Assembly: GCA_001430755.1 (NCBI GenBank)
Contig: CP013062.1
Coordinates: 1,200,001 to 1,232,000, forward strand
Length of the DNA: 32,000 nucleotides
Direction: 5' to 3'
From: Candidatus Peribacter riflensis
GTDB lineage: Bacteria > Patescibacteriota > Gracilibacteria > Peribacterales > Peribacteraceae
Program-made: the position numbers and the translations under genes
Part shown: one piece after another, positions 1-32,000 of the stretch
How the letters are laid out: every line of letters begins with the position of its first letter
Position numbering within the stretch: position 1 is the stretch's first letter
Notes under the pieces: generated by a model
The model's database searches: none
Seen by the model: the letters and a program-made list of their open reading frames with translations, nothing else
Told to the model about the DNA's origin: nothing

Positions 1-2
1 TC

Positions 3-3000
3 GACTGTCCTGTCTGCGGCGATGGCACACGCGAAGATCCGGAACAGTGCGACAATGGGGGAAACAATGGCACAGCCTGCACTCCGGCCTACAGTTCTTC
101 TTGCACCTATTGTTCCTCCAGCTGCACCAATGTCACTCTTCAGGGGCCACGGTGCGGGGATGGGACGCGCAATGGCAGCGAGCAGTGTGACGGATCATCG
201 ACCCCCTGTGGTTCAGGCAAGATGTGCAACAGTTCATGTCAATGTGTTGCCACCACTCAATCCTGTCTCTCAGAAGGCCAGAATGGGGTTTTTCCGTGGG
301 CTTCGGTCACCACGCCTCTGTCGTGTTGTACCGGATTGAATCCCACAGGAAATGTTTCCGTAATCGGTCCGGGACAGTGCGGGAATCTGGGATCGACATT
401 CGTCTGCACGTATTGTGGCGATGGTCAGTGTGAGTGGAACGAAAATGAATGTAATTGTTCCAATGATTGCGTCGCACAACCGTTCTGCGGTGACGGCACG
501 CGCAATGGCAGCGAGCAGTGCGATAACGGCGCGGCGAGCAACGGAACGGCTTGCACCCCCGCCTACGGGTCAACCTGCACGTACTGCTCTTCGAGCTGTA
601 CCAATGTCACGCTCCAGGGGCTGCGGTGCGGAGATGGTTCTTGTACCGATGGTGAGCACTGTGGCAATTGTGTCGCAGATTGCGTCTGCCAGGGAGGGTA
701 TTTCTGCGCCGTCGATCAGTGTATTCCCGATAACATGATCCGCTGCGACATCGGCGATACCTGCTTGAACAGCGCAACGTGTTGCTATGACGAGGTCTCG
801 CATGTGAATAGCTGTTGCCCCAATGTTGATTCCACCTGTTGCGGGGGGAATTGTTGCCCGACGGTCGGCGGCATGTTCCGGTGCGAAAACAACCAGTGTA
901 TTCCGGTGCAGTCTTTCTCCTCCTCCTTCTCCTCCTTCTCCTCCTTCTCTTTCATCCCGCCAACGAAGTATGGCGTGACCGTCACGGGGATCCCCGCCGT
1001 CGCCTATCCCAACAGGACCTATACAGTCACGATCAGTCTTACGAACAAGACATCCCAGCAAAAGAACTTTGCCCTGACACCCAGTAATGCTGTCATTCCA
1101 GAGCCGGGTGCGCCTCCCTTGGTGTTCAACTTCGCATCCAATCTGACGTACAGTTGCTATGGCAGCAATACGGATTACATTACCTGTGGAAACTATCCAT
1201 TGGCCCCCCAGGCAACGAAAACAATCCAGGTTTCCGCAACGACGGCGGCGAACTGCGTAGCAGGCCAGACACAGGGGCAGGGTATCTTTGCCATTCAGGT
1301 CAGTGATGGCACGCTTCAGGAGCCCTACGTGCTGCAGTCCGTGACCGAATACTGTGTGGCAGCCGGATGCGGCAACGGCGTGTGGGAGACCGGCGAGGGG
1401 TGCGAAGACGGGAACACGACGAGTGGCGACGGTTGCAGCGCCACCTGCGTGACAGAGTGTGCCGATACGGACGGCGGCAATGACCCCCTCGTGAAGGGAA
1501 CGGCGACGCATTGGGCCTGTTTTAATTCGCCTGGACAGCCCACATGCGGCCTGCGGCCATTTGCAGAGACAGACTCCTGTAATGGGTCTCTCTATACCGA
1601 GTGGTACTGCGATGCAGGAACCCGGAGAATCAAGGGCGATGGTGACAGGCAGTGCCCTGCCGGGAAGACATGCGTCGGTGGGGCGTGCGTCGTGGGGGCG
1701 TCTCCTTCCTCCTCGGTGTCTGCAGTGTGCGGCAACGGCGCCAAGGAGGGCACTGAACAGTGCGACAACGGCGCTTCGAACGGCCAAGCCTGTACTCCTT
1801 CTACTGGCGGCAGCTGCTCGTACTGTTCCGCCAGTTGCACCACTGTGACGTTGCAGGGTGACTCCTGCGGTGATGGATTGGTCAGTTCCGGCGAGGTGTG
1901 CGATACCCAAGGGCCTCCGTATCCGGGCTGCCCCGCAGGCGATACGTGCTACCAGTGCACCAATTGCGTGCGGTGCGGCAACGGCGTCATAGACCCCGGC
2001 GAAGTGTGTATGGTGATTCCTGTCTGTGACATGCCCTACTCCTGTACGAGCGGACCCACGTTCTGTCCGGCAGATTGCCCCGCATCTTCCGCAGCATCGT
2101 CCCAGTCTGCTGCTGCGGCGGCGGTGTGCGCAATCCCGGTCGGTTGGAATCCCTATGACATCGTCATAACGCCTGATGGAGCAAAGGTGTATGTCTCCGT
2201 GATGGGGGATGACACAGTCAAAGTCCTCTCCACCGCATCCAACTCGGTCATGGCGACGATTTCCGTCGGTGATGCACCGGCCCATATTGCCATGACTCCA
2301 AACGGCCAAAGAGTGTATGTACTCAATCAAGAAGGCAAAAGTGTGTCAGTGATTGCCACTGCGACCAATACGGTGATCGCAACGATTCCGATCAATAAAA
2401 CACCCAAGCGTCTTGCGATCACTCCTGATGGTGCGAAGGTGTACGTCACTGCCGGGAACAACAGTGTTTCGGTCATCTCCACGACGTCCAATACCGTGAC
2501 GGCCACGGTCACCGTAGGATCTTCCCCTCTCGGCATCGCCATCACCCCCGATGGAACGAAGGCGTATGTGGCCAATGAAATTGTTGGATCAGTTTCCATC
2601 ATCTCCACGGTATCCGATACTGTCATTGCCAGTGTGTCGGTTGGGGGTACTCCGCAAGATGTCGCCATCACCCCCAACGGCACGAAGGCGTATGTATCGA
2701 ATCATAATGGCAACACGATTGCCGTCATCTCCACCGCAACCGATACGGTTTCTGCATCAGTTTCCATTCAGAAATTTTCGTCTCGCGTTGCCATCACCCC
2801 CGACGGCACGAAGGTGTTTGCGCTGAATGATTGGGAGGCCAACCTCTCCGTCATCACCACGCAGTCCAATGGGCTCAGTGGAACCATGGATGTGGGGAGG
2901 GGGCCGACAGACATCGTCTTCACTGCAGACAGTACGAAAGCGTATGTGGTGAATAAAGCGGACGATACGGTGTCTGTGATCGCCACGGCAACGCGCAATA

Positions 3001-5144
3001 TTCTGGCCACGATCCCTGTCGGGGATTTCCCCGGAGCAATCGTTCTCTCTCCTGACGGTTCGAAGGCGTACGTGGCCAATGCCGGAGGGGGGTCCATCAC
3101 CGTCATCGACACGGCGACCAATACAGGTTGTCAGGCGGCCTCTTCTTCCTCTTCTTCCTCTGCTCTCTCATCGAAGGTACCTGCCTGCCCCGATGGCGTG
3201 CTGGATGCCGGAGAGACCTGCGAAATCGGCGTGTGTTGTGGTGCAGGCTACGTATGCGATCATGCATGCCGCTGTGTGCCCGCAGGCAGCTCCGCCTCTG
3301 CCTTCTTCGCGTCGTCCTCTTCTGCACTGATTCAGGCTTCCTCCTCCTCTGCCTTCTTCGCGTCGTCCTCTTCTGCACTGATTCAGGCTTCCTCCTCCGC
3401 TTTTCCAGCGTCGTTTTTCTCCACATCTGCCTCTTCGGCTGTTTCGGCGATGTGTGGCAATGGAAATCTGGAAGGTCTGGAACAGTGTGAAACCACTACC
3501 GCGTGTGCCAACGGGGCCATGTGCATGAATTGCTCGTGCGGAGCGGTCAGCTTCTGCGGAGATGATACGGTGGATTCCCTGCGGCAGGAGCAGTGCGAGC
3601 AGAATGCAGATTGCGCCGCCGGATACGTGTGTACGACCCAGTGTCTGTGCCAGCAGACGGGTGGCCTCTGCGGCGACGGCTCCCTTGAGGGATCCGAGGA
3701 GTGCGAGAGTGGATATTCCTGCACCGTTCCCGGTGAGATCTGCAGTAACTGTCTCTGTACGCCTCCTCCCCACTGCGGCAATCGCGTTCTGGAGTCACTG
3801 GAGGAATGCGAACTCTCTGATCCCTGTGTGGCAGATCAGGTGTGCGTGAACTGTATCTGCCGATCTCCGGCGGCGTGTGGCAATGCCGTTCTCGAGTCGG
3901 GCGAACAGTGCGAGGACGACACGCACTGCCTTACAGGGCAGAGATGTGACCGCAGCGCCTGCCGATGCGAGGGGACAGCGAGAGACTACTGCGGCGATGC
4001 CGTACTGAATCAGGGCGAAGAGTGCGAGGCGAATGCCCCCTGTACCGATGCAGGCAAGAACTGCGACTTGGATACCTGTCTCTGCGTCAGGCAGCCGGTG
4101 ATTCTGGCGTGTGGCGATGCCACACTCGATCCCGGCGAAGACTGTGATATTGGCATTGCGTGCCCTGCGGGAAGCTATTGTGTATTTCCGCGGTGCCACT
4201 GTGTCGGTGCCGTATCCCGTTGCGGAAACGGCAAGCTGGAGGGATCGGAGCGCTGCGAAATTGGAGCGGGGTGTCTACTGCCAGGCGAAGTGTGCGATCT
4301 TGCCACTTGCCAGTGTGCACCGTCTGATCCGGCGGGCAGATGCAGCAATGGCCTGCTCACCGCAGGAGAGGAATGTGAAGTGGGGGTGCCGTGCCCGTTC
4401 GGGTGGGCCTGTGATTTTCCACGTTGTGTATGCCAGAATCAACCGGTGTGTGGCAACAGCGTGCTCGACCCTGGTGAGCAGTGCGAGACGAATATGGCGT
4501 GCACGGGCGATCAGCAGACGTGCGACTTTTCGCGGTGCCGGTGCACAGGGCGCATCTACGAATGCGGTAACGGCGTGCGCGATCCCGGTGAAGAGTGTGA
4601 TGACGGCAACCGGAGTACCGGCGATGGCTGTTCAGCAGTCTGCCTGCGCGAAACCCTCTATTCACAGGTGCAGGCAGGCGCGTTCTGCGGCAACGGGATC
4701 GTCGAGAACCGTGAGGAGTGTGATGATGGCAATGTGTTCTCCGGCGACGGATGTACAGCATTCTGCACGTACGAGACACTTCCTGCTATCGATACCACGG
4801 AGCAACACCCCGCCGCCTCGGCAGAGTCTTCTCTCGCACGCTCCGCCCTCTCCTCGTCAATGATTTCTACGCCTGCACAGTTCACATCTTCAGTGGCTGC
4901 CGCCTCACAGTTCTGGTCGTCTTCGAGGCCTGCCCAGATCCCGTCTGCCCCGCTCGGAGCGATTACCATTCCCTTCCCCAAGCCTTTCAGTACTGTTGCA
5001 GTTTCTCAACTCGTCCGACCTTCACTCGTGCCCTTCATCCCTGCGCAGGCTCCCATGACGCGCACCGGCCCCGAGGTGGTGACCATCCTCTCTGCCGGGG
5101 CAGCCCTGGGGTGGGCATGGCTCCGGAGACGTCGGAAGGAATAG
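3..5144 (+). CDS. Giant secreted cysteine-rich modular surface protein (5'-partial): CGDG/EQCD Cys-rich repeats, Ig-like (CARDB/DUF11-like) segment, 8-blade YVTN-type beta-propeller, 12-repeat Cys-rich stalk, C-terminal membrane anchor
   Basis: Frame 3 is open from nt 3 (DCPVCGDGTREDPEQCDNGGNNGTACTPAY...), so the ORF-track Met at 222 is internal and the gene continues upstream. Stop is TAG at 5142-5144. The unit CG[DN]G-x5-EQCDNG..NG.AC.P....C.YC...C..VTLQG..CGDG recurs at nt 15-140, 487-640 and 1726-1860. An Ig-like segment lies at about 960-1360 (LAPQATKTIQVSAT). Propeller, stalk and anchor are listed as separate features. Confidence 0.9.
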   Translation, partial: DCPVCGDGTREDPEQCDNGGNNGTACTPAYSSSCTYCSSSCTNVTLQGPRCGDGTRNGSEQCDGSSTPCGSGKMCNSSCQCVATTQSCLSEGQNGVFPWASVTTPLSCCTGLNPTGNVSVIGPGQCGNLGSTFVCTYCGDGQCEWNENECNCSNDCVAQPFCGDGTRNGSEQCDNGAASNGTACTPAYGSTCTYCSSSCTNVTLQGLRCGDGSCTDGEHCGNCVADCVCQGGYFCAVDQCIPDNMIRCDIGDTCLNSATCCYDEVSHVNSCCPNVDSTCCGGNCCPTVGGMFRCENNQCIPVQSFSSSFSSFSSFSFIPPTKYGVTVTGIPAVAYPNRTYTVTISLTNKTSQQKNFALTPSNAVIPEPGAPPLVFNFASNLTYSCYGSNTDYITCGNYPLAPQATKTIQVSATTAANCVAGQTQGQGIFAIQVSDGTLQEPYVLQSVTEYCVAAGCGNGVWETGEGCEDGNTTSGDGCSATCVTECADTDGGNDPLVKGTATHWACFNSPGQPTCGLRPFAETDSCNGSLYTEWYCDAGTRRIKGDGDRQCPAGKTCVGGACVVGASPSSSVSAVCGNGAKEGTEQCDNGASNGQACTPSTGGSCSYCSASCTTVTLQGDSCGDGLVSSGEVCDTQGPPYPGCPAGDTCYQCTNCVRCGNGVIDPGEVCMVIPVCDMPYSCTSGPTFCPADCPASSAASSQSAAAAAVCAIPVGWNPYDIVITPDGAKVYVSVMGDDTVKVLSTASNSVMATISVGDAPAHIAMTPNGQRVYVLNQEGKSVSVIATATNTVIATIPINKTPKRLAITPDGAKVYVTAGNNSVSVISTTSNTVTATVTVGSSPLGIAITPDGTKAYVANEIVGSVSIISTVSDTVIASVSVGGTPQDVAITPNGTKAYVSNHNGNTIAVISTATDTVSASVSIQKFSSRVAITPDGTKVFALNDWEANLSVITTQSNGLSGTMDVGRGPTDIVFTADSTKAYVVNKADDTVSVIATATRNILATIPVGDFPGAIVLSPDGSKAYVANAGGGSITVIDTATNTGCQAASSSSSSSALSSKVPACPDGVLDAGETCEIGVCCGAGYVCDHACRCVPAGSSASAFFASSSSALIQASSSSAFFASSSSALIQASSSAFPASFFSTSASSAVSAMCGNGNLEGLEQCETTTACANGAMCMNCSCGAVSFCGDDTVDSLRQEQCEQNADCAAGYVCTTQCLCQQTGGLCGDGSLEGSEECESGYSCTVPGEICSNCLCTPPPHCGNRVLESLEECELSDPCVADQVCVNCICRSPAACGNAVLESGEQCEDDTHCLTGQRCDRSACRCEGTARDYCGDAVLNQGEECEANAPCTDAGKNCDLDTCLCVRQPVILACGDATLDPGEDCDIGIACPAGSYCVFPRCHCVGAVSRCGNGKLEGSERCEIGAGCLLPGEVCDLATCQCAPSDPAGRCSNGLLTAGEECEVGVPCPFGWACDFPRCVCQNQPVCGNSVLDPGEQCETNMACTGDQQTCDFSRCRCTGRIYECGNGVRDPGEECDDGNRSTGDGCSAVCLRETLYSQVQAGAFCGNGIVENREECDDGNVFSGDGCTAFCTYETLPAIDTTEQHPAASAESSLARSALSSSMISTPAQFTSSVAAASQFWSSSRPAQIPSAPLGAITIPFPKPFSTVAVSQLVRPSLVPFIPAQAPMTRTGPEVVTILSAGAALGWAWLRRRRKE
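2130..3125 (+). repeat. Eight tandem ~41-aa YVTN-family beta-propeller repeats (protein level) inside gene 1
   Basis: Eight units of the form [IV]xITPDG[AT]K[AV]YVxNxxxxxVSVIxTAT[ND]TVxAT[IV]xVGxxP, for example ITPDGAKVYVTAGNNSVSVISTTSNTVTATVTVGSSP. This matches the 40-residue YVTN repeat signature (TIGR02276) as I remember it. Confidence 0.85.
3297..3398 (+). repeat. Perfect 2 x 51-bp tandem repeat in a Ser-rich linker (SAFFASSSSALIQASSS x2)
   Basis: tctgccttcttcgcgtcgtcctcttctgcactgattcaggcttcctcctcc occurs at 3297-3347 and again, identical, at 3348-3398. Confidence 0.95.
3453..4775 (+). repeat. Array of 12 Cys-rich ~33-40-aa repeats (10 x CG[DN]xxL[ED]xGE[EQ]CE-x3-4-C-x5-7-C-x4-C-x-C, then 2 x CGNGxxxxxEECDDGNxxxGDGCxxxC Myxococcus-type/DUF4215-like)
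   Basis: Read directly from the translation. Examples are CGNAVLESGEQCEDDTHCLTGQRCDRSACRCEG and, at the end, CGNGVRDPGEECDDGNRSTGDGCSAVCLRE and CGNGIVENREECDDGNVFSGDGCTAFCTYE. The last two fit the TIGR02232 / Pfam DUF4215 consensus as I remember it. Confidence 0.85.
5055..5141 (+). other. C-terminal sorting-signal-like tail of gene 1: MTRTGP + 17 hydrophobic/small residues (EVVTILSAGAALGWAWL) + RRRRKE
   Basis: Tripartite layout at the extreme C-terminus. It is closely paralleled by the gene 7 tail (27974-28057). Confidence 0.7.
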
Positions 5145-5191
5145 GAAAAGATGCACGGGGAGCAATGCATTGCAGGGCTCCGGCACGGGGC

Positions 5192-8100
5192 TTAGAGCAG
5201 GAGGAAGGTCAGGATACCGATGGTGATGAAGCGGGTGCCCGGGAACGTTGCGGGAGCGTTCGGAATCGGGATGCCCTTCACGGCAAAGAGCTGGAGGTTC
5301 TGCACCCACTGTCCGAGGGTAAAGAAGGTGTTGCGGTACCTGCAAGTCAACTTGCACCGGGCGGAAGTGAGATCGCTGTTGAGCTCGCCGTCATCGCACG
5401 TTTCCCGCTCGCGTCCACCCGGGGGGGTCCTGTCCACGATGCCGTCACCGCAACGGGAGTACGTGCAATTCGTGCGGCAGAGGGCATTGGGCCTGTCATT
5501 GTTCGCCTCTCCGCCATCGCACTCTTCGCCCTCCTCGACCATGCCATTTCCGCAGCCGGCGCTGGCGCTGCTCTGCTGCGAGGAGGAACTGCTCTCTTCC
5601 GCGCTCGAGCTACTGCCTGTCTGCGGCAGGAGGCCGCAATTGGTGTACGGGGAGGGGGATTCGAAGCACTGCCCTACTCCGAAGAAGCTGCCTCCGATGA
5701 ACGGGTCTTCACAGCTCTCGCGGTCCAGATCATTGAAGCACAATCCGAAGTCCTCTCCTTCCACACAGCAATTGCCCTTCTCTTTTTCAGGCGCGGAGCT
5801 TGCACTCGCTGCGGCTGCTTCATGGGAGGAGGAACCACCTTCGTCTGCAGCACTGCTTTTCTGTCCGCCCCCGGCTGTACCGCCGCCTCCCACGCTGCTG
5901 ATCTCTGCTGCTTCCTGCGAGCTGGTTTCGGCTCCGGCGGAGGATGAGCCTTCTTCGATAGGACCGGTGAAGCATCCTGCAGCGAGACAGCGTTCTTTCC
6001 CTCCGACGATGCAGAAGACCTCCTGCGGTTCCTCATTGGCCAGCAAGTTGGCGGCGAGATCTAGGTCACCTTTCTCTTCGCAGGCGAAGAACGGCTGCCC
6101 GCCGAACAGGGCATCATTCTGCCGTCGCACACAGCAGGTGCGCTTGCCCTGCGGTTTTGTACCACAGGTATCTATTTCGCAGGCCGAGAGGCTCTCGCGG
6201 AAGCTGCCATTCATCTTCTGCTGACACTTGTCATACGTATTTGCCAGAGCGTCGCACAGATTCGCAGGTGAGACGGGATCTTGCGCGTAGCAGCAGATGC
6301 CAGTCTTTTCTTTGCACGAGATCCCCTCACAGGAGGTTCCCTCTTTCACCTCTCCATCACACTCTGCCGACAGCACGCAGGCGCCGCCGTTCTTGGGGCA
6401 GCAGGGCTTCGGTTTCTGTTCCGGCGTCGTGGGGTTGCAGGGATTGGAGGGAGCAGTGCTATCACTGGGGCAGGAGGCACCGGGCTTGAAATCGCCGTCC
6501 AGTAACTCTTCGCACATCTCGCGCGTCATTTCTTTGCCCCGAGAGGTGTCGAGGCAGAGTTCTCTGGTCGTGGCATCCGGTTTCTCTCGCGTGCAGCACG
6601 CGCCTTTCTTCTGCTGGTCGCAGAGAGTAGGAGAGCAGGCAGCCGCCGATTGTGGGGCGCCGCTCTTTGCCTCGCAGGCCTTGGTCGTGAGCATTTCACA
6701 GGTGGCACCGGGACTGCCCGGAACGCAACAAGGAGCCTGTTTTTCTGTTTGGACGGTGCAGACGATTCCTTCGCAGAAGTTCTTGTCGTTGATGGGCTTG
6801 TCTGGATCGCAGTTCTCCCGCTTCATCCCAACCGCGCACTGGCTGTTCGATATTTTGGGGCAGCAGGCCACAGGCTTCTCTTCGGGTGGACAGCCATCCG
6901 ACAGACACATGCCCTTCTTCATTTCTTTGCCCTCACCGCAACTGCCGCTCTTGGGTGCGTCGGCGCAGGAGGAGGTCTTCTTTTCAGCATCCCACGTGCA
7001 GCACGCGGGTTTGTCGGAGGGGCACTCACTGCAGGAGGCGGCGAGTCCTTTGTACTCTCCTTTGAATTGCTTGCACTCGGTCTCGGTCACAGTGAGACAC
7101 TGCAGGTTCTTTGCGGCCTCCGTGCCCGTACAGCAGATCCCCTTGGGGTCCAGGCAGGGGTTCTGGCCATTGACCAGATCACACGATGTCACGCCGCCCA
7201 CCCAGCGAACAGGGGCATAGCCCCTGTAGGCTGACTTACACTGCTCTTCTGTGATGCCCTGGGTGAAGAAGGGTGAAGTGCCTCCTTGGGCATCGCACCT
7301 CTGCCCCTGATAGGTGTAGCAGCAGATGCCCAGAGGACAGGCGGCGTTCGGGCCTTGTGATGAACATTCCTTCGCGTCGGGCCTGAAGGTGCCTTTCCCT
7401 TTTTCGCATGCCTGTTTGGAGAGGAGAGAGCACGTCCCCTCTGCGGAGCAGCAGGCACGATTACAGGAATCTTCCTTGCACTCCTTGGCGCTGAAGAGGA
7501 ACTCGCCGACGCCACACTGTTCTTTGGTGAGCTGGGAACACGTTTTTTCCTGTGCTGTGCAGCAGGGGCGACGGCAAAGAGAGCTCTTACACTCCTTTTC
7601 GTTCTCCATGTACTCGCCGCTCTGCGACGCGCAGGCGCTCTTTGAGAGGAGCTTGCATCCGTCGGCGGTGCAGCAGGCGCGCACGTTGTCACAGGGGTCG
7701 TCGAAGCAGAAGGATTGCTTCTTGAATGTGCCGCCGTAGCTCGCGCAGAGGGCCTGCGGCCGTTCGCTCTCGGCGGTCGTGAAATGATCGACGTTGAGAT
7801 CGACGCAGGGGGAGGGGTCATACTTCGTTTTGGGGTCGCAGCAGGCTCCCCAGTCGTCTACGGGCTTGCAGGGGAGGCTATCGCAGTTGCAGATCTGCTC
7901 GCATTCCTCCGTGAGCGTACCCGGCCGAAGGATGGCGGTGCCCGACATTTCCTGCTCTGCGCAGGTGACGGGGCCTCCGTAGGTACACATCCAGTTGTAT
8001 GTGTACTGTGGCGGAGAACCAACGCCAAACGGCGTCAGTACTTCACGGCAGCATGTCTTCTTCGGCGGGCAACAGCAGATGCCGCCGCCAGGCATATCTT

Positions 8101-11100
8101 TGGGGGAGTAGGAGCCACACTCACCTGCCGATTGAGCCGGGTAGCAGCCGAGCTCGCAGGTGACGTTGGAAGAAGAAGACGAGCTCTCGAATTGACAGGG
8201 ATCTGCGTCGCAGGAGGCAATGGCTGCGGGCAGGGGACGGCCGCCAGCCGCCTCACAACTCATGATTCCCTGCCGGTCGATGCAGGCGCGGCTCTCGTCG
8301 TAGCAGCAGGTGACGGGAGCGTTGCAGGGATCGGGCGAGCAGGATTTTCTATCCTGCATCACTCTTCCTCGGGGGGGCACCGGGCACTCATTCGTATTGG
8401 TGATGAGGCGGCAGGAGGGTCCGGCGGGGGCACCGGGCACAGGGCCGGGAATCTCACAGCAGACGAAGATCTCCTGCTCGCTGGAATTCTGGTTCGTGGC
8501 ACTCGAAGCTCCCTCGTCTGGGGCGCTCGAAGCATTCTGCAGGTCTGCGCCGCACGAGAATTCCTCGTCGAAACAACTGTCGCTTTCGTGGGGCGTGCCC
8601 CCGTTCTGGCGGCAGAGGCCCGAGGCGATCTCGAAGCAATCTCGGTTCGAAAAGCAGCAGGCGCTGCGAGCACCACAGGGGGTGTCGGCACAGGATTCGA
8701 AGTCGATCCCGTACTGGTAGAATTCTGCTCTGCATTTCTCTGTGTCCGATTGCTCGGTGCAGAGTGAGGTGGAAGGGTCACAGCAGGCTCCCTTCTCGAG
8801 GCAGGGGTTGTCGGGGGAGCATGTGGAGCCCACTCCCTTGAAGGTTCCCTGGCAGCTCTGCTGTGTTTCGTTCGCAGCACAGAGACTGCCCATGCAGCAG
8901 GCTCCTTTCAGGCAGGGGTTATGGGGGGAGCAGGTCGTTGCCGCACCCTGGAATGTTCCCTGGCAGGTCTCGGAGGTCTTGTCCGGAGCACAGCTGTTAC
9001 CCGAACAGCACGCTCCTGTGGGCAGACAGGGATTCTCAGGCGAGCACGCGCTTCCCGCCCCCTTGAATGTTCCCTGGCAGGTCTGCCCGGTTGCGAGCGT
9101 GCAGGCATCACCCGAACAGCATGCGCCTCTGGGCAGGCACGGATTGGTGGGGGAGCAGGTGGTTCCCGCTCCCTGGAAGGTGCCAGTACACGTGTCCAGC
9201 GTCTGGTTTGCGAGACAGCTTTCGCCGGAGCAGCACGCGCCCCTGGGCAGGCAGGGGTTTTGCGGTGAGCAGGTCGAGCCGACCCCCTTGAAGGTTCCCT
9301 GGCAGCTCCCTTGTGTTTGCAGATTGCACTGGTCGCCCGAGCAGCACGCGCCGCTCGGAGGCTGCTGACAGTCGGAGCAGGATCCATTGGGGATGTAGTC
9401 ACCGAAGAGCACCGTGCACCAGAAGTTGCTCATGCTTAAGGAACAGATGTCGCCGAGGTAATTGCAGCACACGCCCGTGCTGTGACAGACAGGATCGTCG
9501 CTGCAGTCAGTGTCATAGCAATCAGTCTGTCCGTCGTTATCATTGTCCTGGCTGTCCGCACAGGCGGTTTCGGGTTCGGGCGATTCCGACGAGGCCTCCG
9601 ACGACTGCGTTCCGCCGCAGCCCACGAGAAGGCATAGATCATTTCCGGCAAGAGGGGAGCCGGACCAGTCCACACAGTTGTCATAGTCGATATCATCAAA
9701 GCAGTTTCCCCCAAAACAACACGAAACCAGGAGTGGGGCGGCAGAACTTTGATTTCCACTTCCGCATCCCATATCCCCACATGTCTGATCCTCATAGAAG
9801 TATCCGCCTCCCGGCGTCCTATCACACGATGCTTGTGTGGTGTTGTTGCTGAGACAGCTGAAATCCACACCACTGCAGCAGGCTCCGCGCGGAGGGGGCT
9901 CTGCCGAGCTCGTCCCTCCGCTTGTGCACCCCACCTGCAGACAGTTCTGATCTTCAAAGAAGGACTCGCCACCCAGAGTGGCGTAACAATTCTCCTCTGT
10001 CGTGTTGTTCTGCAGGCATTGGGGTCCCGCTCCGCCACAGCAGGCTCCCCGTGGCGTCGGGCCGCCGGAGCTCGTCCCGGCGTTCTGGCAGCCCACATCC
10101 CCACACGTCTGATCTTCATAGAAGTAGCTGCCTCCCGGGATCAAATCGCATGAAGCCTGTGTTGTGTTGTTACTCAGGCAGCTGAAATCAAGGGCGCTGC
10201 AGCAGGCTCCCCGTGGCGTCGGGCCGCCGGAGCTCGTCCCGCCTGTCGTACACCTTGCATCCTCACATGTCTGATTCTCATAGAAGTATCCGCCTCCCGG
10301 CGTTGTATCGCATGATGTTTGCGTGGTGTTGTTGCTGAGACAGCTGAAGTCCACAGTGCTGCAGCAGGCTCCGCGGACTGTAGAAGACGACGTTTGGTTA
10401 TAGTCACAGAGATGACACTGACCTTCCATCTGCGTGTTCTCTGGTGTATCGCAGGAGCTCCATGGCATATCTTCACAGTCTCCTGCCTGCTGGCCGCAGC
10501 AGGCGATGAGATCGCATACTCCTCCTGCGCAGGGATTTTCTTCGGAGCTGCTCTGGGTCTCGCAGGGGTTGGGCTGAGAGCATGAGACTGCACCCTGCAT
10601 GGGTGAGCCGCCTATCCCACTGCAATTGTTTGTCAGATTGGTCATGTAGTACGTACAAACGGAGGGATCCGCACCTGTACCGCCGCAGCACGCGCCGAAA
10701 TCATCCGCCAGGTCTTCGCTGCTGGAAGATTGCGGGCAGTGAGCCTCTTGGCAGGTCTCGCCCCGATGGAAAGTGCCCTGGCAGCCGGAGACTGTTTGAT
10801 TGGAGTCGCAGGAGCCATTGACGTGGCAGCATGCTCCCCATGCAGCGCTGCTGGAGTTTCCGGCACAGGCCGCGGGGCAGAAGCCGCCCTCGATGAATTC
10901 GCCGCCCCACTGGTCTTCGCACTGCGACTGTACGGCTTGTGCACAGGATCTATTGGTGCTGCCCTCTTGTGGGCAGCAGGCGCCGAACACCGTATCGTAC
11001 GAGAGCGATGAACCGGCCTCCGAGGCGCGCGACGACGCTGCGGCACTGCTTTCCGCCGGACAGGCATAACAATCCTTATTGGCTTTGAACGAAGCTCCGG

Positions 11101-11446
11101 GATACCTGTCACACTCGCTCCGTGGCATTTCTCCCCAGCAGAACGAGCCTTCACAGCAGGCACCCTGCGTGCCGGTCACTGCACAACTTGTGCACGGCTG
11201 ATTGGGATTGAAGGTGCCCATGTATGCGTCACACTCCGTCTGGGTCATCGTCTCTCCCCAGCAGAATGATCCTGCACAACAGGCGCCGTACCCATGATCA
11301 GTGACCATCGTGCCTTGCAGATGCTCTCCGAAATGTGGGAGCAGCAGTGAGGCCGGAGGAGTGAGCACCTGCTCGGTCACCAGGCTCGTCACGACCAGCG
11401 TCAAGAAGGTTGCCAGTGCGAGCTCGGCGAAGCGCAGGCTGAACAT
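5192..11446 (-). CDS. Giant (2084 aa from ATG 11446) cysteine-rich 'GACC-repeat' surface protein with N-terminal signal-anchor, two Myxococcus-type Cys repeats and a C-terminal hydrophobic tail
   Basis: Single uninterrupted ORF with TAA stop at 5192-5194. The N-terminus MFSLRFAELALATFLTLVVTSLV is hydrophobic. About 36 units begin with [GRVIP][ASTIP]CC, for example RGACCSGESCLANQTLDTCTGTFQGAGTTCSPTNPCLP. A TSP3/MopE-like acidic motif ACADSQDNDNDGQTDCYDTDCSDDPVC is present. The C-terminus is ...CGNGMVEEGEECDGG...RCGDGIVD...ETCDDGELNS...IPIPNAPATFPGTRFITIGILTFLLL*. The ORF-track start at 11455 is a GTG that lies inside a conserved promoter-like box, so I prefer ATG 11446. Confidence 0.9.
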   Translation of the reverse strand: MFSLRFAELALATFLTLVVTSLVTEQVLTPPASLLLPHFGEHLQGTMVTDHGYGACCAGSFCWGETMTQTECDAYMGTFNPNQPCTSCAVTGTQGACCEGSFCWGEMPRSECDRYPGASFKANKDCYACPAESSAAASSRASEAGSSLSYDTVFGACCPQEGSTNRSCAQAVQSQCEDQWGGEFIEGGFCPAACAGNSSSAAWGACCHVNGSCDSNQTVSGCQGTFHRGETCQEAHCPQSSSSEDLADDFGACCGGTGADPSVCTYYMTNLTNNCSGIGGSPMQGAVSCSQPNPCETQSSSEENPCAGGVCDLIACCGQQAGDCEDMPWSSCDTPENTQMEGQCHLCDYNQTSSSTVRGACCSTVDFSCLSNNTTQTSCDTTPGGGYFYENQTCEDARCTTGGTSSGGPTPRGACCSALDFSCLSNNTTQASCDLIPGGSYFYEDQTCGDVGCQNAGTSSGGPTPRGACCGGAGPQCLQNNTTEENCYATLGGESFFEDQNCLQVGCTSGGTSSAEPPPRGACCSGVDFSCLSNNTTQASCDRTPGGGYFYEDQTCGDMGCGSGNQSSAAPLLVSCCFGGNCFDDIDYDNCVDWSGSPLAGNDLCLLVGCGGTQSSEASSESPEPETACADSQDNDNDGQTDCYDTDCSDDPVCHSTGVCCNYLGDICSLSMSNFWCTVLFGDYIPNGSCSDCQQPPSGACCSGDQCNLQTQGSCQGTFKGVGSTCSPQNPCLPRGACCSGESCLANQTLDTCTGTFQGAGTTCSPTNPCLPRGACCSGDACTLATGQTCQGTFKGAGSACSPENPCLPTGACCSGNSCAPDKTSETCQGTFQGAATTCSPHNPCLKGACCMGSLCAANETQQSCQGTFKGVGSTCSPDNPCLEKGACCDPSTSLCTEQSDTEKCRAEFYQYGIDFESCADTPCGARSACCFSNRDCFEIASGLCRQNGGTPHESDSCFDEEFSCGADLQNASSAPDEGASSATNQNSSEQEIFVCCEIPGPVPGAPAGPSCRLITNTNECPVPPRGRVMQDRKSCSPDPCNAPVTCCYDESRACIDRQGIMSCEAAGGRPLPAAIASCDADPCQFESSSSSSNVTCELGCYPAQSAGECGSYSPKDMPGGGICCCPPKKTCCREVLTPFGVGSPPQYTYNWMCTYGGPVTCAEQEMSGTAILRPGTLTEECEQICNCDSLPCKPVDDWGACCDPKTKYDPSPCVDLNVDHFTTAESERPQALCASYGGTFKKQSFCFDDPCDNVRACCTADGCKLLSKSACASQSGEYMENEKECKSSLCRRPCCTAQEKTCSQLTKEQCGVGEFLFSAKECKEDSCNRACCSAEGTCSLLSKQACEKGKGTFRPDAKECSSQGPNAACPLGICCYTYQGQRCDAQGGTSPFFTQGITEEQCKSAYRGYAPVRWVGGVTSCDLVNGQNPCLDPKGICCTGTEAAKNLQCLTVTETECKQFKGEYKGLAASCSECPSDKPACCTWDAEKKTSSCADAPKSGSCGEGKEMKKGMCLSDGCPPEEKPVACCPKISNSQCAVGMKRENCDPDKPINDKNFCEGIVCTVQTEKQAPCCVPGSPGATCEMLTTKACEAKSGAPQSAAACSPTLCDQQKKGACCTREKPDATTRELCLDTSRGKEMTREMCEELLDGDFKPGASCPSDSTAPSNPCNPTTPEQKPKPCCPKNGGACVLSAECDGEVKEGTSCEGISCKEKTGICCYAQDPVSPANLCDALANTYDKCQQKMNGSFRESLSACEIDTCGTKPQGKRTCCVRRQNDALFGGQPFFACEEKGDLDLAANLLANEEPQEVFCIVGGKERCLAAGCFTGPIEEGSSSAGAETSSQEAAEISSVGGGGTAGGGQKSSAADEGGSSSHEAAAASASSAPEKEKGNCCVEGEDFGLCFNDLDRESCEDPFIGGSFFGVGQCFESPSPYTNCGLLPQTGSSSSAEESSSSSQQSSASAGCGNGMVEEGEECDGGEANNDRPNALCRTNCTYSRCGDGIVDRTPPGGRERETCDDGELNSDLTSARCKLTCRYRNTFFTLGQWVQNLQLFAVKGIPIPNAPATFPGTRFITIGILTFLLL
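5195..5554 (-). other. Conserved C-terminal module of gene 2 (2 Cys repeats + RN.F..[LI]G[QE]WV..L.L[FY].V.G.P[IL]PNAP.T + terminal hydrophobic tail), paralogous to 11545-11907
   Basis: Gene 2 reads CGNGMVEEGEECDGGEANNDRPNALCRTNCTYSRCGDGIVDRTPPGGRERETCDDGELNSDLTSARCKLTCRYRNTFFTLGQWVQNLQLFAVKGIPIPNAPATFPGTRFITIGILTFLLL. Gene 3 reads CGDGVLQPALGEECDEGPRNSVAPNAICRPDCKTSRCGDGIVDNEPVIRSRETCDDGALNSEVETALCRTDCKSRNVFYIIGEWVGDLKLYSVNGTPLPNAPKTTIGSSLITIGVLVLFLF. Confidence 0.85.
8790..9365 (-). repeat. Five tandem ~38-aa GACC repeats (RGACCSGxxCxxxxxxxCQGTF[KQ]G[AV]G[ST]xCSPxNPCLP)
   Basis: Translation reads GACCSGDQCNLQTQGSCQGTFKGVGSTCSPQNPCLPRGACCSGESCLANQTLDTCTGTFQGAGTTCSPTNPCLPRGACCSGDACTLATGQTCQGTFKGAGSACSPENPCLPTGACCSGNSC... 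The DNA periodicity is about 114 nt. Confidence 0.9.
9750..10375 (-). repeat. Four tandem 54-55-aa GACC repeats (period 162 nt) with long identical DNA cores
   Basis: The protein unit is PRGACCS.[VL]DFSCLSNNTTQ.SCD..PGG.YFYE[DN]QTC.D..C..GGTSSGGPTPR, repeated four times. The core caggctccccgtggcgtcgggccgccggagctcgtccc is identical at 10041 and 10203, an offset of 162 nt. Confidence 0.9.
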
Positions 11447-11453
11447 TTGATGC

Positions 11454-11462
11454 ACTATACCA
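11454..11462 (-). promoter_or_regulatory. Extended -10 promoter element TGGTATAGT, 7 nt upstream of ATG 11446 (predicts a leaderless mRNA for gene 2)
   Basis: The minus strand reads AAATTTGGTATAGTGCATCAAATGTTCAGC. The block AAATTTGGTATAGTG is identical upstream of paralog gene 3. There is no Shine-Dalgarno sequence. Confidence 0.6.
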
Positions 11463-11541
11463 AATTTGCTGAGCAGAATCGCTTTCTGGTCCAGCGCAAT
11501 CGGGGTGAACGATTATTGGGGGATGGGGAAGGTGGTTCTTT

Positions 11542-14500
11542 TTAGAAGAGGAACAGGACCAGAACGCCGATGGTGATCAGTGAGGAGCCTATCGTGGTCT
11601 TTGGAGCGTTCGGGAGCGGCGTGCCATTCACAGAATAGAGCTTCAGATCCCCGACCCATTCCCCGATGATGTAGAACACATTGCGTGACTTGCAGTCGGT
11701 CCTGCAGAGAGCAGTCTCAACCTCACTGTTGAGTGCACCGTCATCACAGGTTTCTCTGGACCGGATGACAGGCTCGTTATCCACGATGCCATCCCCGCAA
11801 CGCGAGGTTTTGCAGTCTGGACGGCATATGGCATTGGGGGCGACGCTATTCCGCGGGCCTTCGTCACACTCTTCGCCAAGAGCAGGTTGCAGGACACCAT
11901 CGCCACAGATATTTGAAGAACTACTCTCCCCCGAAGAAGAGTGATTTGCAGAAGAACTGCCAACTGTTTCCGCCGACCCGCAATTGTAGCCGCTCCTCGG
12001 AGCCTGAATGCACGGATACTGTCCGAGGTAGATGCCTCCGATGTCAGTATTCTCGCAGACGCTTCGGGCGATCTGGGCAAAGCAAAAACCAAATATTTCA
12101 TCCTCAATGCAGCAATTTCCTGTCTCCATTGGAGCAGAAGAGGCGTCACCGGCAAGAGAGCTTGATTGATGCTGGATGCCGATACTGCTCGTCCCACCTT
12201 CACTGCTGCTTGCCGATTCTGAACTTGGACCGCCATCACTGCTGTTCACTCCTCTGGAACGGGAGGAGGCGGATGCACTCGTCACCGCGCAGAACGGATC
12301 ATGCACACAGTCGTCATCATCGCAATCCGTGTAGCCGTCGAGATCGTTATCCTCAGCATCGCTGCAATCTGTTTCCGCACCCGGTTGCGATGAGGCCGCG
12401 GAAGATGCCGTGCGGCAGGTCATAAAAGAGCAGAGATCGTTACCCGGCAGGGGGAGACCATCCCATTCCAGGCAGTCGTCGTACGCGATGTCATCGAAGC
12501 AGTCCTCAGAAAAACAGCATGAGACCAGAGAGGATGGCATACTGCTCTCACTGCCCGCCGGTTCCGAGCTCCGACTGCTGGGCGCACTGCTCATCGGTCC
12601 TGCGCTGGAGCTGGACCCGGGCGAAATCCTGCAGTCGGCGCAGGTTCCTCCAGAAACGAACCTGCCGAAGAGTACGCTGCACCAGAAGTGTCCGAAACTC
12701 GTGGAGCAGGTGCCGCCGATGAAATCGCAGCAGACGCCGGATGGTTCCAAGGAAGATTGTGAGCTCGAGCTCACAAGGGGAGAAGATGAAGACGAAGAAG
12801 ATGAGGGCAAGGAGGCAGATGAAGATTGTCTACCGCTGCAGGCTCTGGAGTGACAAAGATTGTTACCGGGCAGAGGAGAGCCGTCCCAGTCGATGCAATG
12901 ATCAAGAGAAATATTATCGAAGCAGTCTTCCCAGAAGCAGCAAGAAACCAACAGTGATGAAGAAGAGGATTGGGAGCCTGAACGGGAACTGGGACGGGAA
13001 CTGGAAGTGACAACACCTCCCGCACATCCCACCTCTGTGCAGGTCTGGCCAGCAAAGAAAAACGCACCTAACTGTATGACACTGCATAATGCCTGCGTTG
13101 TGCTGTTACTCAGGCACTGTAAGTTCACCGCACTGCAACAGGCACCCGTGGGGGCGCTGGAGCTGACTGCCGTGCATCGGGCATCCGCACATGTCTGTCC
13201 CGCGTAGAAGTACGCCCCGCCGGGCGAGAGATTGCACAGAGCCTCTGTCGTGCCATTCTGAAGACACAGAAAATCCACCGCACTGCAGCAGGCTCCCGTG
13301 GCGGGAAGGCTTGAGCTGCTTGCTGCCGTGGTAGGGCACTGGGCATCCGCACATGTCTGTCCCGCGTAGAAGTACGCCCCGCCGGGCGAGAGATTGCACA
13401 GAGCCTCTGTCGTGCTGTCGTTGAGACACAGGCGGTCTAAGTTTCTGCAACAGGCCCCTGTGGGACCGCTGGAGCTGGAGCTGGGAATGAGACTACTGGA
13501 ACTGCTCTGTCCGCCGGGGCACTGTGCCTGTGCACATGTCCGATTGGCGTAGAAGTACGCCCCTTCCGGATGGTCATACCAGCAATCGGCTTCAGTCGTT
13601 CTGTTGGCCAGACACAGTTTGCTTCCGTACCGGCAGCAGGCCCCCATGACGGGAGTGCTGGAGCTGGAGATGTTGTCCGGGCAACCAATGGCTGCACAGT
13701 TTTCGCCTTCGAAGTAGGTCACGCCTCTCAATACGTTGTAGCAGTAATCCTGCGTCGTATTGTTCGCGAGGCACAGGTAATCTCCCCCTCTGCAACAGGC
13801 TCCTCCGGTGGTGCATCCCTGTTGCGCGCAGGTTGTTCCTGCATAGAAATTGATGCCGTCAGGCGTCAGGTTGCAGAGTTCCTGCGTCGTGTTATCCAGC
13901 CGGCAGACACCTGACAGGGTGCAGCAGGCACCAATGGGAGCAGGGGAACCAGAGCTGCTTCCTCCGCCCGGGCACTGTGCCTGTGCACACGTCTGATTGG
14001 CATAGAAGTACGCTCCTTCCGGAAACGCATAAAAGCACCAGGCTTCGGATGTCCTGTTACTCAGGCACAGTTTGCTTCCGTACCGGCAGCAGGCGCCCAT
14101 GACAGCTGAGCTGGAAGAGTCCCCTTCGGGGCAGCCGATGGAGGCACAGGTTTCACCCTCGGCGTAGGTCACACCGTTCAGAACGTTGTAGCAGTGGTCC
14201 TGCGTCGTATTGTTCGCGAGGCACAGGTAATCTCCCCCTCTGCAACAGGCTCCTCCGGTGGTGCATCCCTGTTGCGCGCAGGTTGTTCCTGCATAGAAAT
14301 TGGTACCGTCCGGTGTCTGGTCACACAGTTCCTGCGTCGTGTTATCCAGCCGGCAGACACCTGACAGGGTGCAGCAGGCACCAATGGGACCCTCAGATGA
14401 TGAAGATGAAGGCTCGTCCGATGAAGACGATGATTCGTATTCACACTGGCTACACAAGCCCGGAGGCATGGTGTTCTCAGGCGTGCCGCAGGCGGAGAGC

Positions 14501-15534
14501 GGCATGTCTTCGCACATTGCCGGTGAATCTTCGCAGCATGCGACTATTCTGCTTGTGACGCAGGGGTTCGGAGTGCACGAGGTTTCGCCGACAAACGCAT
14601 CAGCCACCATCGCTCTGCACTGTCGTTGCAGATCGGACGTGAATAATGTGCACTCATCCCTGGGTTTACCTACTGCACGGCCACCGCAACACACGCCAGA
14701 ATCGGCAGGAGTGCTGTCCGCACTCGAATTTTGTGCCGTACAGCGTGCCTGTGGGCACGTCTGGCCCGCATGGAACACGCCACGCCCGCAGGTGTTCGGC
14801 GTTTCGTTGGCATCACAGTACCCGCTCGGATAGCAGCATGCACCCCGTGCCTCACTGCTCGCGCCGCCGCAGGCGCCGGGACAAAAGCCAGCGACGAACC
14901 GTCCGCCCCACTGACCCTCGCACTGCGTGCGAAGCGACTGTGCGCACGACTGGTTGGTACTGCCCGACTGCGGACAGCAGGCTCCGTACTCCAGATCCAT
15001 GGAGTATGAGGATCCCGCGCTGGAACCGATGGAGGATGATGCGCGGGAGGATGATGCGGGAGAAGAAGCGGCGAGCGAGGATGAGGAGGACGAGGACGAT
15101 GAGGAAGATGATGATGAGGAGGAGGACGGTCTGGACGGGTCGGAACCGTACGCGCAGTAGTAACAGGTGTGACCCTGTCGGAATGTGGCGCCGGGATACG
15201 CTCCGCACTGTGTTCGTGTCATCTGGCCCCAGCAGAATCCTTCCTGACAGCAGGCGCCCTGCGCGCTGGTGTCATTTCTGCAGGCCGTGCATTCCTGCCC
15301 GGGGTAGTAGGCGCCCGAGTAGCTCGTGCAGAGCGCACGTGAGATGAGTCCCCAGCAGAATGTCCCGGTGCAGCAGGCACCCCAGCTCGGGGTCACTTGA
15401 GCCTGTTGCCCAGGGGCATCGAAGCGCGGGAGCAACAGACTCGTCGGTGGGCGCACCTCCTCTATCGCAAGGCTCGTCACGACCAGCGTCAGGAAGGTTG
15501 CCAGTGCGAGCTCGGAGAAGCGAAGGCTGAACAT
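11542..15534 (-). CDS. Large (1330 aa from ATG 15534) cysteine-rich 'GACC-repeat' surface protein, shorter paralog of gene 2
   Basis: Single ORF with TAA stop at 11542-11544. The N-terminus MFSLRFSELALATFLTLVVTSLA is nearly identical to gene 2. It is collinear with gene 2 over the first ~350 aa and over the C-terminal module. About 19 CC-repeats, a 15-Ser run, and the acidic motif DCSDAEDNDLDGYTDCDDDDCVHDPFC are present. The ORF-track start at 15564 extends over the conserved promoter-like box. Confidence 0.9.
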   Translation of the reverse strand: MFSLRFSELALATFLTLVVTSLAIEEVRPPTSLLLPRFDAPGQQAQVTPSWGACCTGTFCWGLISRALCTSYSGAYYPGQECTACRNDTSAQGACCQEGFCWGQMTRTQCGAYPGATFRQGHTCYYCAYGSDPSRPSSSSSSSSSSSSSSSSSLAASSPASSSRASSSIGSSAGSSYSMDLEYGACCPQSGSTNQSCAQSLRTQCEGQWGGRFVAGFCPGACGGASSEARGACCYPSGYCDANETPNTCGRGVFHAGQTCPQARCTAQNSSADSTPADSGVCCGGRAVGKPRDECTLFTSDLQRQCRAMVADAFVGETSCTPNPCVTSRIVACCEDSPAMCEDMPLSACGTPENTMPPGLCSQCEYESSSSSDEPSSSSSEGPIGACCTLSGVCRLDNTTQELCDQTPDGTNFYAGTTCAQQGCTTGGACCRGGDYLCLANNTTQDHCYNVLNGVTYAEGETCASIGCPEGDSSSSAVMGACCRYGSKLCLSNRTSEAWCFYAFPEGAYFYANQTCAQAQCPGGGSSSGSPAPIGACCTLSGVCRLDNTTQELCNLTPDGINFYAGTTCAQQGCTTGGACCRGGDYLCLANNTTQDYCYNVLRGVTYFEGENCAAIGCPDNISSSSTPVMGACCRYGSKLCLANRTTEADCWYDHPEGAYFYANRTCAQAQCPGGQSSSSSLIPSSSSSGPTGACCRNLDRLCLNDSTTEALCNLSPGGAYFYAGQTCADAQCPTTAASSSSLPATGACCSAVDFLCLQNGTTEALCNLSPGGAYFYAGQTCADARCTAVSSSAPTGACCSAVNLQCLSNSTTQALCSVIQLGAFFFAGQTCTEVGCAGGVVTSSSRPSSRSGSQSSSSSLLVSCCFWEDCFDNISLDHCIDWDGSPLPGNNLCHSRACSGRQSSSASLPSSSSSSSSPLVSSSSQSSLEPSGVCCDFIGGTCSTSFGHFWCSVLFGRFVSGGTCADCRISPGSSSSAGPMSSAPSSRSSEPAGSESSMPSSLVSCCFSEDCFDDIAYDDCLEWDGLPLPGNDLCSFMTCRTASSAASSQPGAETDCSDAEDNDLDGYTDCDDDDCVHDPFCAVTSASASSRSRGVNSSDGGPSSESASSSEGGTSSIGIQHQSSSLAGDASSAPMETGNCCIEDEIFGFCFAQIARSVCENTDIGGIYLGQYPCIQAPRSGYNCGSAETVGSSSANHSSSGESSSSNICGDGVLQPALGEECDEGPRNSVAPNAICRPDCKTSRCGDGIVDNEPVIRSRETCDDGALNSEVETALCRTDCKSRNVFYIIGEWVGDLKLYSVNGTPLPNAPKTTIGSSLITIGVLVLFLF
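11545..11907 (-). other. Conserved C-terminal module of gene 3 (paralogous to 5195-5554)
   Basis: See the alignment given for 5195-5554. Confidence 0.85.
13486..14385 (-). repeat. In-frame tandem duplication of a 450-bp (150-aa, three-GACC-repeat) unit
   Basis: 13761-13940 and 14211-14390 are identical over long stretches (tgttcgcgaggcacaggtaatctccccctctgcaacaggctcctccggtggtgcatccctgttgcgcgcaggttgttcctgcatagaaatt...). The offset is exactly 450 nt. In the protein, IGACCTLSGVCRLDNTTQELC...AQAQCPGG occurs twice. Confidence 0.95.
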
Positions 15535-15541
15535 TTGGCTC

Positions 15542-15550
15542 ACTATACCA
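15542..15550 (-). promoter_or_regulatory. Extended -10 promoter element TGGTATAGT, 7 nt upstream of ATG 15534 (predicts a leaderless mRNA for gene 3)
   Basis: The minus strand reads AAATTTGGTATAGTGAGCCAAATGTTCAGC. Box and spacing are the same as for gene 2. Confidence 0.6.
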
Positions 15551-15605
15551 AATTTCATGCACAATCGTTTCCGCCTGGCGTGAAGATCTGCGGTACCATG
15601 TTTCC

Positions 15606-16430
15606 ATGCAAGAGCGTCTGCAGAAAATTCTTTCTGCGAGAGGAATTGCCTCCCGCCGCAAGGCTGAAGAGTACATCACGCAGGGGCTGGTGAAGGTGAA
15701 TGGCACGGTGGCTCTGCTCGGCCAGAAAGCCGACCCGGAAGCAGATACCATCGAGGTGGATGGCACAGTGCTCGAAGCGCGGAAAGAGATGCTCTATTAC
15801 CTCATGAATAAGCCACGGGGAGTGGTGACGACGAATATTGAAACCAATAAAGGATCGGAAGGAAACAAAAAAGATACAGGATATAAAGGAAATACAGGAA
15901 ATAGAGGAGAGCGGTCATCCTTTATTTCTTCTCATTCCTCTATTTCTTTTCCTTCCTCTCTGAACGCTCCTACTATCCGCGATCTGCTTCCGTCGAACCT
16001 TCGAGGGAAGATCTTTCCCATCGGCCGTTTAGACAAAGATAGCGAAGGATTGCTGCTGTTCACCAATGACGGCGTGCTTGCCAACCGTCTCACCCATCCA
16101 AAATTCGATCACGAAAAAGAGTACGAAGTCACCGTGACGTATCCCATCACCGAGGGGGCGCTGGAGAAAATGCGGAAGGGGATGATGATTCTCGGCGAAA
16201 AGACGAAGCCGGCGCTTGTACGCAAGACGGGAACGAAAACATTTTCGATCACGCTCACCGAAGGCAAGAACCGCCAGATCCGGCGCATGTGTCAGAAAGT
16301 GGGCGCGGAGGTGGTGCGTCTGGTGCGCACGCGGATCATGACCATCCGCGATCTCCAGTTGAAACCGGGGCGCATGCGTGCTCTGACGGATGCGGAACGG
16401 GTGGGACTCCTGGCTGCCGTTGGTCTATAA
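15606..16430 (+). CDS. rluB: rRNA pseudouridine synthase, RsuA/RluB/RluF family (RluB-like), with N-terminal S4 domain and an atypical low-complexity insertion
   Basis: The S4-like N-terminus is MQERLQKILSARGIASRRKAEEYITQGLVKVNG. The catalytic-Asp motif is GRLDKDSEGLLLFTNDG (about 16022-16072). The conserved segment EGKNRQIRRM is present. Stop is TAA at 16428-16430. Confidence 0.85.
   Translation: MQERLQKILSARGIASRRKAEEYITQGLVKVNGTVALLGQKADPEADTIEVDGTVLEARKEMLYYLMNKPRGVVTTNIETNKGSEGNKKDTGYKGNTGNRGERSSFISSHSSISFPSSLNAPTIRDLLPSNLRGKIFPIGRLDKDSEGLLLFTNDGVLANRLTHPKFDHEKEYEVTVTYPITEGALEKMRKGMMILGEKTKPALVRKTGTKTFSITLTEGKNRQIRRMCQKVGAEVVRLVRTRIMTIRDLQLKPGRMRALTDAERVGLLAAVGL
15838..15962 (+). other. 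AT-rich (~36% G+C) purine-run then pyrimidine-run segment, in frame inside the rluB-like CDS (possible small palindromic insertion element)
   Basis: The segment encodes ETNKGSEGNKKDTGYKGNTGNRGERSSFISSHSSISFPSSL, between the conserved KPRGVVTT and TIRDLLP blocks. gaaatagagg (15898-15907) is complementary to cctctatttc (15937-15946). ggaaggaaa (15858-15866) is complementary to tttccttcc (15947-15955). Confidence 0.5.
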
Positions 16431-16516
16431 TAAGAAGGAAGAATTATGAACGAAGCATCGGAGAAGACCCTCATTATTCTTCATTCTGTATCCATCATTC
16501 TTTTCTTTCCCAGGAT

Positions 16517-17980
16517 ATGAAATTTATTCCCCACGGCGCAGCGCGCGAAGTGACCGGAACCTGCCACGAAATCCAGGTGCAGACACCGGGAGGGATGCGG
16601 CGCGTGCTGCTCGATTGCGGTCTCTTTCAGGGCAAGCGCGCGGAATCGGCACAGAAGAATGCTGTATTCACGTTCGATCCCGGCAAAGATATCGATGCCG
16701 TTGTCCTCACCCATGCGCACATGGATCACGTGGGGCGCATTCCCGTGCTCTTTAAGCGCGGTTTTGCCGGGCCGGTCTTCTGCACGTACGCCACCAAAGA
16801 TCTGGCCGAGGTGATGCTGCAGGATGGCGGCTACATCCAGGAGAAAGACGAAGAGTACTTCCGCAAGCACATTAGCAAATCCCGTCTGCCCACCGAAGGT
16901 CCGCTCTATACGCAAGCGGATGCCAAATCGTGTCTGGTGCTCTTCCGGGGCGAGAATATGGGCGAGTGGTTTCCTGTCTGCGACGGGGTCAGGGCGCAGT
17001 TCATCGAGGCCGGGCACATCGTGGGGGCAGTGATGGTCGTGCTCGAGGTCACGGAAAGCCCGTCTCCGTCCGGCTCCGTGTCCGCTTCGCCGGGACTGCG
17101 CCGTGGCAATCCGGCTGTTCGCCGGATTGGATTCAGCGGAGATCTGGGTCGCAACTTGCTCCCCATCATCCGCGATCCCGCCCCCATGCCTCCGGTCGAG
17201 ACACTCATCTGCGAGAGTACGTACGGCAACCGTGCGCATGAAGATATCGATACCGCACGCCATCACCTGCGCGACGCAATCGTGCGCACGGCGCAGCGCG
17301 GCGGCAAAGTGCTGATTCCCGCTTTCTCGCTCGAACGCGCGCAAGAAATCCTCTTCGACCTCCATTTACTCTGGGATCAGAAAGAGATTCCCGCACTGCC
17401 CGTGATCGTGGATTCGCCGCTCACCACCAAGGTGACCGAGGTCTTCATGAAACACCCGGAGTGTTACGACAAAGACATGTATGAGAAGTTCCTCGCCAAG
17501 GCGAAGAATCCGTTCCAGTTCTCGCTCGTGCGCTTCACCGAAACGCCAGAAGAGAGCAAGGCGCTCAACACGACTCCGGGTCCGATGGTCATTCTGGCGG
17601 GGTCGGGCATGTGCGAGGCGGGACGCATCCGGCACCATCTGAAGAACGGCATTGAGGATGCGCGAAATACGGTGGTCGCGGTGGGGTACATGGCCGAGAA
17701 CACGCTGGGCCGCCGGCTGATTGACCCGACCGTGACGCAGGTGAAGATCTTCGACGAGCTCCTGACAAAGAAGGCCGAGGTCGTGAGCATCGCCGCGTAC
17801 TCCGGTCATGCCGATATGGCCGACTTGGACCGCTTCATCCTGCAGACGGAGGGCGTGCAGCATCTCATTTTGGTCCACGGGGAGCCGTCGCAAATGGATC
17901 CGCTGGCGGAGCGCATGGCGCACGTGCGGTCGGGCATGACGATCCACAAGCCGGCCCGGGAGGAAGAAGTGGCGCTCTGA
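16517..17980 (+). CDS. Beta-CASP family metallo-beta-lactamase-fold ribonuclease (TTHA0252/CPSF73-like, RNase J-related)
   Basis: The N-terminus MKFIPHGAAREVTGTCHE is typical of this family. LLDCGLFQG is present, as is the HxHxDH motif THAHMDHVGRIP (about 16709-16740). The beta-CASP part reads GKVLIPAFSLERAQEIL, and the C-terminal motifs are GYSGHAD-like (AAYSGHAD) and LVHGE. The ORF-track start at 16289 would overlap rluB by 142 nt and add 76 residues with no family resemblance, so I prefer ATG 16517. Confidence 0.88.
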   Translation: MKFIPHGAAREVTGTCHEIQVQTPGGMRRVLLDCGLFQGKRAESAQKNAVFTFDPGKDIDAVVLTHAHMDHVGRIPVLFKRGFAGPVFCTYATKDLAEVMLQDGGYIQEKDEEYFRKHISKSRLPTEGPLYTQADAKSCLVLFRGENMGEWFPVCDGVRAQFIEAGHIVGAVMVVLEVTESPSPSGSVSASPGLRRGNPAVRRIGFSGDLGRNLLPIIRDPAPMPPVETLICESTYGNRAHEDIDTARHHLRDAIVRTAQRGGKVLIPAFSLERAQEILFDLHLLWDQKEIPALPVIVDSPLTTKVTEVFMKHPECYDKDMYEKFLAKAKNPFQFSLVRFTETPEESKALNTTPGPMVILAGSGMCEAGRIRHHLKNGIEDARNTVVAVGYMAENTLGRRLIDPTVTQVKIFDELLTKKAEVVSIAAYSGHADMADLDRFILQTEGVQHLILVHGEPSQMDPLAERMAHVRSGMTIHKPAREEEVAL

Positions 17981-18080
17981 ACGGAGTGCGGCTCTCTGGA
18001 GGGCGAATGTCTGTGTTCGGTTTCCATTCAACAATTTTGCATTCGCGCAAGAACTCGCGCGGAGCGGGACGGCATAAAAG

Positions 18081-18089
18081 TGATACAGT
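18081..18089 (+). promoter_or_regulatory. Candidate extended -10 element TGATACAGT, 12 nt upstream of ATG 18102 (very short, SD-less leader for gene 6)
   Basis: AAAAGTGATACAGTGGCGCAAAGTCCATGTTC resembles the AAATTTGGTATAGTG box of genes 2 and 3. Confidence 0.35.
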
Positions 18090-18101
18090 GGCGCAAAGTC
18101 C

Positions 18102-21100
18102 ATGTTCCGGGCGTTTCGCACTCTCTTCTCGGCAGCATTTCTCAAGGGCGGGTTCGGCCTTGTGGGCATTGTCGCGCTTGCGTGGGCGCTCAATCAGGAT
18201 GTGCAGAGCCCGGGTTTTCTGCGGGCGCAGACAGCAACATCGGGCGCCTTGGTCTGTTGGGGGAATGACTACGGGTATGCTCCGCCAGCCGGCGATTGGA
18301 CTGATGTGACGGCCGGCTCAGCGTTCGCGTGTGCCATACGCGCCGCCGATGGCACGGTGGCGTGCTGGGGGGATAACCCCTACGGCCAAACGAATGCGCC
18401 TGCCGGACGATTTCAGAAGATCGATGCCGGAACGATGCATATGTGTGGCATCAAAGAAGACGGCTCGGTGGCCTGCTGGGGGACGAACAGCCATGGAGAA
18501 TCGAATCCTCCCACGGGTAGATTCATCGACATTACGGCGTCCCTCTCGTATTCCTGTGGCATCAAAGAAGACGGAACGATCGTCTGCTGGGGAGAGAATG
18601 TGAAAGGACAATTGAATGCGCCAACCGGAACATTCGTGCAGCTGACGGCGGAGGGCAATCATGGGTGCGCCCTGAAAGCGGATGGAACAGTCATGTGTTG
18701 GGGGGAGAATGTCAGCGGGTCCACCACTCCTCCGGCAGGCACGTTCCGTCTCGTCGAAGCGGGATATGCCTATACGTGCGGCATCAAGACGGATGGAACA
18801 CTGCAATGCTGGGGTCATGGCGGCGAAGGGCAAACCACCGCGCCGGCGGGGGCATTTTCTGATGTGGAGCTGGGAGTGAACCATGCGTGCGGTCTCCGGC
18901 AGGACGGGACGATCGTGTGTTGGGGAATGAGCGTCGGCGGTCAAACGAATCCGCCCACGGGAACCTTCACGGATATTGGTGTGGGGCTGTACCATGGTTG
19001 TGCGATTAGAGTCTCTGCGGGGAACAGTTCCTCATCCGTCTCCGTACAGTCCTGCCCATTGGGGTACACCTGCTCGAAGATCACGTCGTTTTCGTGCGGG
19101 TCCTTGCAGCTTCCGCTTTGCACACTCGAATACAGCGGCTCGTGCGGAACACCCTCCTGTCAAGGGGTGTGTTTCCGGTGTCAGTCGAGCTCTTCTTCCA
19201 CTCCCTCTGCGAGTATCACAGGTTCTGTGCAGCTCCCCAGCAGTGTTCCTCGCGGGGGCACCATCGTGTACCGCGTGACTGCTACGAATAACGGCAGTCA
19301 GCCTCTTTCGCAAATCGACGTGTATGTGCAATCAGCCGCGGCCAACACATTTGATGCCTCGCTCTCTGATTCCAGATGTGTCGGAGGCACGAATACGCAG
19401 AGTGTTGCCAACTGCGCCATTCCAACGCTGGCGGCCGGGCAGTCTGTGACTGTGGATGTCGGGTTCAGGCTAGGGGCCGCTTTGTCATGTTCTGCGGTCA
19501 TCAATTCCACTGTCTCGGTCAGAAGCACGACCCCCTCGACCGTCTGGAATAGTGAGCTATTGCTGACGCCGGTGACCTGCGTGTCATCGAGCTCGAGTAG
19601 TAGTGTGCAAGGGAGCAGTTGTGTCGATTCTGACGGCGGTATGAACCTTGATGTCGCCGGCACCGTCACCAGCACGTCCTGCAGCGGTTTTCCGCCGACG
19701 TGCATCACGGAAACGCACGCAGATGAGTGCGATGATCGTCCCGGTTATGAGAATGATATTGTTGAGTATTTCTGTGGCGGAGCGACGACAACGGATTGCG
19801 CAAACGGAAAGATCTGCCGCAACGGCGCCTGTGTTTTGAGTGCTTCCTCCTCTTCCTCCGCTGGGCAATGTATCGAAGGCATGCAGTACTGGGTGCCGGT
19901 GACTCTGACGCCTGCCAAAGACCTCAGGGCCTCGTGGCCCGGCACCGGCGACGCGTCGTACGTCGCCTATCTGAAGAGCACCAACGAAGTTTATCTCTCG
20001 CGCCTGTCGCTCTCTGGTCTTTCGATCACCAAGGCAACGGATGCGCGGATTTCGGGTGGCAGTTCGCTTGTAGATGTGGTGGCCCTCACGCCTTCCGATA
20101 TCTTCGTGGTCTACGACGACTCTGCCAGCCAGCGCTGCAAAGCCGTTCTGGTGCGCTGGTCAGGCGGCAATGCTGTCATCGGAACGCCGGTGGATGTGCC
20201 GGCATCGCAGTACAACCCCCGCTGTGACACCGTGCTCATCGCCCGCAAGCTCTCGGAGGGCAGGATTGCGCTGCTCTGGGGCCTTGACCAGAACTATCCC
20301 ACGCGCCTCGGCGCGACTACGGCGACGGTGGATGTCGCTGCCGGCACGATCGCATTTGGCCCCATTCCCCAGGAGCTCTCTTATTTCGTTGGGACCTATC
20401 AGGGCTCCCCCTTCGGGGACAGGGGCAAGCAGGTGGAGGTGGTGGTGCGCGATGCGAATACCATCGCGATCATCGGCAGGGCCGGCGGCGCCATAGTTTC
20501 TCAGCCCCGGTGGTTCGCCAATCTGTTCGCGTGGACCACATCCAGAAGCGGGGGAGTCGGTGCGGCGGGCATGTGGGTGCGCGATTGCGCGATCAACGGT
20601 TCCACGTTCACCTGCGATGATCAGTCGGGAGGCAGCGTTGGCGCAACCGGCTATGAAGTGAGCGGGGCAAAGGTCGGATCGAATTTCGTCGTTGCGCCGA
20701 CGTTGATCGGCAGCGGGCCCGGCGTCTCGGTTGAGGGCAAGACCGTCTCGGGATGGGGAGGTGCTCAGATTCCGGAATGGGAGAATAGCTGGACCAGCTT
20801 TTATACCTTTGTGCCGCTCTCGAACGGGCAGTTTATGATCACGGCGAAGACGCAGAATTCCACGATGGCTGCGCTGGGGCGCATCACCACCAGCGATATC
20901 GTCTGGTCGGCAATTACATCTCCTCCCGGCAGTAAGGTAGTCATTCCGGCAGGCGCCCAGGACAAATTTCTCTTCTTCTACTATCCGGATTCCGGTCAGT
21001 CGAATGGCCAGACCGCTGTGACGGCCGGCCAGTACACGGCGGATTGTCCGGGTTGCGGCAACGGGCAGTTGGATCCGGGCGAACAGTGCGGCGAACCGGG

Positions 21101-21749
21101 CTTGTCGTGTTCCGCGGGCCGGACATGCCAGAGCTGCCAGTGCACTCTCATTCCTGCATCATCCTCTTCATCGCGTCCCGCGGTCTGCGGCAATGGCCAA
21201 CTCGAGGGAGTGGAACAGTGTGAACAGGGAGTCCCCTGCGCACTTTCGGGAAGGCAGTGCAATTTCGGCACCTGCCAGTGTGTGCTTATCGTGCCATCCT
21301 CTTCCAGCTCCAGCGCGTCATCCGTTCCGGTTACGCCGGCGTCTTCCTCGCTGTCCGCTGCCTGCGGCAACGGTGTCCTGAATACGGGGGAACGGTGCGA
21401 TACGACGGGCAATCTCGGCTGCGCCGCAAGCGAGACGTGCCAGAGCTGCACGGCGTGCACCCGCTGCGGCAACTTCGTCCTCGAGGAGGGCGAAGGGTGC
21501 GAAGTCGGCATTGCGTGTTCCTCGAGTCTGGCCTGCAACATCGGCACCTGCCGGTGCGAGACGGTCTTTAGCGGGATACAGACGCAGGCGCCTACCTGCG
21601 GTGACTTCCGCATCCAGCCGGGGGAGGACTGCGAATACGGCATCACGACGCCACAGCCGCCCTGTACCGGCAACGCTGTCTGCAACGTGCAGACCTGTCG
21701 GTGCCCCGCCGGCACGGCGCGCCACCCCCGTAACGCCCGTCTTCAGTGA
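18102..21749 (+). CDS. Large (1215 aa) secreted protein: signal peptide/anchor, 7-blade RCC1-like propeller, DUF11/CARDB-like Ig segment, CxDSDGG module, Cys-poor unknown domain, C-terminal Cys-rich repeats; no C-terminal anchor
   Basis: The N-terminus MFRAFRTLFSAAFLKGGFGLVGIVALAWAL is hydrophobic. The Ig-like segment reads GGTIVYRVTATNNGSQPLSQIDVYV...LAAGQSVTVDVGF. The C-terminal repeats include CGNGQLDPGEQCGEPGLSCSAGRTCQSCQC and CGNGQLEGVEQCEQGVPC. Stop is TGA at 21747-21749. Confidence 0.88.
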   Translation: MFRAFRTLFSAAFLKGGFGLVGIVALAWALNQDVQSPGFLRAQTATSGALVCWGNDYGYAPPAGDWTDVTAGSAFACAIRAADGTVACWGDNPYGQTNAPAGRFQKIDAGTMHMCGIKEDGSVACWGTNSHGESNPPTGRFIDITASLSYSCGIKEDGTIVCWGENVKGQLNAPTGTFVQLTAEGNHGCALKADGTVMCWGENVSGSTTPPAGTFRLVEAGYAYTCGIKTDGTLQCWGHGGEGQTTAPAGAFSDVELGVNHACGLRQDGTIVCWGMSVGGQTNPPTGTFTDIGVGLYHGCAIRVSAGNSSSSVSVQSCPLGYTCSKITSFSCGSLQLPLCTLEYSGSCGTPSCQGVCFRCQSSSSSTPSASITGSVQLPSSVPRGGTIVYRVTATNNGSQPLSQIDVYVQSAAANTFDASLSDSRCVGGTNTQSVANCAIPTLAAGQSVTVDVGFRLGAALSCSAVINSTVSVRSTTPSTVWNSELLLTPVTCVSSSSSSSVQGSSCVDSDGGMNLDVAGTVTSTSCSGFPPTCITETHADECDDRPGYENDIVEYFCGGATTTDCANGKICRNGACVLSASSSSSAGQCIEGMQYWVPVTLTPAKDLRASWPGTGDASYVAYLKSTNEVYLSRLSLSGLSITKATDARISGGSSLVDVVALTPSDIFVVYDDSASQRCKAVLVRWSGGNAVIGTPVDVPASQYNPRCDTVLIARKLSEGRIALLWGLDQNYPTRLGATTATVDVAAGTIAFGPIPQELSYFVGTYQGSPFGDRGKQVEVVVRDANTIAIIGRAGGAIVSQPRWFANLFAWTTSRSGGVGAAGMWVRDCAINGSTFTCDDQSGGSVGATGYEVSGAKVGSNFVVAPTLIGSGPGVSVEGKTVSGWGGAQIPEWENSWTSFYTFVPLSNGQFMITAKTQNSTMAALGRITTSDIVWSAITSPPGSKVVIPAGAQDKFLFFYYPDSGQSNGQTAVTAGQYTADCPGCGNGQLDPGEQCGEPGLSCSAGRTCQSCQCTLIPASSSSSRPAVCGNGQLEGVEQCEQGVPCALSGRQCNFGTCQCVLIVPSSSSSSASSVPVTPASSSLSAACGNGVLNTGERCDTTGNLGCAASETCQSCTACTRCGNFVLEEGEGCEVGIACSSSLACNIGTCRCETVFSGIQTQAPTCGDFRIQPGEDCEYGITTPQPPCTGNAVCNVQTCRCPAGTARHPRNARLQ
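18243..19010 (+). repeat. Seven RCC1-like repeats (~38 aa; G.V.CWG.N..GQ...P.G.F..[IV].[AL]G..H.C[GA][IL]K.DG)
   Basis: There are seven CWG motifs: VCWGNDYG, ACWGDNPYGQ, ACWGTNSHGE, VCWGENVKGQ, MCWGENVSGS, QCWGHGGEGQ and VCWGMSVGGQ. Each is followed by P[AP][TA]G.F and a ...C[GA][IL]... strand. Confidence 0.8.
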
Positions 21750-21754
21750 TCCGC

Positions 21755-24700
21755 ATGATTCTTTCTTCCCTCCGCTTCCGGCAGATTGCCATCCTCCTCG
21801 CACTCGTCGTGACGGGGATGCTCATCGGCAACTTCGTGGGCAGTGGAGGGCGCTGGCAGGCGCAGGTGGCGCCGCCGGCCGTCTGCGGCAACAGCCGGTG
21901 CGAGCTCGGCGAGCGGAGGACGCTGCGCATCCCGTCACTTCCGATTTTCAGAACCGAGAATGACGGTGAGGTCATCATCGGACACGCGGTCTCGTACGCG
22001 GGCGATACCGACGGCAACGGCGCGGGCGACCTGCTCGTTGTGGGGACAGAAGCAGATTACGGGTCATACGATTCTGCTGCCCGCAAGAAGGTGTGGCTCG
22101 TGCGCATGGAACAGGACGGACGGATGAAATCGTACAGCCAGATCGCCGGACCGGAGTGGGGGTACCAATATGCTGAAGGAGGTTTCGCTGCAGGAGTTAC
22201 GCTGGTGCAAAATCCCCAGGGTACCCCCGTGTACGCGGTCAGCAGCAACGAAAACAGCTATCCGAACTACACGGCTATCCGTTTCTATGACCAGTCAGGA
22301 GGTGCGATGGGAACATCCGGCGACGGCATCACCAATCTGCCGCATCACGTGCTCGCCGGCATCGGCGACATCGACGGCAATGGCATCGGCGATCTGGCGG
22401 TGGCCAACCAGTATGCAGACACCCCCTACGGCATGGGCAAAATCACAGTGGTGTTGCTCGAAGCGAATTACTCGGTCAAGTCTACGCATGTCATCGCTTC
22501 GGAAGGGGACGGTTTCGGCACCGATGATCTGGCGATGGGCGGTCGGTCGATCACAGCGCTCGGCGATCTGGATGGCGATGGCTTGAAAGAAATCGCCGTG
22601 GGTAACGGCAATACCGGCGGCGGTGAGATGGGTTCGGTGTACATCTTGTCGCTGCGCGCGGATGGCAGTGTGGCAGACAAGCGGCTGCTGACACCCGGCA
22701 GCGATTTCACGCTGCAGGGCGAGCTCAACGGGTTTGCCAACAGCCTCGCGGGGGTCGGCGACTGGAACGGCGACGGCGTGCCCGATCTCGCCGTGCTGTC
22801 GTACGAGTACGTCGAACACCCTCCTCTTGTCGGGTCACACGCGTCGCCTGTCATTCACATTCTCTTGCTCACGGCGCAGAAAGGGGTGGCGGGTACGCAA
22901 TCCTTCCGGTATGCGGATCTGGGGGCGTTCGCCGGAGCCGCCGTTTTCGGCAACGGCTGGCCGCTTGCTGCCATGCCCGATCAGGACGGCGACGGCAAGA
23001 TGGAACTGATCTTGGGCGTGCCCGGCGACGGCTCGTGCGGGGGGCAGATTTCGAACCCGCAGGGGGCAGTGCACGTGATCCTGTCGCGCGCGATGACCGC
23101 GTGCCCGGGCGACTGCAATTTCTGCCCGCAATTGTCCTACACGCCCGCGCGGTCATCGCGGTACTTCTTTACTCCCGGCTACAGCACCCTTCCCCCGCTC
23201 GCGAGCTGCGGTAACAGCCAGTGCAACGCGGGCGAGATGAATCCGGTTGTGCTGCAGGGGGCGGATGCGAATCAGCCGTACGTTGCGCTCTCTCTGTTCA
23301 TGGGCACGAAATCCCTCGATACCTTGGGCGATTTCGACGGAGACGGCGTCGATGATCTGGTACTGGGGGGCGTGACGCAGAATGTGGCGGGTGTGGATCG
23401 TTACGGCATGAACGAGGTGCAGATTGTCCGTCTCAATTCCAACGGCACCCAGAAATCGGTCACCCGCATCTACGAAGGCACAAGTGGGCTGCAGACGGGC
23501 GATGCCGATGGTTCGTACATTGGCGCCATCGTCGCCTCGATCGGAGATCTCGATGCGGACGGCGTGCGCGATATTGCCGTATCGGCATTCCCGCAGTCCC
23601 GCACTCCCACATCGTATGCAGTATGGATTCTGCTGCTGCGGTCGGATGGCACGGTGAAGTCGGCGCGCAAGATCGCAGCGGGGCAGGGCGGATTCACCGG
23701 TTCCATTGCGGAGAAGTTTGGTACGGCGCTGGAGGGAATCGGCGACTTCGACGGCGACGGCGTGCCCGATCTGGCCGTGGGTGATCCTGGTTACAGCACC
23801 TACAACACGGCCAAGGAAGGTCGGGTGCACTTGCTCATGCTCAACCGCAACGGGACGGTGAAATCCTCCAGGACCCTGTGGGCCTCGTCGTTCACGGCTG
23901 TGCCGAATACCAGCGACATGCTGCGTGCCTCGCACCCGTACATCCGGTTCGGGTCTGCGGTTGCATTTCTGGGCGACGTGCACTCTGACGGCAGAAAGTT
24001 CCTGGCGGTGGGGGGCGGCGAGAGCGTCTGGACCATGGCGTTCAATGTCGACGGGAGCCTGAACACGGTCAAGCGCACGCAGGGGACCGCAGTGTCACCC
24101 GCCGGCGATCAGGATGGCGACGGAAAGACAGACCTCATAATTTCGTACTCGCCTGATGAGCCTGCAGAAATCTGCCCTGAGTGTGAGCCAACCTATGACA
24201 CCGCGTGGGCTGCGTACTACTCCGTTCTCACGGACGGCACACTGGAGCAGCTGTGGAATGCCAGCTACGGCAGTCTCTATCTTCCGGGTGGTGGAGGAAC
24301 ATGGTGGGGGAATCTTCCGGGGCGGGAGGTGGCGACCATCCGCGACTTAGACGGTGACCAGAAGCACGAGTTCATCATGCTGGATAGCGGCTCATTTACC
24401 TGCAGGGGGTCGTCGCACGTCGGCTTGGCGTGGCTGCTCTTCTCCGGCAGTTTGGGGCCCCGCTGCGAGGCCGATTGCGCCAGTGTGAATTTCTGCGCGG
24501 TACAGCAGCAGGCACCCGTGTGCGGCAACGGTACGGCGGAGTCGGGAGAGCAGTGCGGCGAACCCGGACTCTCGTGTTCCACCGGTCAGACATGCCAGAA
24601 CTGTCTGTGTGTGGGAGGTACCTCCTCTTCACAGCAGAGCTTGGACGGTACGTGGGTGAATTGCCCGGCAGGGTGGGCCTGCAACAAGAGTCTGGATAGT

Positions 24701-27700
24701 GGAGTCTGCAATACGCGGTCGTTGAATCCTCCTCCTCCGGGATGCACAACAGAAATGGGTACCACCTGCGGCACCGCCGCCTGTTCCGGCACCTGTTCCC
24801 GTATGGTCTGCGCCAGCTCCTCCTCGAGCAGTGCCGTATCGGTATCCGTGAGCTGCGGCAACGGCATCAAAGACGGCAGTGAGCAGTGCGAAAGCCCCGC
24901 AATGCGTCAGACCATGACGACGGGTCCCCGGCCCGGATGGGTTCGACACGGCGACTTCAACGCGGATGGCTGGCAGGATCTTGTAACGGTCAATTACAGT
25001 TCGGATAATGCCAATAATTCCATTTCCGTTTTTCTCAACAGAGGCGACGGTACATTCTTTACCAAAGTCGATTACCCGTTCACACCGCAGCACCAAGTCT
25101 TATCCATAGATGTGTACGATATGAATGACGACGGAAAGGTGGATTTCATCGTGAGGAGCGGCGGAAAGCTCCGCGTTCTCAAAGGCAACGGGGACGGTAC
25201 CTTCCAGTCTCCAGCATCTTTTTTACCTGGTGATCCGTTTACCACTGGGATTGGTGCGGCATTCGGCGATTTCAACGAAGACGGGCGCACTGATGTTGTC
25301 ACCGGCATCACTCTCTCCAGCGGTGTGCAATTCTTCGCAGGGCAGGGAGGCGGGGCGTTTGCGGCCGGCGTCACTGCTGCCGGATATCCGAGCCACTTGC
25401 ACATCGTTACTGCGGATTTCGATGCCGACGGGCATACGGACGTCGCTTTTTTGCCTACCAACAGCGGGAATGATCCTTCCGATGCCACGTTCGAGGGGTC
25501 AGTACAGGTGTTGTACGGCAATGGGGCGGGAGCGTTCACCGCCGTGCCGATTCCGCAACCATCTTCCTCTGTTTCCAACATGATGGGATTTTTCGTCCGG
25601 GATGCAAACCTGGACGGACGTCCCGATCTCATCGTGCGCGGCAACGGTTCGGTTTCTACCATCTGGATCAACAATGGGAACCGCACGTTTCAGGAGAAGA
25701 CCACCAACGGGGGCCCAATGGGGGAATCACGCGCGTTCTTCGATATCGATGGCGACGGAAAAATGGATGTCATCACGAGTGCCTATTCCACCGGTATGGG
25801 CAAGCAGCTGGAGGTACACAAGGGCGTCGGGGACGGGTCGTTCCAGAACACTGCCAGTTACGTCATTCCACTGCCGCATTCCTATACCTGTCTGATGACC
25901 GCTATCATCGGCGCAGATTTCAATCGTGACGGCAAACTGGACATGGCTGTGGCCCATGGGAATGCCTGCCAGGACAACATCACAAACGCCGATGCCGTCT
26001 CGGTATTCCTGAGCCCCTGCGCACCGGGGCAAACCTGCGCGAATTGTCAGTGCAGCGGCGGCGTGCCGGTTTCTTCCTCAAGCTCCAGTCTTCCGGTGGT
26101 CGTTTCCTCCTCCAGCCATTCCTCCAGTGCCAGCATCATCGTCGGCTCCTCCTCCAGCATCGCCGTGGCCTCGTTCTGTCCGAACGGAGTCATCGAACCT
26201 GCGGAGCAGTGCGAGATCGGGTACGCCTGCCCCACAGGGTCCACGTGCAATTCCTTCTGTGTGTGTTCTGGCGGTGCGTCCTCCTCCTCTTCTATTGTTT
26301 CTTCCTTCCCCTCTTCTTCTCTCTCTTCCATTCCCTCCTCTGTGAGCTCGGCACAGAGCTCCGTTTCGATTGAGGTGTTCTGCGGCAATGCCGTGCTGGA
26401 GGGTACCGAGACGTGCGAAGCGAATCATCCCTGCCCCACGGGTCAACTCTGCATGAACTGTCTCTGCTCAACACCCAGCTACTGCGGCGACAACGTCGTC
26501 AATACGGAGGATGGCGAACAGTGCGAATCGGACCCCGACTGTTCGCAGGGTGAAGTGTGCACGTTGAATTGTCTGTGCCATGCAGGCACGGGAGGGAACT
26601 GCGGCAATGGGACGATGGAAGCGCTGGAGCAGTGCGAGCGCAACCATCCGTGCGGAGAAGGAATGCAGTGCCAGGCGTGCCTGTGCGTCGAGGTGCCGCG
26701 TTGCGGGAACAACGTCCGTGAGCGAGGGGAGCAGTGCGAGACGAACGTCTTCTGCCCTGTGGGCTCCTCGTGCGTGAATTGTCTCTGCCAGCAGGGCATG
26801 GATTGCGGAGACGGCAATCTGGCTGCGGGTGAACAGTGTGAGAAGGACAGCCACTGCCTCGAAGGGCAATTCTGCAATATGCTCGCATGCCAGTGCGAAG
26901 GAGCCGGCGCAGGGTGCGGCGACGGCATGCTGGAGGGCTCGGAACAGTGCGAACTGGGCAGCCCGTGCCAGAACTTCGAAGAAAGCTGCGATCTCTCGAC
27001 GTGCAGGTGCACGACCGATCCGATCATCTCCACGTGCGGCAATGCGATGGTGGATGCCGGCGAAGATTGCGACATCGGCATGCCCTGCGGCGAGGGAGAG
27101 ATCTGTAATTTTGCCAATTGCCACTGCATGTCGTGGGCGACGCGCTGTGGCGACGCACAGCTCTCGGAAAATGAGCAGTGCGAGATCGGTCTGCCGTGTG
27201 CCGACCTGGCGCAGGCGTGCGACCTGAGCCGGTGTGTCTGTGCGGCACTGGAACCAGACGCGAGCTGCGGCGATGGTCTGGTGGCTGTCGGCGAGGAGTG
27301 CGAGGTGGGCGTTCCCTGTCCATTCGGGTGGTCCTGCAATTACTCGCGTTGCCAGTGTCTCAATCTGCCGATCTGCGGCGATGGGTCGCAGGATGCCGGA
27401 GAACAGTGTGAGGTGACCCTGGCCTGTTCCGAGAGCGGCATGATGTGCGATTTCTCGCGCTGTCGCTGCGTCGGGAATCTCGTGGCCTGCGGGAACGGCG
27501 TGCTTGATCCCGGTGAGCAGTGTGACGACGGAGACACGTCTGCCGGTGACGGCTGCGATGCCCGGTGCCAGCGGGAATGGATCACGATGGTGGGCGGAAC
27601 ATCGATCTGCGGCAATGGTATTGTGGAGCTGCCGGAGGAGTGCGACGACAGTAATGTGCTTTCCGGAGACGGATGCTCGGGTGATTGCCGTTTGGAGATT

Positions 27701-28060
27701 GGCGGTGTGATACCTAATCTCGATACTCCCGGGTTGAGCATCTCGCCGGAACATGCTGCAGGGCCGACCATTCAGGCAGGACAGATGGCACAGGGCGGAC
27801 AAATACAGCCGGGTGGCAGTGCGGCAAGCTCGGGCGTCCCGTCACAGGGTGCCGGAACCGGGCCGGAGACCATCGTCTTCCCCGGGCAGCAGGGTGTAAT
27901 TTCGCCGTTCGCGCAGCAATCACCTGCCTACTACGGTTCCGTCATTCCTCCCTTCGCTCCGGTGAGCGGACCTGTGGGGAGCACCGGACCGGCGGCCGTT
28001 GCGGTGATCGCGGCGGGGGCGGCGAGTGGGTGGGCGTGGATGCGGAGACGGCGCAGGTGA
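21755..28060 (+). CDS. Giant (~2101 aa) surface protein: N-terminal signal-anchor, three FG-GAP/VCBS (integrin-alpha-like) beta-propellers separated by Cys-rich knots, Ser-rich linkers, 12-repeat Cys-rich stalk, C-terminal membrane anchor
   Basis: Single ORF. ATG 21755 gives MILSSLRFRQIAILLALVVTGML. An alternative GTG at 21746 overlaps the gene 6 stop as GTGA. Stop is TGA at 28058-28060, directly after RRRRR. Confidence 0.9.
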   Translation: MILSSLRFRQIAILLALVVTGMLIGNFVGSGGRWQAQVAPPAVCGNSRCELGERRTLRIPSLPIFRTENDGEVIIGHAVSYAGDTDGNGAGDLLVVGTEADYGSYDSAARKKVWLVRMEQDGRMKSYSQIAGPEWGYQYAEGGFAAGVTLVQNPQGTPVYAVSSNENSYPNYTAIRFYDQSGGAMGTSGDGITNLPHHVLAGIGDIDGNGIGDLAVANQYADTPYGMGKITVVLLEANYSVKSTHVIASEGDGFGTDDLAMGGRSITALGDLDGDGLKEIAVGNGNTGGGEMGSVYILSLRADGSVADKRLLTPGSDFTLQGELNGFANSLAGVGDWNGDGVPDLAVLSYEYVEHPPLVGSHASPVIHILLLTAQKGVAGTQSFRYADLGAFAGAAVFGNGWPLAAMPDQDGDGKMELILGVPGDGSCGGQISNPQGAVHVILSRAMTACPGDCNFCPQLSYTPARSSRYFFTPGYSTLPPLASCGNSQCNAGEMNPVVLQGADANQPYVALSLFMGTKSLDTLGDFDGDGVDDLVLGGVTQNVAGVDRYGMNEVQIVRLNSNGTQKSVTRIYEGTSGLQTGDADGSYIGAIVASIGDLDADGVRDIAVSAFPQSRTPTSYAVWILLLRSDGTVKSARKIAAGQGGFTGSIAEKFGTALEGIGDFDGDGVPDLAVGDPGYSTYNTAKEGRVHLLMLNRNGTVKSSRTLWASSFTAVPNTSDMLRASHPYIRFGSAVAFLGDVHSDGRKFLAVGGGESVWTMAFNVDGSLNTVKRTQGTAVSPAGDQDGDGKTDLIISYSPDEPAEICPECEPTYDTAWAAYYSVLTDGTLEQLWNASYGSLYLPGGGGTWWGNLPGREVATIRDLDGDQKHEFIMLDSGSFTCRGSSHVGLAWLLFSGSLGPRCEADCASVNFCAVQQQAPVCGNGTAESGEQCGEPGLSCSTGQTCQNCLCVGGTSSSQQSLDGTWVNCPAGWACNKSLDSGVCNTRSLNPPPPGCTTEMGTTCGTAACSGTCSRMVCASSSSSSAVSVSVSCGNGIKDGSEQCESPAMRQTMTTGPRPGWVRHGDFNADGWQDLVTVNYSSDNANNSISVFLNRGDGTFFTKVDYPFTPQHQVLSIDVYDMNDDGKVDFIVRSGGKLRVLKGNGDGTFQSPASFLPGDPFTTGIGAAFGDFNEDGRTDVVTGITLSSGVQFFAGQGGGAFAAGVTAAGYPSHLHIVTADFDADGHTDVAFLPTNSGNDPSDATFEGSVQVLYGNGAGAFTAVPIPQPSSSVSNMMGFFVRDANLDGRPDLIVRGNGSVSTIWINNGNRTFQEKTTNGGPMGESRAFFDIDGDGKMDVITSAYSTGMGKQLEVHKGVGDGSFQNTASYVIPLPHSYTCLMTAIIGADFNRDGKLDMAVAHGNACQDNITNADAVSVFLSPCAPGQTCANCQCSGGVPVSSSSSSLPVVVSSSSHSSSASIIVGSSSSIAVASFCPNGVIEPAEQCEIGYACPTGSTCNSFCVCSGGASSSSSIVSSFPSSSLSSIPSSVSSAQSSVSIEVFCGNAVLEGTETCEANHPCPTGQLCMNCLCSTPSYCGDNVVNTEDGEQCESDPDCSQGEVCTLNCLCHAGTGGNCGNGTMEALEQCERNHPCGEGMQCQACLCVEVPRCGNNVRERGEQCETNVFCPVGSSCVNCLCQQGMDCGDGNLAAGEQCEKDSHCLEGQFCNMLACQCEGAGAGCGDGMLEGSEQCELGSPCQNFEESCDLSTCRCTTDPIISTCGNAMVDAGEDCDIGMPCGEGEICNFANCHCMSWATRCGDAQLSENEQCEIGLPCADLAQACDLSRCVCAALEPDASCGDGLVAVGEECEVGVPCPFGWSCNYSRCQCLNLPICGDGSQDAGEQCEVTLACSESGMMCDFSRCRCVGNLVACGNGVLDPGEQCDDGDTSAGDGCDARCQREWITMVGGTSICGNGIVELPEECDDSNVLSGDGCSGDCRLEIGGVIPNLDTPGLSISPEHAAGPTIQAGQMAQGGQIQPGGSAASSGVPSQGAGTGPETIVFPGQQGVISPFAQQSPAYYGSVIPPFAPVSGPVGSTGPAAVAVIAAGAASGWAWMRRRRR
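21950..23090 (+). repeat. FG-GAP-type propeller 1 (Ca-binding-like D.DG.G..D[LI].[VI] loops)
   Basis: Loops are GDTDGNGAGDLLVVG, GDIDGNGIGDLAVAN, GDLDGDGLKEIAVGN, GDWNGDGVPDLAVLS and PDQDGDGKMELILGV. Confidence 0.8.
23260..24447 (+). repeat. FG-GAP-type propeller 2
   Basis: Loops are GDFDGDGVDDLVLGG, GDLDADGVRDIAVSA, GDFDGDGVPDLAVGD, GDVHSDGRKFLAVGG, GDQDGDGKTDLIISY and RDLDGDQKHEFIMLD. Confidence 0.8.
24925..26013 (+). repeat. FG-GAP/VCBS-type propeller 3 (seven repeats)
   Basis: Loops are GDFNADGWQDLVTVN, YDMNDDGKVDFIVRS, GDFNEDGRTDVVTGI, ADFDADGHTDVAFLP, RDANLDGRPDLIVRG, FDIDGDGKMDVITSA and ADFNRDGKLDMAVAH. Confidence 0.8.
26381..27697 (+). repeat. Array of 12 Cys-rich repeats, collinear repeat-by-repeat with 3453-4775 of gene 1
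   Basis: Repeat 7 is CGNAMVDAGEDCDIGMPCGEGEICNFANCHC here and CGDATLDPGEDCDIGIACPAGSYCVFPRCHC in gene 1. Repeat 9 is CGDGLVAVGEECEVGVPCPFGWSCNYSRCQC here and CSNGLLTAGEECEVGVPCPFGWACDFPRCVC in gene 1. The last two repeats, CGNGVLDPGEQCDDGDTSAGDGCDARCQRE and CGNGIVELPEECDDSNVLSGDGCSGDCRLE, are Myxococcus-type. Confidence 0.88.
27974..28057 (+). other. C-terminal sorting-signal-like tail of gene 7: VGSTGP + 17 hydrophobic/small residues (AAVAVIAAGAASGWAWM) + RRRRR
   Basis: The layout and the GWAW[LM]RRRR ending are the same as in the gene 1 tail (5055-5141). Confidence 0.7.
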
Positions 28061-28117
28061 TCACGACGGGTGGTGGTTTGCGGGCGTATGTGCTAATTTT
28101 GGAGAAACTTCTCACTC

Positions 28118-31100
28118 ATGCGGCAACGTATCGCCTTTCTTCCATTCGCATTCATCCTCGTCGCCGGAGTGGCGGTGGCATATGTGCGCGATTTGCCGTT
28201 GCGTACGTTGTATGGTGATGTAAACGGGGAACCCGCACTCCTGTACTGCGATGTCAATACGGGCGACCAGTGCGATATGAGTCATGGATGCCCCGGGATC
28301 TCGGGAACGATCTGCAGAGTCTCGGGCGACTACTGTTACTGCACGACCAACCATCCGGCCTGTGATGCCGTACACACGGCGGACGAGTGCGATGCCACAC
28401 ATCCGTGTTATGAGGGAACCTGCGTGGAAGACTGGAATCAGTGCCGCTGCATGGCTACTGCCGGGTGTGGAAACGGAACCCTGGATTTCGGTGAGCAGTG
28501 CGATGGGGCAGCGGGGTCCTGCTCACCAGGCAGCGCCTGCAATCCCGGCTCCTGCACCTGCACCGGCACCGTTCCCTCCGCCGTCTGCGGCGATGGTGTC
28601 AAAGAGGGGGCGGAGCAGTGTGACACTTCGGACGCGGGTTGTCTTTCGGGGCAGCATTGCGTCGGATGCATCTGCAGTTCCGCTGTCTGCGGAGATGCAA
28701 ATGTCCAGGATGCATGGGGCGAAACGTGCGATTTTGCCAGCGTGTGTTCCTCATCCCTCTGCCACTCGTGCAAGTGCAGTACCTGCGGCAACGGAGTGAG
28801 AGATCAGGCGGAGGAGTGCGATATGAACGCGCCGACCAATACCTGTCCTACGGGGTTCTTCTGCGAGAACTGTCGGTGCGAATATTCCCGGCCGCTCGCG
28901 GAAGGAACGTGTGGCAACGCACAGATCGATCCCGGAGAAGCGTGTGATCCGGGGATAGTGAATATCGTTGATCCTTGTCCTGGCGAACCGTGGTGTGACA
29001 TGGAAACCTGCCTCTGCACGGATCAGCTCGAAATGCGTTTCTGCGGTGATGGCAACGCCGATCCGGGCGAGCAGTGCGGCGAACCGACGCTCGCGGGTAA
29101 TTGTCTCAACTGTGTCCAGTGCCGTTGTAGGACTGGCGTTGGCACTGATCCCCAGTGTGGCAATGGTCGTATCCAGCGCGGCGAGCAGTGCGAGAGCACT
29201 ATCCAGGCCATTCAGAATATTCACGTATGCCCCAGCCAGCCAGCCCAGCCCCGTTCCGCCTACTGTGTCTGGGGGGAATGTGCGTGCCGCGACATCACCA
29301 TTGCCTCCTCGTCTTCTTCAGTCGCCAATCGAGATTGCACGGATACGGATGCACTCGACACCTTTACCGAGGGCGTGACCGAAATCTGCGTAGTAGGTCA
29401 GGCCGGTGGGTGGGTATGCGTTCCACACGGTGATACCTGTGCCAATACCCAGAATGTGACCGAGTATTTCTGTTCCATGGATACGCTAGGGCAACAGAAT
29501 TACTTCTGCGCGAATGGCTGCCAGGCGGGGCGTTGTCTGACGGCGCAAGCCTCCTCCTCCACTTCCATTCACTACTCGCCCTTCGGAGCCATCACCGCTG
29601 CGGACGCATCGGGCATCACGGGATGGGTGTGCGATCGTGATAATTTTATGACACCGCTCGCAATCCGTCTGTGGATTGATTCTGTCCCGTCCGCGCAACA
29701 AAGCACTGCCGACAGGCCCAGCACCGCGGCGGCTGCCCAGTGCGATGGATACAACAATCATGGTTTCTACTTTCCGGCGACTTCCGCACTCTGCAACGGC
29801 GTCGCACACACTATTCTGGTGACGGCGGGAGGGATCGGGAGCAGGGGTGAGCTTGCCTCAACGATTGGCCCGCGTCAGCTCCTCTGCACAGCGCCCGCAT
29901 CCAGTTCTTCCTCTACAGCGTCACTGTCCTACTCGCCCTTTGGCTCCGTGGATTCTGCGAATGAATCGGTCATCACAGGGTGGGCCTGTGACCGTGATAA
30001 TTTTGCGACTGCGCTCACGGTGTATCTGTGGGTGGATTCCGTCCCGACTCCCCTGACATGGATCACTGCGAATACGGTCAGTCCCGTGGGATCACCGTAT
30101 TGCGGTGGGTACCTCAGTCACGGCTTCTCCTTCCAGACGCCTGCCTCGCTCTGCGATGGAGTGCAGCATACCGTAGCGGTCACGGCTGCCAACATCGGCA
30201 GCAGAGGAACAGATGTGCCTATCGGTTCATACGCGCTCACCTGCGGTGGATCGTCTTCTTCCCATTCTTCCTCTTCAGGAGTCGCCTCTCCGCCCACGGG
30301 GTGGTTCGACTACGCCACATGCGAGCGGATGGAGGGCTGGTCCTGCGATCTGGATGCCAAGACGCAGTACGTGACGGTGGATATTTACGCCAACGGCCCC
30401 AAGGGGCAGGGAACGAAAGTACTGACAACAACCGCGAACACGGATCGTGCGGCGATTGTCGGGGAAATCTGCGGCAATGGACCTTCCAATCACGGATTCA
30501 ATATTCCGCTTCCTGCATCACTCAAAGATGGCCAGCCCCACACCCTCTATGCGTATGCACGCGACATCGTCGGCGGAGCGGCCGATGTCCTCCTCTTCAT
30601 GGGAACCGAAGCGCCGTACGTAACGCCGAAAACGGTGACATGCGCTGCTCCCGTCTCCTCTTCCTCTTCCTCTTCCTCTTCATCGCAATCTTCCACGCAC
30701 CGGGACTGCCTGGGCCCCGGAGGCACCATGATTTCAGTGCCCATTGATCAGCCCTGCCCCCCGTTATCTTCCAGTTCCTCTTCGCGCTCCTCCATACCGC
30801 AGGTCGTTCATCCTCCCGTGGGACAATTCGATACTGCGACCTGCCAGTCGCTGGATGGATGGGCGTGTGATGAAGATAATTTTTTGACGAAACTTACCAT
30901 TGATATCTACATGGACGGACCGGTAGGAGTGGGGACAAAAGTGCTGACGACGGTTGCAGATGATCCGAGCAGCATCGGCATTTTGGAGCTGTGCGGCAAT
31001 CAGCCCAACCACGGATTCACTGTTGCCCCGCCGTTATCGCTCAAAGATGGCCAGCCCCACACCCTCTATGCGTATGCCCGCGATGTGGGCGGCGGGATGG

Positions 31101-32000
31101 GCGGGGGGACGGGAGTTTTGCTGTGGATGGGCCCTCCCCCGTATACGACGCCATACAGTATAGTGTGCACGGCCGGAGGCTCTTCCAGTTCTTCAGCAGG
31201 CGCCGTCTGCGGCAATAATATCAAAGAGGCTGGTGAGCAATGCGATGGGATCGTTGCGTGCTTACAACCAAACTGCATTCCAGGGGGCACCTGTCCGCAT
31301 TTCCAGTGCAATACGTCTACGTGTCTCTGCTACGTATCCCCGTCTTCTTCTTCAGCCGCATCATCACAGGTGTCCTTGCCGATCAGCGCGCTCTGCGGAA
31401 ACGGCGTGATCAATCCCCCCGAGGAGTGCGATGACCAGAATGTGCGTGCCGGCGATGGGTGCAATGCATTCTGCCAGCGCGAGCTTGGGTGGACCTGCGT
31501 CGAAATTCCCAGCATGTGTTCAACGCTCTGCGGAGACGGTATCCGCGCGGGTGTGGAACAGTGTGATGACGGCAATCTGTTCGACGGCGACGGCTGCTCG
31601 CGGAACTGCTGGATTGAACGACAGACGTCGGCCTCGTCTTCTACGGGTGTGCAGACATCCTCTATGGCACCGGCGCTGCCGCTCTGCGGCAACGGGAGCA
31701 TAGAAGGGAGCGAAGAATGCGAAGTGCGCGTGCGATGCGCGGACGGGAGCGCCTGTCAGAGCTGCAGGTGCATCTCGACGCAGCGTTGCGGGGATGGGCG
31801 GGTGGAGCAGCCCGAACAGTGCGATGCCAATTACCCGTGCCCCAATGGCGGCTTCTGCACGATTTCCTGCATATGCACGCAGCCATCCCTCTCCTCCTCA
31901 TCATCTTCTGCCGGCGAGCCGCCTCTTGTTGGTTGCGGAAACGGCCAGATGGAAGGAACGGAAGAGTGCGAAGTGCGCGTTTCCTGCAATCAGCCCGGTG
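28118..32000 (+). CDS. Large secreted cysteine-rich modular protein (3'-partial, at least 1294 aa): signal-anchor, Cys-rich CG[DN]G repeats, CxDTD module, four tandem copies of an unassigned GW.CD.DNF/HGF domain, further Cys-rich repeats
   Basis: This ORF is not in the ORF track because frame 2 stays open to the window end. I translated it by hand. ATG 28118 gives MRQRIAFLPFAFILVAGVAVAYVRDL (hydrophobic N-terminus). Downstream come CGNGTLDFGEQCDG..., CGDGVKEGAEQCDT..., CGNGVRDQAEECDM..., then near the end CGNGVINPPEECDDQNVRAGDGCNAFCQRE, CGDGIRAGVEQCDDGNLFDGDGCSRNCWIE and CGNGQMEGTEECEVRVSC at the window edge. All other plus-strand ORFs here are short and lie in frames 1 or 3. Confidence 0.85.
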   Translation, partial: MRQRIAFLPFAFILVAGVAVAYVRDLPLRTLYGDVNGEPALLYCDVNTGDQCDMSHGCPGISGTICRVSGDYCYCTTNHPACDAVHTADECDATHPCYEGTCVEDWNQCRCMATAGCGNGTLDFGEQCDGAAGSCSPGSACNPGSCTCTGTVPSAVCGDGVKEGAEQCDTSDAGCLSGQHCVGCICSSAVCGDANVQDAWGETCDFASVCSSSLCHSCKCSTCGNGVRDQAEECDMNAPTNTCPTGFFCENCRCEYSRPLAEGTCGNAQIDPGEACDPGIVNIVDPCPGEPWCDMETCLCTDQLEMRFCGDGNADPGEQCGEPTLAGNCLNCVQCRCRTGVGTDPQCGNGRIQRGEQCESTIQAIQNIHVCPSQPAQPRSAYCVWGECACRDITIASSSSSVANRDCTDTDALDTFTEGVTEICVVGQAGGWVCVPHGDTCANTQNVTEYFCSMDTLGQQNYFCANGCQAGRCLTAQASSSTSIHYSPFGAITAADASGITGWVCDRDNFMTPLAIRLWIDSVPSAQQSTADRPSTAAAAQCDGYNNHGFYFPATSALCNGVAHTILVTAGGIGSRGELASTIGPRQLLCTAPASSSSSTASLSYSPFGSVDSANESVITGWACDRDNFATALTVYLWVDSVPTPLTWITANTVSPVGSPYCGGYLSHGFSFQTPASLCDGVQHTVAVTAANIGSRGTDVPIGSYALTCGGSSSSHSSSSGVASPPTGWFDYATCERMEGWSCDLDAKTQYVTVDIYANGPKGQGTKVLTTTANTDRAAIVGEICGNGPSNHGFNIPLPASLKDGQPHTLYAYARDIVGGAADVLLFMGTEAPYVTPKTVTCAAPVSSSSSSSSSSQSSTHRDCLGPGGTMISVPIDQPCPPLSSSSSSRSSIPQVVHPPVGQFDTATCQSLDGWACDEDNFLTKLTIDIYMDGPVGVGTKVLTTVADDPSSIGILELCGNQPNHGFTVAPPLSLKDGQPHTLYAYARDVGGGMGGGTGVLLWMGPPPYTTPYSIVCTAGGSSSSSAGAVCGNNIKEAGEQCDGIVACLQPNCIPGGTCPHFQCNTSTCLCYVSPSSSSAASSQVSLPISALCGNGVINPPEECDDQNVRAGDGCNAFCQRELGWTCVEIPSMCSTLCGDGIRAGVEQCDDGNLFDGDGCSRNCWIERQTSASSSTGVQTSSMAPALPLCGNGSIEGSEECEVRVRCADGSACQSCRCISTQRCGDGRVEQPEQCDANYPCPNGGFCTISCICTQPSLSSSSSSAGEPPLVGCGNGQMEGTEECEVRVSCNQPG
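29566..31180 (+). repeat. Four tandem copies (two subtypes) of an unassigned ~110-125-aa domain separated by Ser-rich linkers
   Basis: Copies 1 and 2 begin YSPFG[AS][IV]..A[DN].S.ITGW[VA]CDRDNF and continue ...C.GY..HGF.F..P[AT]S.LC[DN]GV.HT[IV].VTA..IGSRG. Copies 3 and 4 begin G[WQ]FD.ATC....GW[SA]CD.D and continue ...GTKVLTT.A...........CGN.P.NHGF.[IV]..P.SLKDGQPHTLYAYARD. The DNA ctcaaagatggccagccccacaccctctatgcgtatgc is identical at 30521 and 31040, an offset of 519 nt. Confidence 0.85.

Follow-up and report, generated by a model that had tools for sequence, protein, structure and literature searches.

A published island of giant cysteine-rich genes

Candidatus Peribacter riflensis is a groundwater bacterium of the class Peribacteria (Peregrinibacteria, Candidate Phyla Radiation), and the locus studied here raises the question of what a row of giant, cysteine-rich proteins does for such a cell. 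Six giant ORFs (G1 to G6; >1713, 2084, 1338, 1215, 2101 and >1294 aa in the window, i.e., the whole 32-kb stretch of DNA analyzed) span approximately 29.3 kb, which amounts to 91.5% by arithmetic on the ORF coordinates, as the initial annotation had estimated (about nine-tenths). From G1 to G6, the cysteine content is 9.3, 11.4, 9.5, 5.8, 5.2 and 8.7%, bearing out the impression that one residue in ten is Cys in the second gene. Two housekeeping genes, recognized by HMM searches, are embedded in the island on the forward strand: H1 (15606..16430), an RluB/RluF/RsuA-type pseudouridine synthase, and H2 (16517..17980), a beta-CASP metallo-beta-lactamase RNase (K07576).

The island is real, but it has already been published. 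Positions ~1,200,087-1,232,086 of the Ca. Peribacter riflensis sequence CP013064.1 are 99.92% identical to the window (offset of 1,200,086), and G1-G6 are ORFs 1089, 1090, 1091, 1094, 1095 and 1096 of a 14-gene cluster described by Anantharaman et al. (2016, PeerJ 4:e1607; PMC4736985) as encoding Cys-rich, large exported proteins, with lengths, Cys counts, order and coordinates identical to those in Tables S2 and S4 of that work. The window covers the left two-thirds of this native cluster of ~49 kb, which takes up ~4% of the 1.25-Mb genome. In the available part of the publication, the products are proposed to be extracellular proteins that vary among strains and serve attachment, possibly to other cells; hence, the novelty implied by the initial annotation does not hold, as the same cluster and the same interpretation have been in print since 2016. 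The labels given there are of KEGG level only (lactonase, RCC1, ITFG1, pappalysin, "hypothetical"), and that available part holds neither the GACC module, the C-terminal signals, the chassis-and-head pattern nor the repeat-unit mechanism of variation. Some building blocks and anchoring signals are still unnamed at this locus, and what is new here is the GACC module, the P-x-x-x-T-G-P tail, the conserved chassis with swapped heads, and the strain differences in copy number.

The G+C content is flat across the window (0.55-0.65), both housekeeping genes included. Moreover, no tRNA was found in the window by ARAGORN, and HMM scans returned no integrase or transposase match in any of its eight genes, in agreement with the first reading on all three counts. 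The label "core genome" stands in part: composition is native and the position is kept in relatives, yet both the set of genes and their head domains vary, down to pairs of genomes with 81-85% identity in the adjacent housekeeping gene.

Propeller heads and CGNG stalks

Four of the giants, all on the forward strand, carry CGNG-type Cys repeats; a regular expression finds ~20 in G1, 5 in G4, 14 in G5 and 13 in G6, and a CxD[ST]DGG domain is common to G1, G4 and G6, so that building blocks are indeed shuffled between genes. HMM searches upheld the earlier domain calls (YVTN, RCC1, DUF11, FG-GAP, TIGR02232/DUF4215), with TIGR02232/DUF4215 above cut-off in G1, G5 and G6. Of the 1968 aa of G1 (1..5144, open from base 3), the C-terminal 1713 lie in the window; there, CGNG/TIGR02232 repeats and an Ig-like segment accompany a seven-bladed YVTN beta-propeller (~2100-3152; TIGR02276, 1.7e-64, with matches to Lactonase/YncE propellers too), a Ser-rich linker with a 51-nt tandem repeat (3290-3414), a stalk of ~12 CGNG repeats (~3453-4802) and a C-terminal sorting-type signal (5016-5141). 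G4 (18102..21749, 1215 aa) has a predicted signal peptide, an RCC1 propeller (~18249-19001; RCC1_2, 6e-41), a DUF11 Ig-like domain (~19239-19532; 6e-6), a CxDSDGG domain, ~400 aa that match no family (19869-21056) and five CGNG repeats (~21054-21701); its stop codon overlaps or abuts the start of G5, and it has no C-terminal anchor. G5 (21755..28060, 2101 aa) follows its predicted signal peptide with many FG-GAP/VCBS repeats of the integrin-like propeller type (FG-GAP_3, 4e-59; FG-GAP, 2e-40), a stalk of ~12 CGNG/TIGR02232 repeats (~26381-27715) and a sorting-type signal (27932-28057). Finally, G6 (28118..32000, running past the edge, with the first 1294 of 1595 aa in the window) opens with a predicted signal peptide, after which come seven CGNG repeats and a CxDTD domain; it continues with four copies of an unnamed Ig-like beta-sandwich of 110-120 aa (29573-31177) and further CGNG/TIGR02232 repeats, and ends beyond the window in the same kind of sorting signal as G1 and G5.

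These parts have known counterparts. The acidic double-disulfide repeat shared by G1, G5 and G6 is that of the Myxococcus cysteine-rich repeat proteins (TIGR02232/DUF4215), which are likewise large, secreted and modular and often end in MYXO-CTERM tails; however, the host here belongs to the CPR and lacks an outer membrane, and G2 and G3 are built on another module. The propellers of G5, G1 and G4 are, with strong HMM scores, those of bacterial integrin-alpha-like FG-GAP/VCBS and YVTN/RCC1 surface proteins, but here the heads sit on Cys-repeat stalks, are gathered in one island and are exchanged between orthologous positions.

Pfam and NCBIfam scans found binding-type folds and no catalytic domain in the giants. 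This bears on the idea of an offensive or predatory toolkit, in which polymorphic toxins or lytic enzymes would be delivered to other cells. Such a role would suit proteins that are giant, variable and apparently exported, in an organism that the available part of PMC4736985 takes to be a symbiont or parasite, and the unassigned ~400 aa of G4, among other stretches, leave room for it. Nevertheless, we regard it as very unlikely, given that the Pfam and NCBIfam scans yielded no toxin, peptidase, nuclease or glycoside-hydrolase domain, PADLOC returned nothing for G4, no immunity-like small ORFs are present, and the C-terminal membrane anchors described below point to retention on the producer cell.

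A six-cysteine module in G2 and G3

The two giants on the reverse strand are paralogues. G2 (5192..11446, 2084 aa, 238 Cys) has a signal-like N-terminus, ~35 GACC six-Cys modules (~5966-11290) and, at 5195-5578, two TIGR02232-like repeats followed by a conserved hydrophobic C-terminal tail; as a whole, it has no family match in Pfam or NCBIfam. G3 (11542..15558, 1338 aa) shares the N-terminal signal and the tail, with ~19 GACC modules and long Ser-rich linkers, and its sole HMM match, NF033662, lies under the model cut-off. The module is ~40 aa long and follows the pattern xGACC-x3-9-C-x6-8-C-x8-14-C-x2-5-C, for which Pfam and NCBIfam hold no model. All 39 aligned copies keep its six Cys without exception, and AlphaFold2 predicts, with high confidence (pLDDT 94), a compact beta-beta-alpha-beta fold.

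These features weigh on the alternative that reduced Cys would sequester or detoxify metals (Fe, Zn, As, Se, U) in the aquifer water. A Cys content of up to 11.4% and a source aquifer that is metal-contaminated and mostly anoxic, according to the available part of PMC4736985, would favor it. Yet, the fixed six-Cys pattern with conserved spacing and the compact predicted fold count against it, TIGR02232 is a disulfide repeat in its curated annotation, Dsb genes are present, and neither His/Cys metal-site motifs nor a metallothionein-like composition was seen, so that we consider metal binding a highly improbable function.

The GACC profile matches 2,747 cluster representatives elsewhere at E<=1e-3 (963 at E<=1e-10), in arrays of 8-36 copies per protein. 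The same ~40-aa module occurs in unnamed proteins of Phycisphaerae (Planctomycetota), Eisenbacteria and many metagenomic bacteria, but those end in dockerin-like, T9SS/FlgD-Ig-like or PEP-CTERM-like tails, whereas the N-terminal signal and hydrophobic tail of G2 and G3 were found only in other Peribacteraceae-type sequences (the tail is kept in P0002, P0003, P0005 and P0130). Within the PDB, sequence matches to the profile are limited to the iRhom homology domain (IRHD) of the eukaryotic inactive rhomboids iRhom1/iRhom2 (8snl, 9xy4); the IRHD is extracellular, rich in disulfides and binds proteins. The alignment spans the whole module, with all six Cys as well as the T-x-x-E-x-C and G-x-F positions in register, and has E-values of 0.015 (profile of window copies only) and 1.4e-4 (broader profile); the real score was reached by 0 of 2000 and 0 of 5000 Cys-fixed shuffles.

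Predicted export, disulfides and C-terminal anchors

All six giants look exported, judging from the hydropathy of their N-termini, their C-terminal membrane or sorting signals and the even number of Cys per module (six). As had been suggested, a hydrophobic N-terminus is common to all of them: the best 17-residue Kyte-Doolittle window scores 1.9-2.6, compared with 0.4-0.9 in the two cytoplasmic genes, and is preceded by one to three Lys/Arg. Whole-protein Cys counts are also even. The proposed search for Dsb-type oxidoreductases was answered by the gene table of PMC4736985, in which one DsbB gene and two DsbA-like genes appear at other genomic locations. Two sortase-like genes are listed there as well. 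The extent of disulfide formation in a largely anoxic aquifer is an assumption on our part.

The C-termini of G1, G5 and G6 share a P-x-x-x-T-G-P motif, a TM helix and an Arg/Lys tail. The same signal is present in 12 other Peribacteria proteins, namely the next gene of the cluster (ORF 1097) and 11 giants of related genomes; across these 15 proteins P, G and P are invariant, and T nearly so. It resembles MYXO-CTERM and PEP-CTERM models weakly: in isolation, the tail of G1 scores above the cut-off of TIGR03382 (18.2 vs 15.85 bits) and that of G5 does not, while in full-length scans the motif stays below every curated sorting-domain cut-off. With MYXO-CTERM it shares the TM helix and Arg cluster, but not the Gly-Cys signature. 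An identity with LPXTG was rejected, as Pro lies at -4 from Thr and not at -2. The overall layout is that of a sortase or exosortase signal, which may be cleaved; a crude motif screen of 0.88 Mb of Peribacteria loci found no sortase or exosortase near the giants.

In design, the giants also recall the Gram-positive LPXTG/sortase adhesins, including serine-rich repeat proteins, with which they share a signal peptide, binding head, long Ser-rich repetitive stalk, C-terminal motif, hydrophobic helix and basic tail, in a genome that has sortase-like genes too (gene table of PMC4736985). They differ in the motif itself, which matches no LPXTG-anchor model and whose cleavage is putative, and in their disulfide-rich stalks, unusual for Firmicutes adhesins.

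A probable stalk-and-head array

Based on the domain types, which suggest an attachment or recognition apparatus, we favor, as reasonably probable, that the locus is a native cell-surface protein cluster forming a stalk-and-head array for contact and recognition. The giants would be exported through Sec by their N-terminal signals and, once outside the cytoplasm, oxidized to give strings of small modules with three disulfides each (CGNG/TIGR02232 in G1, G4, G5 and G6; GACC in G2 and G3), which, with Ser-rich and probably glycosylated linkers, would form a stiff stalk. This stalk would keep the putative ligand-binding heads (YVTN, RCC1 and FG-GAP beta-propellers, and Ig-like sandwiches) off the cell. 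Retention at the surface would rely on one of two C-terminal devices: in G1, G5 and G6, the P-x-x-x-T-G-P motif, possibly cleaved, with a Gly/Ala-rich TM helix and four or five Arg/Lys, and in G2 and G3, the conserved hydrophobic tail; G4, having no anchor, probably rides on G5. The array would most likely allow the cell to touch and recognize host cells or particles, and would diversify by exchange of head domains and by gain or loss of repeat units.

Head exchange and repeat-number variation

The search for syntenic loci showed that, in the closest Peribacteraceae genomes, the island keeps its location around this pair of housekeeping genes, with H2 serving as synteny anchor. In L006-L010, H2 is 79-85% identical, whereas matches between the giants are confined to the signal peptide (52-76%) and to the C-terminal stalk with its anchor (53-63%). 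Among close relatives, these parts are conserved while head domains are swapped; in L006, for example, a YVTN propeller stands behind a G4-type signal peptide.

Such swapping is relevant to the possibility that the giants form a structural coat, that is, a hydrated, glycosylated, disulfide-cross-linked brush or S-layer-like shell that shields a very small cell without an outer membrane and recognizes no specific ligand. Long Ser-rich linkers, N-x-S/T sequons above shuffled sequence (z=3.0 in G2, z=4.8 in G3), a genome rich in amino-sugar and polyprenol-sugar pathways with an O-antigen-ligase-like gene, and the share of the genome spent on the cluster would all fit a coat. On the other hand, heads of the propeller, FG-GAP and RCC1 kinds typically bind ligands, and their rapid exchange among close relatives is expected of recognition molecules rather than of a generic coat. 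Moreover, paralogous repeats inflate the sequon excess, and separate S-layer genes are reported in the available part of PMC4736985. We therefore hold a coat to be unlikely, and retain the recognition array.

The island contains internal DNA repeats of 51, 111, 162 and 450 nt, and assemblies, which are separated by repeat-unit indels, disagree within them, as might be expected of decaying pseudogenes or of an assembly artefact of repetitive DNA. This explanation is effectively refuted: the giants are not pseudogenes, because their frames of 1215-2101 aa are uninterrupted, without frameshifts, in more than 20 independent assemblies, and identical in many of them, closed genomes included. In addition, orthologous giants exist in other species, and the lone apparent disruption of G1 (L091) is a run of 100 N.

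Two repeats illustrate the variation. The copy number of the 51-nt unit of G1 differs in L090 (1985 vs 1968 aa), and a 450-nt tandem duplication within G3 (13510..14389, reverse strand) is a site of strain differences. Each of its two units, ~88% identical, encodes three GACC modules; L004 lacks one (1188 vs 1338 aa), and in L001, L002 and L005 eight SNPs are exchanged between the two. Some of these repeat-number differences could reflect assembly collapse instead of differences between strains.

Gene Content of the Window and Its Published Counterpart

Six very long reading frames occupy 91.5% of the window, as summed from the gene coordinates, in line with the six giant frames over about nine-tenths of it that the initial annotation had described. 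Their coordinates are those of the published gene calls. G1 (<3-5144, forward strand, 9.3% Cys) has more than 1713 aa inside the window and a full length of 1968 aa. It is followed on the reverse strand by G2 (5192-11446, 2084 aa, 11.4% Cys) and G3 (11542-15558, 1338 aa, 9.5% Cys), and on the forward strand by G4 (18102-21749, 1215 aa, 5.8% Cys), G5 (21755-28060, 2101 aa, 5.2% Cys) and G6 (28118->32000, 8.7% Cys), the latter with about the first 1294 of its 1595 aa inside the window. G4 ends with a stop codon that either overlaps or directly adjoins the start of G5. Two forward-strand genes are embedded among the giants, namely H1 (15606-16430), encoding an RluB/RluF-type pseudouridine synthase, and H2 (16517-17980), encoding a beta-CASP metallo-beta-lactamase RNase. 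The giants had been said to match these housekeeping genes in composition, and G+C content is indeed 0.55-0.65 in both; likewise, a tRNA search of the window found none, as had been stated. An Rfam scan of the window at gathering thresholds returned no RNA family, and a scan of positions 5000-18300 for sigma-70 promoters and terminators found the intergenic regions empty, promoter-like sites being rarer than in shuffled sequences.

The window is 99.92% identical at the DNA level to the closed 1,248,112-bp genome CP013064.1, and an exact-sequence look-up placed its genes on many Rifle aquifer assemblies as well as on CP013064.1. Anantharaman et al. (2016; PMC4736985) reported five closed Ca. 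Peribacter riflensis genomes, and a single offset of 1,200,086 maps the coordinates of their gene table (Table S2) onto the window. By position on the genome, order, length and number of Cys, the window genes are ORFs 1089-1096 of that study, with Table S4 lengths of 1968 aa for ORF 1089 (G1), 2084 aa with 238 Cys for ORF 1090 (G2), 1338 aa for ORF 1091 (G3), 1215 aa for ORF 1094 (G4), 2101 aa for ORF 1095 (G5) and 1595 aa for ORF 1096 (G6). The cluster proteins are described there as large and mostly provided with signal peptides; FG-GAP and lactonase annotations and a weak similarity to Myxococcus Cys-rich repeats are found among them. According to the same source, the cluster extends past the window and takes in ORFs 1097-1102, with which the linearised genome record ends; from the gene table, the whole of it amounts to approximately 49 kb, or about 4% of the genome. 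Directly upstream of G1 and outside the window lies ORF 1088 (126-177 aa; 22213-22593 in L089 and 22264-22794 in L090, two assemblies). As this ORF is made of the CGNG-type Cys repeats of G1 and G4-G6, placed behind a hydrophobic N-terminus, the cluster starts with it, one ORF before G1 and adjacent to the 23S rRNA region.

Overall, the island of giant proteins is real and was accurately described, but it is not new: both the observation and its interpretation have been in the literature since 2016 (PMC4736985), and the finding as stated therefore adds nothing. A search of the accessible literature found no later functional work on the cluster proteins. The value left lies in the GACC repeat family of G2 and G3, which may be connected to the iRhom homology domain (IRHD), in a C-terminal signal of Peribacteria, and in a pattern of conserved chassis and exchanged heads.

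Head Domains and CGNG Repeats

Every domain that had been named by eye was confirmed by HMM searches and, together with the gene structure, these results show that the first observation was correct. G1 carries a YVTN/lactonase-type propeller (TIGR02276, 213.5 bits and thus above the cut-off, seven stretches, residues ~700-1050 of the window frame). Above the Pfam gathering scores, G4 matches RCC1_2 (137.6 bits, six stretches) and G5 matches FG-GAP_3 (197.5 bits, ten stretches) and FG-GAP (136.5 bits); G4 also matches the Pfam family DUF11 with 27.0 bits against a cut-off of 24.6. A CxD[ST]DGG domain is found in G1, G4 and G6. The CGNG unit (CGNG...E.C[DE]...C...C.C, ~36-40 aa), which is of the TIGR02232 type, is present in approximately 20 copies in G1, 5 in G4, 14 in G5 and 13 in G6, most of them below HMM detection. 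TIGR02232/DUF4215 was matched by HMM in G1, G5 and G6 (TIGR02232 scores of 89.4, 68.0 and 102.7 bits, respectively; cut-off 20.8), the G4 repeats being visible only by regular expression or by eye. Two TIGR02232-like repeats stand near the C-terminus of each of G2 and G3, with no match above the cut-off.

Two further regions lack a name. G6 contains four tandem copies of a 110-120-aa domain (29573-31177, forward strand) with invariant G-W-x-C-D-x-D and H-G-F motifs, for which modelling gave a sandwich of generic Ig-like type (pLDDT 78). Comparison with the PDB gave no specific relative, the nanobody- and FN3-type matches being non-specific (E>1e-3), and the 15 homologues found are mostly hypothetical proteins, the named ones coming from Acidobacteria. 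Residues 590-985 of G4 (19869-21056, forward strand; ~400 aa) match no Pfam family and no PDB sequence, and the syntenic genes of the closest species contain no equivalent. No other sizeable stretch is left in which an enzymatic or a novel binding domain could be concealed.

The GACC Module Is a Widespread, Probably Extracellular Repeat

G2 and G3 match no Pfam family, and a search of NCBIfam gave nothing for G2 and one sub-cut-off match for G3. Both proteins are largely arrays of a ~40-aa module, with approximately 35 copies in G2 (5966-11290, reverse strand) and 19 in G3 (12628-15384, reverse strand), as counted from parsed CC-delimited segments (alignments A1 and A4). The unit, xGACC-x3-9-C-x6-8-C-x8-14-C-x2-5-C, differs from the CGNG unit; it shows a CC-C-C-C-C pattern, repeated in tandem arrays, with G-A before the CC pair and G-x-[FY] before the fifth Cys, and none of the six Cys varies among the 39 window copies that were aligned. 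From this alignment, AlphaFold2 predicted a compact beta-beta-alpha-beta(-alpha) fold with a mean pLDDT of 94. A six-Cys pattern this constant and a compact fold predicted with such confidence make metal binding by the cysteines unlikely.

A search with full-length G2 yielded only 10 matches and was swamped by low-complexity words, and a module profile was used instead. Against 1.84 billion cluster representatives, it retrieved 2,747 matches at E<=1e-3, of which 963 remain at E<=1e-10 and 117 at E<=1e-30. Most of the best 150 of the 2,747 have about 8-36 copies; the named matches come from Phycisphaerae, Eisenbacteria and Peribacteraceae, and many of these carry a dockerin-like, T9SS-type or PEP-CTERM-like tail. 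Pfam and NCBIfam have no model for either the window copies or the best foreign matches. This spread, combined with the extracellular-type tails, indicates that the GACC module is a common but so far unnamed extracellular repeat; it is present in thousands of proteins of bacteria and may also be present in iRhoms.

N-x-S/T sequons (NNTT, NQT, NET) occupy fixed positions in the GACC modules (9764-10372 and 13021-14385, reverse strand), and are commoner than in shuffled sequences (z=3.0 for G2 and z=4.8 for G3, values obtained on repeats that are not independent). The gene table of PMC4736985 lists an O-antigen-ligase-like protein and contains no oligosaccharyltransferase term. Based on the sequons, N-glycosylation of the modules is possible, as a matter of speculation.

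When the GACC profile was compared with all PDB sequences, only iRhom1 and iRhom2 were matched, inside the Cys-rich IRHD (PDB 8snl, 9xy4), with an E-value of 0.015 for window copies only and of 1.4e-4 for a 116-sequence profile. The latter also gave a second, partial match further upstream in the iRhom chain (residues 102-122). When the iRhom segment was shuffled with its Cys fixed, the real score was never reached (0/2000 and 0/5000). The iRhom literature presents the IRHD as unique among known domains; if the homology is true, it would gain a bacterial relative, and a protein-binding role would be suggested for G2 and G3.

Putative Export and Anchoring Signals

All the giants have a signal-like N-terminus, which the initial annotation had noted as hydrophobic where it was visible. 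At the other end, G1, G5, G6 and ORF 1097 share the consensus P-[VIA]-[GAT]-x-T-G-P-[AE]-x-V-x-[VL]-[IVM]-[AS]-A-G-A-A-x-G-[WFL]-A-W-x-(R/K)4-5, located at 5016-5141 for G1 and 27932-28057 for G5 in the window, and at 21050-21148 for G6 and 25050-25143 for ORF 1097 in the assembly L086. These four tails have a KD value of 1.4-1.6 over 17 residues and five Lys/Arg in the last 10. The same tail closes 11 more giant Cys-rich ORFs from other Peribacteria genomes (L006-L010, L013, L019, L046, L048, L057); in the alignment of all 15, the P, G and P of the motif and two helix Gly are invariant, and the T is nearly so.

With its motif, hydrophobic helix and basic C-terminal tail, the arrangement resembles sortase- and exosortase-type signals. 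However, P-[VIA]-[GAT]-x-T-G-P, with T-G present and Pro at -4, is unlike LPXTG or its LAXTG and NPQTN variants, even if a few members read I-A-R-T-G and resemble LAXTG. Taken in isolation, the tails give only marginal matches to the MYXO-CTERM, PEP-CTERM and IPTL-CTERM models, and the LPXTG-anchor model is absent among their NCBIfam matches at E<=10. For PEP-CTERM (TIGR02595), the G1 and G5 tails score 14.3 bits, below the 16-bit cut-off. For MYXO-CTERM, the G1 tail reaches 18.2 bits against a cut-off of 15.85 (TIGR03382), while the G5 tail stays below cut-off (10.9 and 11.7 bits; TIGR03382/TIGR03901). MYXO-CTERM signals carry a Gly-Cys signature before the helix; none of the 15 Peribacteria tails has a Cys there. 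The gene table of PMC4736985 lists two sortase-A-like ORFs, 264 and 350, elsewhere in the genome, and a text search of the published annotation table did not find the word exosortase. A crude screen for sortase active-site motifs over 0.88 Mb of Peribacteria loci returned spurious antisense ORFs only.

G2 and G3 end differently from G1, G5 and G6, in ...GEW...L.LY...G.P.PNAP... followed by a hydrophobic stretch without a basic tail, and their N-terminus is strikingly conserved (FGIV.QM..LRFAELALATFLTLVV); both features recur in Peribacteraceae-type sequences. G4 has no C-terminal anchor. A toxin role for the giants is unlikely, since searches for toxin and enzyme domains detected none and the C-terminal anchors suggest that the proteins stay on the cell that makes them.

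We advance two proposals tentatively, the pair being rather improbable as a whole: that the three-disulfide GACC module represents a bacterial extracellular domain, widespread and unannotated, which shares ancestry with the two Cys-rich sub-modules of the IRHD and, separately, that the P-x-x-x-T-G-P/TM/Arg-tail signal, by which Peribacteria would anchor their giant surface proteins, is specific to the lineage, processed by a CPR sortase-like enzyme, and without a curated model. The conserved C-terminal signal could be used to list the whole surface proteome.

A Proposed Pattern of Conserved Chassis and Exchanged Heads

In the closest Peribacteraceae (L006-L010), giant Cys-rich genes lie on either side of the H1/H2 pair, arranged as in the window, with H2 79-85% and H1 71-77% identical; in more distant Peribacteria, the presence of giants beside H1/H2 is patchy. 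The giants can be aligned with those of L006-L010 only in the signal peptides (52-76%) and in the C-terminal stalk and anchor (53-63%); the middles are replaced. Between species, N-termini of the G2/G3 type are 66-76% conserved and those of the G4 type 52-67%, with the mature parts replaced; the conserved signal-peptide regions lie at 11370-11446 (G2, reverse strand), 15480-15558 (G3, reverse strand) and 18102-18230 (G4). Conservation this unusual may point to an export signal of a specialised kind, or to an anchor for recombination. In L006, the gene in the place of G4 has retained the signal peptide of G4 and carries a YVTN propeller 48% identical to that of G1, and L010 is devoid of any G2/G3-type genes. 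We read these sequence comparisons as suggesting a conserved chassis, for export, stalk and anchoring, that carries exchangeable heads.

The Rifle population sequences are otherwise identical and differ in three ways. The copy number of a 51-nt unit in the Ser-rich linker of G1 varies (1985 versus 1968 aa), one 450-nt three-module unit of G3 is lost (1188 versus 1338 aa), and eight SNPs are reciprocally exchanged between two 450-nt units of G3. These repeat-unit differences fit the statement in PMC4736985 that strains differ by indels in large proteins, even though individual copy-number differences could possibly be assembly collapse instead of strain variation. No frameshift was seen in a giant gene in any assembly examined, and the possibility that the genes are pseudogenes is effectively excluded. 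In L091, G1 looks disrupted (564 aa plus two odd ORFs), but this is due to a gap of 100 N in the assembly and to antisense ORFs, and dense 'SNPs' at the end of L005 reflect a chimeric contig end and not variation.

A Putative Role at the Cell Surface

The giants would probably be exported by Sec and oxidised by a DsbB/DsbA-like system into strings of three-disulfide beads; the Dsb-type oxidoreductases that had been thought worth looking for are there, as the gene table of PMC4736985 lists DsbB and two DsbA-like proteins elsewhere in the genome. Together with Ser-rich, probably glycosylated linkers, the bead strings would form long, stiff stalks displaying the propellers and Ig-like domains as heads on the cell surface, and a C-terminal signal or tail would keep the proteins attached. 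Binding-type domains only, without a catalytic domain, fast turnover of heads between close relatives and an organism that is a metabolically dependent CPR bacterium favour a function in host or particle recognition and attachment, which we consider somewhat probable. The main rival, a protective glycoprotein coat, appears distinctly improbable to us. For the question of how CPR bacteria (Patescibacteria) recognise and hold their hosts, the giants are obvious candidates in Peribacteria, and their finer anatomy, in which exchangeable heads are combined with an export signal, a stalk and an anchor that are conserved, may help.

The Embedded RNase Gene H2

H2 is kept beside the giants across Peribacteria, with 57-85% identity. 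Its best NCBIfam scores are to type VII CRISPR Cas14 (319 bits; cut-off 800) and archaeal aCPSF1 (255 bits; cut-off 580), both below cut-off and both better than its score against RNase J. An LmuA-like PADLOC match was weak and was dismissed as not meaningful. Relatives of 33-41% identity occur in Actinomycetota, Saccharibacteria and others, and the nearest ones in GTDB species genomes all belong to Candidatus Peribacteria/Peregrinibacteria.

Follow-up and report, generated by a model that had tools for sequence, protein, structure and literature searches.

The window analysed here is a stretch of 32,000 nucleotides from Candidatus Peribacter riflensis, and it corresponds to that organism's published cluster of large, cysteine-rich extracellular proteins (Anantharaman 2016, PMC4736985, Table S4). 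Ca. P. riflensis is a tiny groundwater bacterium of the candidate phyla radiation. The proteins at the locus (ORFs 1089-1097; 1968, 2084, 1338, 1215, 2101, 1595 and 1289 aa) agree in length with those of Table S4. Many paralogues are grouped within this single cluster, and their Cys content is very high (5-11%). A 176-aa ORF upstream encodes a small protein made solely of Cys units. The genes discussed below are:

3..5144, + strand: gene 1 (ORF 1089), frame open from base 3, 5' end cut by the window
18102..21749, + strand: gene 6 (ORF 1094), 1215 aa
21746..28060, + strand: gene 7 (ORF 1095), 2101-2104 aa, its start overlapping or abutting the gene 6 stop codon
28118..32000, + strand: gene 8 (ORF 1096), 1595 aa, truncated where the window ends

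Gene 1 contains the following features within the window:

2130..3125, + strand: YVTN beta-propeller of eight ~42-aa repeats, with eight blades predicted
3183-3278, + strand: lone six-Cys unit, outside the ten-unit stalk
3290..3414, + strand: Ser-rich linker holding a 51-nt tandem repeat that differs in copy number between assemblies
3450..4547, + strand: stalk of ten six-Cys units (regex and alignment), collinear with the gene 7 stalk
4560..4769, + strand: two canonical four-Cys DUF4215/TIGR02232 units (TIGR02232 89.8 bits, PF13948 33.4 bits, regex)
5052..5141, + strand: C-terminal sorting-like tail (PMTRTGP, hydrophobic stretch, RRRRKE; read from the sequence)

The complete gene, present in L004/L005, encodes 1968-1985 aa including an N-terminal leader, a length which fits Table S4; leaders were called by eye and from the statement in the published paper. 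The 1968- and 1985-aa proteins are 17 aa apart, and Tandem Repeats Finder gives the linker a period of 51 with 98% matches. The most N-terminal domain is lectin-like and lies upstream of the window (PF18483, E 3.5e-9, below its cut-off). The eight propeller units are directly readable, and the YVTN repeat model TIGR02276 scores 214 bits over seven stretches (cut-off 27.85). The nearest solved structure is 1L0Q (E 6.6e-76, 39% identity). An AlphaFold model of the propeller has 32 strands (pLDDT 91.4, pTM 0.89). It superposes best on ODA16, NirF and NirN (TM 0.79-0.83, rmsd 2-4 A) and more poorly on 1L0Q (TM 0.72, rmsd 7.7 A); 1L0Q has seven blades, and the ODA16, NirF and NirN chains have eight. 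The gene 1 head is thus predicted to be an eight-bladed YVTN propeller. The lactonase, hydrazine synthase and NosZ equivalog models all fall far under their cut-offs; lactonase and YncE Pfam matches are present, and the match is to the generic YVTN repeat.

Gene 6 encodes, in order, a leader, an RCC1-like propeller, a Cys knot, DUF11, a domain of ~400 aa without assignment and five six-Cys units:

18243..19010, + strand: short-blade RCC1_2 (BLIP-II/ACR4-like) propeller of seven repeats, the first and last split
21051..21707, + strand: five six-Cys units with Ser-rich spacers in between, found with an HMM built from gene 1 only

PF13540 (RCC1_2) scores 137.6 bits over six stretches (cut-off 22); the count of seven comes from six full ~38-aa units plus the split first and last units. 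The nearest solved structures are BLIP-II (5.7e-24) and the ectodomain of plant ACR4 (7.3e-23).

Gene 7 contains three FG-GAP regions and a stalk:

21950..23185, + strand: FG-GAP region 1, five clear DxDxDG loops
23243..24505, + strand: FG-GAP region 2, five clear loops and one degenerate loop
24518..24613, + strand: one six-Cys unit on its own, after propeller 2 and before propeller 3
24908..26155, + strand: FG-GAP region 3, seven evenly spaced DxDxDG loops
26174-26269, + strand: extra six-Cys unit
26378..27472, + strand: stalk of ten six-Cys units
27485..27691, + strand: two canonical four-Cys units (TIGR02232 68 bits)
27950..28057, + strand: C-terminal tail (GPVGSTGP, hydrophobic stretch, RRRRR)

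FG-GAP_3 and FG-GAP score 197.5 and 136.5 bits, respectively, and the seventeen DxDxDG-type loops fall into three groups (5, 5 and 7). Region 1 would comprise about seven blades, and region 3 has a weak PDB match to CRTAC1. The preliminary description of this DNA had placed an eight-repeat YVTN propeller in gene 1 (2130-3125), a seven-repeat RCC1-like propeller in gene 6 (18243-19010) and three FG-GAP propellers in gene 7 (21950-26013). All three families are borne out at these coordinates, with profile scores well in excess of the curated cut-offs, and gene 1 also by the eight-bladed model.

The Cys repeats of these proteins are related to one another. An HMM built from the ten units of gene 1 alone scores 271 bits on gene 7, 70.7 bits on gene 6 (10.7-33.8 bits per unit) and 47 bits on gene 8, against a maximum of 3.3 bits among 120 shuffled controls; the arrays had been proposed to be of one class, and this holds at the HMM level. 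The gene 6 units have no match to the Pfam or NCBIfam stalk models. All six Cys are invariant in the aligned units (35/35), which also carry conserved acidic residues, GE[EQ]C[ED]; the NCBIfam name for the family is acidic repeat. The six-Cys unit is a variant of the Myxococcus cysteine-rich repeat, DUF4215/TIGR02232, with only the N-terminal half in common. Stalk and tail of genes 1 and 7 are collinear, with 43-46% identity over about 560-660 residues (46% over 569 positions). The stalk-plus-anchor cassette is paralogous end to end in genes 1, 7, 8 and 9 (53.5% over 514 aa for genes 8 and 9, 31-36% for the cross-pairs), whereas the N-terminal parts are unrelated. A model of the gene 7 stalk has one small beta-hairpin per unit (pLDDT 78, pTM 0.27); it is locally confident and globally undefined, as would be expected for beads on a string.

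Propellers had been described as lying N-terminal to the Cys arrays in every case. The arrays are real, but units are also found N-terminal to propellers and between them; the unit between propellers 2 and 3 of gene 7 has 78% DNA identity to the gene 6 unit at 21054-21142. In gene 1 the propeller does precede an array, but the lectin-like domain, not the propeller, is most N-terminal. In gene 6 the five units are present, but ~680 residues of other domains separate them from the propeller and the end of the protein has no C-terminal anchor. Because units also occur N-terminal to heads and between heads, they are connectors in general and not a basal stalk alone. A head on a stalk is a simplified picture: repeat units flank propellers, some heads are not propellers, and gene 6 is without an anchor. 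As it lacks an anchor and has only five units, the gene 6 protein might be a secreted one, or it might rely on gene 7.

The tail of genes 1 and 7 consists of xTGP, a hydrophobic stretch and RRRR. It resembles known C-terminal sorting domains solely in the hydrophobic and basic part, which is also the only part covered by TIGR03382 on gene 1 (19.5 bits). The xTGP tail is kept in 16 Peregrinibacteria ORFs, and in a genome scan the matches extending into the tail came from Peregrinibacteria only. The gene table of the Ca. P. riflensis genome lists two sortase A-like genes, DsbB and two DsbA/C-like genes; it mentions no exosortase. There is no LPXTG motif in the tail, and the LPXTG model scores 13.2-15.0 against a cut-off of 15.9, so sortase processing is a guess.

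Heads other than propellers also occur on these stalks. Gene 8 has a non-propeller head, with Cys units flanking it on both sides and a stalk and anchor as in genes 1 and 7. The heads borne by the same stalk comprise FG-GAP, YVTN, DUF11, SdrD_B, a galactose-binding-like domain, disintegrin, carbonic anhydrase and Laminin_G_3; one protein (P0241) carries FG-GAP and YVTN together. At the position of gene 6, the related genome L090 shares the flanking pseudouridine synthase (79% aa) and beta-CASP RNase (83% aa). Between these two lies a gene that matches gene 6 in its leader (72% identity over 43 aa) and, at 43% over 148 aa, in its C-terminal end, and whose interior holds DUF11, Golvesin_C and an FG-GAP propeller in place of RCC1. 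This single syntenic comparison directly supports head replacement. The preliminary description had proposed diversification by interchangeable propeller heads; the modular layout, the shared stalk class and the one syntenic replacement agree with this, but gene 8 and the relatives with SdrD_B, carbonic anhydrase or disintegrin-like domains show that the heads are not specifically propellers.

With moderate confidence, these are read as modular cell-surface proteins, in all likelihood adhesins or receptors that recognise a host cell or a polysaccharide surface. Each protein would be exported via its N-terminal leader and would display one or more modules for ligand binding, namely YVTN, RCC1-like or FG-GAP propellers, a lectin-like domain, DUF11 or domains without assignment. 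Ser-rich linkers would join these heads to a rod built of small modules locked by disulfides, some ten six-Cys units and then two canonical DUF4215 units; the genome-encoded Dsb enzymes could form these disulfides. The tripartite C-terminal signal (xTGP, hydrophobic helix, Arg/Lys tail) would retain the protein at the envelope. Diversity would arise by duplication of the stalk-anchor cassette, by swapping of the segment between the conserved leader and the conserved C-terminal end, and by change in tandem-repeat copy number.

It is unlikely that the proteins instead form a cross-linked protective or scaffolding coat, like an S-layer, in which the propellers would belong to the lattice or its assembly and would not be heads for ligand binding. 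The Cys content, the many paralogues in one cluster, the archaeal surface-layer protein 1L0Q as nearest solved relative of the gene 1 propeller and the reported heavy spending on envelope components (PMC4736985) are in keeping with a coat. However, separate S-layer genes are reported in the same paper, and the heads are highly diverse and replaced between close relatives. Such variation, together with that in linker repeat number, is more to be expected of interaction surfaces under diversifying pressure than of lattice subunits. An equally improbable reading is that the Cys repeats are the functional part, in calcium or ligand binding or homotypic interaction, with gene 6 docking onto other stalks. 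The conserved acidic residues and the family name would fit this, as would the units at both ends of heads, the units-only protein upstream, and the anchorless gene 6 with its stop overlapping the gene 7 start; but unit order and number are conserved beside the anchor in many paralogues, as expected of a spacer, and the sole solved relative is one module within PAPP-A.

YVTN and lactonase-type propellers can be enzymes, which counts against binding heads. Still, it is very doubtful that the stalk displays catalytic heads (the lactonase/YVTN-type and FG-GAP/ASPIC-like propellers and others) at the cell surface of an organism that has few biosynthetic pathways: lactonase and YncE matches, the carbonic anhydrase domain in relatives with the same repeat and the existence of DUF4215 proteins with reprolysin domains are outweighed by the failure of the equivalog models, the match being to the generic YVTN repeat, and by the classical role of RCC1_2/BLIP-II-like and FG-GAP propellers as binding modules. 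The analysis identified no catalytic residues.

The proposed adhesins or receptors have several known counterparts. DUF4215/TIGR02232 proteins of Myxococcota and others share the N-terminal half, CG[ND]GxxExGE[EQ]C[DE] (hhalign 96.7% probability), and the arrays of genes 1 and 7 each close with two canonical units. Unlike theirs, the units here mostly have six Cys, and a different C-terminal half, C-x2-G-x2-C-x2-4-C-x-C, which Pfam and NCBIfam models miss; outside Peregrinibacteria, 63 pattern-selected loci hold one such unit against 536 canonical ones. The tail is xTGP here and MYXO-CTERM in Myxococcus-type repeat proteins. Among solved structures, credible matches to the stalk are confined to PAPP-A and PAPP-A2 (cryo-EM), in which a module of ~37 residues fits a repeat unit of the stalk model (1.0-2.5 A, 49-55% identity). 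Foldseek gives the gene 7 stalk model a probability of 0.9-0.99 against this module; its output omits the aligned query range, and the sequence pattern makes either of the two canonical four-Cys units the probable match. PAPP-A has a single module inside a metalloprotease, whereas the units here form arrays and there is no protease domain.

The Methanosarcina mazei surface-layer protein (1L0Q) has an extracellular propeller followed by connector domains, as in gene 1, but its connector is PKD; that of gene 1 is Cys repeats, after a propeller of 8 repeats and 32 strands. The short RCC1-like blades of gene 6 (~40 aa) are also found in the ACR4/CRINKLY4 ectodomain and BLIP-II (E about 1e-23), and the propellers of both are seven-bladed. 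ACR4 has a Cys-rich TNFR-like region after its propeller, which would follow the same logic; unlike ACR4, gene 6 has no kinase or transmembrane receptor architecture, and the Cys modules are unrelated in sequence. Integrins with I-EGF stalks, the LDL receptor (YWTD-EGF), semaphorins and plexins (Sema-PSI) and CRTAC1 all carry a binding propeller on disulfide-rich modules. The design principle appears alike, and the FG-GAP loops of gene 7 are integrin-like (DxDxDG); however, the stalk modules are not homologous, there is no heterodimer partner and the host is bacterial, so that this is analogy only.

The combination had been thought to match no described system. This was mistaken, as databases commonly contain DUF4215 arrays joined to a wide range of extracellular domains, among them FG-GAP and Kelch propellers, PA14, lectin and thioester domains, and as this very cluster is published. 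PMC4736985 gives the same locus and lengths, the annotations (lactonase, regulator of chromosome condensation, integrin FG-GAP, pappalysin / Myxococcus Cys-rich repeat), a proposed attachment role and a remark on strain variation. The present work is a refinement of that feature, not a new discovery; it adds the stalk-anchor cassette that the proteins share, with its six-Cys unit and xTGP tail, as well as the blade counts and the head replacement at a syntenic locus, all of which are absent from the earlier account.

Giant Cys-rich ORFs dominate the window, which has a G+C content of about 60%. They are not new to the literature. The Cys-rich proteins of Candidatus Peribacter riflensis (Peregrinibacteria, 1.25 Mb, 58.5% GC) were tabulated by Anantharaman et al. 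2016 (PMC4736985, Table S4), and the lengths given there for ORFs 1089-1097 (1968, 2084, 1338, 1215, 2101/2104, 1595 and 1289 aa) agree with those of the window proteins. Labels on the cluster ORFs in that table include lactonase, regulator of chromosome condensation, integrin alpha FG-GAP and pappalysin. By exact-protein look-up, contigs from Rifle aquifer groundwater carry identical proteins for genes 6 and 7 and for the minus-strand gene gA. The locus and its likely role have been in print since 2016 and the repeat family is known, so the suggestion in the preliminary description that such a combination was not known from any described system does not hold. New here are a six-Cys variant of the repeat, a collinear stalk-anchor cassette, a C-terminal xTGP tail restricted to Peregrinibacteria, a predicted 8-bladed YVTN propeller and one syntenic head replacement. 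The genes discussed are listed below; gene 9 belongs to the same cluster and lies beyond the window.

3-5144, plus strand: gene 1, cut by the window; YVTN propeller
5192-11446, minus strand: gA, 2084 aa, 11.4% Cys
11542-15558, minus strand: gB, 1338 aa, 9.5% Cys
18102-21749, plus strand: gene 6; RCC1-like propeller
21746-28060, plus strand: gene 7; FG-GAP propellers
28118-32000, plus strand: gene 8, cut by the window end (full gene at L007:16373-21160)

The stalk unit has the consensus x-C-G-[ND]-G-x-L-E-x-G-E-[EQ]-C-E-x4-C-x2-G-x2-C-x2-4-C-x-C, and its six Cys residues are invariant across 35 units in genes 1, 6, 7 and 8. Trained on the ten units of gene 1 only, an HMM reaches 271 bits against gene 7, 70.7 against gene 6 and 47 against gene 8; 120 composition-matched shuffles give at most 3.3 bits. 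The arrays are thus related at the HMM level, and the proposal that genes 1, 6 and 7 carry the same class of stalk is borne out. The same HMM finds no match in gA or gB. The bulk of the stalk and all gene 6 units depart from the four-Cys pattern of DUF4215/TIGR02232 (CGNGxxExGEECDDGNxxxGDGCxxxC), having six Cys each. The models for that family match just the last two to three units of genes 1 and 7 (TIGR02232 scores 89.8 and 68, respectively, against a cut-off of 20.8; PF13948 scores 33.4 and 26.2 against 27, so that gene 7 falls slightly below), and these end units are of the canonical four-Cys type. Neither Pfam DUF4215 nor NCBIfam TIGR02232 matches the gene 6 units. The six-Cys unit is best called a divergent variant, or subfamily, of the Myxococcus cysteine-rich repeat, since its profile kinship with the four-Cys unit (hhalign, 96.7% probability) spans only the N-terminal 18 of 32 columns. 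A 176-aa protein upstream of gene 1 and outside the window (L005:22264-22794) consists of a leader and two six-Cys units and nothing else; the unit therefore also exists on its own.

Modelling of the gene 7 stalk gave good local confidence but no defined global arrangement (pLDDT 78, pTM 0.27), with one small hairpin per unit. The model's only credible match among solved structures is a single module of about 37 residues from PAPP-A/PAPP-A2 (Foldseek probability 0.9-0.99, rmsd 1-2.5 A, 49-55% identity). Megalin, TNFR and ADAM were ignored as structural relatives at Foldseek probabilities of 0.5 or less, and plain sequence search of the stalk against PDB returned nothing at E values up to 1. 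Functional literature on DUF4215 found in our searches is limited to one preprint on diatom adhesive trails.

The gene 1 and gene 7 stalks align collinearly, each unit with its counterpart. Stalk plus tail are 46% identical over 569 aligned positions by BLASTP (43% over 657 positions for the full proteins), and the alignment continues past a low-complexity linker into the C-terminal tail. A second pair, genes 8 and 9, shows 53.5% identity over 514 aa; cross-pairs are 31-36% identical. The N-terminal parts of these four cassette paralogues are unrelated. The tail consists of ...P[VIM]x[ST/R]TGP followed by a hydrophobic AAGAAxGWAW and then RRRR, and is found at 5052-5141 in gene 1 and 27950-28057 in gene 7.

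NCBIfam sorting-domain models align to the hydrophobic and basic part of the tail alone and match no known signature motif in it. The motif reads [VIA][GA]xTGP rather than LPXTG, and TIGR01167 scores 13.2-15.0 against a cut-off of 15.9, with hydrophobic and basic parts present. The PEP-CTERM/MYXO-CTERM models likewise cover the transmembrane and Arg part only (TIGR03382, 19.5 bits for gene 1; TIGR02595, 20.9 bits for gene 8), and the word 'exosortase' does not occur in the gene table of PMC4736985. That table does list two sortase A-like genes (ORFs 264 and 350), one adjoining another protein annotated as pappalysin (DUF4215-like), so that sortase processing of the xTGP tail is possible; it also lists DsbB and two DsbA/C-like proteins. 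Given that it lacks an NCBIfam sorting-domain signature, the tail, which is kept in many giant Peregrinibacteria proteins (loci L010-L072; variant AAGAAxG[FW]AW, RR[RK]), may be an undescribed sorting signal. Literature searches found no described sorting signal in candidate-phyla-radiation bacteria.

Among 1.84 billion proteins, the unit HMM matches 2382 representatives at E <= 1e-3 and 64 at E <= 1e-30, and many of the top matches are 1000-4300 aa long with the same C-terminal tail. In a scan of one genome per species, matches reaching into the tail come only from Peribacteria/Peregrinibacteria genomes, and Myxococcota, Binatia and others match at the Cys repeats only. All 16 extracted Peregrinibacteria ORFs terminate in xTGP, AAGAAAGxAW and RR[KR]. 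Six-Cys units number 51 in 4 of 17 Peregrinibacteria loci versus one in 63 other loci with 536 canonical units; because the loci were selected by pattern, this apparent near-confinement to a subset of Peregrinibacteria loci is indicative only. Both the six-Cys unit and the tail are missed by current Pfam and NCBIfam models, and new models would improve the annotation of these genomes.

The minus-strand giants are built differently. Their repeats are of another Cys type ('GACC...C...C' units) with DNA tandem periods of 111, 162 and 450 nt; neither protein has a Pfam match, and the gA repeats have no PDB match. The leader is common to both, as is a C-terminal part containing two DUF4215-like units, and each protein ends in a hydrophobic stretch without a basic tail. 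In other assemblies gB encodes 1188 aa rather than 1338 aa; the 150-aa gap equals the 450-nt tandem-repeat period inside the gene.

All three propeller families reported in the preliminary description (YVTN, RCC1-like and FG-GAP) were recovered at the positions it gave. In gene 1, the YVTN repeat model TIGR02276 scores 214.2 bits over 7 stretches (cut-off 27.85), and eight units of about 42 aa are legible at 2130-3125. Of the solved chains, the S-layer propeller of Methanosarcina (1L0Q, E 6.6e-76), the YVTN type structure with seven blades, is closest. An AlphaFold model from 50 sequences (pLDDT 91.4, pTM 0.89) has 32 strands and superposes best on the 8-bladed propellers of ODA16, NirF, NirN and TBLR1 (TM 0.79-0.83, rmsd 2-4 A), against TM 0.72 and rmsd 7.7 A for 7-bladed 1L0Q. 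The gene 1 head is thus predicted to be a closed beta-propeller with eight blades, which supports the earlier count of eight repeats. In gene 6, RCC1_2 (PF13540) scores 137.6 bits over 6 stretches (gathering score 22); six full units of about 38 aa plus split terminal units give 7 repeats. Among solved structures, BLIP-II and the plant ACR4 ectodomain come closest (E about 1e-23), and by homology the repeats probably fold as a BLIP-II-like short-blade propeller. Gene 7 matches FG-GAP_3 (PF13517, 197.5 bits) and FG-GAP (PF01839, 136.5 bits) above the gathering score; it has seventeen DxDxDG loops of Ca-binding type in three groups, and seven evenly spaced repeats are clear only in the third region. 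The FG-GAP repeat is the sole feature that it has in common with integrin alpha subunits, in which thigh and calf domains come after the propeller and which pair with a beta subunit; the published 'integrin' label is an annotation transfer. The homologues listed for the YVTN and RCC1_2 heads include none with a DUF4215 partner, but none of these listed matches exceeds the query in length by more than a factor of about 1.75; the search therefore cannot see giant proteins, and the missing partners were discarded as evidence.

It had been proposed that each propeller lies N-terminal to the Cys arrays. Arrays do follow the propellers, but Cys modules also precede that of gene 1 and separate those of gene 7. 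Gene 1 has as its distal domain a beta-sandwich of legume-lectin-like type, with a PF18483 match (E 3.5e-9) that falls short of the curated cut-off, and several other Cys modules are N-terminal to its propeller; in gene 7, single six-Cys units lie between propellers. Gene 6 has just five units and no C-terminal anchor, with about 680 residues of other domains between propeller and units. These include a domain of about 400 aa (19827-21044) with no Pfam or PDB match, which has a homologue (E 1e-82) in P0261, another stalk-bearing protein. Gene 8 has the same stalk and anchor, and six-Cys arrays flank its head of four repeats of about 115-130 aa (29480-31180), for which there is likewise no Pfam or PDB match.

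Three lines of sequence evidence indicate that heads are interchangeable on a common cassette. Firstly, homologous cassettes within the cluster bear a YVTN propeller, FG-GAP propellers, a YVTN-like domain (gene 9) and a non-propeller repeat domain (gene 8). Secondly, the survey for further head types on the same stalk was productive: relatives carry FG-GAP (the commonest), YVTN, DUF11, SdrD_B, a galactose-binding-like domain, disintegrin-like repeats, carbonic anhydrase, Laminin_G_3 and NHL/Vgb-type propellers. In one relative of 2928 aa (P0241, from the representative search), a single stalk-anchor cassette bears a YVTN propeller as well as an FG-GAP region.

Thirdly, and most strongly, the gene order is conserved on contig L090 of a related organism, where a pseudouridine synthase and a beta-CASP RNase are followed by a 2013-aa gene and a gene 7 homologue. 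Between 15606-17980 of the window and L090:1215-3555, amino acid identity is 79% for the RluA-type pseudouridine synthase and 83% for the beta-CASP RNase. DNA homology runs through 15473-18211, into the gene 6 leader, and returns only at 21544-21869. The 2013-aa protein resembles gene 6 at both ends, with 72% identity over 43 aa in the leader and 43% over 148 aa at the C terminus; between them lie DUF4215, DUF11, Golvesin_C and an FG-GAP propeller, and RCC1 repeats are absent. This is one clear syntenic head replacement. The gene 7 homologue is just ~29% identical, compared with ~80% for the housekeeping neighbours; the surface genes appear to evolve much faster than these two. Both housekeeping genes sit within the surface-protein cluster. 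The TGA that ends gene 6 (21747-21749) overlaps a GTG at 21746 from which gene 7 may start; an alternative ATG lies at 21755, and the two genes are tightly coupled whichever start is used. A promoter and terminator scan of the window gave no more sites than shuffled sequence.

Head diversification by domain swapping, as proposed, is supported by the paralogues, the relatives and the L090 replacement, with the qualification that the heads are not all propellers (gene 8). Nor is the general principle new, as Myxococcota and other taxa have many proteins in which DUF4215 arrays are fused to further domains, such as PA14, thioester, Kelch, FG-GAP, lectin, MAM and reprolysin. No recent gene conversion between stalks was detected: long DNA tracts of high identity occur only in tandem repeats inside single genes or in the gA and gB leaders. 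Between stalk genes only a unit head of about 43 nt recurs (61-80% identity, 29 occurrences in the window). The stalk paralogues are old. This unit head could, by inference only, be a source of microhomology for head exchanges. The Ser-rich linker of gene 1 contains a 51-nt tandem repeat (3290-3414) that differs in copy number between assemblies, giving proteins of 1968 and 1985 aa. In assembly L006, gene 1 appears as a stalk-only 564-aa ORF with two opposite-strand ORFs; this is not a head deletion but an assembly or gene-call artefact, as the DNA is 100% identical to L004 except within the 51-nt repeat, which disrupted the gene call there.

In the proposed mechanism, part of a reading held as somewhat more likely than not, the leader would export the proteins, and disulfides made by the Dsb system would lock the small stalk modules. 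The C-terminal signal would keep the proteins at the envelope, either as a membrane anchor or, as a guess, through sortase-like cleavage at T|G, and the segmented rod, at a guess tens of nanometres long judging by the number of units and the usual size of small modules, would project the binding modules. Diversification could proceed by duplication of the cassette, by swapping of the interior between conserved ends, and by copy-number change in tandem repeats such as those of gene 1 (51 nt) and gB. At lower confidence, the proteins would form an S-layer-like structural coat, or would be tethered enzymes, or the Cys units themselves would be the functional binders. A bolder reading, held at well under even odds, is that Peribacteraceae have a lineage-specific surface-display chassis (conserved leader, six-Cys or DUF4215 rod and undescribed xTGP sorting signal), into which unrelated binding heads are exchanged in frame at orthologous loci.

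The prevailing view is that candidate-phyla-radiation bacteria live attached to other cells; to our knowledge, few of the molecules that mediate this attachment have been described. The Cys-rich cluster occupies an appreciable part of a 1.25-Mb genome, and the cassette, the lineage-restricted tail and at least one in-frame head replacement provide testable candidates for host-contact proteins and for specificity change. If the surface-display reading is correct, the cluster would represent a cassette system for shifting attachment specificity in reduced, probably host-dependent bacteria, with a logic comparable to the swapping of phage receptor-binding proteins.

Follow-up and report, generated by a model that had tools for sequence, protein, structure and literature searches.

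In the groundwater bacterium Candidatus Peribacter, two giant surface proteins share one ancient C-terminal tail, which has been reused in this group of bacteria for many different heads. In our reading, to which we give a probability of roughly 0.7, the shared C-terminal region serves surface display in Candidatus Peribacter riflensis and its relatives, as a module that is possibly processed by a sortase. The large Cys-rich proteins of this organism were described in 2016 by size, Cys content and weak similarity only (PMC4736985), and what is new relative to that work is the collinear module of 13 units, its two clades, the exchange of heads and a C-terminal tail marked by TGP. The module would define a family of displayed proteins recognisable by the tail alone, including proteins now labelled 'hypothetical', 'pappalysin' or 'DUF4215'.

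Both genes lie in the window, i.e. the whole analysed stretch of 32,000 nucleotides, and represent ORFs 1089 (g1) and 1095 (g7) of a published cluster of 14 Cys-rich genes (PMC4736985). Gene g1 is truncated at the window start, with frame 3 open from nt 3, and its full-length strain variant P0124 has 1985 aa. The features of both genes are as follows:

3 to 3185, plus strand: g1 head, Cys modules and a YncE/lactonase-type beta-propeller, 5' end cut by the window
3186 to 3278, plus strand: g1 repeat R0 (CPDGVLDAGETCEIGVCCGAGYVCDHACRCV), true first unit of the module, aligned with g7 R0
3279 to 3452, plus strand: g1 Ser/Ala-rich linker from R0 to R1, with a 51-nt tandem duplication at 3290-3398
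3453 to 4562, plus strand: g1 R1-R10, six-Cys type (CGNGxLExGEQCE....C..G..C..C.C)
4563 to 4772, plus strand: g1 R11-R12, four-Cys DUF4215 / myxo_disulf_rpt type, from PF13948 and TIGR02232 scores
4773 to 5063, plus strand: g1 low-complexity S/A/P spacer, 97 aa, with the conserved island ITIPFP
5064 to 5144, plus strand: g1 C-terminal tripartite signal TGPEVVTILSAGAALGWAWLRRRRKE and stop, from pattern match and TIGR03382
21746 to 26176, plus strand: g7 leader and head, two FG-GAP / FG-GAP_3 propeller regions and Cys modules
26177 to 26269, plus strand: g7 repeat R0 (CPNGVIEPAEQCEIGYACPTGSTCNSFCVCS), from alignment with g1
26270 to 26380, plus strand: g7 Ser-rich linker from R0 to R1
26381 to 27487, plus strand: g7 R1-R10, six-Cys type
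27488 to 27694, plus strand: g7 R11-R12, DUF4215 / myxo_disulf_rpt type
27695 to 27982, plus strand: g7 low-complexity spacer, 96 aa, with the conserved island TIVFPGQQG
27983 to 28060, plus strand: g7 C-terminal tripartite signal TGPAAVAVIAAGAASGWAWMRRRRR and stop

The shared module starts one repeat earlier than originally noted, with R0 and the Ser linker (nt 3186 in g1, nt 26177 in g7). R0 was assigned position 0 in all module-bearing relatives, among which the length of the spacer is conserved too. The duplication in the g1 linker amounts to 2.1 copies with 98% match (TRF), and three copies are present in the strain variant P0124.

According to the original prediction, the C-terminal parts of both genes contain 12 Cys-rich repeats in the same order. 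Regular expressions and alignment placed them at aa 1078-1517 of g1 (nt 3453-4772) and aa 1546-1983 of g7 (nt 26381-27694), and every signature proposed for particular positions was found in both genes: the first loop longer by 2 residues in R2, GEDCDIG[IM].C in R7, GEECEVGVPCPFGW[AS]C in R9 and CDD[GS][ND]..[ST][AG]GDGC in R11-12. The common ending was likewise recovered, as 96-97 aa of low-complexity spacer followed by TGP, an Ala/Gly-rich hydrophobic stretch and an RRRR tail. Repeat lengths in g1/g7 are 34/34, 38/39, 35/34, 34/34, 38/37 and 40/40 for R1-R6, and 37/37, 40/40, 36/36, 38/38, 41/40 and 29/29 for R7-R12. Mean identity between g1 and g7 is 51% for repeats at the same position and 35% off the diagonal, any pair of repeats being about 35% identical because all of them have the CGNG..E.GE.CE frame. 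With four proteins per clade, none of 200,000 random permutations reached the diagonal score, and shuffling within repeat sub-types reached it no more often than the identity permutation itself is expected to be drawn. A neighbour-joining tree was built from 8 proteins with 96 repeats in all. In it, R2, R5, R7, R9, R10 and R11 are monophyletic by position across both clades, R1, R6 and R12 are nearly so, and R3, R4 and R8 are divided only by clade; the repeats cluster by position and in no gene do its own repeats group together, so that the gene-wise clustering named beforehand as refuting the original prediction is absent. These results confirm the collinearity and make it stronger than first stated.

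At the DNA level the two copies are clearly diverged, as the original prediction also held, with the repeats 56% identical overall and 39% at third codon positions, and with the same codon used at 107 of 222 identical residues (48%). For the repeats of g1 and g7 dN equals 0.45 and dS is saturated; dS was saturated or undefined in 10 of the 12 repeats and in the concatenate (NG86, LWL85, YN00), so dN/dS is not estimable per repeat and dN << dS is a qualitative statement only. The longest exact DNA match between the genes is 17 nt and out of register, codon shuffles giving at most 15 nt, and TRF detected no DNA-level tandem array within the repeats. With synonymous sites saturated and conversion tracts absent, the duplication of the module must be old, and we reject concerted evolution. 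It gave rise to two clades, both present in the window, and purifying selection has since preserved the individual identity and length of each repeat.

Further copies were sought by a profile search covering 1.84 billion representatives. At least 12 distinct proteins (50% clusters; 901-4293 aa) terminate in this module, with its length pattern unchanged. The module forms a single stretch at the extreme C-terminus of P0121, P0001, P0122-P0124, P0126-P0131 and P0135, and its period vector (34, 37-39, 34-35, 34, 37-38, 40, 37-38, 40-41, 36, 38, 40-41) is kept in at least 14 proteins. Since YncE-propeller and FG-GAP heads, among others, occur in both module clades, heads must have been exchanged on the conserved module, and different head domains were joined to it repeatedly. 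Across species, identity amounts to 60-66% in the module, whereas the heads reach 37-47% or are missing. The notion of completely different heads holds for the globular domains, and Pfam assigns a YncE/lactonase propeller to g1 versus FG-GAP to g7, but other small Cys modules are common to both heads. That an old cassette is conserved as a unit behind different heads was supported by every test run. The anchor is far more widespread than the stalk of 12 repeats.

Three other explanations were weighed and rejected, namely collinearity by chance, concerted evolution and the mere paralogy of whole genes. The chance that generic Cys-rich repeats fell into the same order by coincidence is practically nil: the frame common to all repeats would make some resemblance expected, but the permutation result and the position-specific lengths, identical in at least 14 proteins, argue against it. 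It is also very improbable that the similarity reflects gene conversion or concerted evolution, whether between the genes or among the repeats of one gene, and not old positional orthology. Some within-gene pairs do match the same-position level, e.g. R5/R10 of g1 (55-61% identical), and R1/R3 and R6/R8 are poorly distinguishable; against this stand six strictly and three nearly monophyletic positions with no clustering by gene, the third positions with 39% identity and saturated dS, exact matches of at most 17 nt that are off-register, and the absence of a TRF array from the repeats. A plain duplication of the whole gene followed by divergence of the heads, in which the cassette is just the slower-evolving end and nothing was shuffled, is unlikely, if less so than the former two. 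It would agree with the common layout (leader, Cys modules, beta-propeller-type domain, module) and with the gapped BLASTP alignment from g1 481 / g7 904 onward, but the heads come from different Pfam families, and their distribution does not follow that of the modules. L051/P0130, which has a g1-clade module and lacks the g1 propeller, shares 53% identity with g7 in the FG-GAP_3 domain, and this domain is missing from L014/P0131, which has a g7-clade module; the g7-clade module stands also behind Fib_succ_major (P0001), small Cys-only (P0123) and 3700-aa multi-propeller (P0121) heads.

The repeats were assigned to families with curated cut-offs of 20.8 bits for TIGR02232 and 27 bits for PF13948. 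The C-terminal segments R11-R12 scored 81.5 bits (g1) and 84.3 bits (g7) with the former, 33.4 bits (g1) and 26.2 bits (g7, just below the cut-off) with the latter, and are bona fide DUF4215 / myxo_disulf_rpt members. On R1-R10 TIGR02232 gave 10.3 bits in g1 and 21.2 bits in g7, with the match limited to profile positions 2-16, and PF13948 gave 14.4 bits; the EB module (PF01683) matched their C-terminal half weakly, with 30.2 bits in g1. Ten of the 13 stalk units represent a 6-Cys variant barely detected by the TIGR02232 and PF13948 models, and no model of Pfam or NCBIfam covers them. A sequence search of the module against PDB gave no match. An AF2 model of g7 R1-R12, built on a 7-sequence alignment, has mean pLDDT of 54 and pTM of 0.17; at this low confidence each repeat appears as one beta-hairpin and the spacer as disordered, the geometry and length of the rod not being fixed by the model.

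The tail consists of a P-x-G-x-T-G-P motif abutting an Ala/Gly-rich hydrophobic segment of 17 residues, and then of an Arg/Lys tail. Each of the 71 pattern matches has the motif at the extreme end of the protein, and of the 69 tail loci, from 185,579 species genomes searched, 63 bear a Peribacteria/Peregrinibacteria label. Proteins found by homology have it too (P0001, P0002, P0004, P0038, P0054, P0098, ORF1096, ORF1097). The logo has Pro at T-4 in 42/69 and Gly at T-2 in 41/69 tails, which differs from the LPXTG-type pentapeptide with Pro two residues before Thr; a hydrophobic segment and basic tail at the extreme C-terminus are as in LPXTG anchors. Three related tails, none of them from the window, scored 15.9, 15.5 and 13.2 bits with TIGR01167 (cut-off 15.9), and TIGR03382 gave 17.3 bits versus 15.85 on the g1 tail, covering the hydrophobic and RRR parts only. 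TIGR03901 scored 10.4-15.3 bits (cut-off 20), while PEP-CTERM (TIGR02595, cut-off 16) reached 18.3 bits on the g1-clade tail L017 and 14.1-14.7 bits on other related tails, with no match reported on the window tails and no PEP motif. The best GVDTG_CTERM (NF058571) score was 15.7 bits on one related tail, far from the cut-off of 29, and a literature search on the GVDTG signal gave nothing relevant. The invariant Cys of MYXO-CTERM is lacking: the final 60 aa of g1 and g7 are free of Cys, as are the 69 related tails. No curated sorting-signal model is reached convincingly.

The hydrophobic segment itself is strongly conserved and rich in small residues (AAGAA.G.AW). Sortase substrates do not usually show such conservation, which agrees more with an intramembrane or exosortase-like enzyme. 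About 700 kb of loci were searched for sortases with S. aureus SrtA, which gave one weak match, a sortase confirmed by Pfam; jackhmmer iteration added only its orthologue. In L012 and L037 a TGP-tailed gene has a sortase gene (PF04203, 63.7 bits) at a distance of 0.9 kb; these are only 2 of 69 loci, orthologous to each other, and the orientation is convergent. In the neighbourhoods of P0002, P0129 and P0098 no sorting enzyme was found. The genome annotation lists two sortase A homologues and, of the oxidation machinery, DsbB (PMC4736985).

It is a serious alternative, a little short of even odds, that the tail is no sortase substrate and serves as a permanent transmembrane anchor or undergoes an unrecognised, Peribacteria-specific intramembrane or exosortase-like processing. 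This would be in line with a motif that is P-x-G-x-TGP, not LPXTG, with a hydrophobic segment strongly conserved also in the homology-found proteins, with the PEP-CTERM score on the g1-clade tail (18.3 vs 16) and that of GC_trans_RRR on g1 (17.3 vs 15.85), and with most inspected loci being without an adjoining sortase. Sortase processing is favoured by the L012 and L037 loci, where a sortase gene adjoins one with a TGP tail, and by the Ser/Pro-rich spacer ahead of the motif, a layout classic for wall-anchored Gram-positive proteins. The published gene table, moreover, lists nothing as 'exosortase', and beside its two sortase homologues it has just one rhomboid match, which is very weak (PMC4736985).

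For the surface-display module we propose the following mode of action. The proteins possess N-terminal hydrophobic leaders, and once they are exported by Sec, their C-terminus would be retained in the membrane by the hydrophobic segment and the basic tail. A sorting enzyme would then cut at or near TGP and attach the protein to the envelope, sortase being the sole such enzyme family reported in this genome (PMC4736985). The stalk is presumed to be a rod of 13 small disulfide-bonded units (R0 with the Ser linker, ten 6-Cys and two DUF4215-type), and the disordered Ser/Ala/Pro/Gly spacer of about 97 aa would cross the wall and S-layer. Extracellular disulfides are an assumption here, because the organism is thought to be anaerobic. 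The stalk of fixed length would carry exchangeable binding heads, among them beta-propellers, at a constant distance, and the displayed heads may help the cell attach to surfaces or to other cells. An attached life on other cells is assumed for CPR bacteria such as Peribacter. A constant stalk with swapped heads is a natural case which predicts a defined length of surface fibrils. The tail is a candidate new sorting signal, usable in partial phylogenetic profiling to find the processing enzyme.

More tentatively, and with the balance tipping further against than for the non-sortase tail, both aspects may be joined into one modular adhesin system, with a new Peribacteria-specific sorting signal (P-x-G-x-TGP / AAGAAxGxAW / RRRR), an enzyme of its own, either a divergent sortase or an unknown intramembrane one, and a 13-unit stalk acting as a ruler. 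Such a stalk might offer position-specific contact sites, notably in R9, and might keep the heads at one defined cell distance, underlying the proposed symbiotic attachment.

PEP-CTERM/exosortase and PGF-CTERM/archaeosortase systems have, like the TGP tail, a signature of three residues directly before a hydrophobic helix with an Arg cluster, as well as a signal confined to one lineage with several copies per genome, but the TGP tail is without a PEP or PGF motif. From a non-exhaustive check we know of no exosortase or archaeosortase homologue in these genomes. The closest analogues are the Gram-positive LPXTG proteins and myxobacterial TraA. With the LPXTG proteins the layout is shared from the signal peptide, binding head and repetitive stalk through a Pro/Ser-rich wall-spanning spacer to a T-G-containing motif, hydrophobic segment and basic tail; sortase homologues are present in the Peribacter genome (PMC4736985) and adjoin one TGP gene in two relatives. 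The Peribacter motif, however, is P-x-G-x-T-G-P, its hydrophobic segment is conserved in sequence, and TIGR01167 is borderline only (15.9 vs 15.9), on the tail of a relative. TraA of Myxococcus xanthus, with MYXO-CTERM, likewise combines a variable head for recognition, a stalk built of acidic, Cys-rich repeats and a tripartite C-terminal tag, and its stalk repeats are of the TIGR02232 type, as are R11-R12 here (PMC3325183, PMC11980579). The MYXO-CTERM tag is made of a short motif, hydrophobic helix and Arg-rich tail and is, as here, found in many proteins per genome, but the Peribacter tail lacks the invariant Cys, TIGR03901 stays below its cut-off and the TIGR03382 match on g1 covers the helix and RRR only. 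The Peribacter proteins have YncE or FG-GAP propellers and no PA14 head, so that with the stalk-and-tag layout they are an analogue of TraA and not a member, and their host is a CPR bacterium, thought to be without an outer membrane. Unlike in TraA, both the number and the order of stalk repeats are fixed in the Peribacter module.

We describe here a C-terminal module that is conserved position by position over 13 Cys-rich units, falls into two clades, bears exchanged heads and ends in a TGP tail, all of which is new with respect to the 2016 genome paper (PMC4736985). That paper had already reported the giant Cys-rich proteins, the cluster they form and a weak resemblance to Myxococcus repeats, and considered the proteins to be probable extracellular attachment factors. 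In the window (GC about 0.59), the genes match ORFs 1089-1096 of that genome (its Table S4) in their order and in the length of their proteins.

Genes of the window
before nt 3 to 5144, +, g1 (ORF1089), whose 5' end lies outside the window, as frame 3 is already open at nt 3
5192-11455, -, Cys-rich giant
11542-15564, -, Cys-rich giant
15606-16430, rluB
after rluB, ending at 17980, beta-CASP RNase gene
18102-21749, +, g6, RCC1 repeats
21746-28060, g7 (ORF1095), FG-GAP repeats
28118-32000, past the window end (continues in locus L075, 16373-25155), +, ORF1096, 1595 aa, starting 58 nt 3' of g7

According to the original prediction, g1 and g7 share an old collinear cassette of 12 repeats, spacer and anchor, and this extent held except for its start. 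The 12 repeats begin at aa 1078 of g1 (nt 3453) and aa 1546 of g7 (nt 26381), the global alignment stays in register across repeats, spacer and tail, repeat lengths match at each position, and all position-specific signatures quoted in the prediction were found. Both genes have an extra repeat, R0 (CP[DN]GV...E.CEIG..C), and a Ser-rich linker ahead of R1, so the module starts one repeat earlier, at nt 3186 and 26177; in relatives its homology likewise begins exactly at R0, immediately 3' of a poly-Ser tract. Spacers are 97 aa (g1) and 96 aa (g7) long despite low similarity; each includes a short conserved island, which reads ITIPFP in g1-clade proteins and TIVFPGQQG in g7-clade ones. The R0-R1 linker of g1 contains a 51-nt tandem duplication (3290-3398; 2.1 copies, 98% match) encoding SSSAFFASSSSALIQAS; P0124, a full-length strain variant of g1 (1985 aa), has three copies of the unit, thus linker length differs between strains.

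R11 and R12 clearly belong to TIGR02232 and PF13948, while R1-R10 represent a six-Cys variant, weakly matching TIGR02232 positions 2-16 in the N-terminal half and the EB module PF01683 in the C-terminal Cys hairpin. No sequence relatives of the module were found in the PDB. In the AF2 model, which is of low confidence (mean pLDDT 54), each unit forms one beta-hairpin and the spacer is disordered, so from this model we only infer that the stalk may form a beads-on-a-string rod.

Repeats of g1 and g7 are on average 51% identical at the same position vs 35% for other pairs. Between clades (four proteins from each) the best repeat assignment is the diagonal; its score was matched by 0 of 200,000 random permutations, and by permutations restricted to sub-types only as often as the identity permutation is expected by chance. 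When 96 repeats were placed in an NJ tree, positions 2, 5, 7, 9, 10 and 11 came out monophyletic over both clades, 1, 6 and 12 almost so, and 3, 4 and 8 divided by clade. In no protein do the repeats form a group of their own in this tree, therefore clustering by gene, the outcome that would speak against old collinearity, is absent. The predicted DNA divergence is also evident: the repeats are 56% identical (39% at third codon positions), use the same codon at 107 of 222 conserved residues, and give dN 0.45 with saturated dS. BLASTN aligned only the R9-R12 stretch (65%), the longest exact match (17 nt) is out of register, and TRF detected no DNA-level array within the repeats. Conservation between clades is highest at R9 (66%), R12 (64%) and R10 (56%). 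Duplication of the module is old, and its positions are conserved under purifying selection.

The rluB and beta-CASP RNase gene pair also lies upstream of P0002, an 11-repeat module variant from a more distant Peregrinibacteria genome (MAG JBAWYM01, L079 3736-12274), hence the locus is old and syntenic; it appears to have expanded in Peribacter into a 14-gene cluster. RluB of the window is encoded unchanged on GCA_001787775.1 and Rifle aquifer assemblies; the window belongs to Candidatus Peribacter riflensis or a strain nearly identical to it.

When 1.84 billion representatives were searched with the module profile, at least 12 clusters (50% identity) proved to carry the complete module in one piece at the very C-terminus: P0121 (4293 aa), P0001 (901), P0122 (= g7), P0123, P0124 (= g1), P0126-P0131 and P0135. 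Their period vectors are near-identical ([34, 37-39, 34-35, 34, 37-38, 40, 37-38, 40-41, 36, 38, 40-41]), with 114-168 aa from the R12 start to the C-terminus. The module tree consists of two clades.

Tails and heads of the two module clades (P, homologous proteins; L, relatives' loci)
g1 clade, tail RTGPE..L.SAGAALG.AW: YncE/lactonase propeller (g1, L017); FG-GAP_3 (L051/P0130); mixed architectures (P0127, P0128)
g7 clade, tail GP.G.TGPA..AAGAA.G.AW: FG-GAP (g7, L014, P0126, P0129, P0131); Fib_succ_major (P0001); small Cys-only (P0123/L025); multi-propeller of ~3700 aa (P0121)

Heads have been exchanged on a constant module. In g7, the second FG-GAP_3 region shares 53% identity with that of L051, which has a g1-clade module, and it is absent from L014, which has a g7-clade one; nothing in L051 matches the g1 propeller. 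Between species modules are 60-66% identical, heads 37-47% identical or missing. At least two further genomes have both module clades (L017 with L025; L014 with L030), and shortened headless derivatives retain the positional order (P0008, R5-R11; P0098, R8-R11).

The TGP tail was searched for with a degenerate nucleotide pattern encoding TGP-x7-[AS]G[AI]A-x-G-x-AW-x-RR, which in the window matched only the ends of g1 and g7 (zero expected). Over 185,579 species (one genome each) it gave 71 matches at 69 loci, each forming the very C-terminus encoded by a long ORF, with 2-4 matches in several genomes. Peribacteria, Peribacteraceae or Peregrinibacteria was the label of 63 loci; the other six were from one unclassified MAG (3 loci), a 'Patescibacteria group' MAG, a Dehalococcoidia contig and a Planctomycetaceae contig. 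The ORFs on contigs binned to Dehalococcoidia and Planctomycetaceae MAGs (L011, L065; GC 0.59-0.62) are typical TGP-tailed ones, and these occurrences are likely mis-binning. Upstream of the pattern-fixed part, Pro at T-4 (42/69) and Gly at T-2 (41/69) are conserved. Proteins found via homology carry the tail too, so conservation of the hydrophobic segment is not a pattern artefact. Most TGP-tailed proteins have variable numbers of DUF4215-type repeats, not the 13-unit stalk. Against NCBIfam release 20 tails gave only marginal or sub-threshold matches, which for the most part cover just the generic helix and Arg stretch: GC_trans_RRR (17.3 vs cut-off 15.85), PEP_CTERM (18.3 vs 16, one relative's tail), LPXTG_anchor (15.9 vs 15.9), GVDTG_CTERM (15.7 vs 29) and MYXO-CTERM (under its own cut-off). 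The TGP tail is a lineage-restricted tripartite C-terminal signal; our literature searches gave no paper naming it, and nothing on it appears in the papers examined for sortases and surface proteins.

Module proteins are built like myxobacterial TraA (head, TIGR02232 stalk, MYXO-CTERM) and resemble LPXTG wall proteins in working architecture, but the motif that defines either family is absent from them. Judging from this architecture and from what is established about sorting signals (PMC11980579) and Gram-positive wall proteins, they would be exported by Sec, retained through the hydrophobic segment together with the basic tail, and processed at the TGP motif; the spacer would cross the wall or S-layer, and the stalk would be stabilised by disulfides, with binding heads distal. 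The annotation in PMC4736985 includes DsbB and two long sortase A homologues with no exosortase entry, and a 257-aa sortase (PF04203, 63.7 bits; L012 5600-6373, -; orthologous ORF in L037) is encoded ~0.9 kb downstream of a TGP-tailed gene (1514 aa), in convergent orientation, at two orthologous loci. Sortase is therefore the leading candidate, even though the motif differs from LPXTG and the conserved helix of small residues would fit an intramembrane enzyme as well. Processing of the TGP tail by sortase is proposed tentatively, at a probability of about 0.4.

Other anchors and modules were noticed in the cluster. ORF1096 and ORF1097 (1289 aa, YncE propeller) share a different, shorter collinear stalk (two DUF4215 repeats, 4-6 six-Cys repeats, two DUF4215 repeats) and both bear the TGP tail, forming a second pair with the same tail and different heads. 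The two minus-strand giants have a common N-terminal leader, MFSLRF.ELALATFLTLVVTSL, and a different common C-terminal module, a second type of anchor for this cluster, made up of two DUF4215-like repeats followed by ...FTLGQWVQNLQLFAVKGIPIPNAP...ITIGILTFLLL, with a hydrophobic end and no basic tail. In g6, which has RCC1 repeats, DUF11, a large domain without assignment and five six-Cys repeats, there is no spacer or anchor at the end, and the gene shares 4 nt with the start of g7; P0054, the g6 homologue from another Peribacter, has both spacer and TGP tail. A further small Cys module, W..C..G..C....C........C..SC.G.C.R..C, matched by no Pfam model, is conserved in several giants directly after 'GEPGLSC'-type repeats: g7 aa 960-1020 (window ~24620-24810), g6 aa ~310-360, L025 and L051.

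Follow-up and report, generated by a model that had tools for sequence, protein, structure and literature searches.

A six-cysteine GACC repeat unit in two tandem paralogous proteins of Candidatus Peribacter riflensis, a putative extracellular stalk module of a large unnamed family

The stalks of bacterial fibrillar adhesins contain extender repeats (e.g. G5-E of SasG/Aap and BIg of RTX adhesins). As functional analogues, these stalks share with the two Peribacter proteins considered here many small tandem modules running from the anchor to the distal end, copy numbers that vary from strain to strain, and the presence of both rigid and flexible segments. In contrast, the Peribacter proteins have a different, much smaller and presumably disulfide-dependent fold and carry no recognised adhesive tip domain or anchor motif. 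Repeats with the same six-cysteine framework and G-A-C-C start occur in surface and secreted proteins of Planctomycetota, of the Phycisphaerae in particular (e.g. MCP3906007.1; P0005, P0006, P0008, P0009, P0012), and their G-G-x-aromatic-x-G core and tandem arrays of ~37-42 aa units are also found in Peribacter, with a significant HMM match. Another small Cys-rich extracellular repeat, DUF4215 (PF13948/TIGR02232, Myxococcus cysteine-rich repeat), is acidic and follows a four-Cys pattern, CG[ND]G...E-x-C-D-D-G...C...C, as opposed to the six Cys of the GACC unit.

The window, i.e. the whole stretch of 32,000 nucleotides that was analysed, comes from Candidatus Peribacter riflensis (Peregrinibacteria, CPR), a groundwater bacterium. 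Two ORFs on its minus strand, gene 2 (5192-11455) and gene 3 (11542-15564), start in the published gene calls at 11446 and 15558, respectively (Table 1); judging by homology with gene 2, the true start of gene 3 may be the second Met at 15534. A preliminary description had taken them for adjacent tandem paralogues on the same strand, which was confirmed by the ORFs and BLASTP. The genes themselves are not novel: ORFs 1090 and 1091 already appear, unexplained, among the "cysteine-rich large extracellular proteins" in Table S4 of Anantharaman et al. 2016 (PMC4736985), with no description of the repeat unit. For the Cys-rich proteins, that study predicted signal peptides and an extracellular location, proposed a role in rigidity or attachment and noted weak similarity to DUF4215; it also recorded a single disulfide-formation protein for the genome and stressed the heavy investment in envelope components (PMC4736985). 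The locus is a cluster with other large Cys-rich surface proteins (beta-propeller, RCC1 and FG-GAP types), and these neighbours have many copies of DUF4215-like repeats in common.

Table 1. Features of genes 2 and 3 in window coordinates; aa, residue numbers of the product.
Feature	Coordinates	Strand	Remarks
Gene 2	5192..11446	-	published ORF RIFOXYC2_FULL_PER-ii_58_32_1090; 2084 aa, 238 Cys (11.4%), ~36 six-Cys units
Gene 2 N-terminal hydrophobic segment MFSLRFAELALATFLTLVVTSLV	11366..11446	-	only Kyte-Doolittle >1.6 region in gene 2
Gene 2 units 1-6, aa 57-361	10373..11287	-	N-terminal set collinear with gene 3 aa 62-394
Gene 2 four B-type units, ~54 aa, aa 362-576	9728..10372	-	Gly/Ser/Pro linker after each
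Gene 2 acidic motif CADSQDNDNDGQTDCYDTDCSDDPVC, aa 632-657	9485..9562	-	NF033662 31.3 bits on a gene 2 segment, cutoff 41
Gene 2 five contiguous A-type units, 37-38 aa, aa 702-888	8792..9352	-	DNA period 111
Gene-2-specific block, aa 889-1893	5777..8791	-	~22 divergent Lys/Glu-rich six-Cys units; no gene 3 counterpart
Gene 2 C-terminal module, aa 1894-2087	5195..5776	-	PF13948 23.5 bits (cutoff 27), TIGR02232 16.9 (cutoff 20.8)
Gene 3	11542..15558	-	published ORF ..._1091; 1338 aa, 126 Cys (9.4%), 19 six-Cys units
Gene 3 units 1-6, aa 62-394	14383..15381	-	poly-Ser linker included
Gene 3 nine B-type units, aa 395-872	12949..14382	-	450-nt (3-unit) tandem super-repeat at 13510-14389
Gene 3 acidic motif CSDAEDNDLDGYTDCDDDDCVHDPFC, aa 1067-1092	12289..12366	-	NF033662 25.7 bits on whole protein
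Gene 3 C-terminal module, aa 1149-1340	11545..12120	-	48% identical to gene 2 module

The repeat unit follows the pattern x-x-C-C-x(4-10)-C-x(7-9)-C-x(10-14)-C-x(2-5)-C. Nearly all CC dipeptides (37 in gene 2, 19 in gene 3) open such a unit, and a count by the Cys framework bore out the earlier figures of ~36 and ~19 units. Against 2000 shuffles, the pattern matched 31 times in gene 2 (shuffle mean 0.72, max 5) and 19 times in gene 3 (mean 0.29, max 4), while the GACC tetrapeptide was found 17 and 13 times, respectively, compared to ~0.2 in shuffles. The CC count by itself exceeded chance only mildly (37 versus 26.9 ± 4.6); the signal sits in the regular framework. The [GRV]-A prefix formerly ascribed to each unit holds for about half of the gene 2 units (17 exactly G-A) and about two thirds of those in gene 3 (13 of 19), and decays to x-[APTVI]-C-C in the gene-2-specific half. 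Repeats do make up the bulk of both proteins, although the view that they consist almost entirely of units was somewhat overstated: pattern cores, counted from the second residue ahead of CC through the sixth Cys, account for 56-57% of each protein, with Ser-rich linkers and end modules as the remainder. A general unit HMM, whose training sample may include a few Peribacter units, detected 11 of the ~36 units of gene 2 and 7 of the 19 of gene 3 at a domain iE<1e-3; the other units were assigned on the Cys framework alone.

Collinearity at both ends was borne out by BLASTP, which aligned aa 1-584 of gene 2 with 8-648 of gene 3 (41% identity) and aa 1882-2087 with 1138-1340 (48% identity). The block with the acidic motif aligned as well (aa 566-660 with 1003-1095, 53% identity). 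Its supposed position within the last 250 aa does not hold for gene 2, where the motif lies mid-protein and is followed by ~1230 residues specific to that gene. The B-type units of gene 2 have conserved NNTT and NQT sequons and form a tandem repeat at the DNA level (period 162 x 3.8); the A-type units, with 3-4 residues in between, are the nearest of all to the Planctomycetota consensus. The C-terminal module of gene 2 combines two CG[ND]G (DUF4215-like) repeats with a GNCC unit and a Ser-rich linker, together with a conserved tail and, at the C-terminus, a short hydrophobic stretch.

Searches of Pfam-A and NCBIfam with the Peribacter unit arrays returned no existing repeat family even at E<=10, and canonical Planctomycetota versions of the unit had no match there either. 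Nothing was found among PDB sequences, Foldseek gave no fold match in PDB and BFVD, and no solved small disulfide-rich fold in the PDB (EGF, knottin, granulin and others) matched the unit by sequence or structure; its status as unassigned to a named domain family thus stands. The acidic motif and the C-terminal repeats appear by sequence to be of other, already named types, both sub-threshold here. The former is a C-x-D-x-x-D-N-D-x-D-G-x-T-D-C-x-D-x-D-C element, single in each gene, which covers positions 3-32 of 32 of the NF033662 profile (acidic double-disulfide repeat) and scores 25.7-31.3 bits against a curated cutoff of 41; NF033662 and thrombospondin type-3-like D-x-D-x-D-G motifs are unrelated to the GACC unit. 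The latter are two sub-threshold DUF4215 copies in the C-terminal module of both genes, the CG[ND]G...C[DE]DG pattern occurring twice in each. The GACC unit as a divergent DUF4215 was rejected, since hhalign against the CGNG repeats of the cluster gave a probability of 0.4%; nor had the unit arrays matched it in Pfam at E<=10.

The module had also been called new, which is right in that no named family contains it, but it is hardly unseen. A taxonomic survey with the unit profile found a large uncurated family of 7,416 representative proteins at E<=1e-3 (1,215 at E<=1e-30), centred on Planctomycetota: most matches are from Phycisphaerae and other Planctomycetota, and Eisenbacteria, Myxococcota and Zixibacteria contribute some. 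A single family protein has up to 23 matched 3-unit stretches, and all six Cys are kept in 2553 of 2739 family units. Genes 2 and 3 share the broad tandem framework CC-x(3-14)-C-x(5-12)-C-x(7-16)-C-x(2-9)-C, and their units significantly match a profile made solely from units of other phyla. Compared with the Planctomycetota repeats they are more divergent (only about one third are significant individually), and some of their subtypes feature long loops, N-x-T sequons and linkers rich in Ser. The proteins have N- and C-terminal modules of their own, whereas those of Planctomycetota have T9SS, dockerin or PEP-CTERM-type ends, and the host, unlike the Planctomycetota carriers, is a CPR bacterium. 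In other phyla, the units stand between an anchoring domain on one side and a secreted enzyme or lectin-like domain on the other, with Peptidase_S8, PPC, Laminin_G_3, CARDB, PEGA, T9SS C-terminal domains, metallophosphoesterase, LTD, TSP_3 and GC-type dockerin as partners, a context that suggests a passive extracellular spacer.

AF2 predicted the same strand pattern in each of three contiguous A-type units (pLDDT 95.8, pTM 0.70) and an unchanged hairpin-helix-strand order in two B-type units (units pLDDT ~89, linker <50, pTM 0.45); since members of the family were present in both alignments, neither model is independent of it. The unit, which the preliminary description had likened to a small disulfide knot, is predicted to be a compact mini-domain of ~35-45 aa in which a beta-hairpin bearing the CC pair leads via a short helix or turn to a third strand at G-x-aromatic-x-G, and linker-separated units would resemble beads on a string. 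The six near-invariant Cys presumably form three disulfides per unit, and we infer this disulfide formation as well as the rigidity of the segments.

Strong hydrophobicity (Kyte-Doolittle >1.6) is limited to the N-terminus and, in gene 3 alone, the C-terminal tail; the tail of gene 2 stays under the threshold. The MFSLRFAELALATFLTLVVTSLV segment, also kept in gene 3, P0003 and P0004, is a signal peptide or signal anchor. Neither terminus matches a model of prepilin, lipoprotein or sorting signals, and the tails of both genes have no match at E<=10 to LPXTG, PEP-CTERM, MYXO-CTERM or T9SS CTD models; the tail of a neighbouring lactonase-type protein matches TIGR03382 over its cutoff. A type IV pilin-like N-terminus (class III signal) was considered and rejected: the sequence reads ...LR/FAELALATFLTLV, with R or A at -1 and E at +3 where G at -1, F at +1 and E at +5 are expected, and it had no NCBIfam or Pfam match at E<=10. 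With no sorting signal found and the gene 2 tail sub-threshold, we can only infer which end is anchored; a role in attachment or spacing is likewise a proposal. Set beside fibrillar adhesins, the stalk is present and an anchor is suggested by the hydrophobic termini only; no adhesive or ligand-binding domain was recognised in either gene (Pfam-A/NCBIfam), so that "adhesin" would be a guess.

The idea of a length-variable rod agrees with the AF2 models and with the tandem DNA repeats of 111, 162 and 450 nt in the two genes. On contig L128, the gene 2 product is identical (2084 aa), and gene 3 lacks exactly one 150-aa three-unit block, one copy of the 450-nt super-repeat, all else being identical; this difference could alternatively be caused by short-read assembly collapse of a repeat with 85-88% identity. 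A protein 96% identical to gene 2 (P0001) lacks one of the five A-type units, and a related Peribacteria contig with the same synteny has one gene of this type, not two.

Taken together, genes 2 and 3 probably encode exported, cell-envelope-attached fibrillar proteins, in which the GACC module would serve as a previously undescribed extracellular stalk or spacer of surface-anchored fibrils. The bulk of each protein would be a stalk whose small modules fold independently and are stabilised by disulfides, the same family serving in Planctomycetota as a putative spacer from catalytic or binding domains to anchoring domains. Directly abutting units would give stiff rod segments, and Ser/Gly-rich linkers flexible beads-on-a-string segments. 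Export would be directed by the conserved N-terminal hydrophobic segment, with attachment likely at the conserved C-terminal module (one GNCC unit, two DUF4215-like repeats, hydrophobic tail). The six collinear N-terminal units would then be the distal end, possibly contacting a ligand, and units 1-6 of gene 2 are a candidate "tip". Tandem duplication and deletion of units, along with whole-gene duplication, would change both length and surface. Counted against this reading is the host's life in low-oxygen groundwater, together with its minimal known disulfide-forming machinery. We regard as doubtful a bolder form of it, in which the unit represents a new mini-domain fold with three disulfides and no solved or curated relative, and its family, with >7,000 clusters at 50% identity, ranks among the larger unnamed extracellular repeats of bacteria; a CPR symbiont would have acquired it from Planctomycetota-like donors and re-used it as a fast length-varying, glycosylated host-attachment fibril.

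An unlikely alternative is that the units are multivalent carbohydrate- or mineral-binding elements, CBM-like, making the proteins polyvalent adhesins along their whole length. The G-G-x-[YFW]-x-G motif conserved in every unit would suit such a function, as would very high copy numbers (up to 46 units in 8 kb, contig L120) and the joining of units elsewhere to secreted enzymes (subtilases, metallophosphoesterase), as with CBMs. However, a lone aromatic in a ~38-aa three-disulfide module is equally likely to serve core packing, and the unit shows no similarity to a CBM or lectin family in Pfam. Outside the Cys/Gly framework, moreover, mean column identity between adjacent units is 32-34%, a variability typical of spacers and not of a conserved binding site. 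It is quite improbable that the proteins instead form a lattice or envelope scaffold (an S-layer-like or "picket-fence" coat): the cluster of large Cys-rich surface proteins sharing DUF4215-like repeats and the heavy envelope investment (PMC4736985) would fit, but no similarity to SLH or S-layer families was found in Pfam-A/NCBIfam, and rapid variation in unit number and sequence fits exposed variable fibrils more than a regular lattice. Such a coat and anchored fibrils are compatible. Very improbable are unbonded Cys acting as thiol metal ligands or a redox-active surface (metal sequestration, Fe-S mineral contact, oxidant buffering) in an anoxic aquifer, a view in keeping with the low-oxygen host, its single annotated disulfide-formation protein (PMC4736985) and the extreme Cys content with vicinal CC pairs, but opposed by the even, strictly conserved six Cys per unit, the confidently predicted compact beta fold, the abundance of the module in secreted proteins of many other phyla, and the lack of conserved His or Asp partners and of CxxC and CxxCH motifs.

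The GACC finding does not reveal a new biological mechanism. It offers a concrete structural reading for the "intriguing" cysteine-rich proteins to which Peribacteria genomes owe much of their unusual cysteine content, and raises the question of how >100 disulfides per protein are oxidised in a minimal CPR cell in low-oxygen groundwater. For protein engineering, the module could be a compact, stackable rigid spacer. The alignments from this analysis could directly yield a Pfam or NCBIfam model, and naming the family would allow long stretches that are now unexplained to be annotated in thousands of surface and secreted proteins across Planctomycetota, Eisenbacteria, Myxococcota and Peregrinibacteria.

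The proteins encoded by genes 2 and 3 are built on a regular six-cysteine unit (the GACC unit). They contain 238 Cys in 2087 codons (11.4%) and 127 Cys in 1340 codons (9.5%), respectively. When gene 2 was cut at each CC dipeptide, 37 pieces resulted, and gene 3 yielded 19; nearly all contain exactly six cysteines in the spacing CC-x(4-10)-C-x(7-9)-C-x(10-14)-C-x(2-5)-C. A loose six-Cys pattern matched 31 times in gene 2 and 19 times in gene 3 (in shuffles, on average 0.72 and 0.29 and at most 5 and 4), and the tetrapeptide GACC occurred 17 and 13 times (shuffles ~ 0.2). The CC count by itself (shuffles 26.9 and 12.0) is just modestly above chance at such a cysteine content; the real signal is the regular framework. 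Lactonase-type, RCC1, and FG-GAP neighbours have 6, 0, and 0 CC dipeptides, and by the count in these three the units are confined, within the cluster, to genes 2 and 3.

The preliminary description had given ~ 36 and 19 units, in agreement with splitting at CC. Its [GRV]-A-C-C unit start was too narrow, the G-A prefix being found in about half of the gene 2 units and about two thirds (13/19) of those in gene 3. Six-Cys units are indeed present, but the proteins do not consist "almost entirely" of them: unit cores make up 56-57% of each, the remainder being Ser-rich linkers and end modules. At the DNA level, Tandem Repeats Finder returned periods of 111 nt (A-type units) and 162 nt (B-type units) and, in gene 3, a 450 nt period corresponding to a three-unit super-repeat with 85% matches.

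The order of parts is common to both genes, from a conserved hydrophobic N-terminal segment to the C-terminal module. After the N-terminal segment come six idiosyncratic units and then B-type units in an array, four of them in gene 2 and nine in gene 3, each ~ 54 aa long with its Gly/Ser/Pro linker counted; VSCC and GVCC units and the acidic motif are next. In the C-terminal module, a Ser-rich linker connects a GNCC unit to two CG[ND]G repeats, and these are followed by a conserved tail and then a short hydrophobic end. In gene 2 the acidic motif lies mid-protein, as two extra blocks separate it from the C-terminal module. The collinearity of both ends noted earlier was recovered by BLASTP, whereas the placement of the acidic motif near the C-terminus does not apply to gene 2.

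Coordinates of genes 2 and 3 (window positions) and of their parts (aa positions)
Feature	Gene 2	Gene 3	Strand	Identity	Basis
Gene 2 ORF	5192-11455		minus		ORF call
Gene 3 ORF		11542-15564	minus		ORF call
N-terminal collinear block	aa 1-584	aa 8-648		41%	BLASTP
Block around acidic motif	aa 566-660	aa 1003-1095		53%	BLASTP
C-terminal collinear block	aa 1882-2087	aa 1138-1340		48%	BLASTP
Acidic motif C-x-D-x-x-D-N-D-x-D-G-x-T-D-C-x-D-x-D-C, one per gene	aa 632-657	aa 1067-1092
Five contiguous A-type units, 37-38 aa (gene 2 extra)	aa 702-888
~22 divergent Lys/Glu-rich units (gene 2 extra)	aa 889-1893

Differences in length were seen at three levels. On contig L128, gene 3 matches that of the window exactly except that aa 391-540, a three-unit block of 450 nt, are cleanly missing, and a homologous protein (P0001) 96% identical to gene 2 is without one of the five A-type units; either difference may be a collapse in short-read assembly. 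The contig of a related Peribacteria genome (L130; JGI 3300029288, Ga0265297_10000557) has the synteny of the window (beta-CASP, pseudouridine synthase, GACC gene, convergent lactonase-type gene) with a single GACC gene, so the tandem pair is specific to a lineage. The product of that gene (P0003, 1518 aa) blends features of genes 2 and 3.

That the unit matches no named family, as previously proposed, was upheld by the searches of curated families and solved structures. Pfam-A (2025 copy) and NCBIfam (release 20) gave no match for the unit with the whole proteins and no family for it at E ≤ 10 with six sub-segments, including arrays of each subtype; for canonical Planctomycetota homologues, Pfam and NCBIfam likewise have no model over the repeat. 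A profile of three tandem units matched no PDB sequence (best E 1.8), and Foldseek with two AF2 models found no structure in PDB or BFVD (best E 4-7). Named elements in the two proteins are sub-threshold only: NF033662 (acidic double-disulfide repeat) on the acidic motif (25.7-31.3 bits, cutoff 41), and DUF4215 (23.5 bits, cutoff 27) and TIGR02232 (16.9 bits, cutoff 20.8) on both CG[ND]G repeats at the C-terminus. The unit as a divergent DUF4215 was rejected, with an hhalign probability of 0.4% against 33 CGNG repeats from the cluster. Homologue searches with the unit alignment or the C-terminal module returned only short or unnamed fragments, and literature searches on the repeat (Peregrinibacteria, Planctomycetes/Phycisphaerae) only the 2016 Peribacteria genome paper.

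The "new" module of the preliminary description is nevertheless not new in the sense of unseen. A first homology search retrieved proteins of canonical G-A-C-C-x-x-D-G-x-C-...-G-G-x-Y-x-G-D-G-T-x-C-x-P-N-P-C-P repeats, one annotated as Phycisphaerales. When 1.84 billion representative proteins were scored with a profile built from 50 three-unit windows (alignment A1), 7,416 matched at E ≤ 1e-3, 4,124 at E ≤ 1e-10, and 1,215 at E ≤ 1e-30, with up to 23 matched stretches in one protein; of the ten best matches, only one had a taxon name, Planctomycetota. A taxonomic survey was run on GTDB species genomes as a DNA pattern (three successive (G)ACC starts spaced like units; at least 120 matches), which prefers GC-rich codons and so biases the survey, and each locus was re-translated to confirm units. 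Genuine loci among the matches listed were mainly from Phycisphaerae, Phycisphaerales, and other Planctomycetota (including a Phycisphaera mikurensis MAG, Isosphaeraceae, and Planctomycetaceae), the other listed carriers being Candidatus Eisenbacteria, Myxococcota/Myxococcales, and one Zixibacteria genome. Loci in Streptomyces, Aeromonas, Mycobacterium, Nostoc, and others contained zero units on re-translation and were discarded as chance DNA matches. The densest array seen, with 46 GACC units in a row, all in one frame over an 8-kb stretch, is in a Planctomycetota MAG (L120; JBCCFX010000049.1).

AF2 modeling of two or three tandem units, also proposed earlier, predicted compact hairpin-strand mini-domains. 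For three A-type units in direct succession (gene 2 aa 702-810, alignment A1), the mean pLDDT was 95.8 and the pTM 0.70, each unit forming a hairpin over A-C-C-S / x-C-x-L and then a short strand at G-T-F-x-G. For a pair of B-type units including the linker (gene 2 aa 362-456, alignment A2), the mean pLDDT was 85.2 (units ~ 89) and the pTM 0.45, with a hairpin, a short helix, and a third strand per unit and linker residues 45-50 below 50 pLDDT. Because these elements agree, the two subtypes are predicted to be versions of one mini-domain; with family members in both alignments, the models depict the fold of the family and do not amount to an independent test. The predictions suggest a rod where units abut, in a defined mutual orientation, and beads on a string where linkers separate them, with no defined mutual orientation predicted.

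Strongly hydrophobic regions were found at the N-terminus in both genes and at the extreme C-terminus in gene 3 only. The N-terminal segment F-[AST]-E-L-A-L-[AG]-T-F-L-T-L-V (11366-11446, 15454-15534) is conserved far beyond a generic signal peptide and is present in P0003 and in P0004, a protein of a Peregrinibacteria MAG. Despite the resemblance of this segment to a prepilin N-terminus, its position -1 is R or A and its position +3 Glu. A prepilin-like N-terminus and known C-terminal sorting signals were both rejected for the two genes, the prepilin, LPXTG, PEP-CTERM, and MYXO-CTERM models being unmatched. N-x-S/T sequons are enriched about twofold (25 in gene 3 versus 11.1 ± 2.9 in shuffles; 25 in gene 2 versus 14.8 ± 3.4), although the counts are not independent, the units being duplicates of one another. 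Sequons occupy fixed B-type positions (C-L-S-N-N-T-T-Q, Y-x-N-Q-T-C), especially at 9728-10372 and 12949-14382, and long poly-Ser linkers are also present in both genes. Together with the many glycosyltransferases in the genome (PMC4736985), these sequence features hint at heavy glycosylation of the products.

Candidatus Peribacter riflensis is a Candidate Phyla Radiation (CPR) bacterium of the phylum Peregrinibacteriota. CP013063.1 (GCA_001430805.1) and several Rifle-aquifer metagenome contigs encode an exact copy of the adjacent pseudouridine synthase protein with the gene order preserved, and the window DNA is 99.7-99.96% identical to them. According to Anantharaman et al. (PMC4736985), the large cysteine-rich extracellular proteins of the genome include a 14-gene cluster; the ORFs of Table S4 exactly match the window's genes (ORF_1090, 2084 aa, 238 Cys; ORF_1091, 1338 aa, 126 Cys; ORF_1089 lactonase, ORF_1094 RCC1, ORF_1095 FG-GAP). 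That paper predicts signal peptides for most of these proteins, reports one encoded disulfide-formation protein and, for several cluster proteins, a weak resemblance to the cysteine-rich repeats of Myxococcus and to pappalysin; it neither gives a function nor describes the repeat unit. DUF4215-like CG[DN]G...E-x-C-[DE] repeats, of which there are 33 across cluster proteins (222-5144, 18102-21749, 21746-28060, and an ORF that runs from ~ 28060 to the right end), two each in genes 2 and 3 included, are the element common to the whole cluster. The RCC1-type gene (the second of these) and the longest FG-GAP ORF (the third, plus strand; GTG at 21746) overlap by 4 nt, and some public calls begin the FG-GAP gene 9 nt further (2101 aa versus 2104). 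C-termini of the FG-GAP and lactonase-type (the first, plus strand) proteins read x-T-G-P, ~ 17 hydrophobic residues, and RRRR(K/R). The lactonase-type tail scores 18.1 bits with TIGR03382 (GC_trans_RRR / MYXO-CTERM; cutoff 15.85) and 14.1 bits with PEP-CTERM (cutoff 16); genes 2 and 3 have no TIGR03382 signal. To find a myxobacterial-type sorting signal next to Myxococcus-type Cys repeats is unexpected in a CPR genome.

In other phyla, proteins with units also carry subtilase, PPC, Laminin_G_3, CARDB, and PEGA domains, as well as T9SS C-terminal sorting, metallophosphoesterase, and lamin-tail domains, TSP3 repeats, and GC-type dockerin. Such a promiscuous extracellular context, with poor conservation beyond the Cys/Gly framework (mean column identity 32-34%), is what is expected of a spacer or stalk module; that the units are themselves multivalent binding modules appears unlikely. 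We moderately favor an exported, envelope-attached fibril with a stalk of disulfide-stapled GACC modules. Rigid and flexible stalk segments would alternate, attachment would probably be through the C-terminal module, with the six conserved N-terminal units at the distal end, and duplication of units and of the gene would tune fibril length and surface. An envelope lattice or coat made of these proteins is rather improbable. All six cysteines are kept in 2,553 of the 2,739 family units, whose natural Cys-loss patterns include too few informative variants for disulfide pairing, and we regard free thiols or metal ligands as a very improbable role for them.

The genes themselves are known, having been flagged in 2016, and a tandem small-module stalk in surface proteins is of a well-known kind; the module itself is undescribed within Pfam-A 2025, NCBIfam 20, PDB, and the literature searched. 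Its family is large and its compact fold confidently predicted, and it has neither a curated model nor a solved relative. The module is not a new mechanism, but it merits a domain-family entry and a structure, and its CPR host lies far from the module's stronghold in Planctomycetota.
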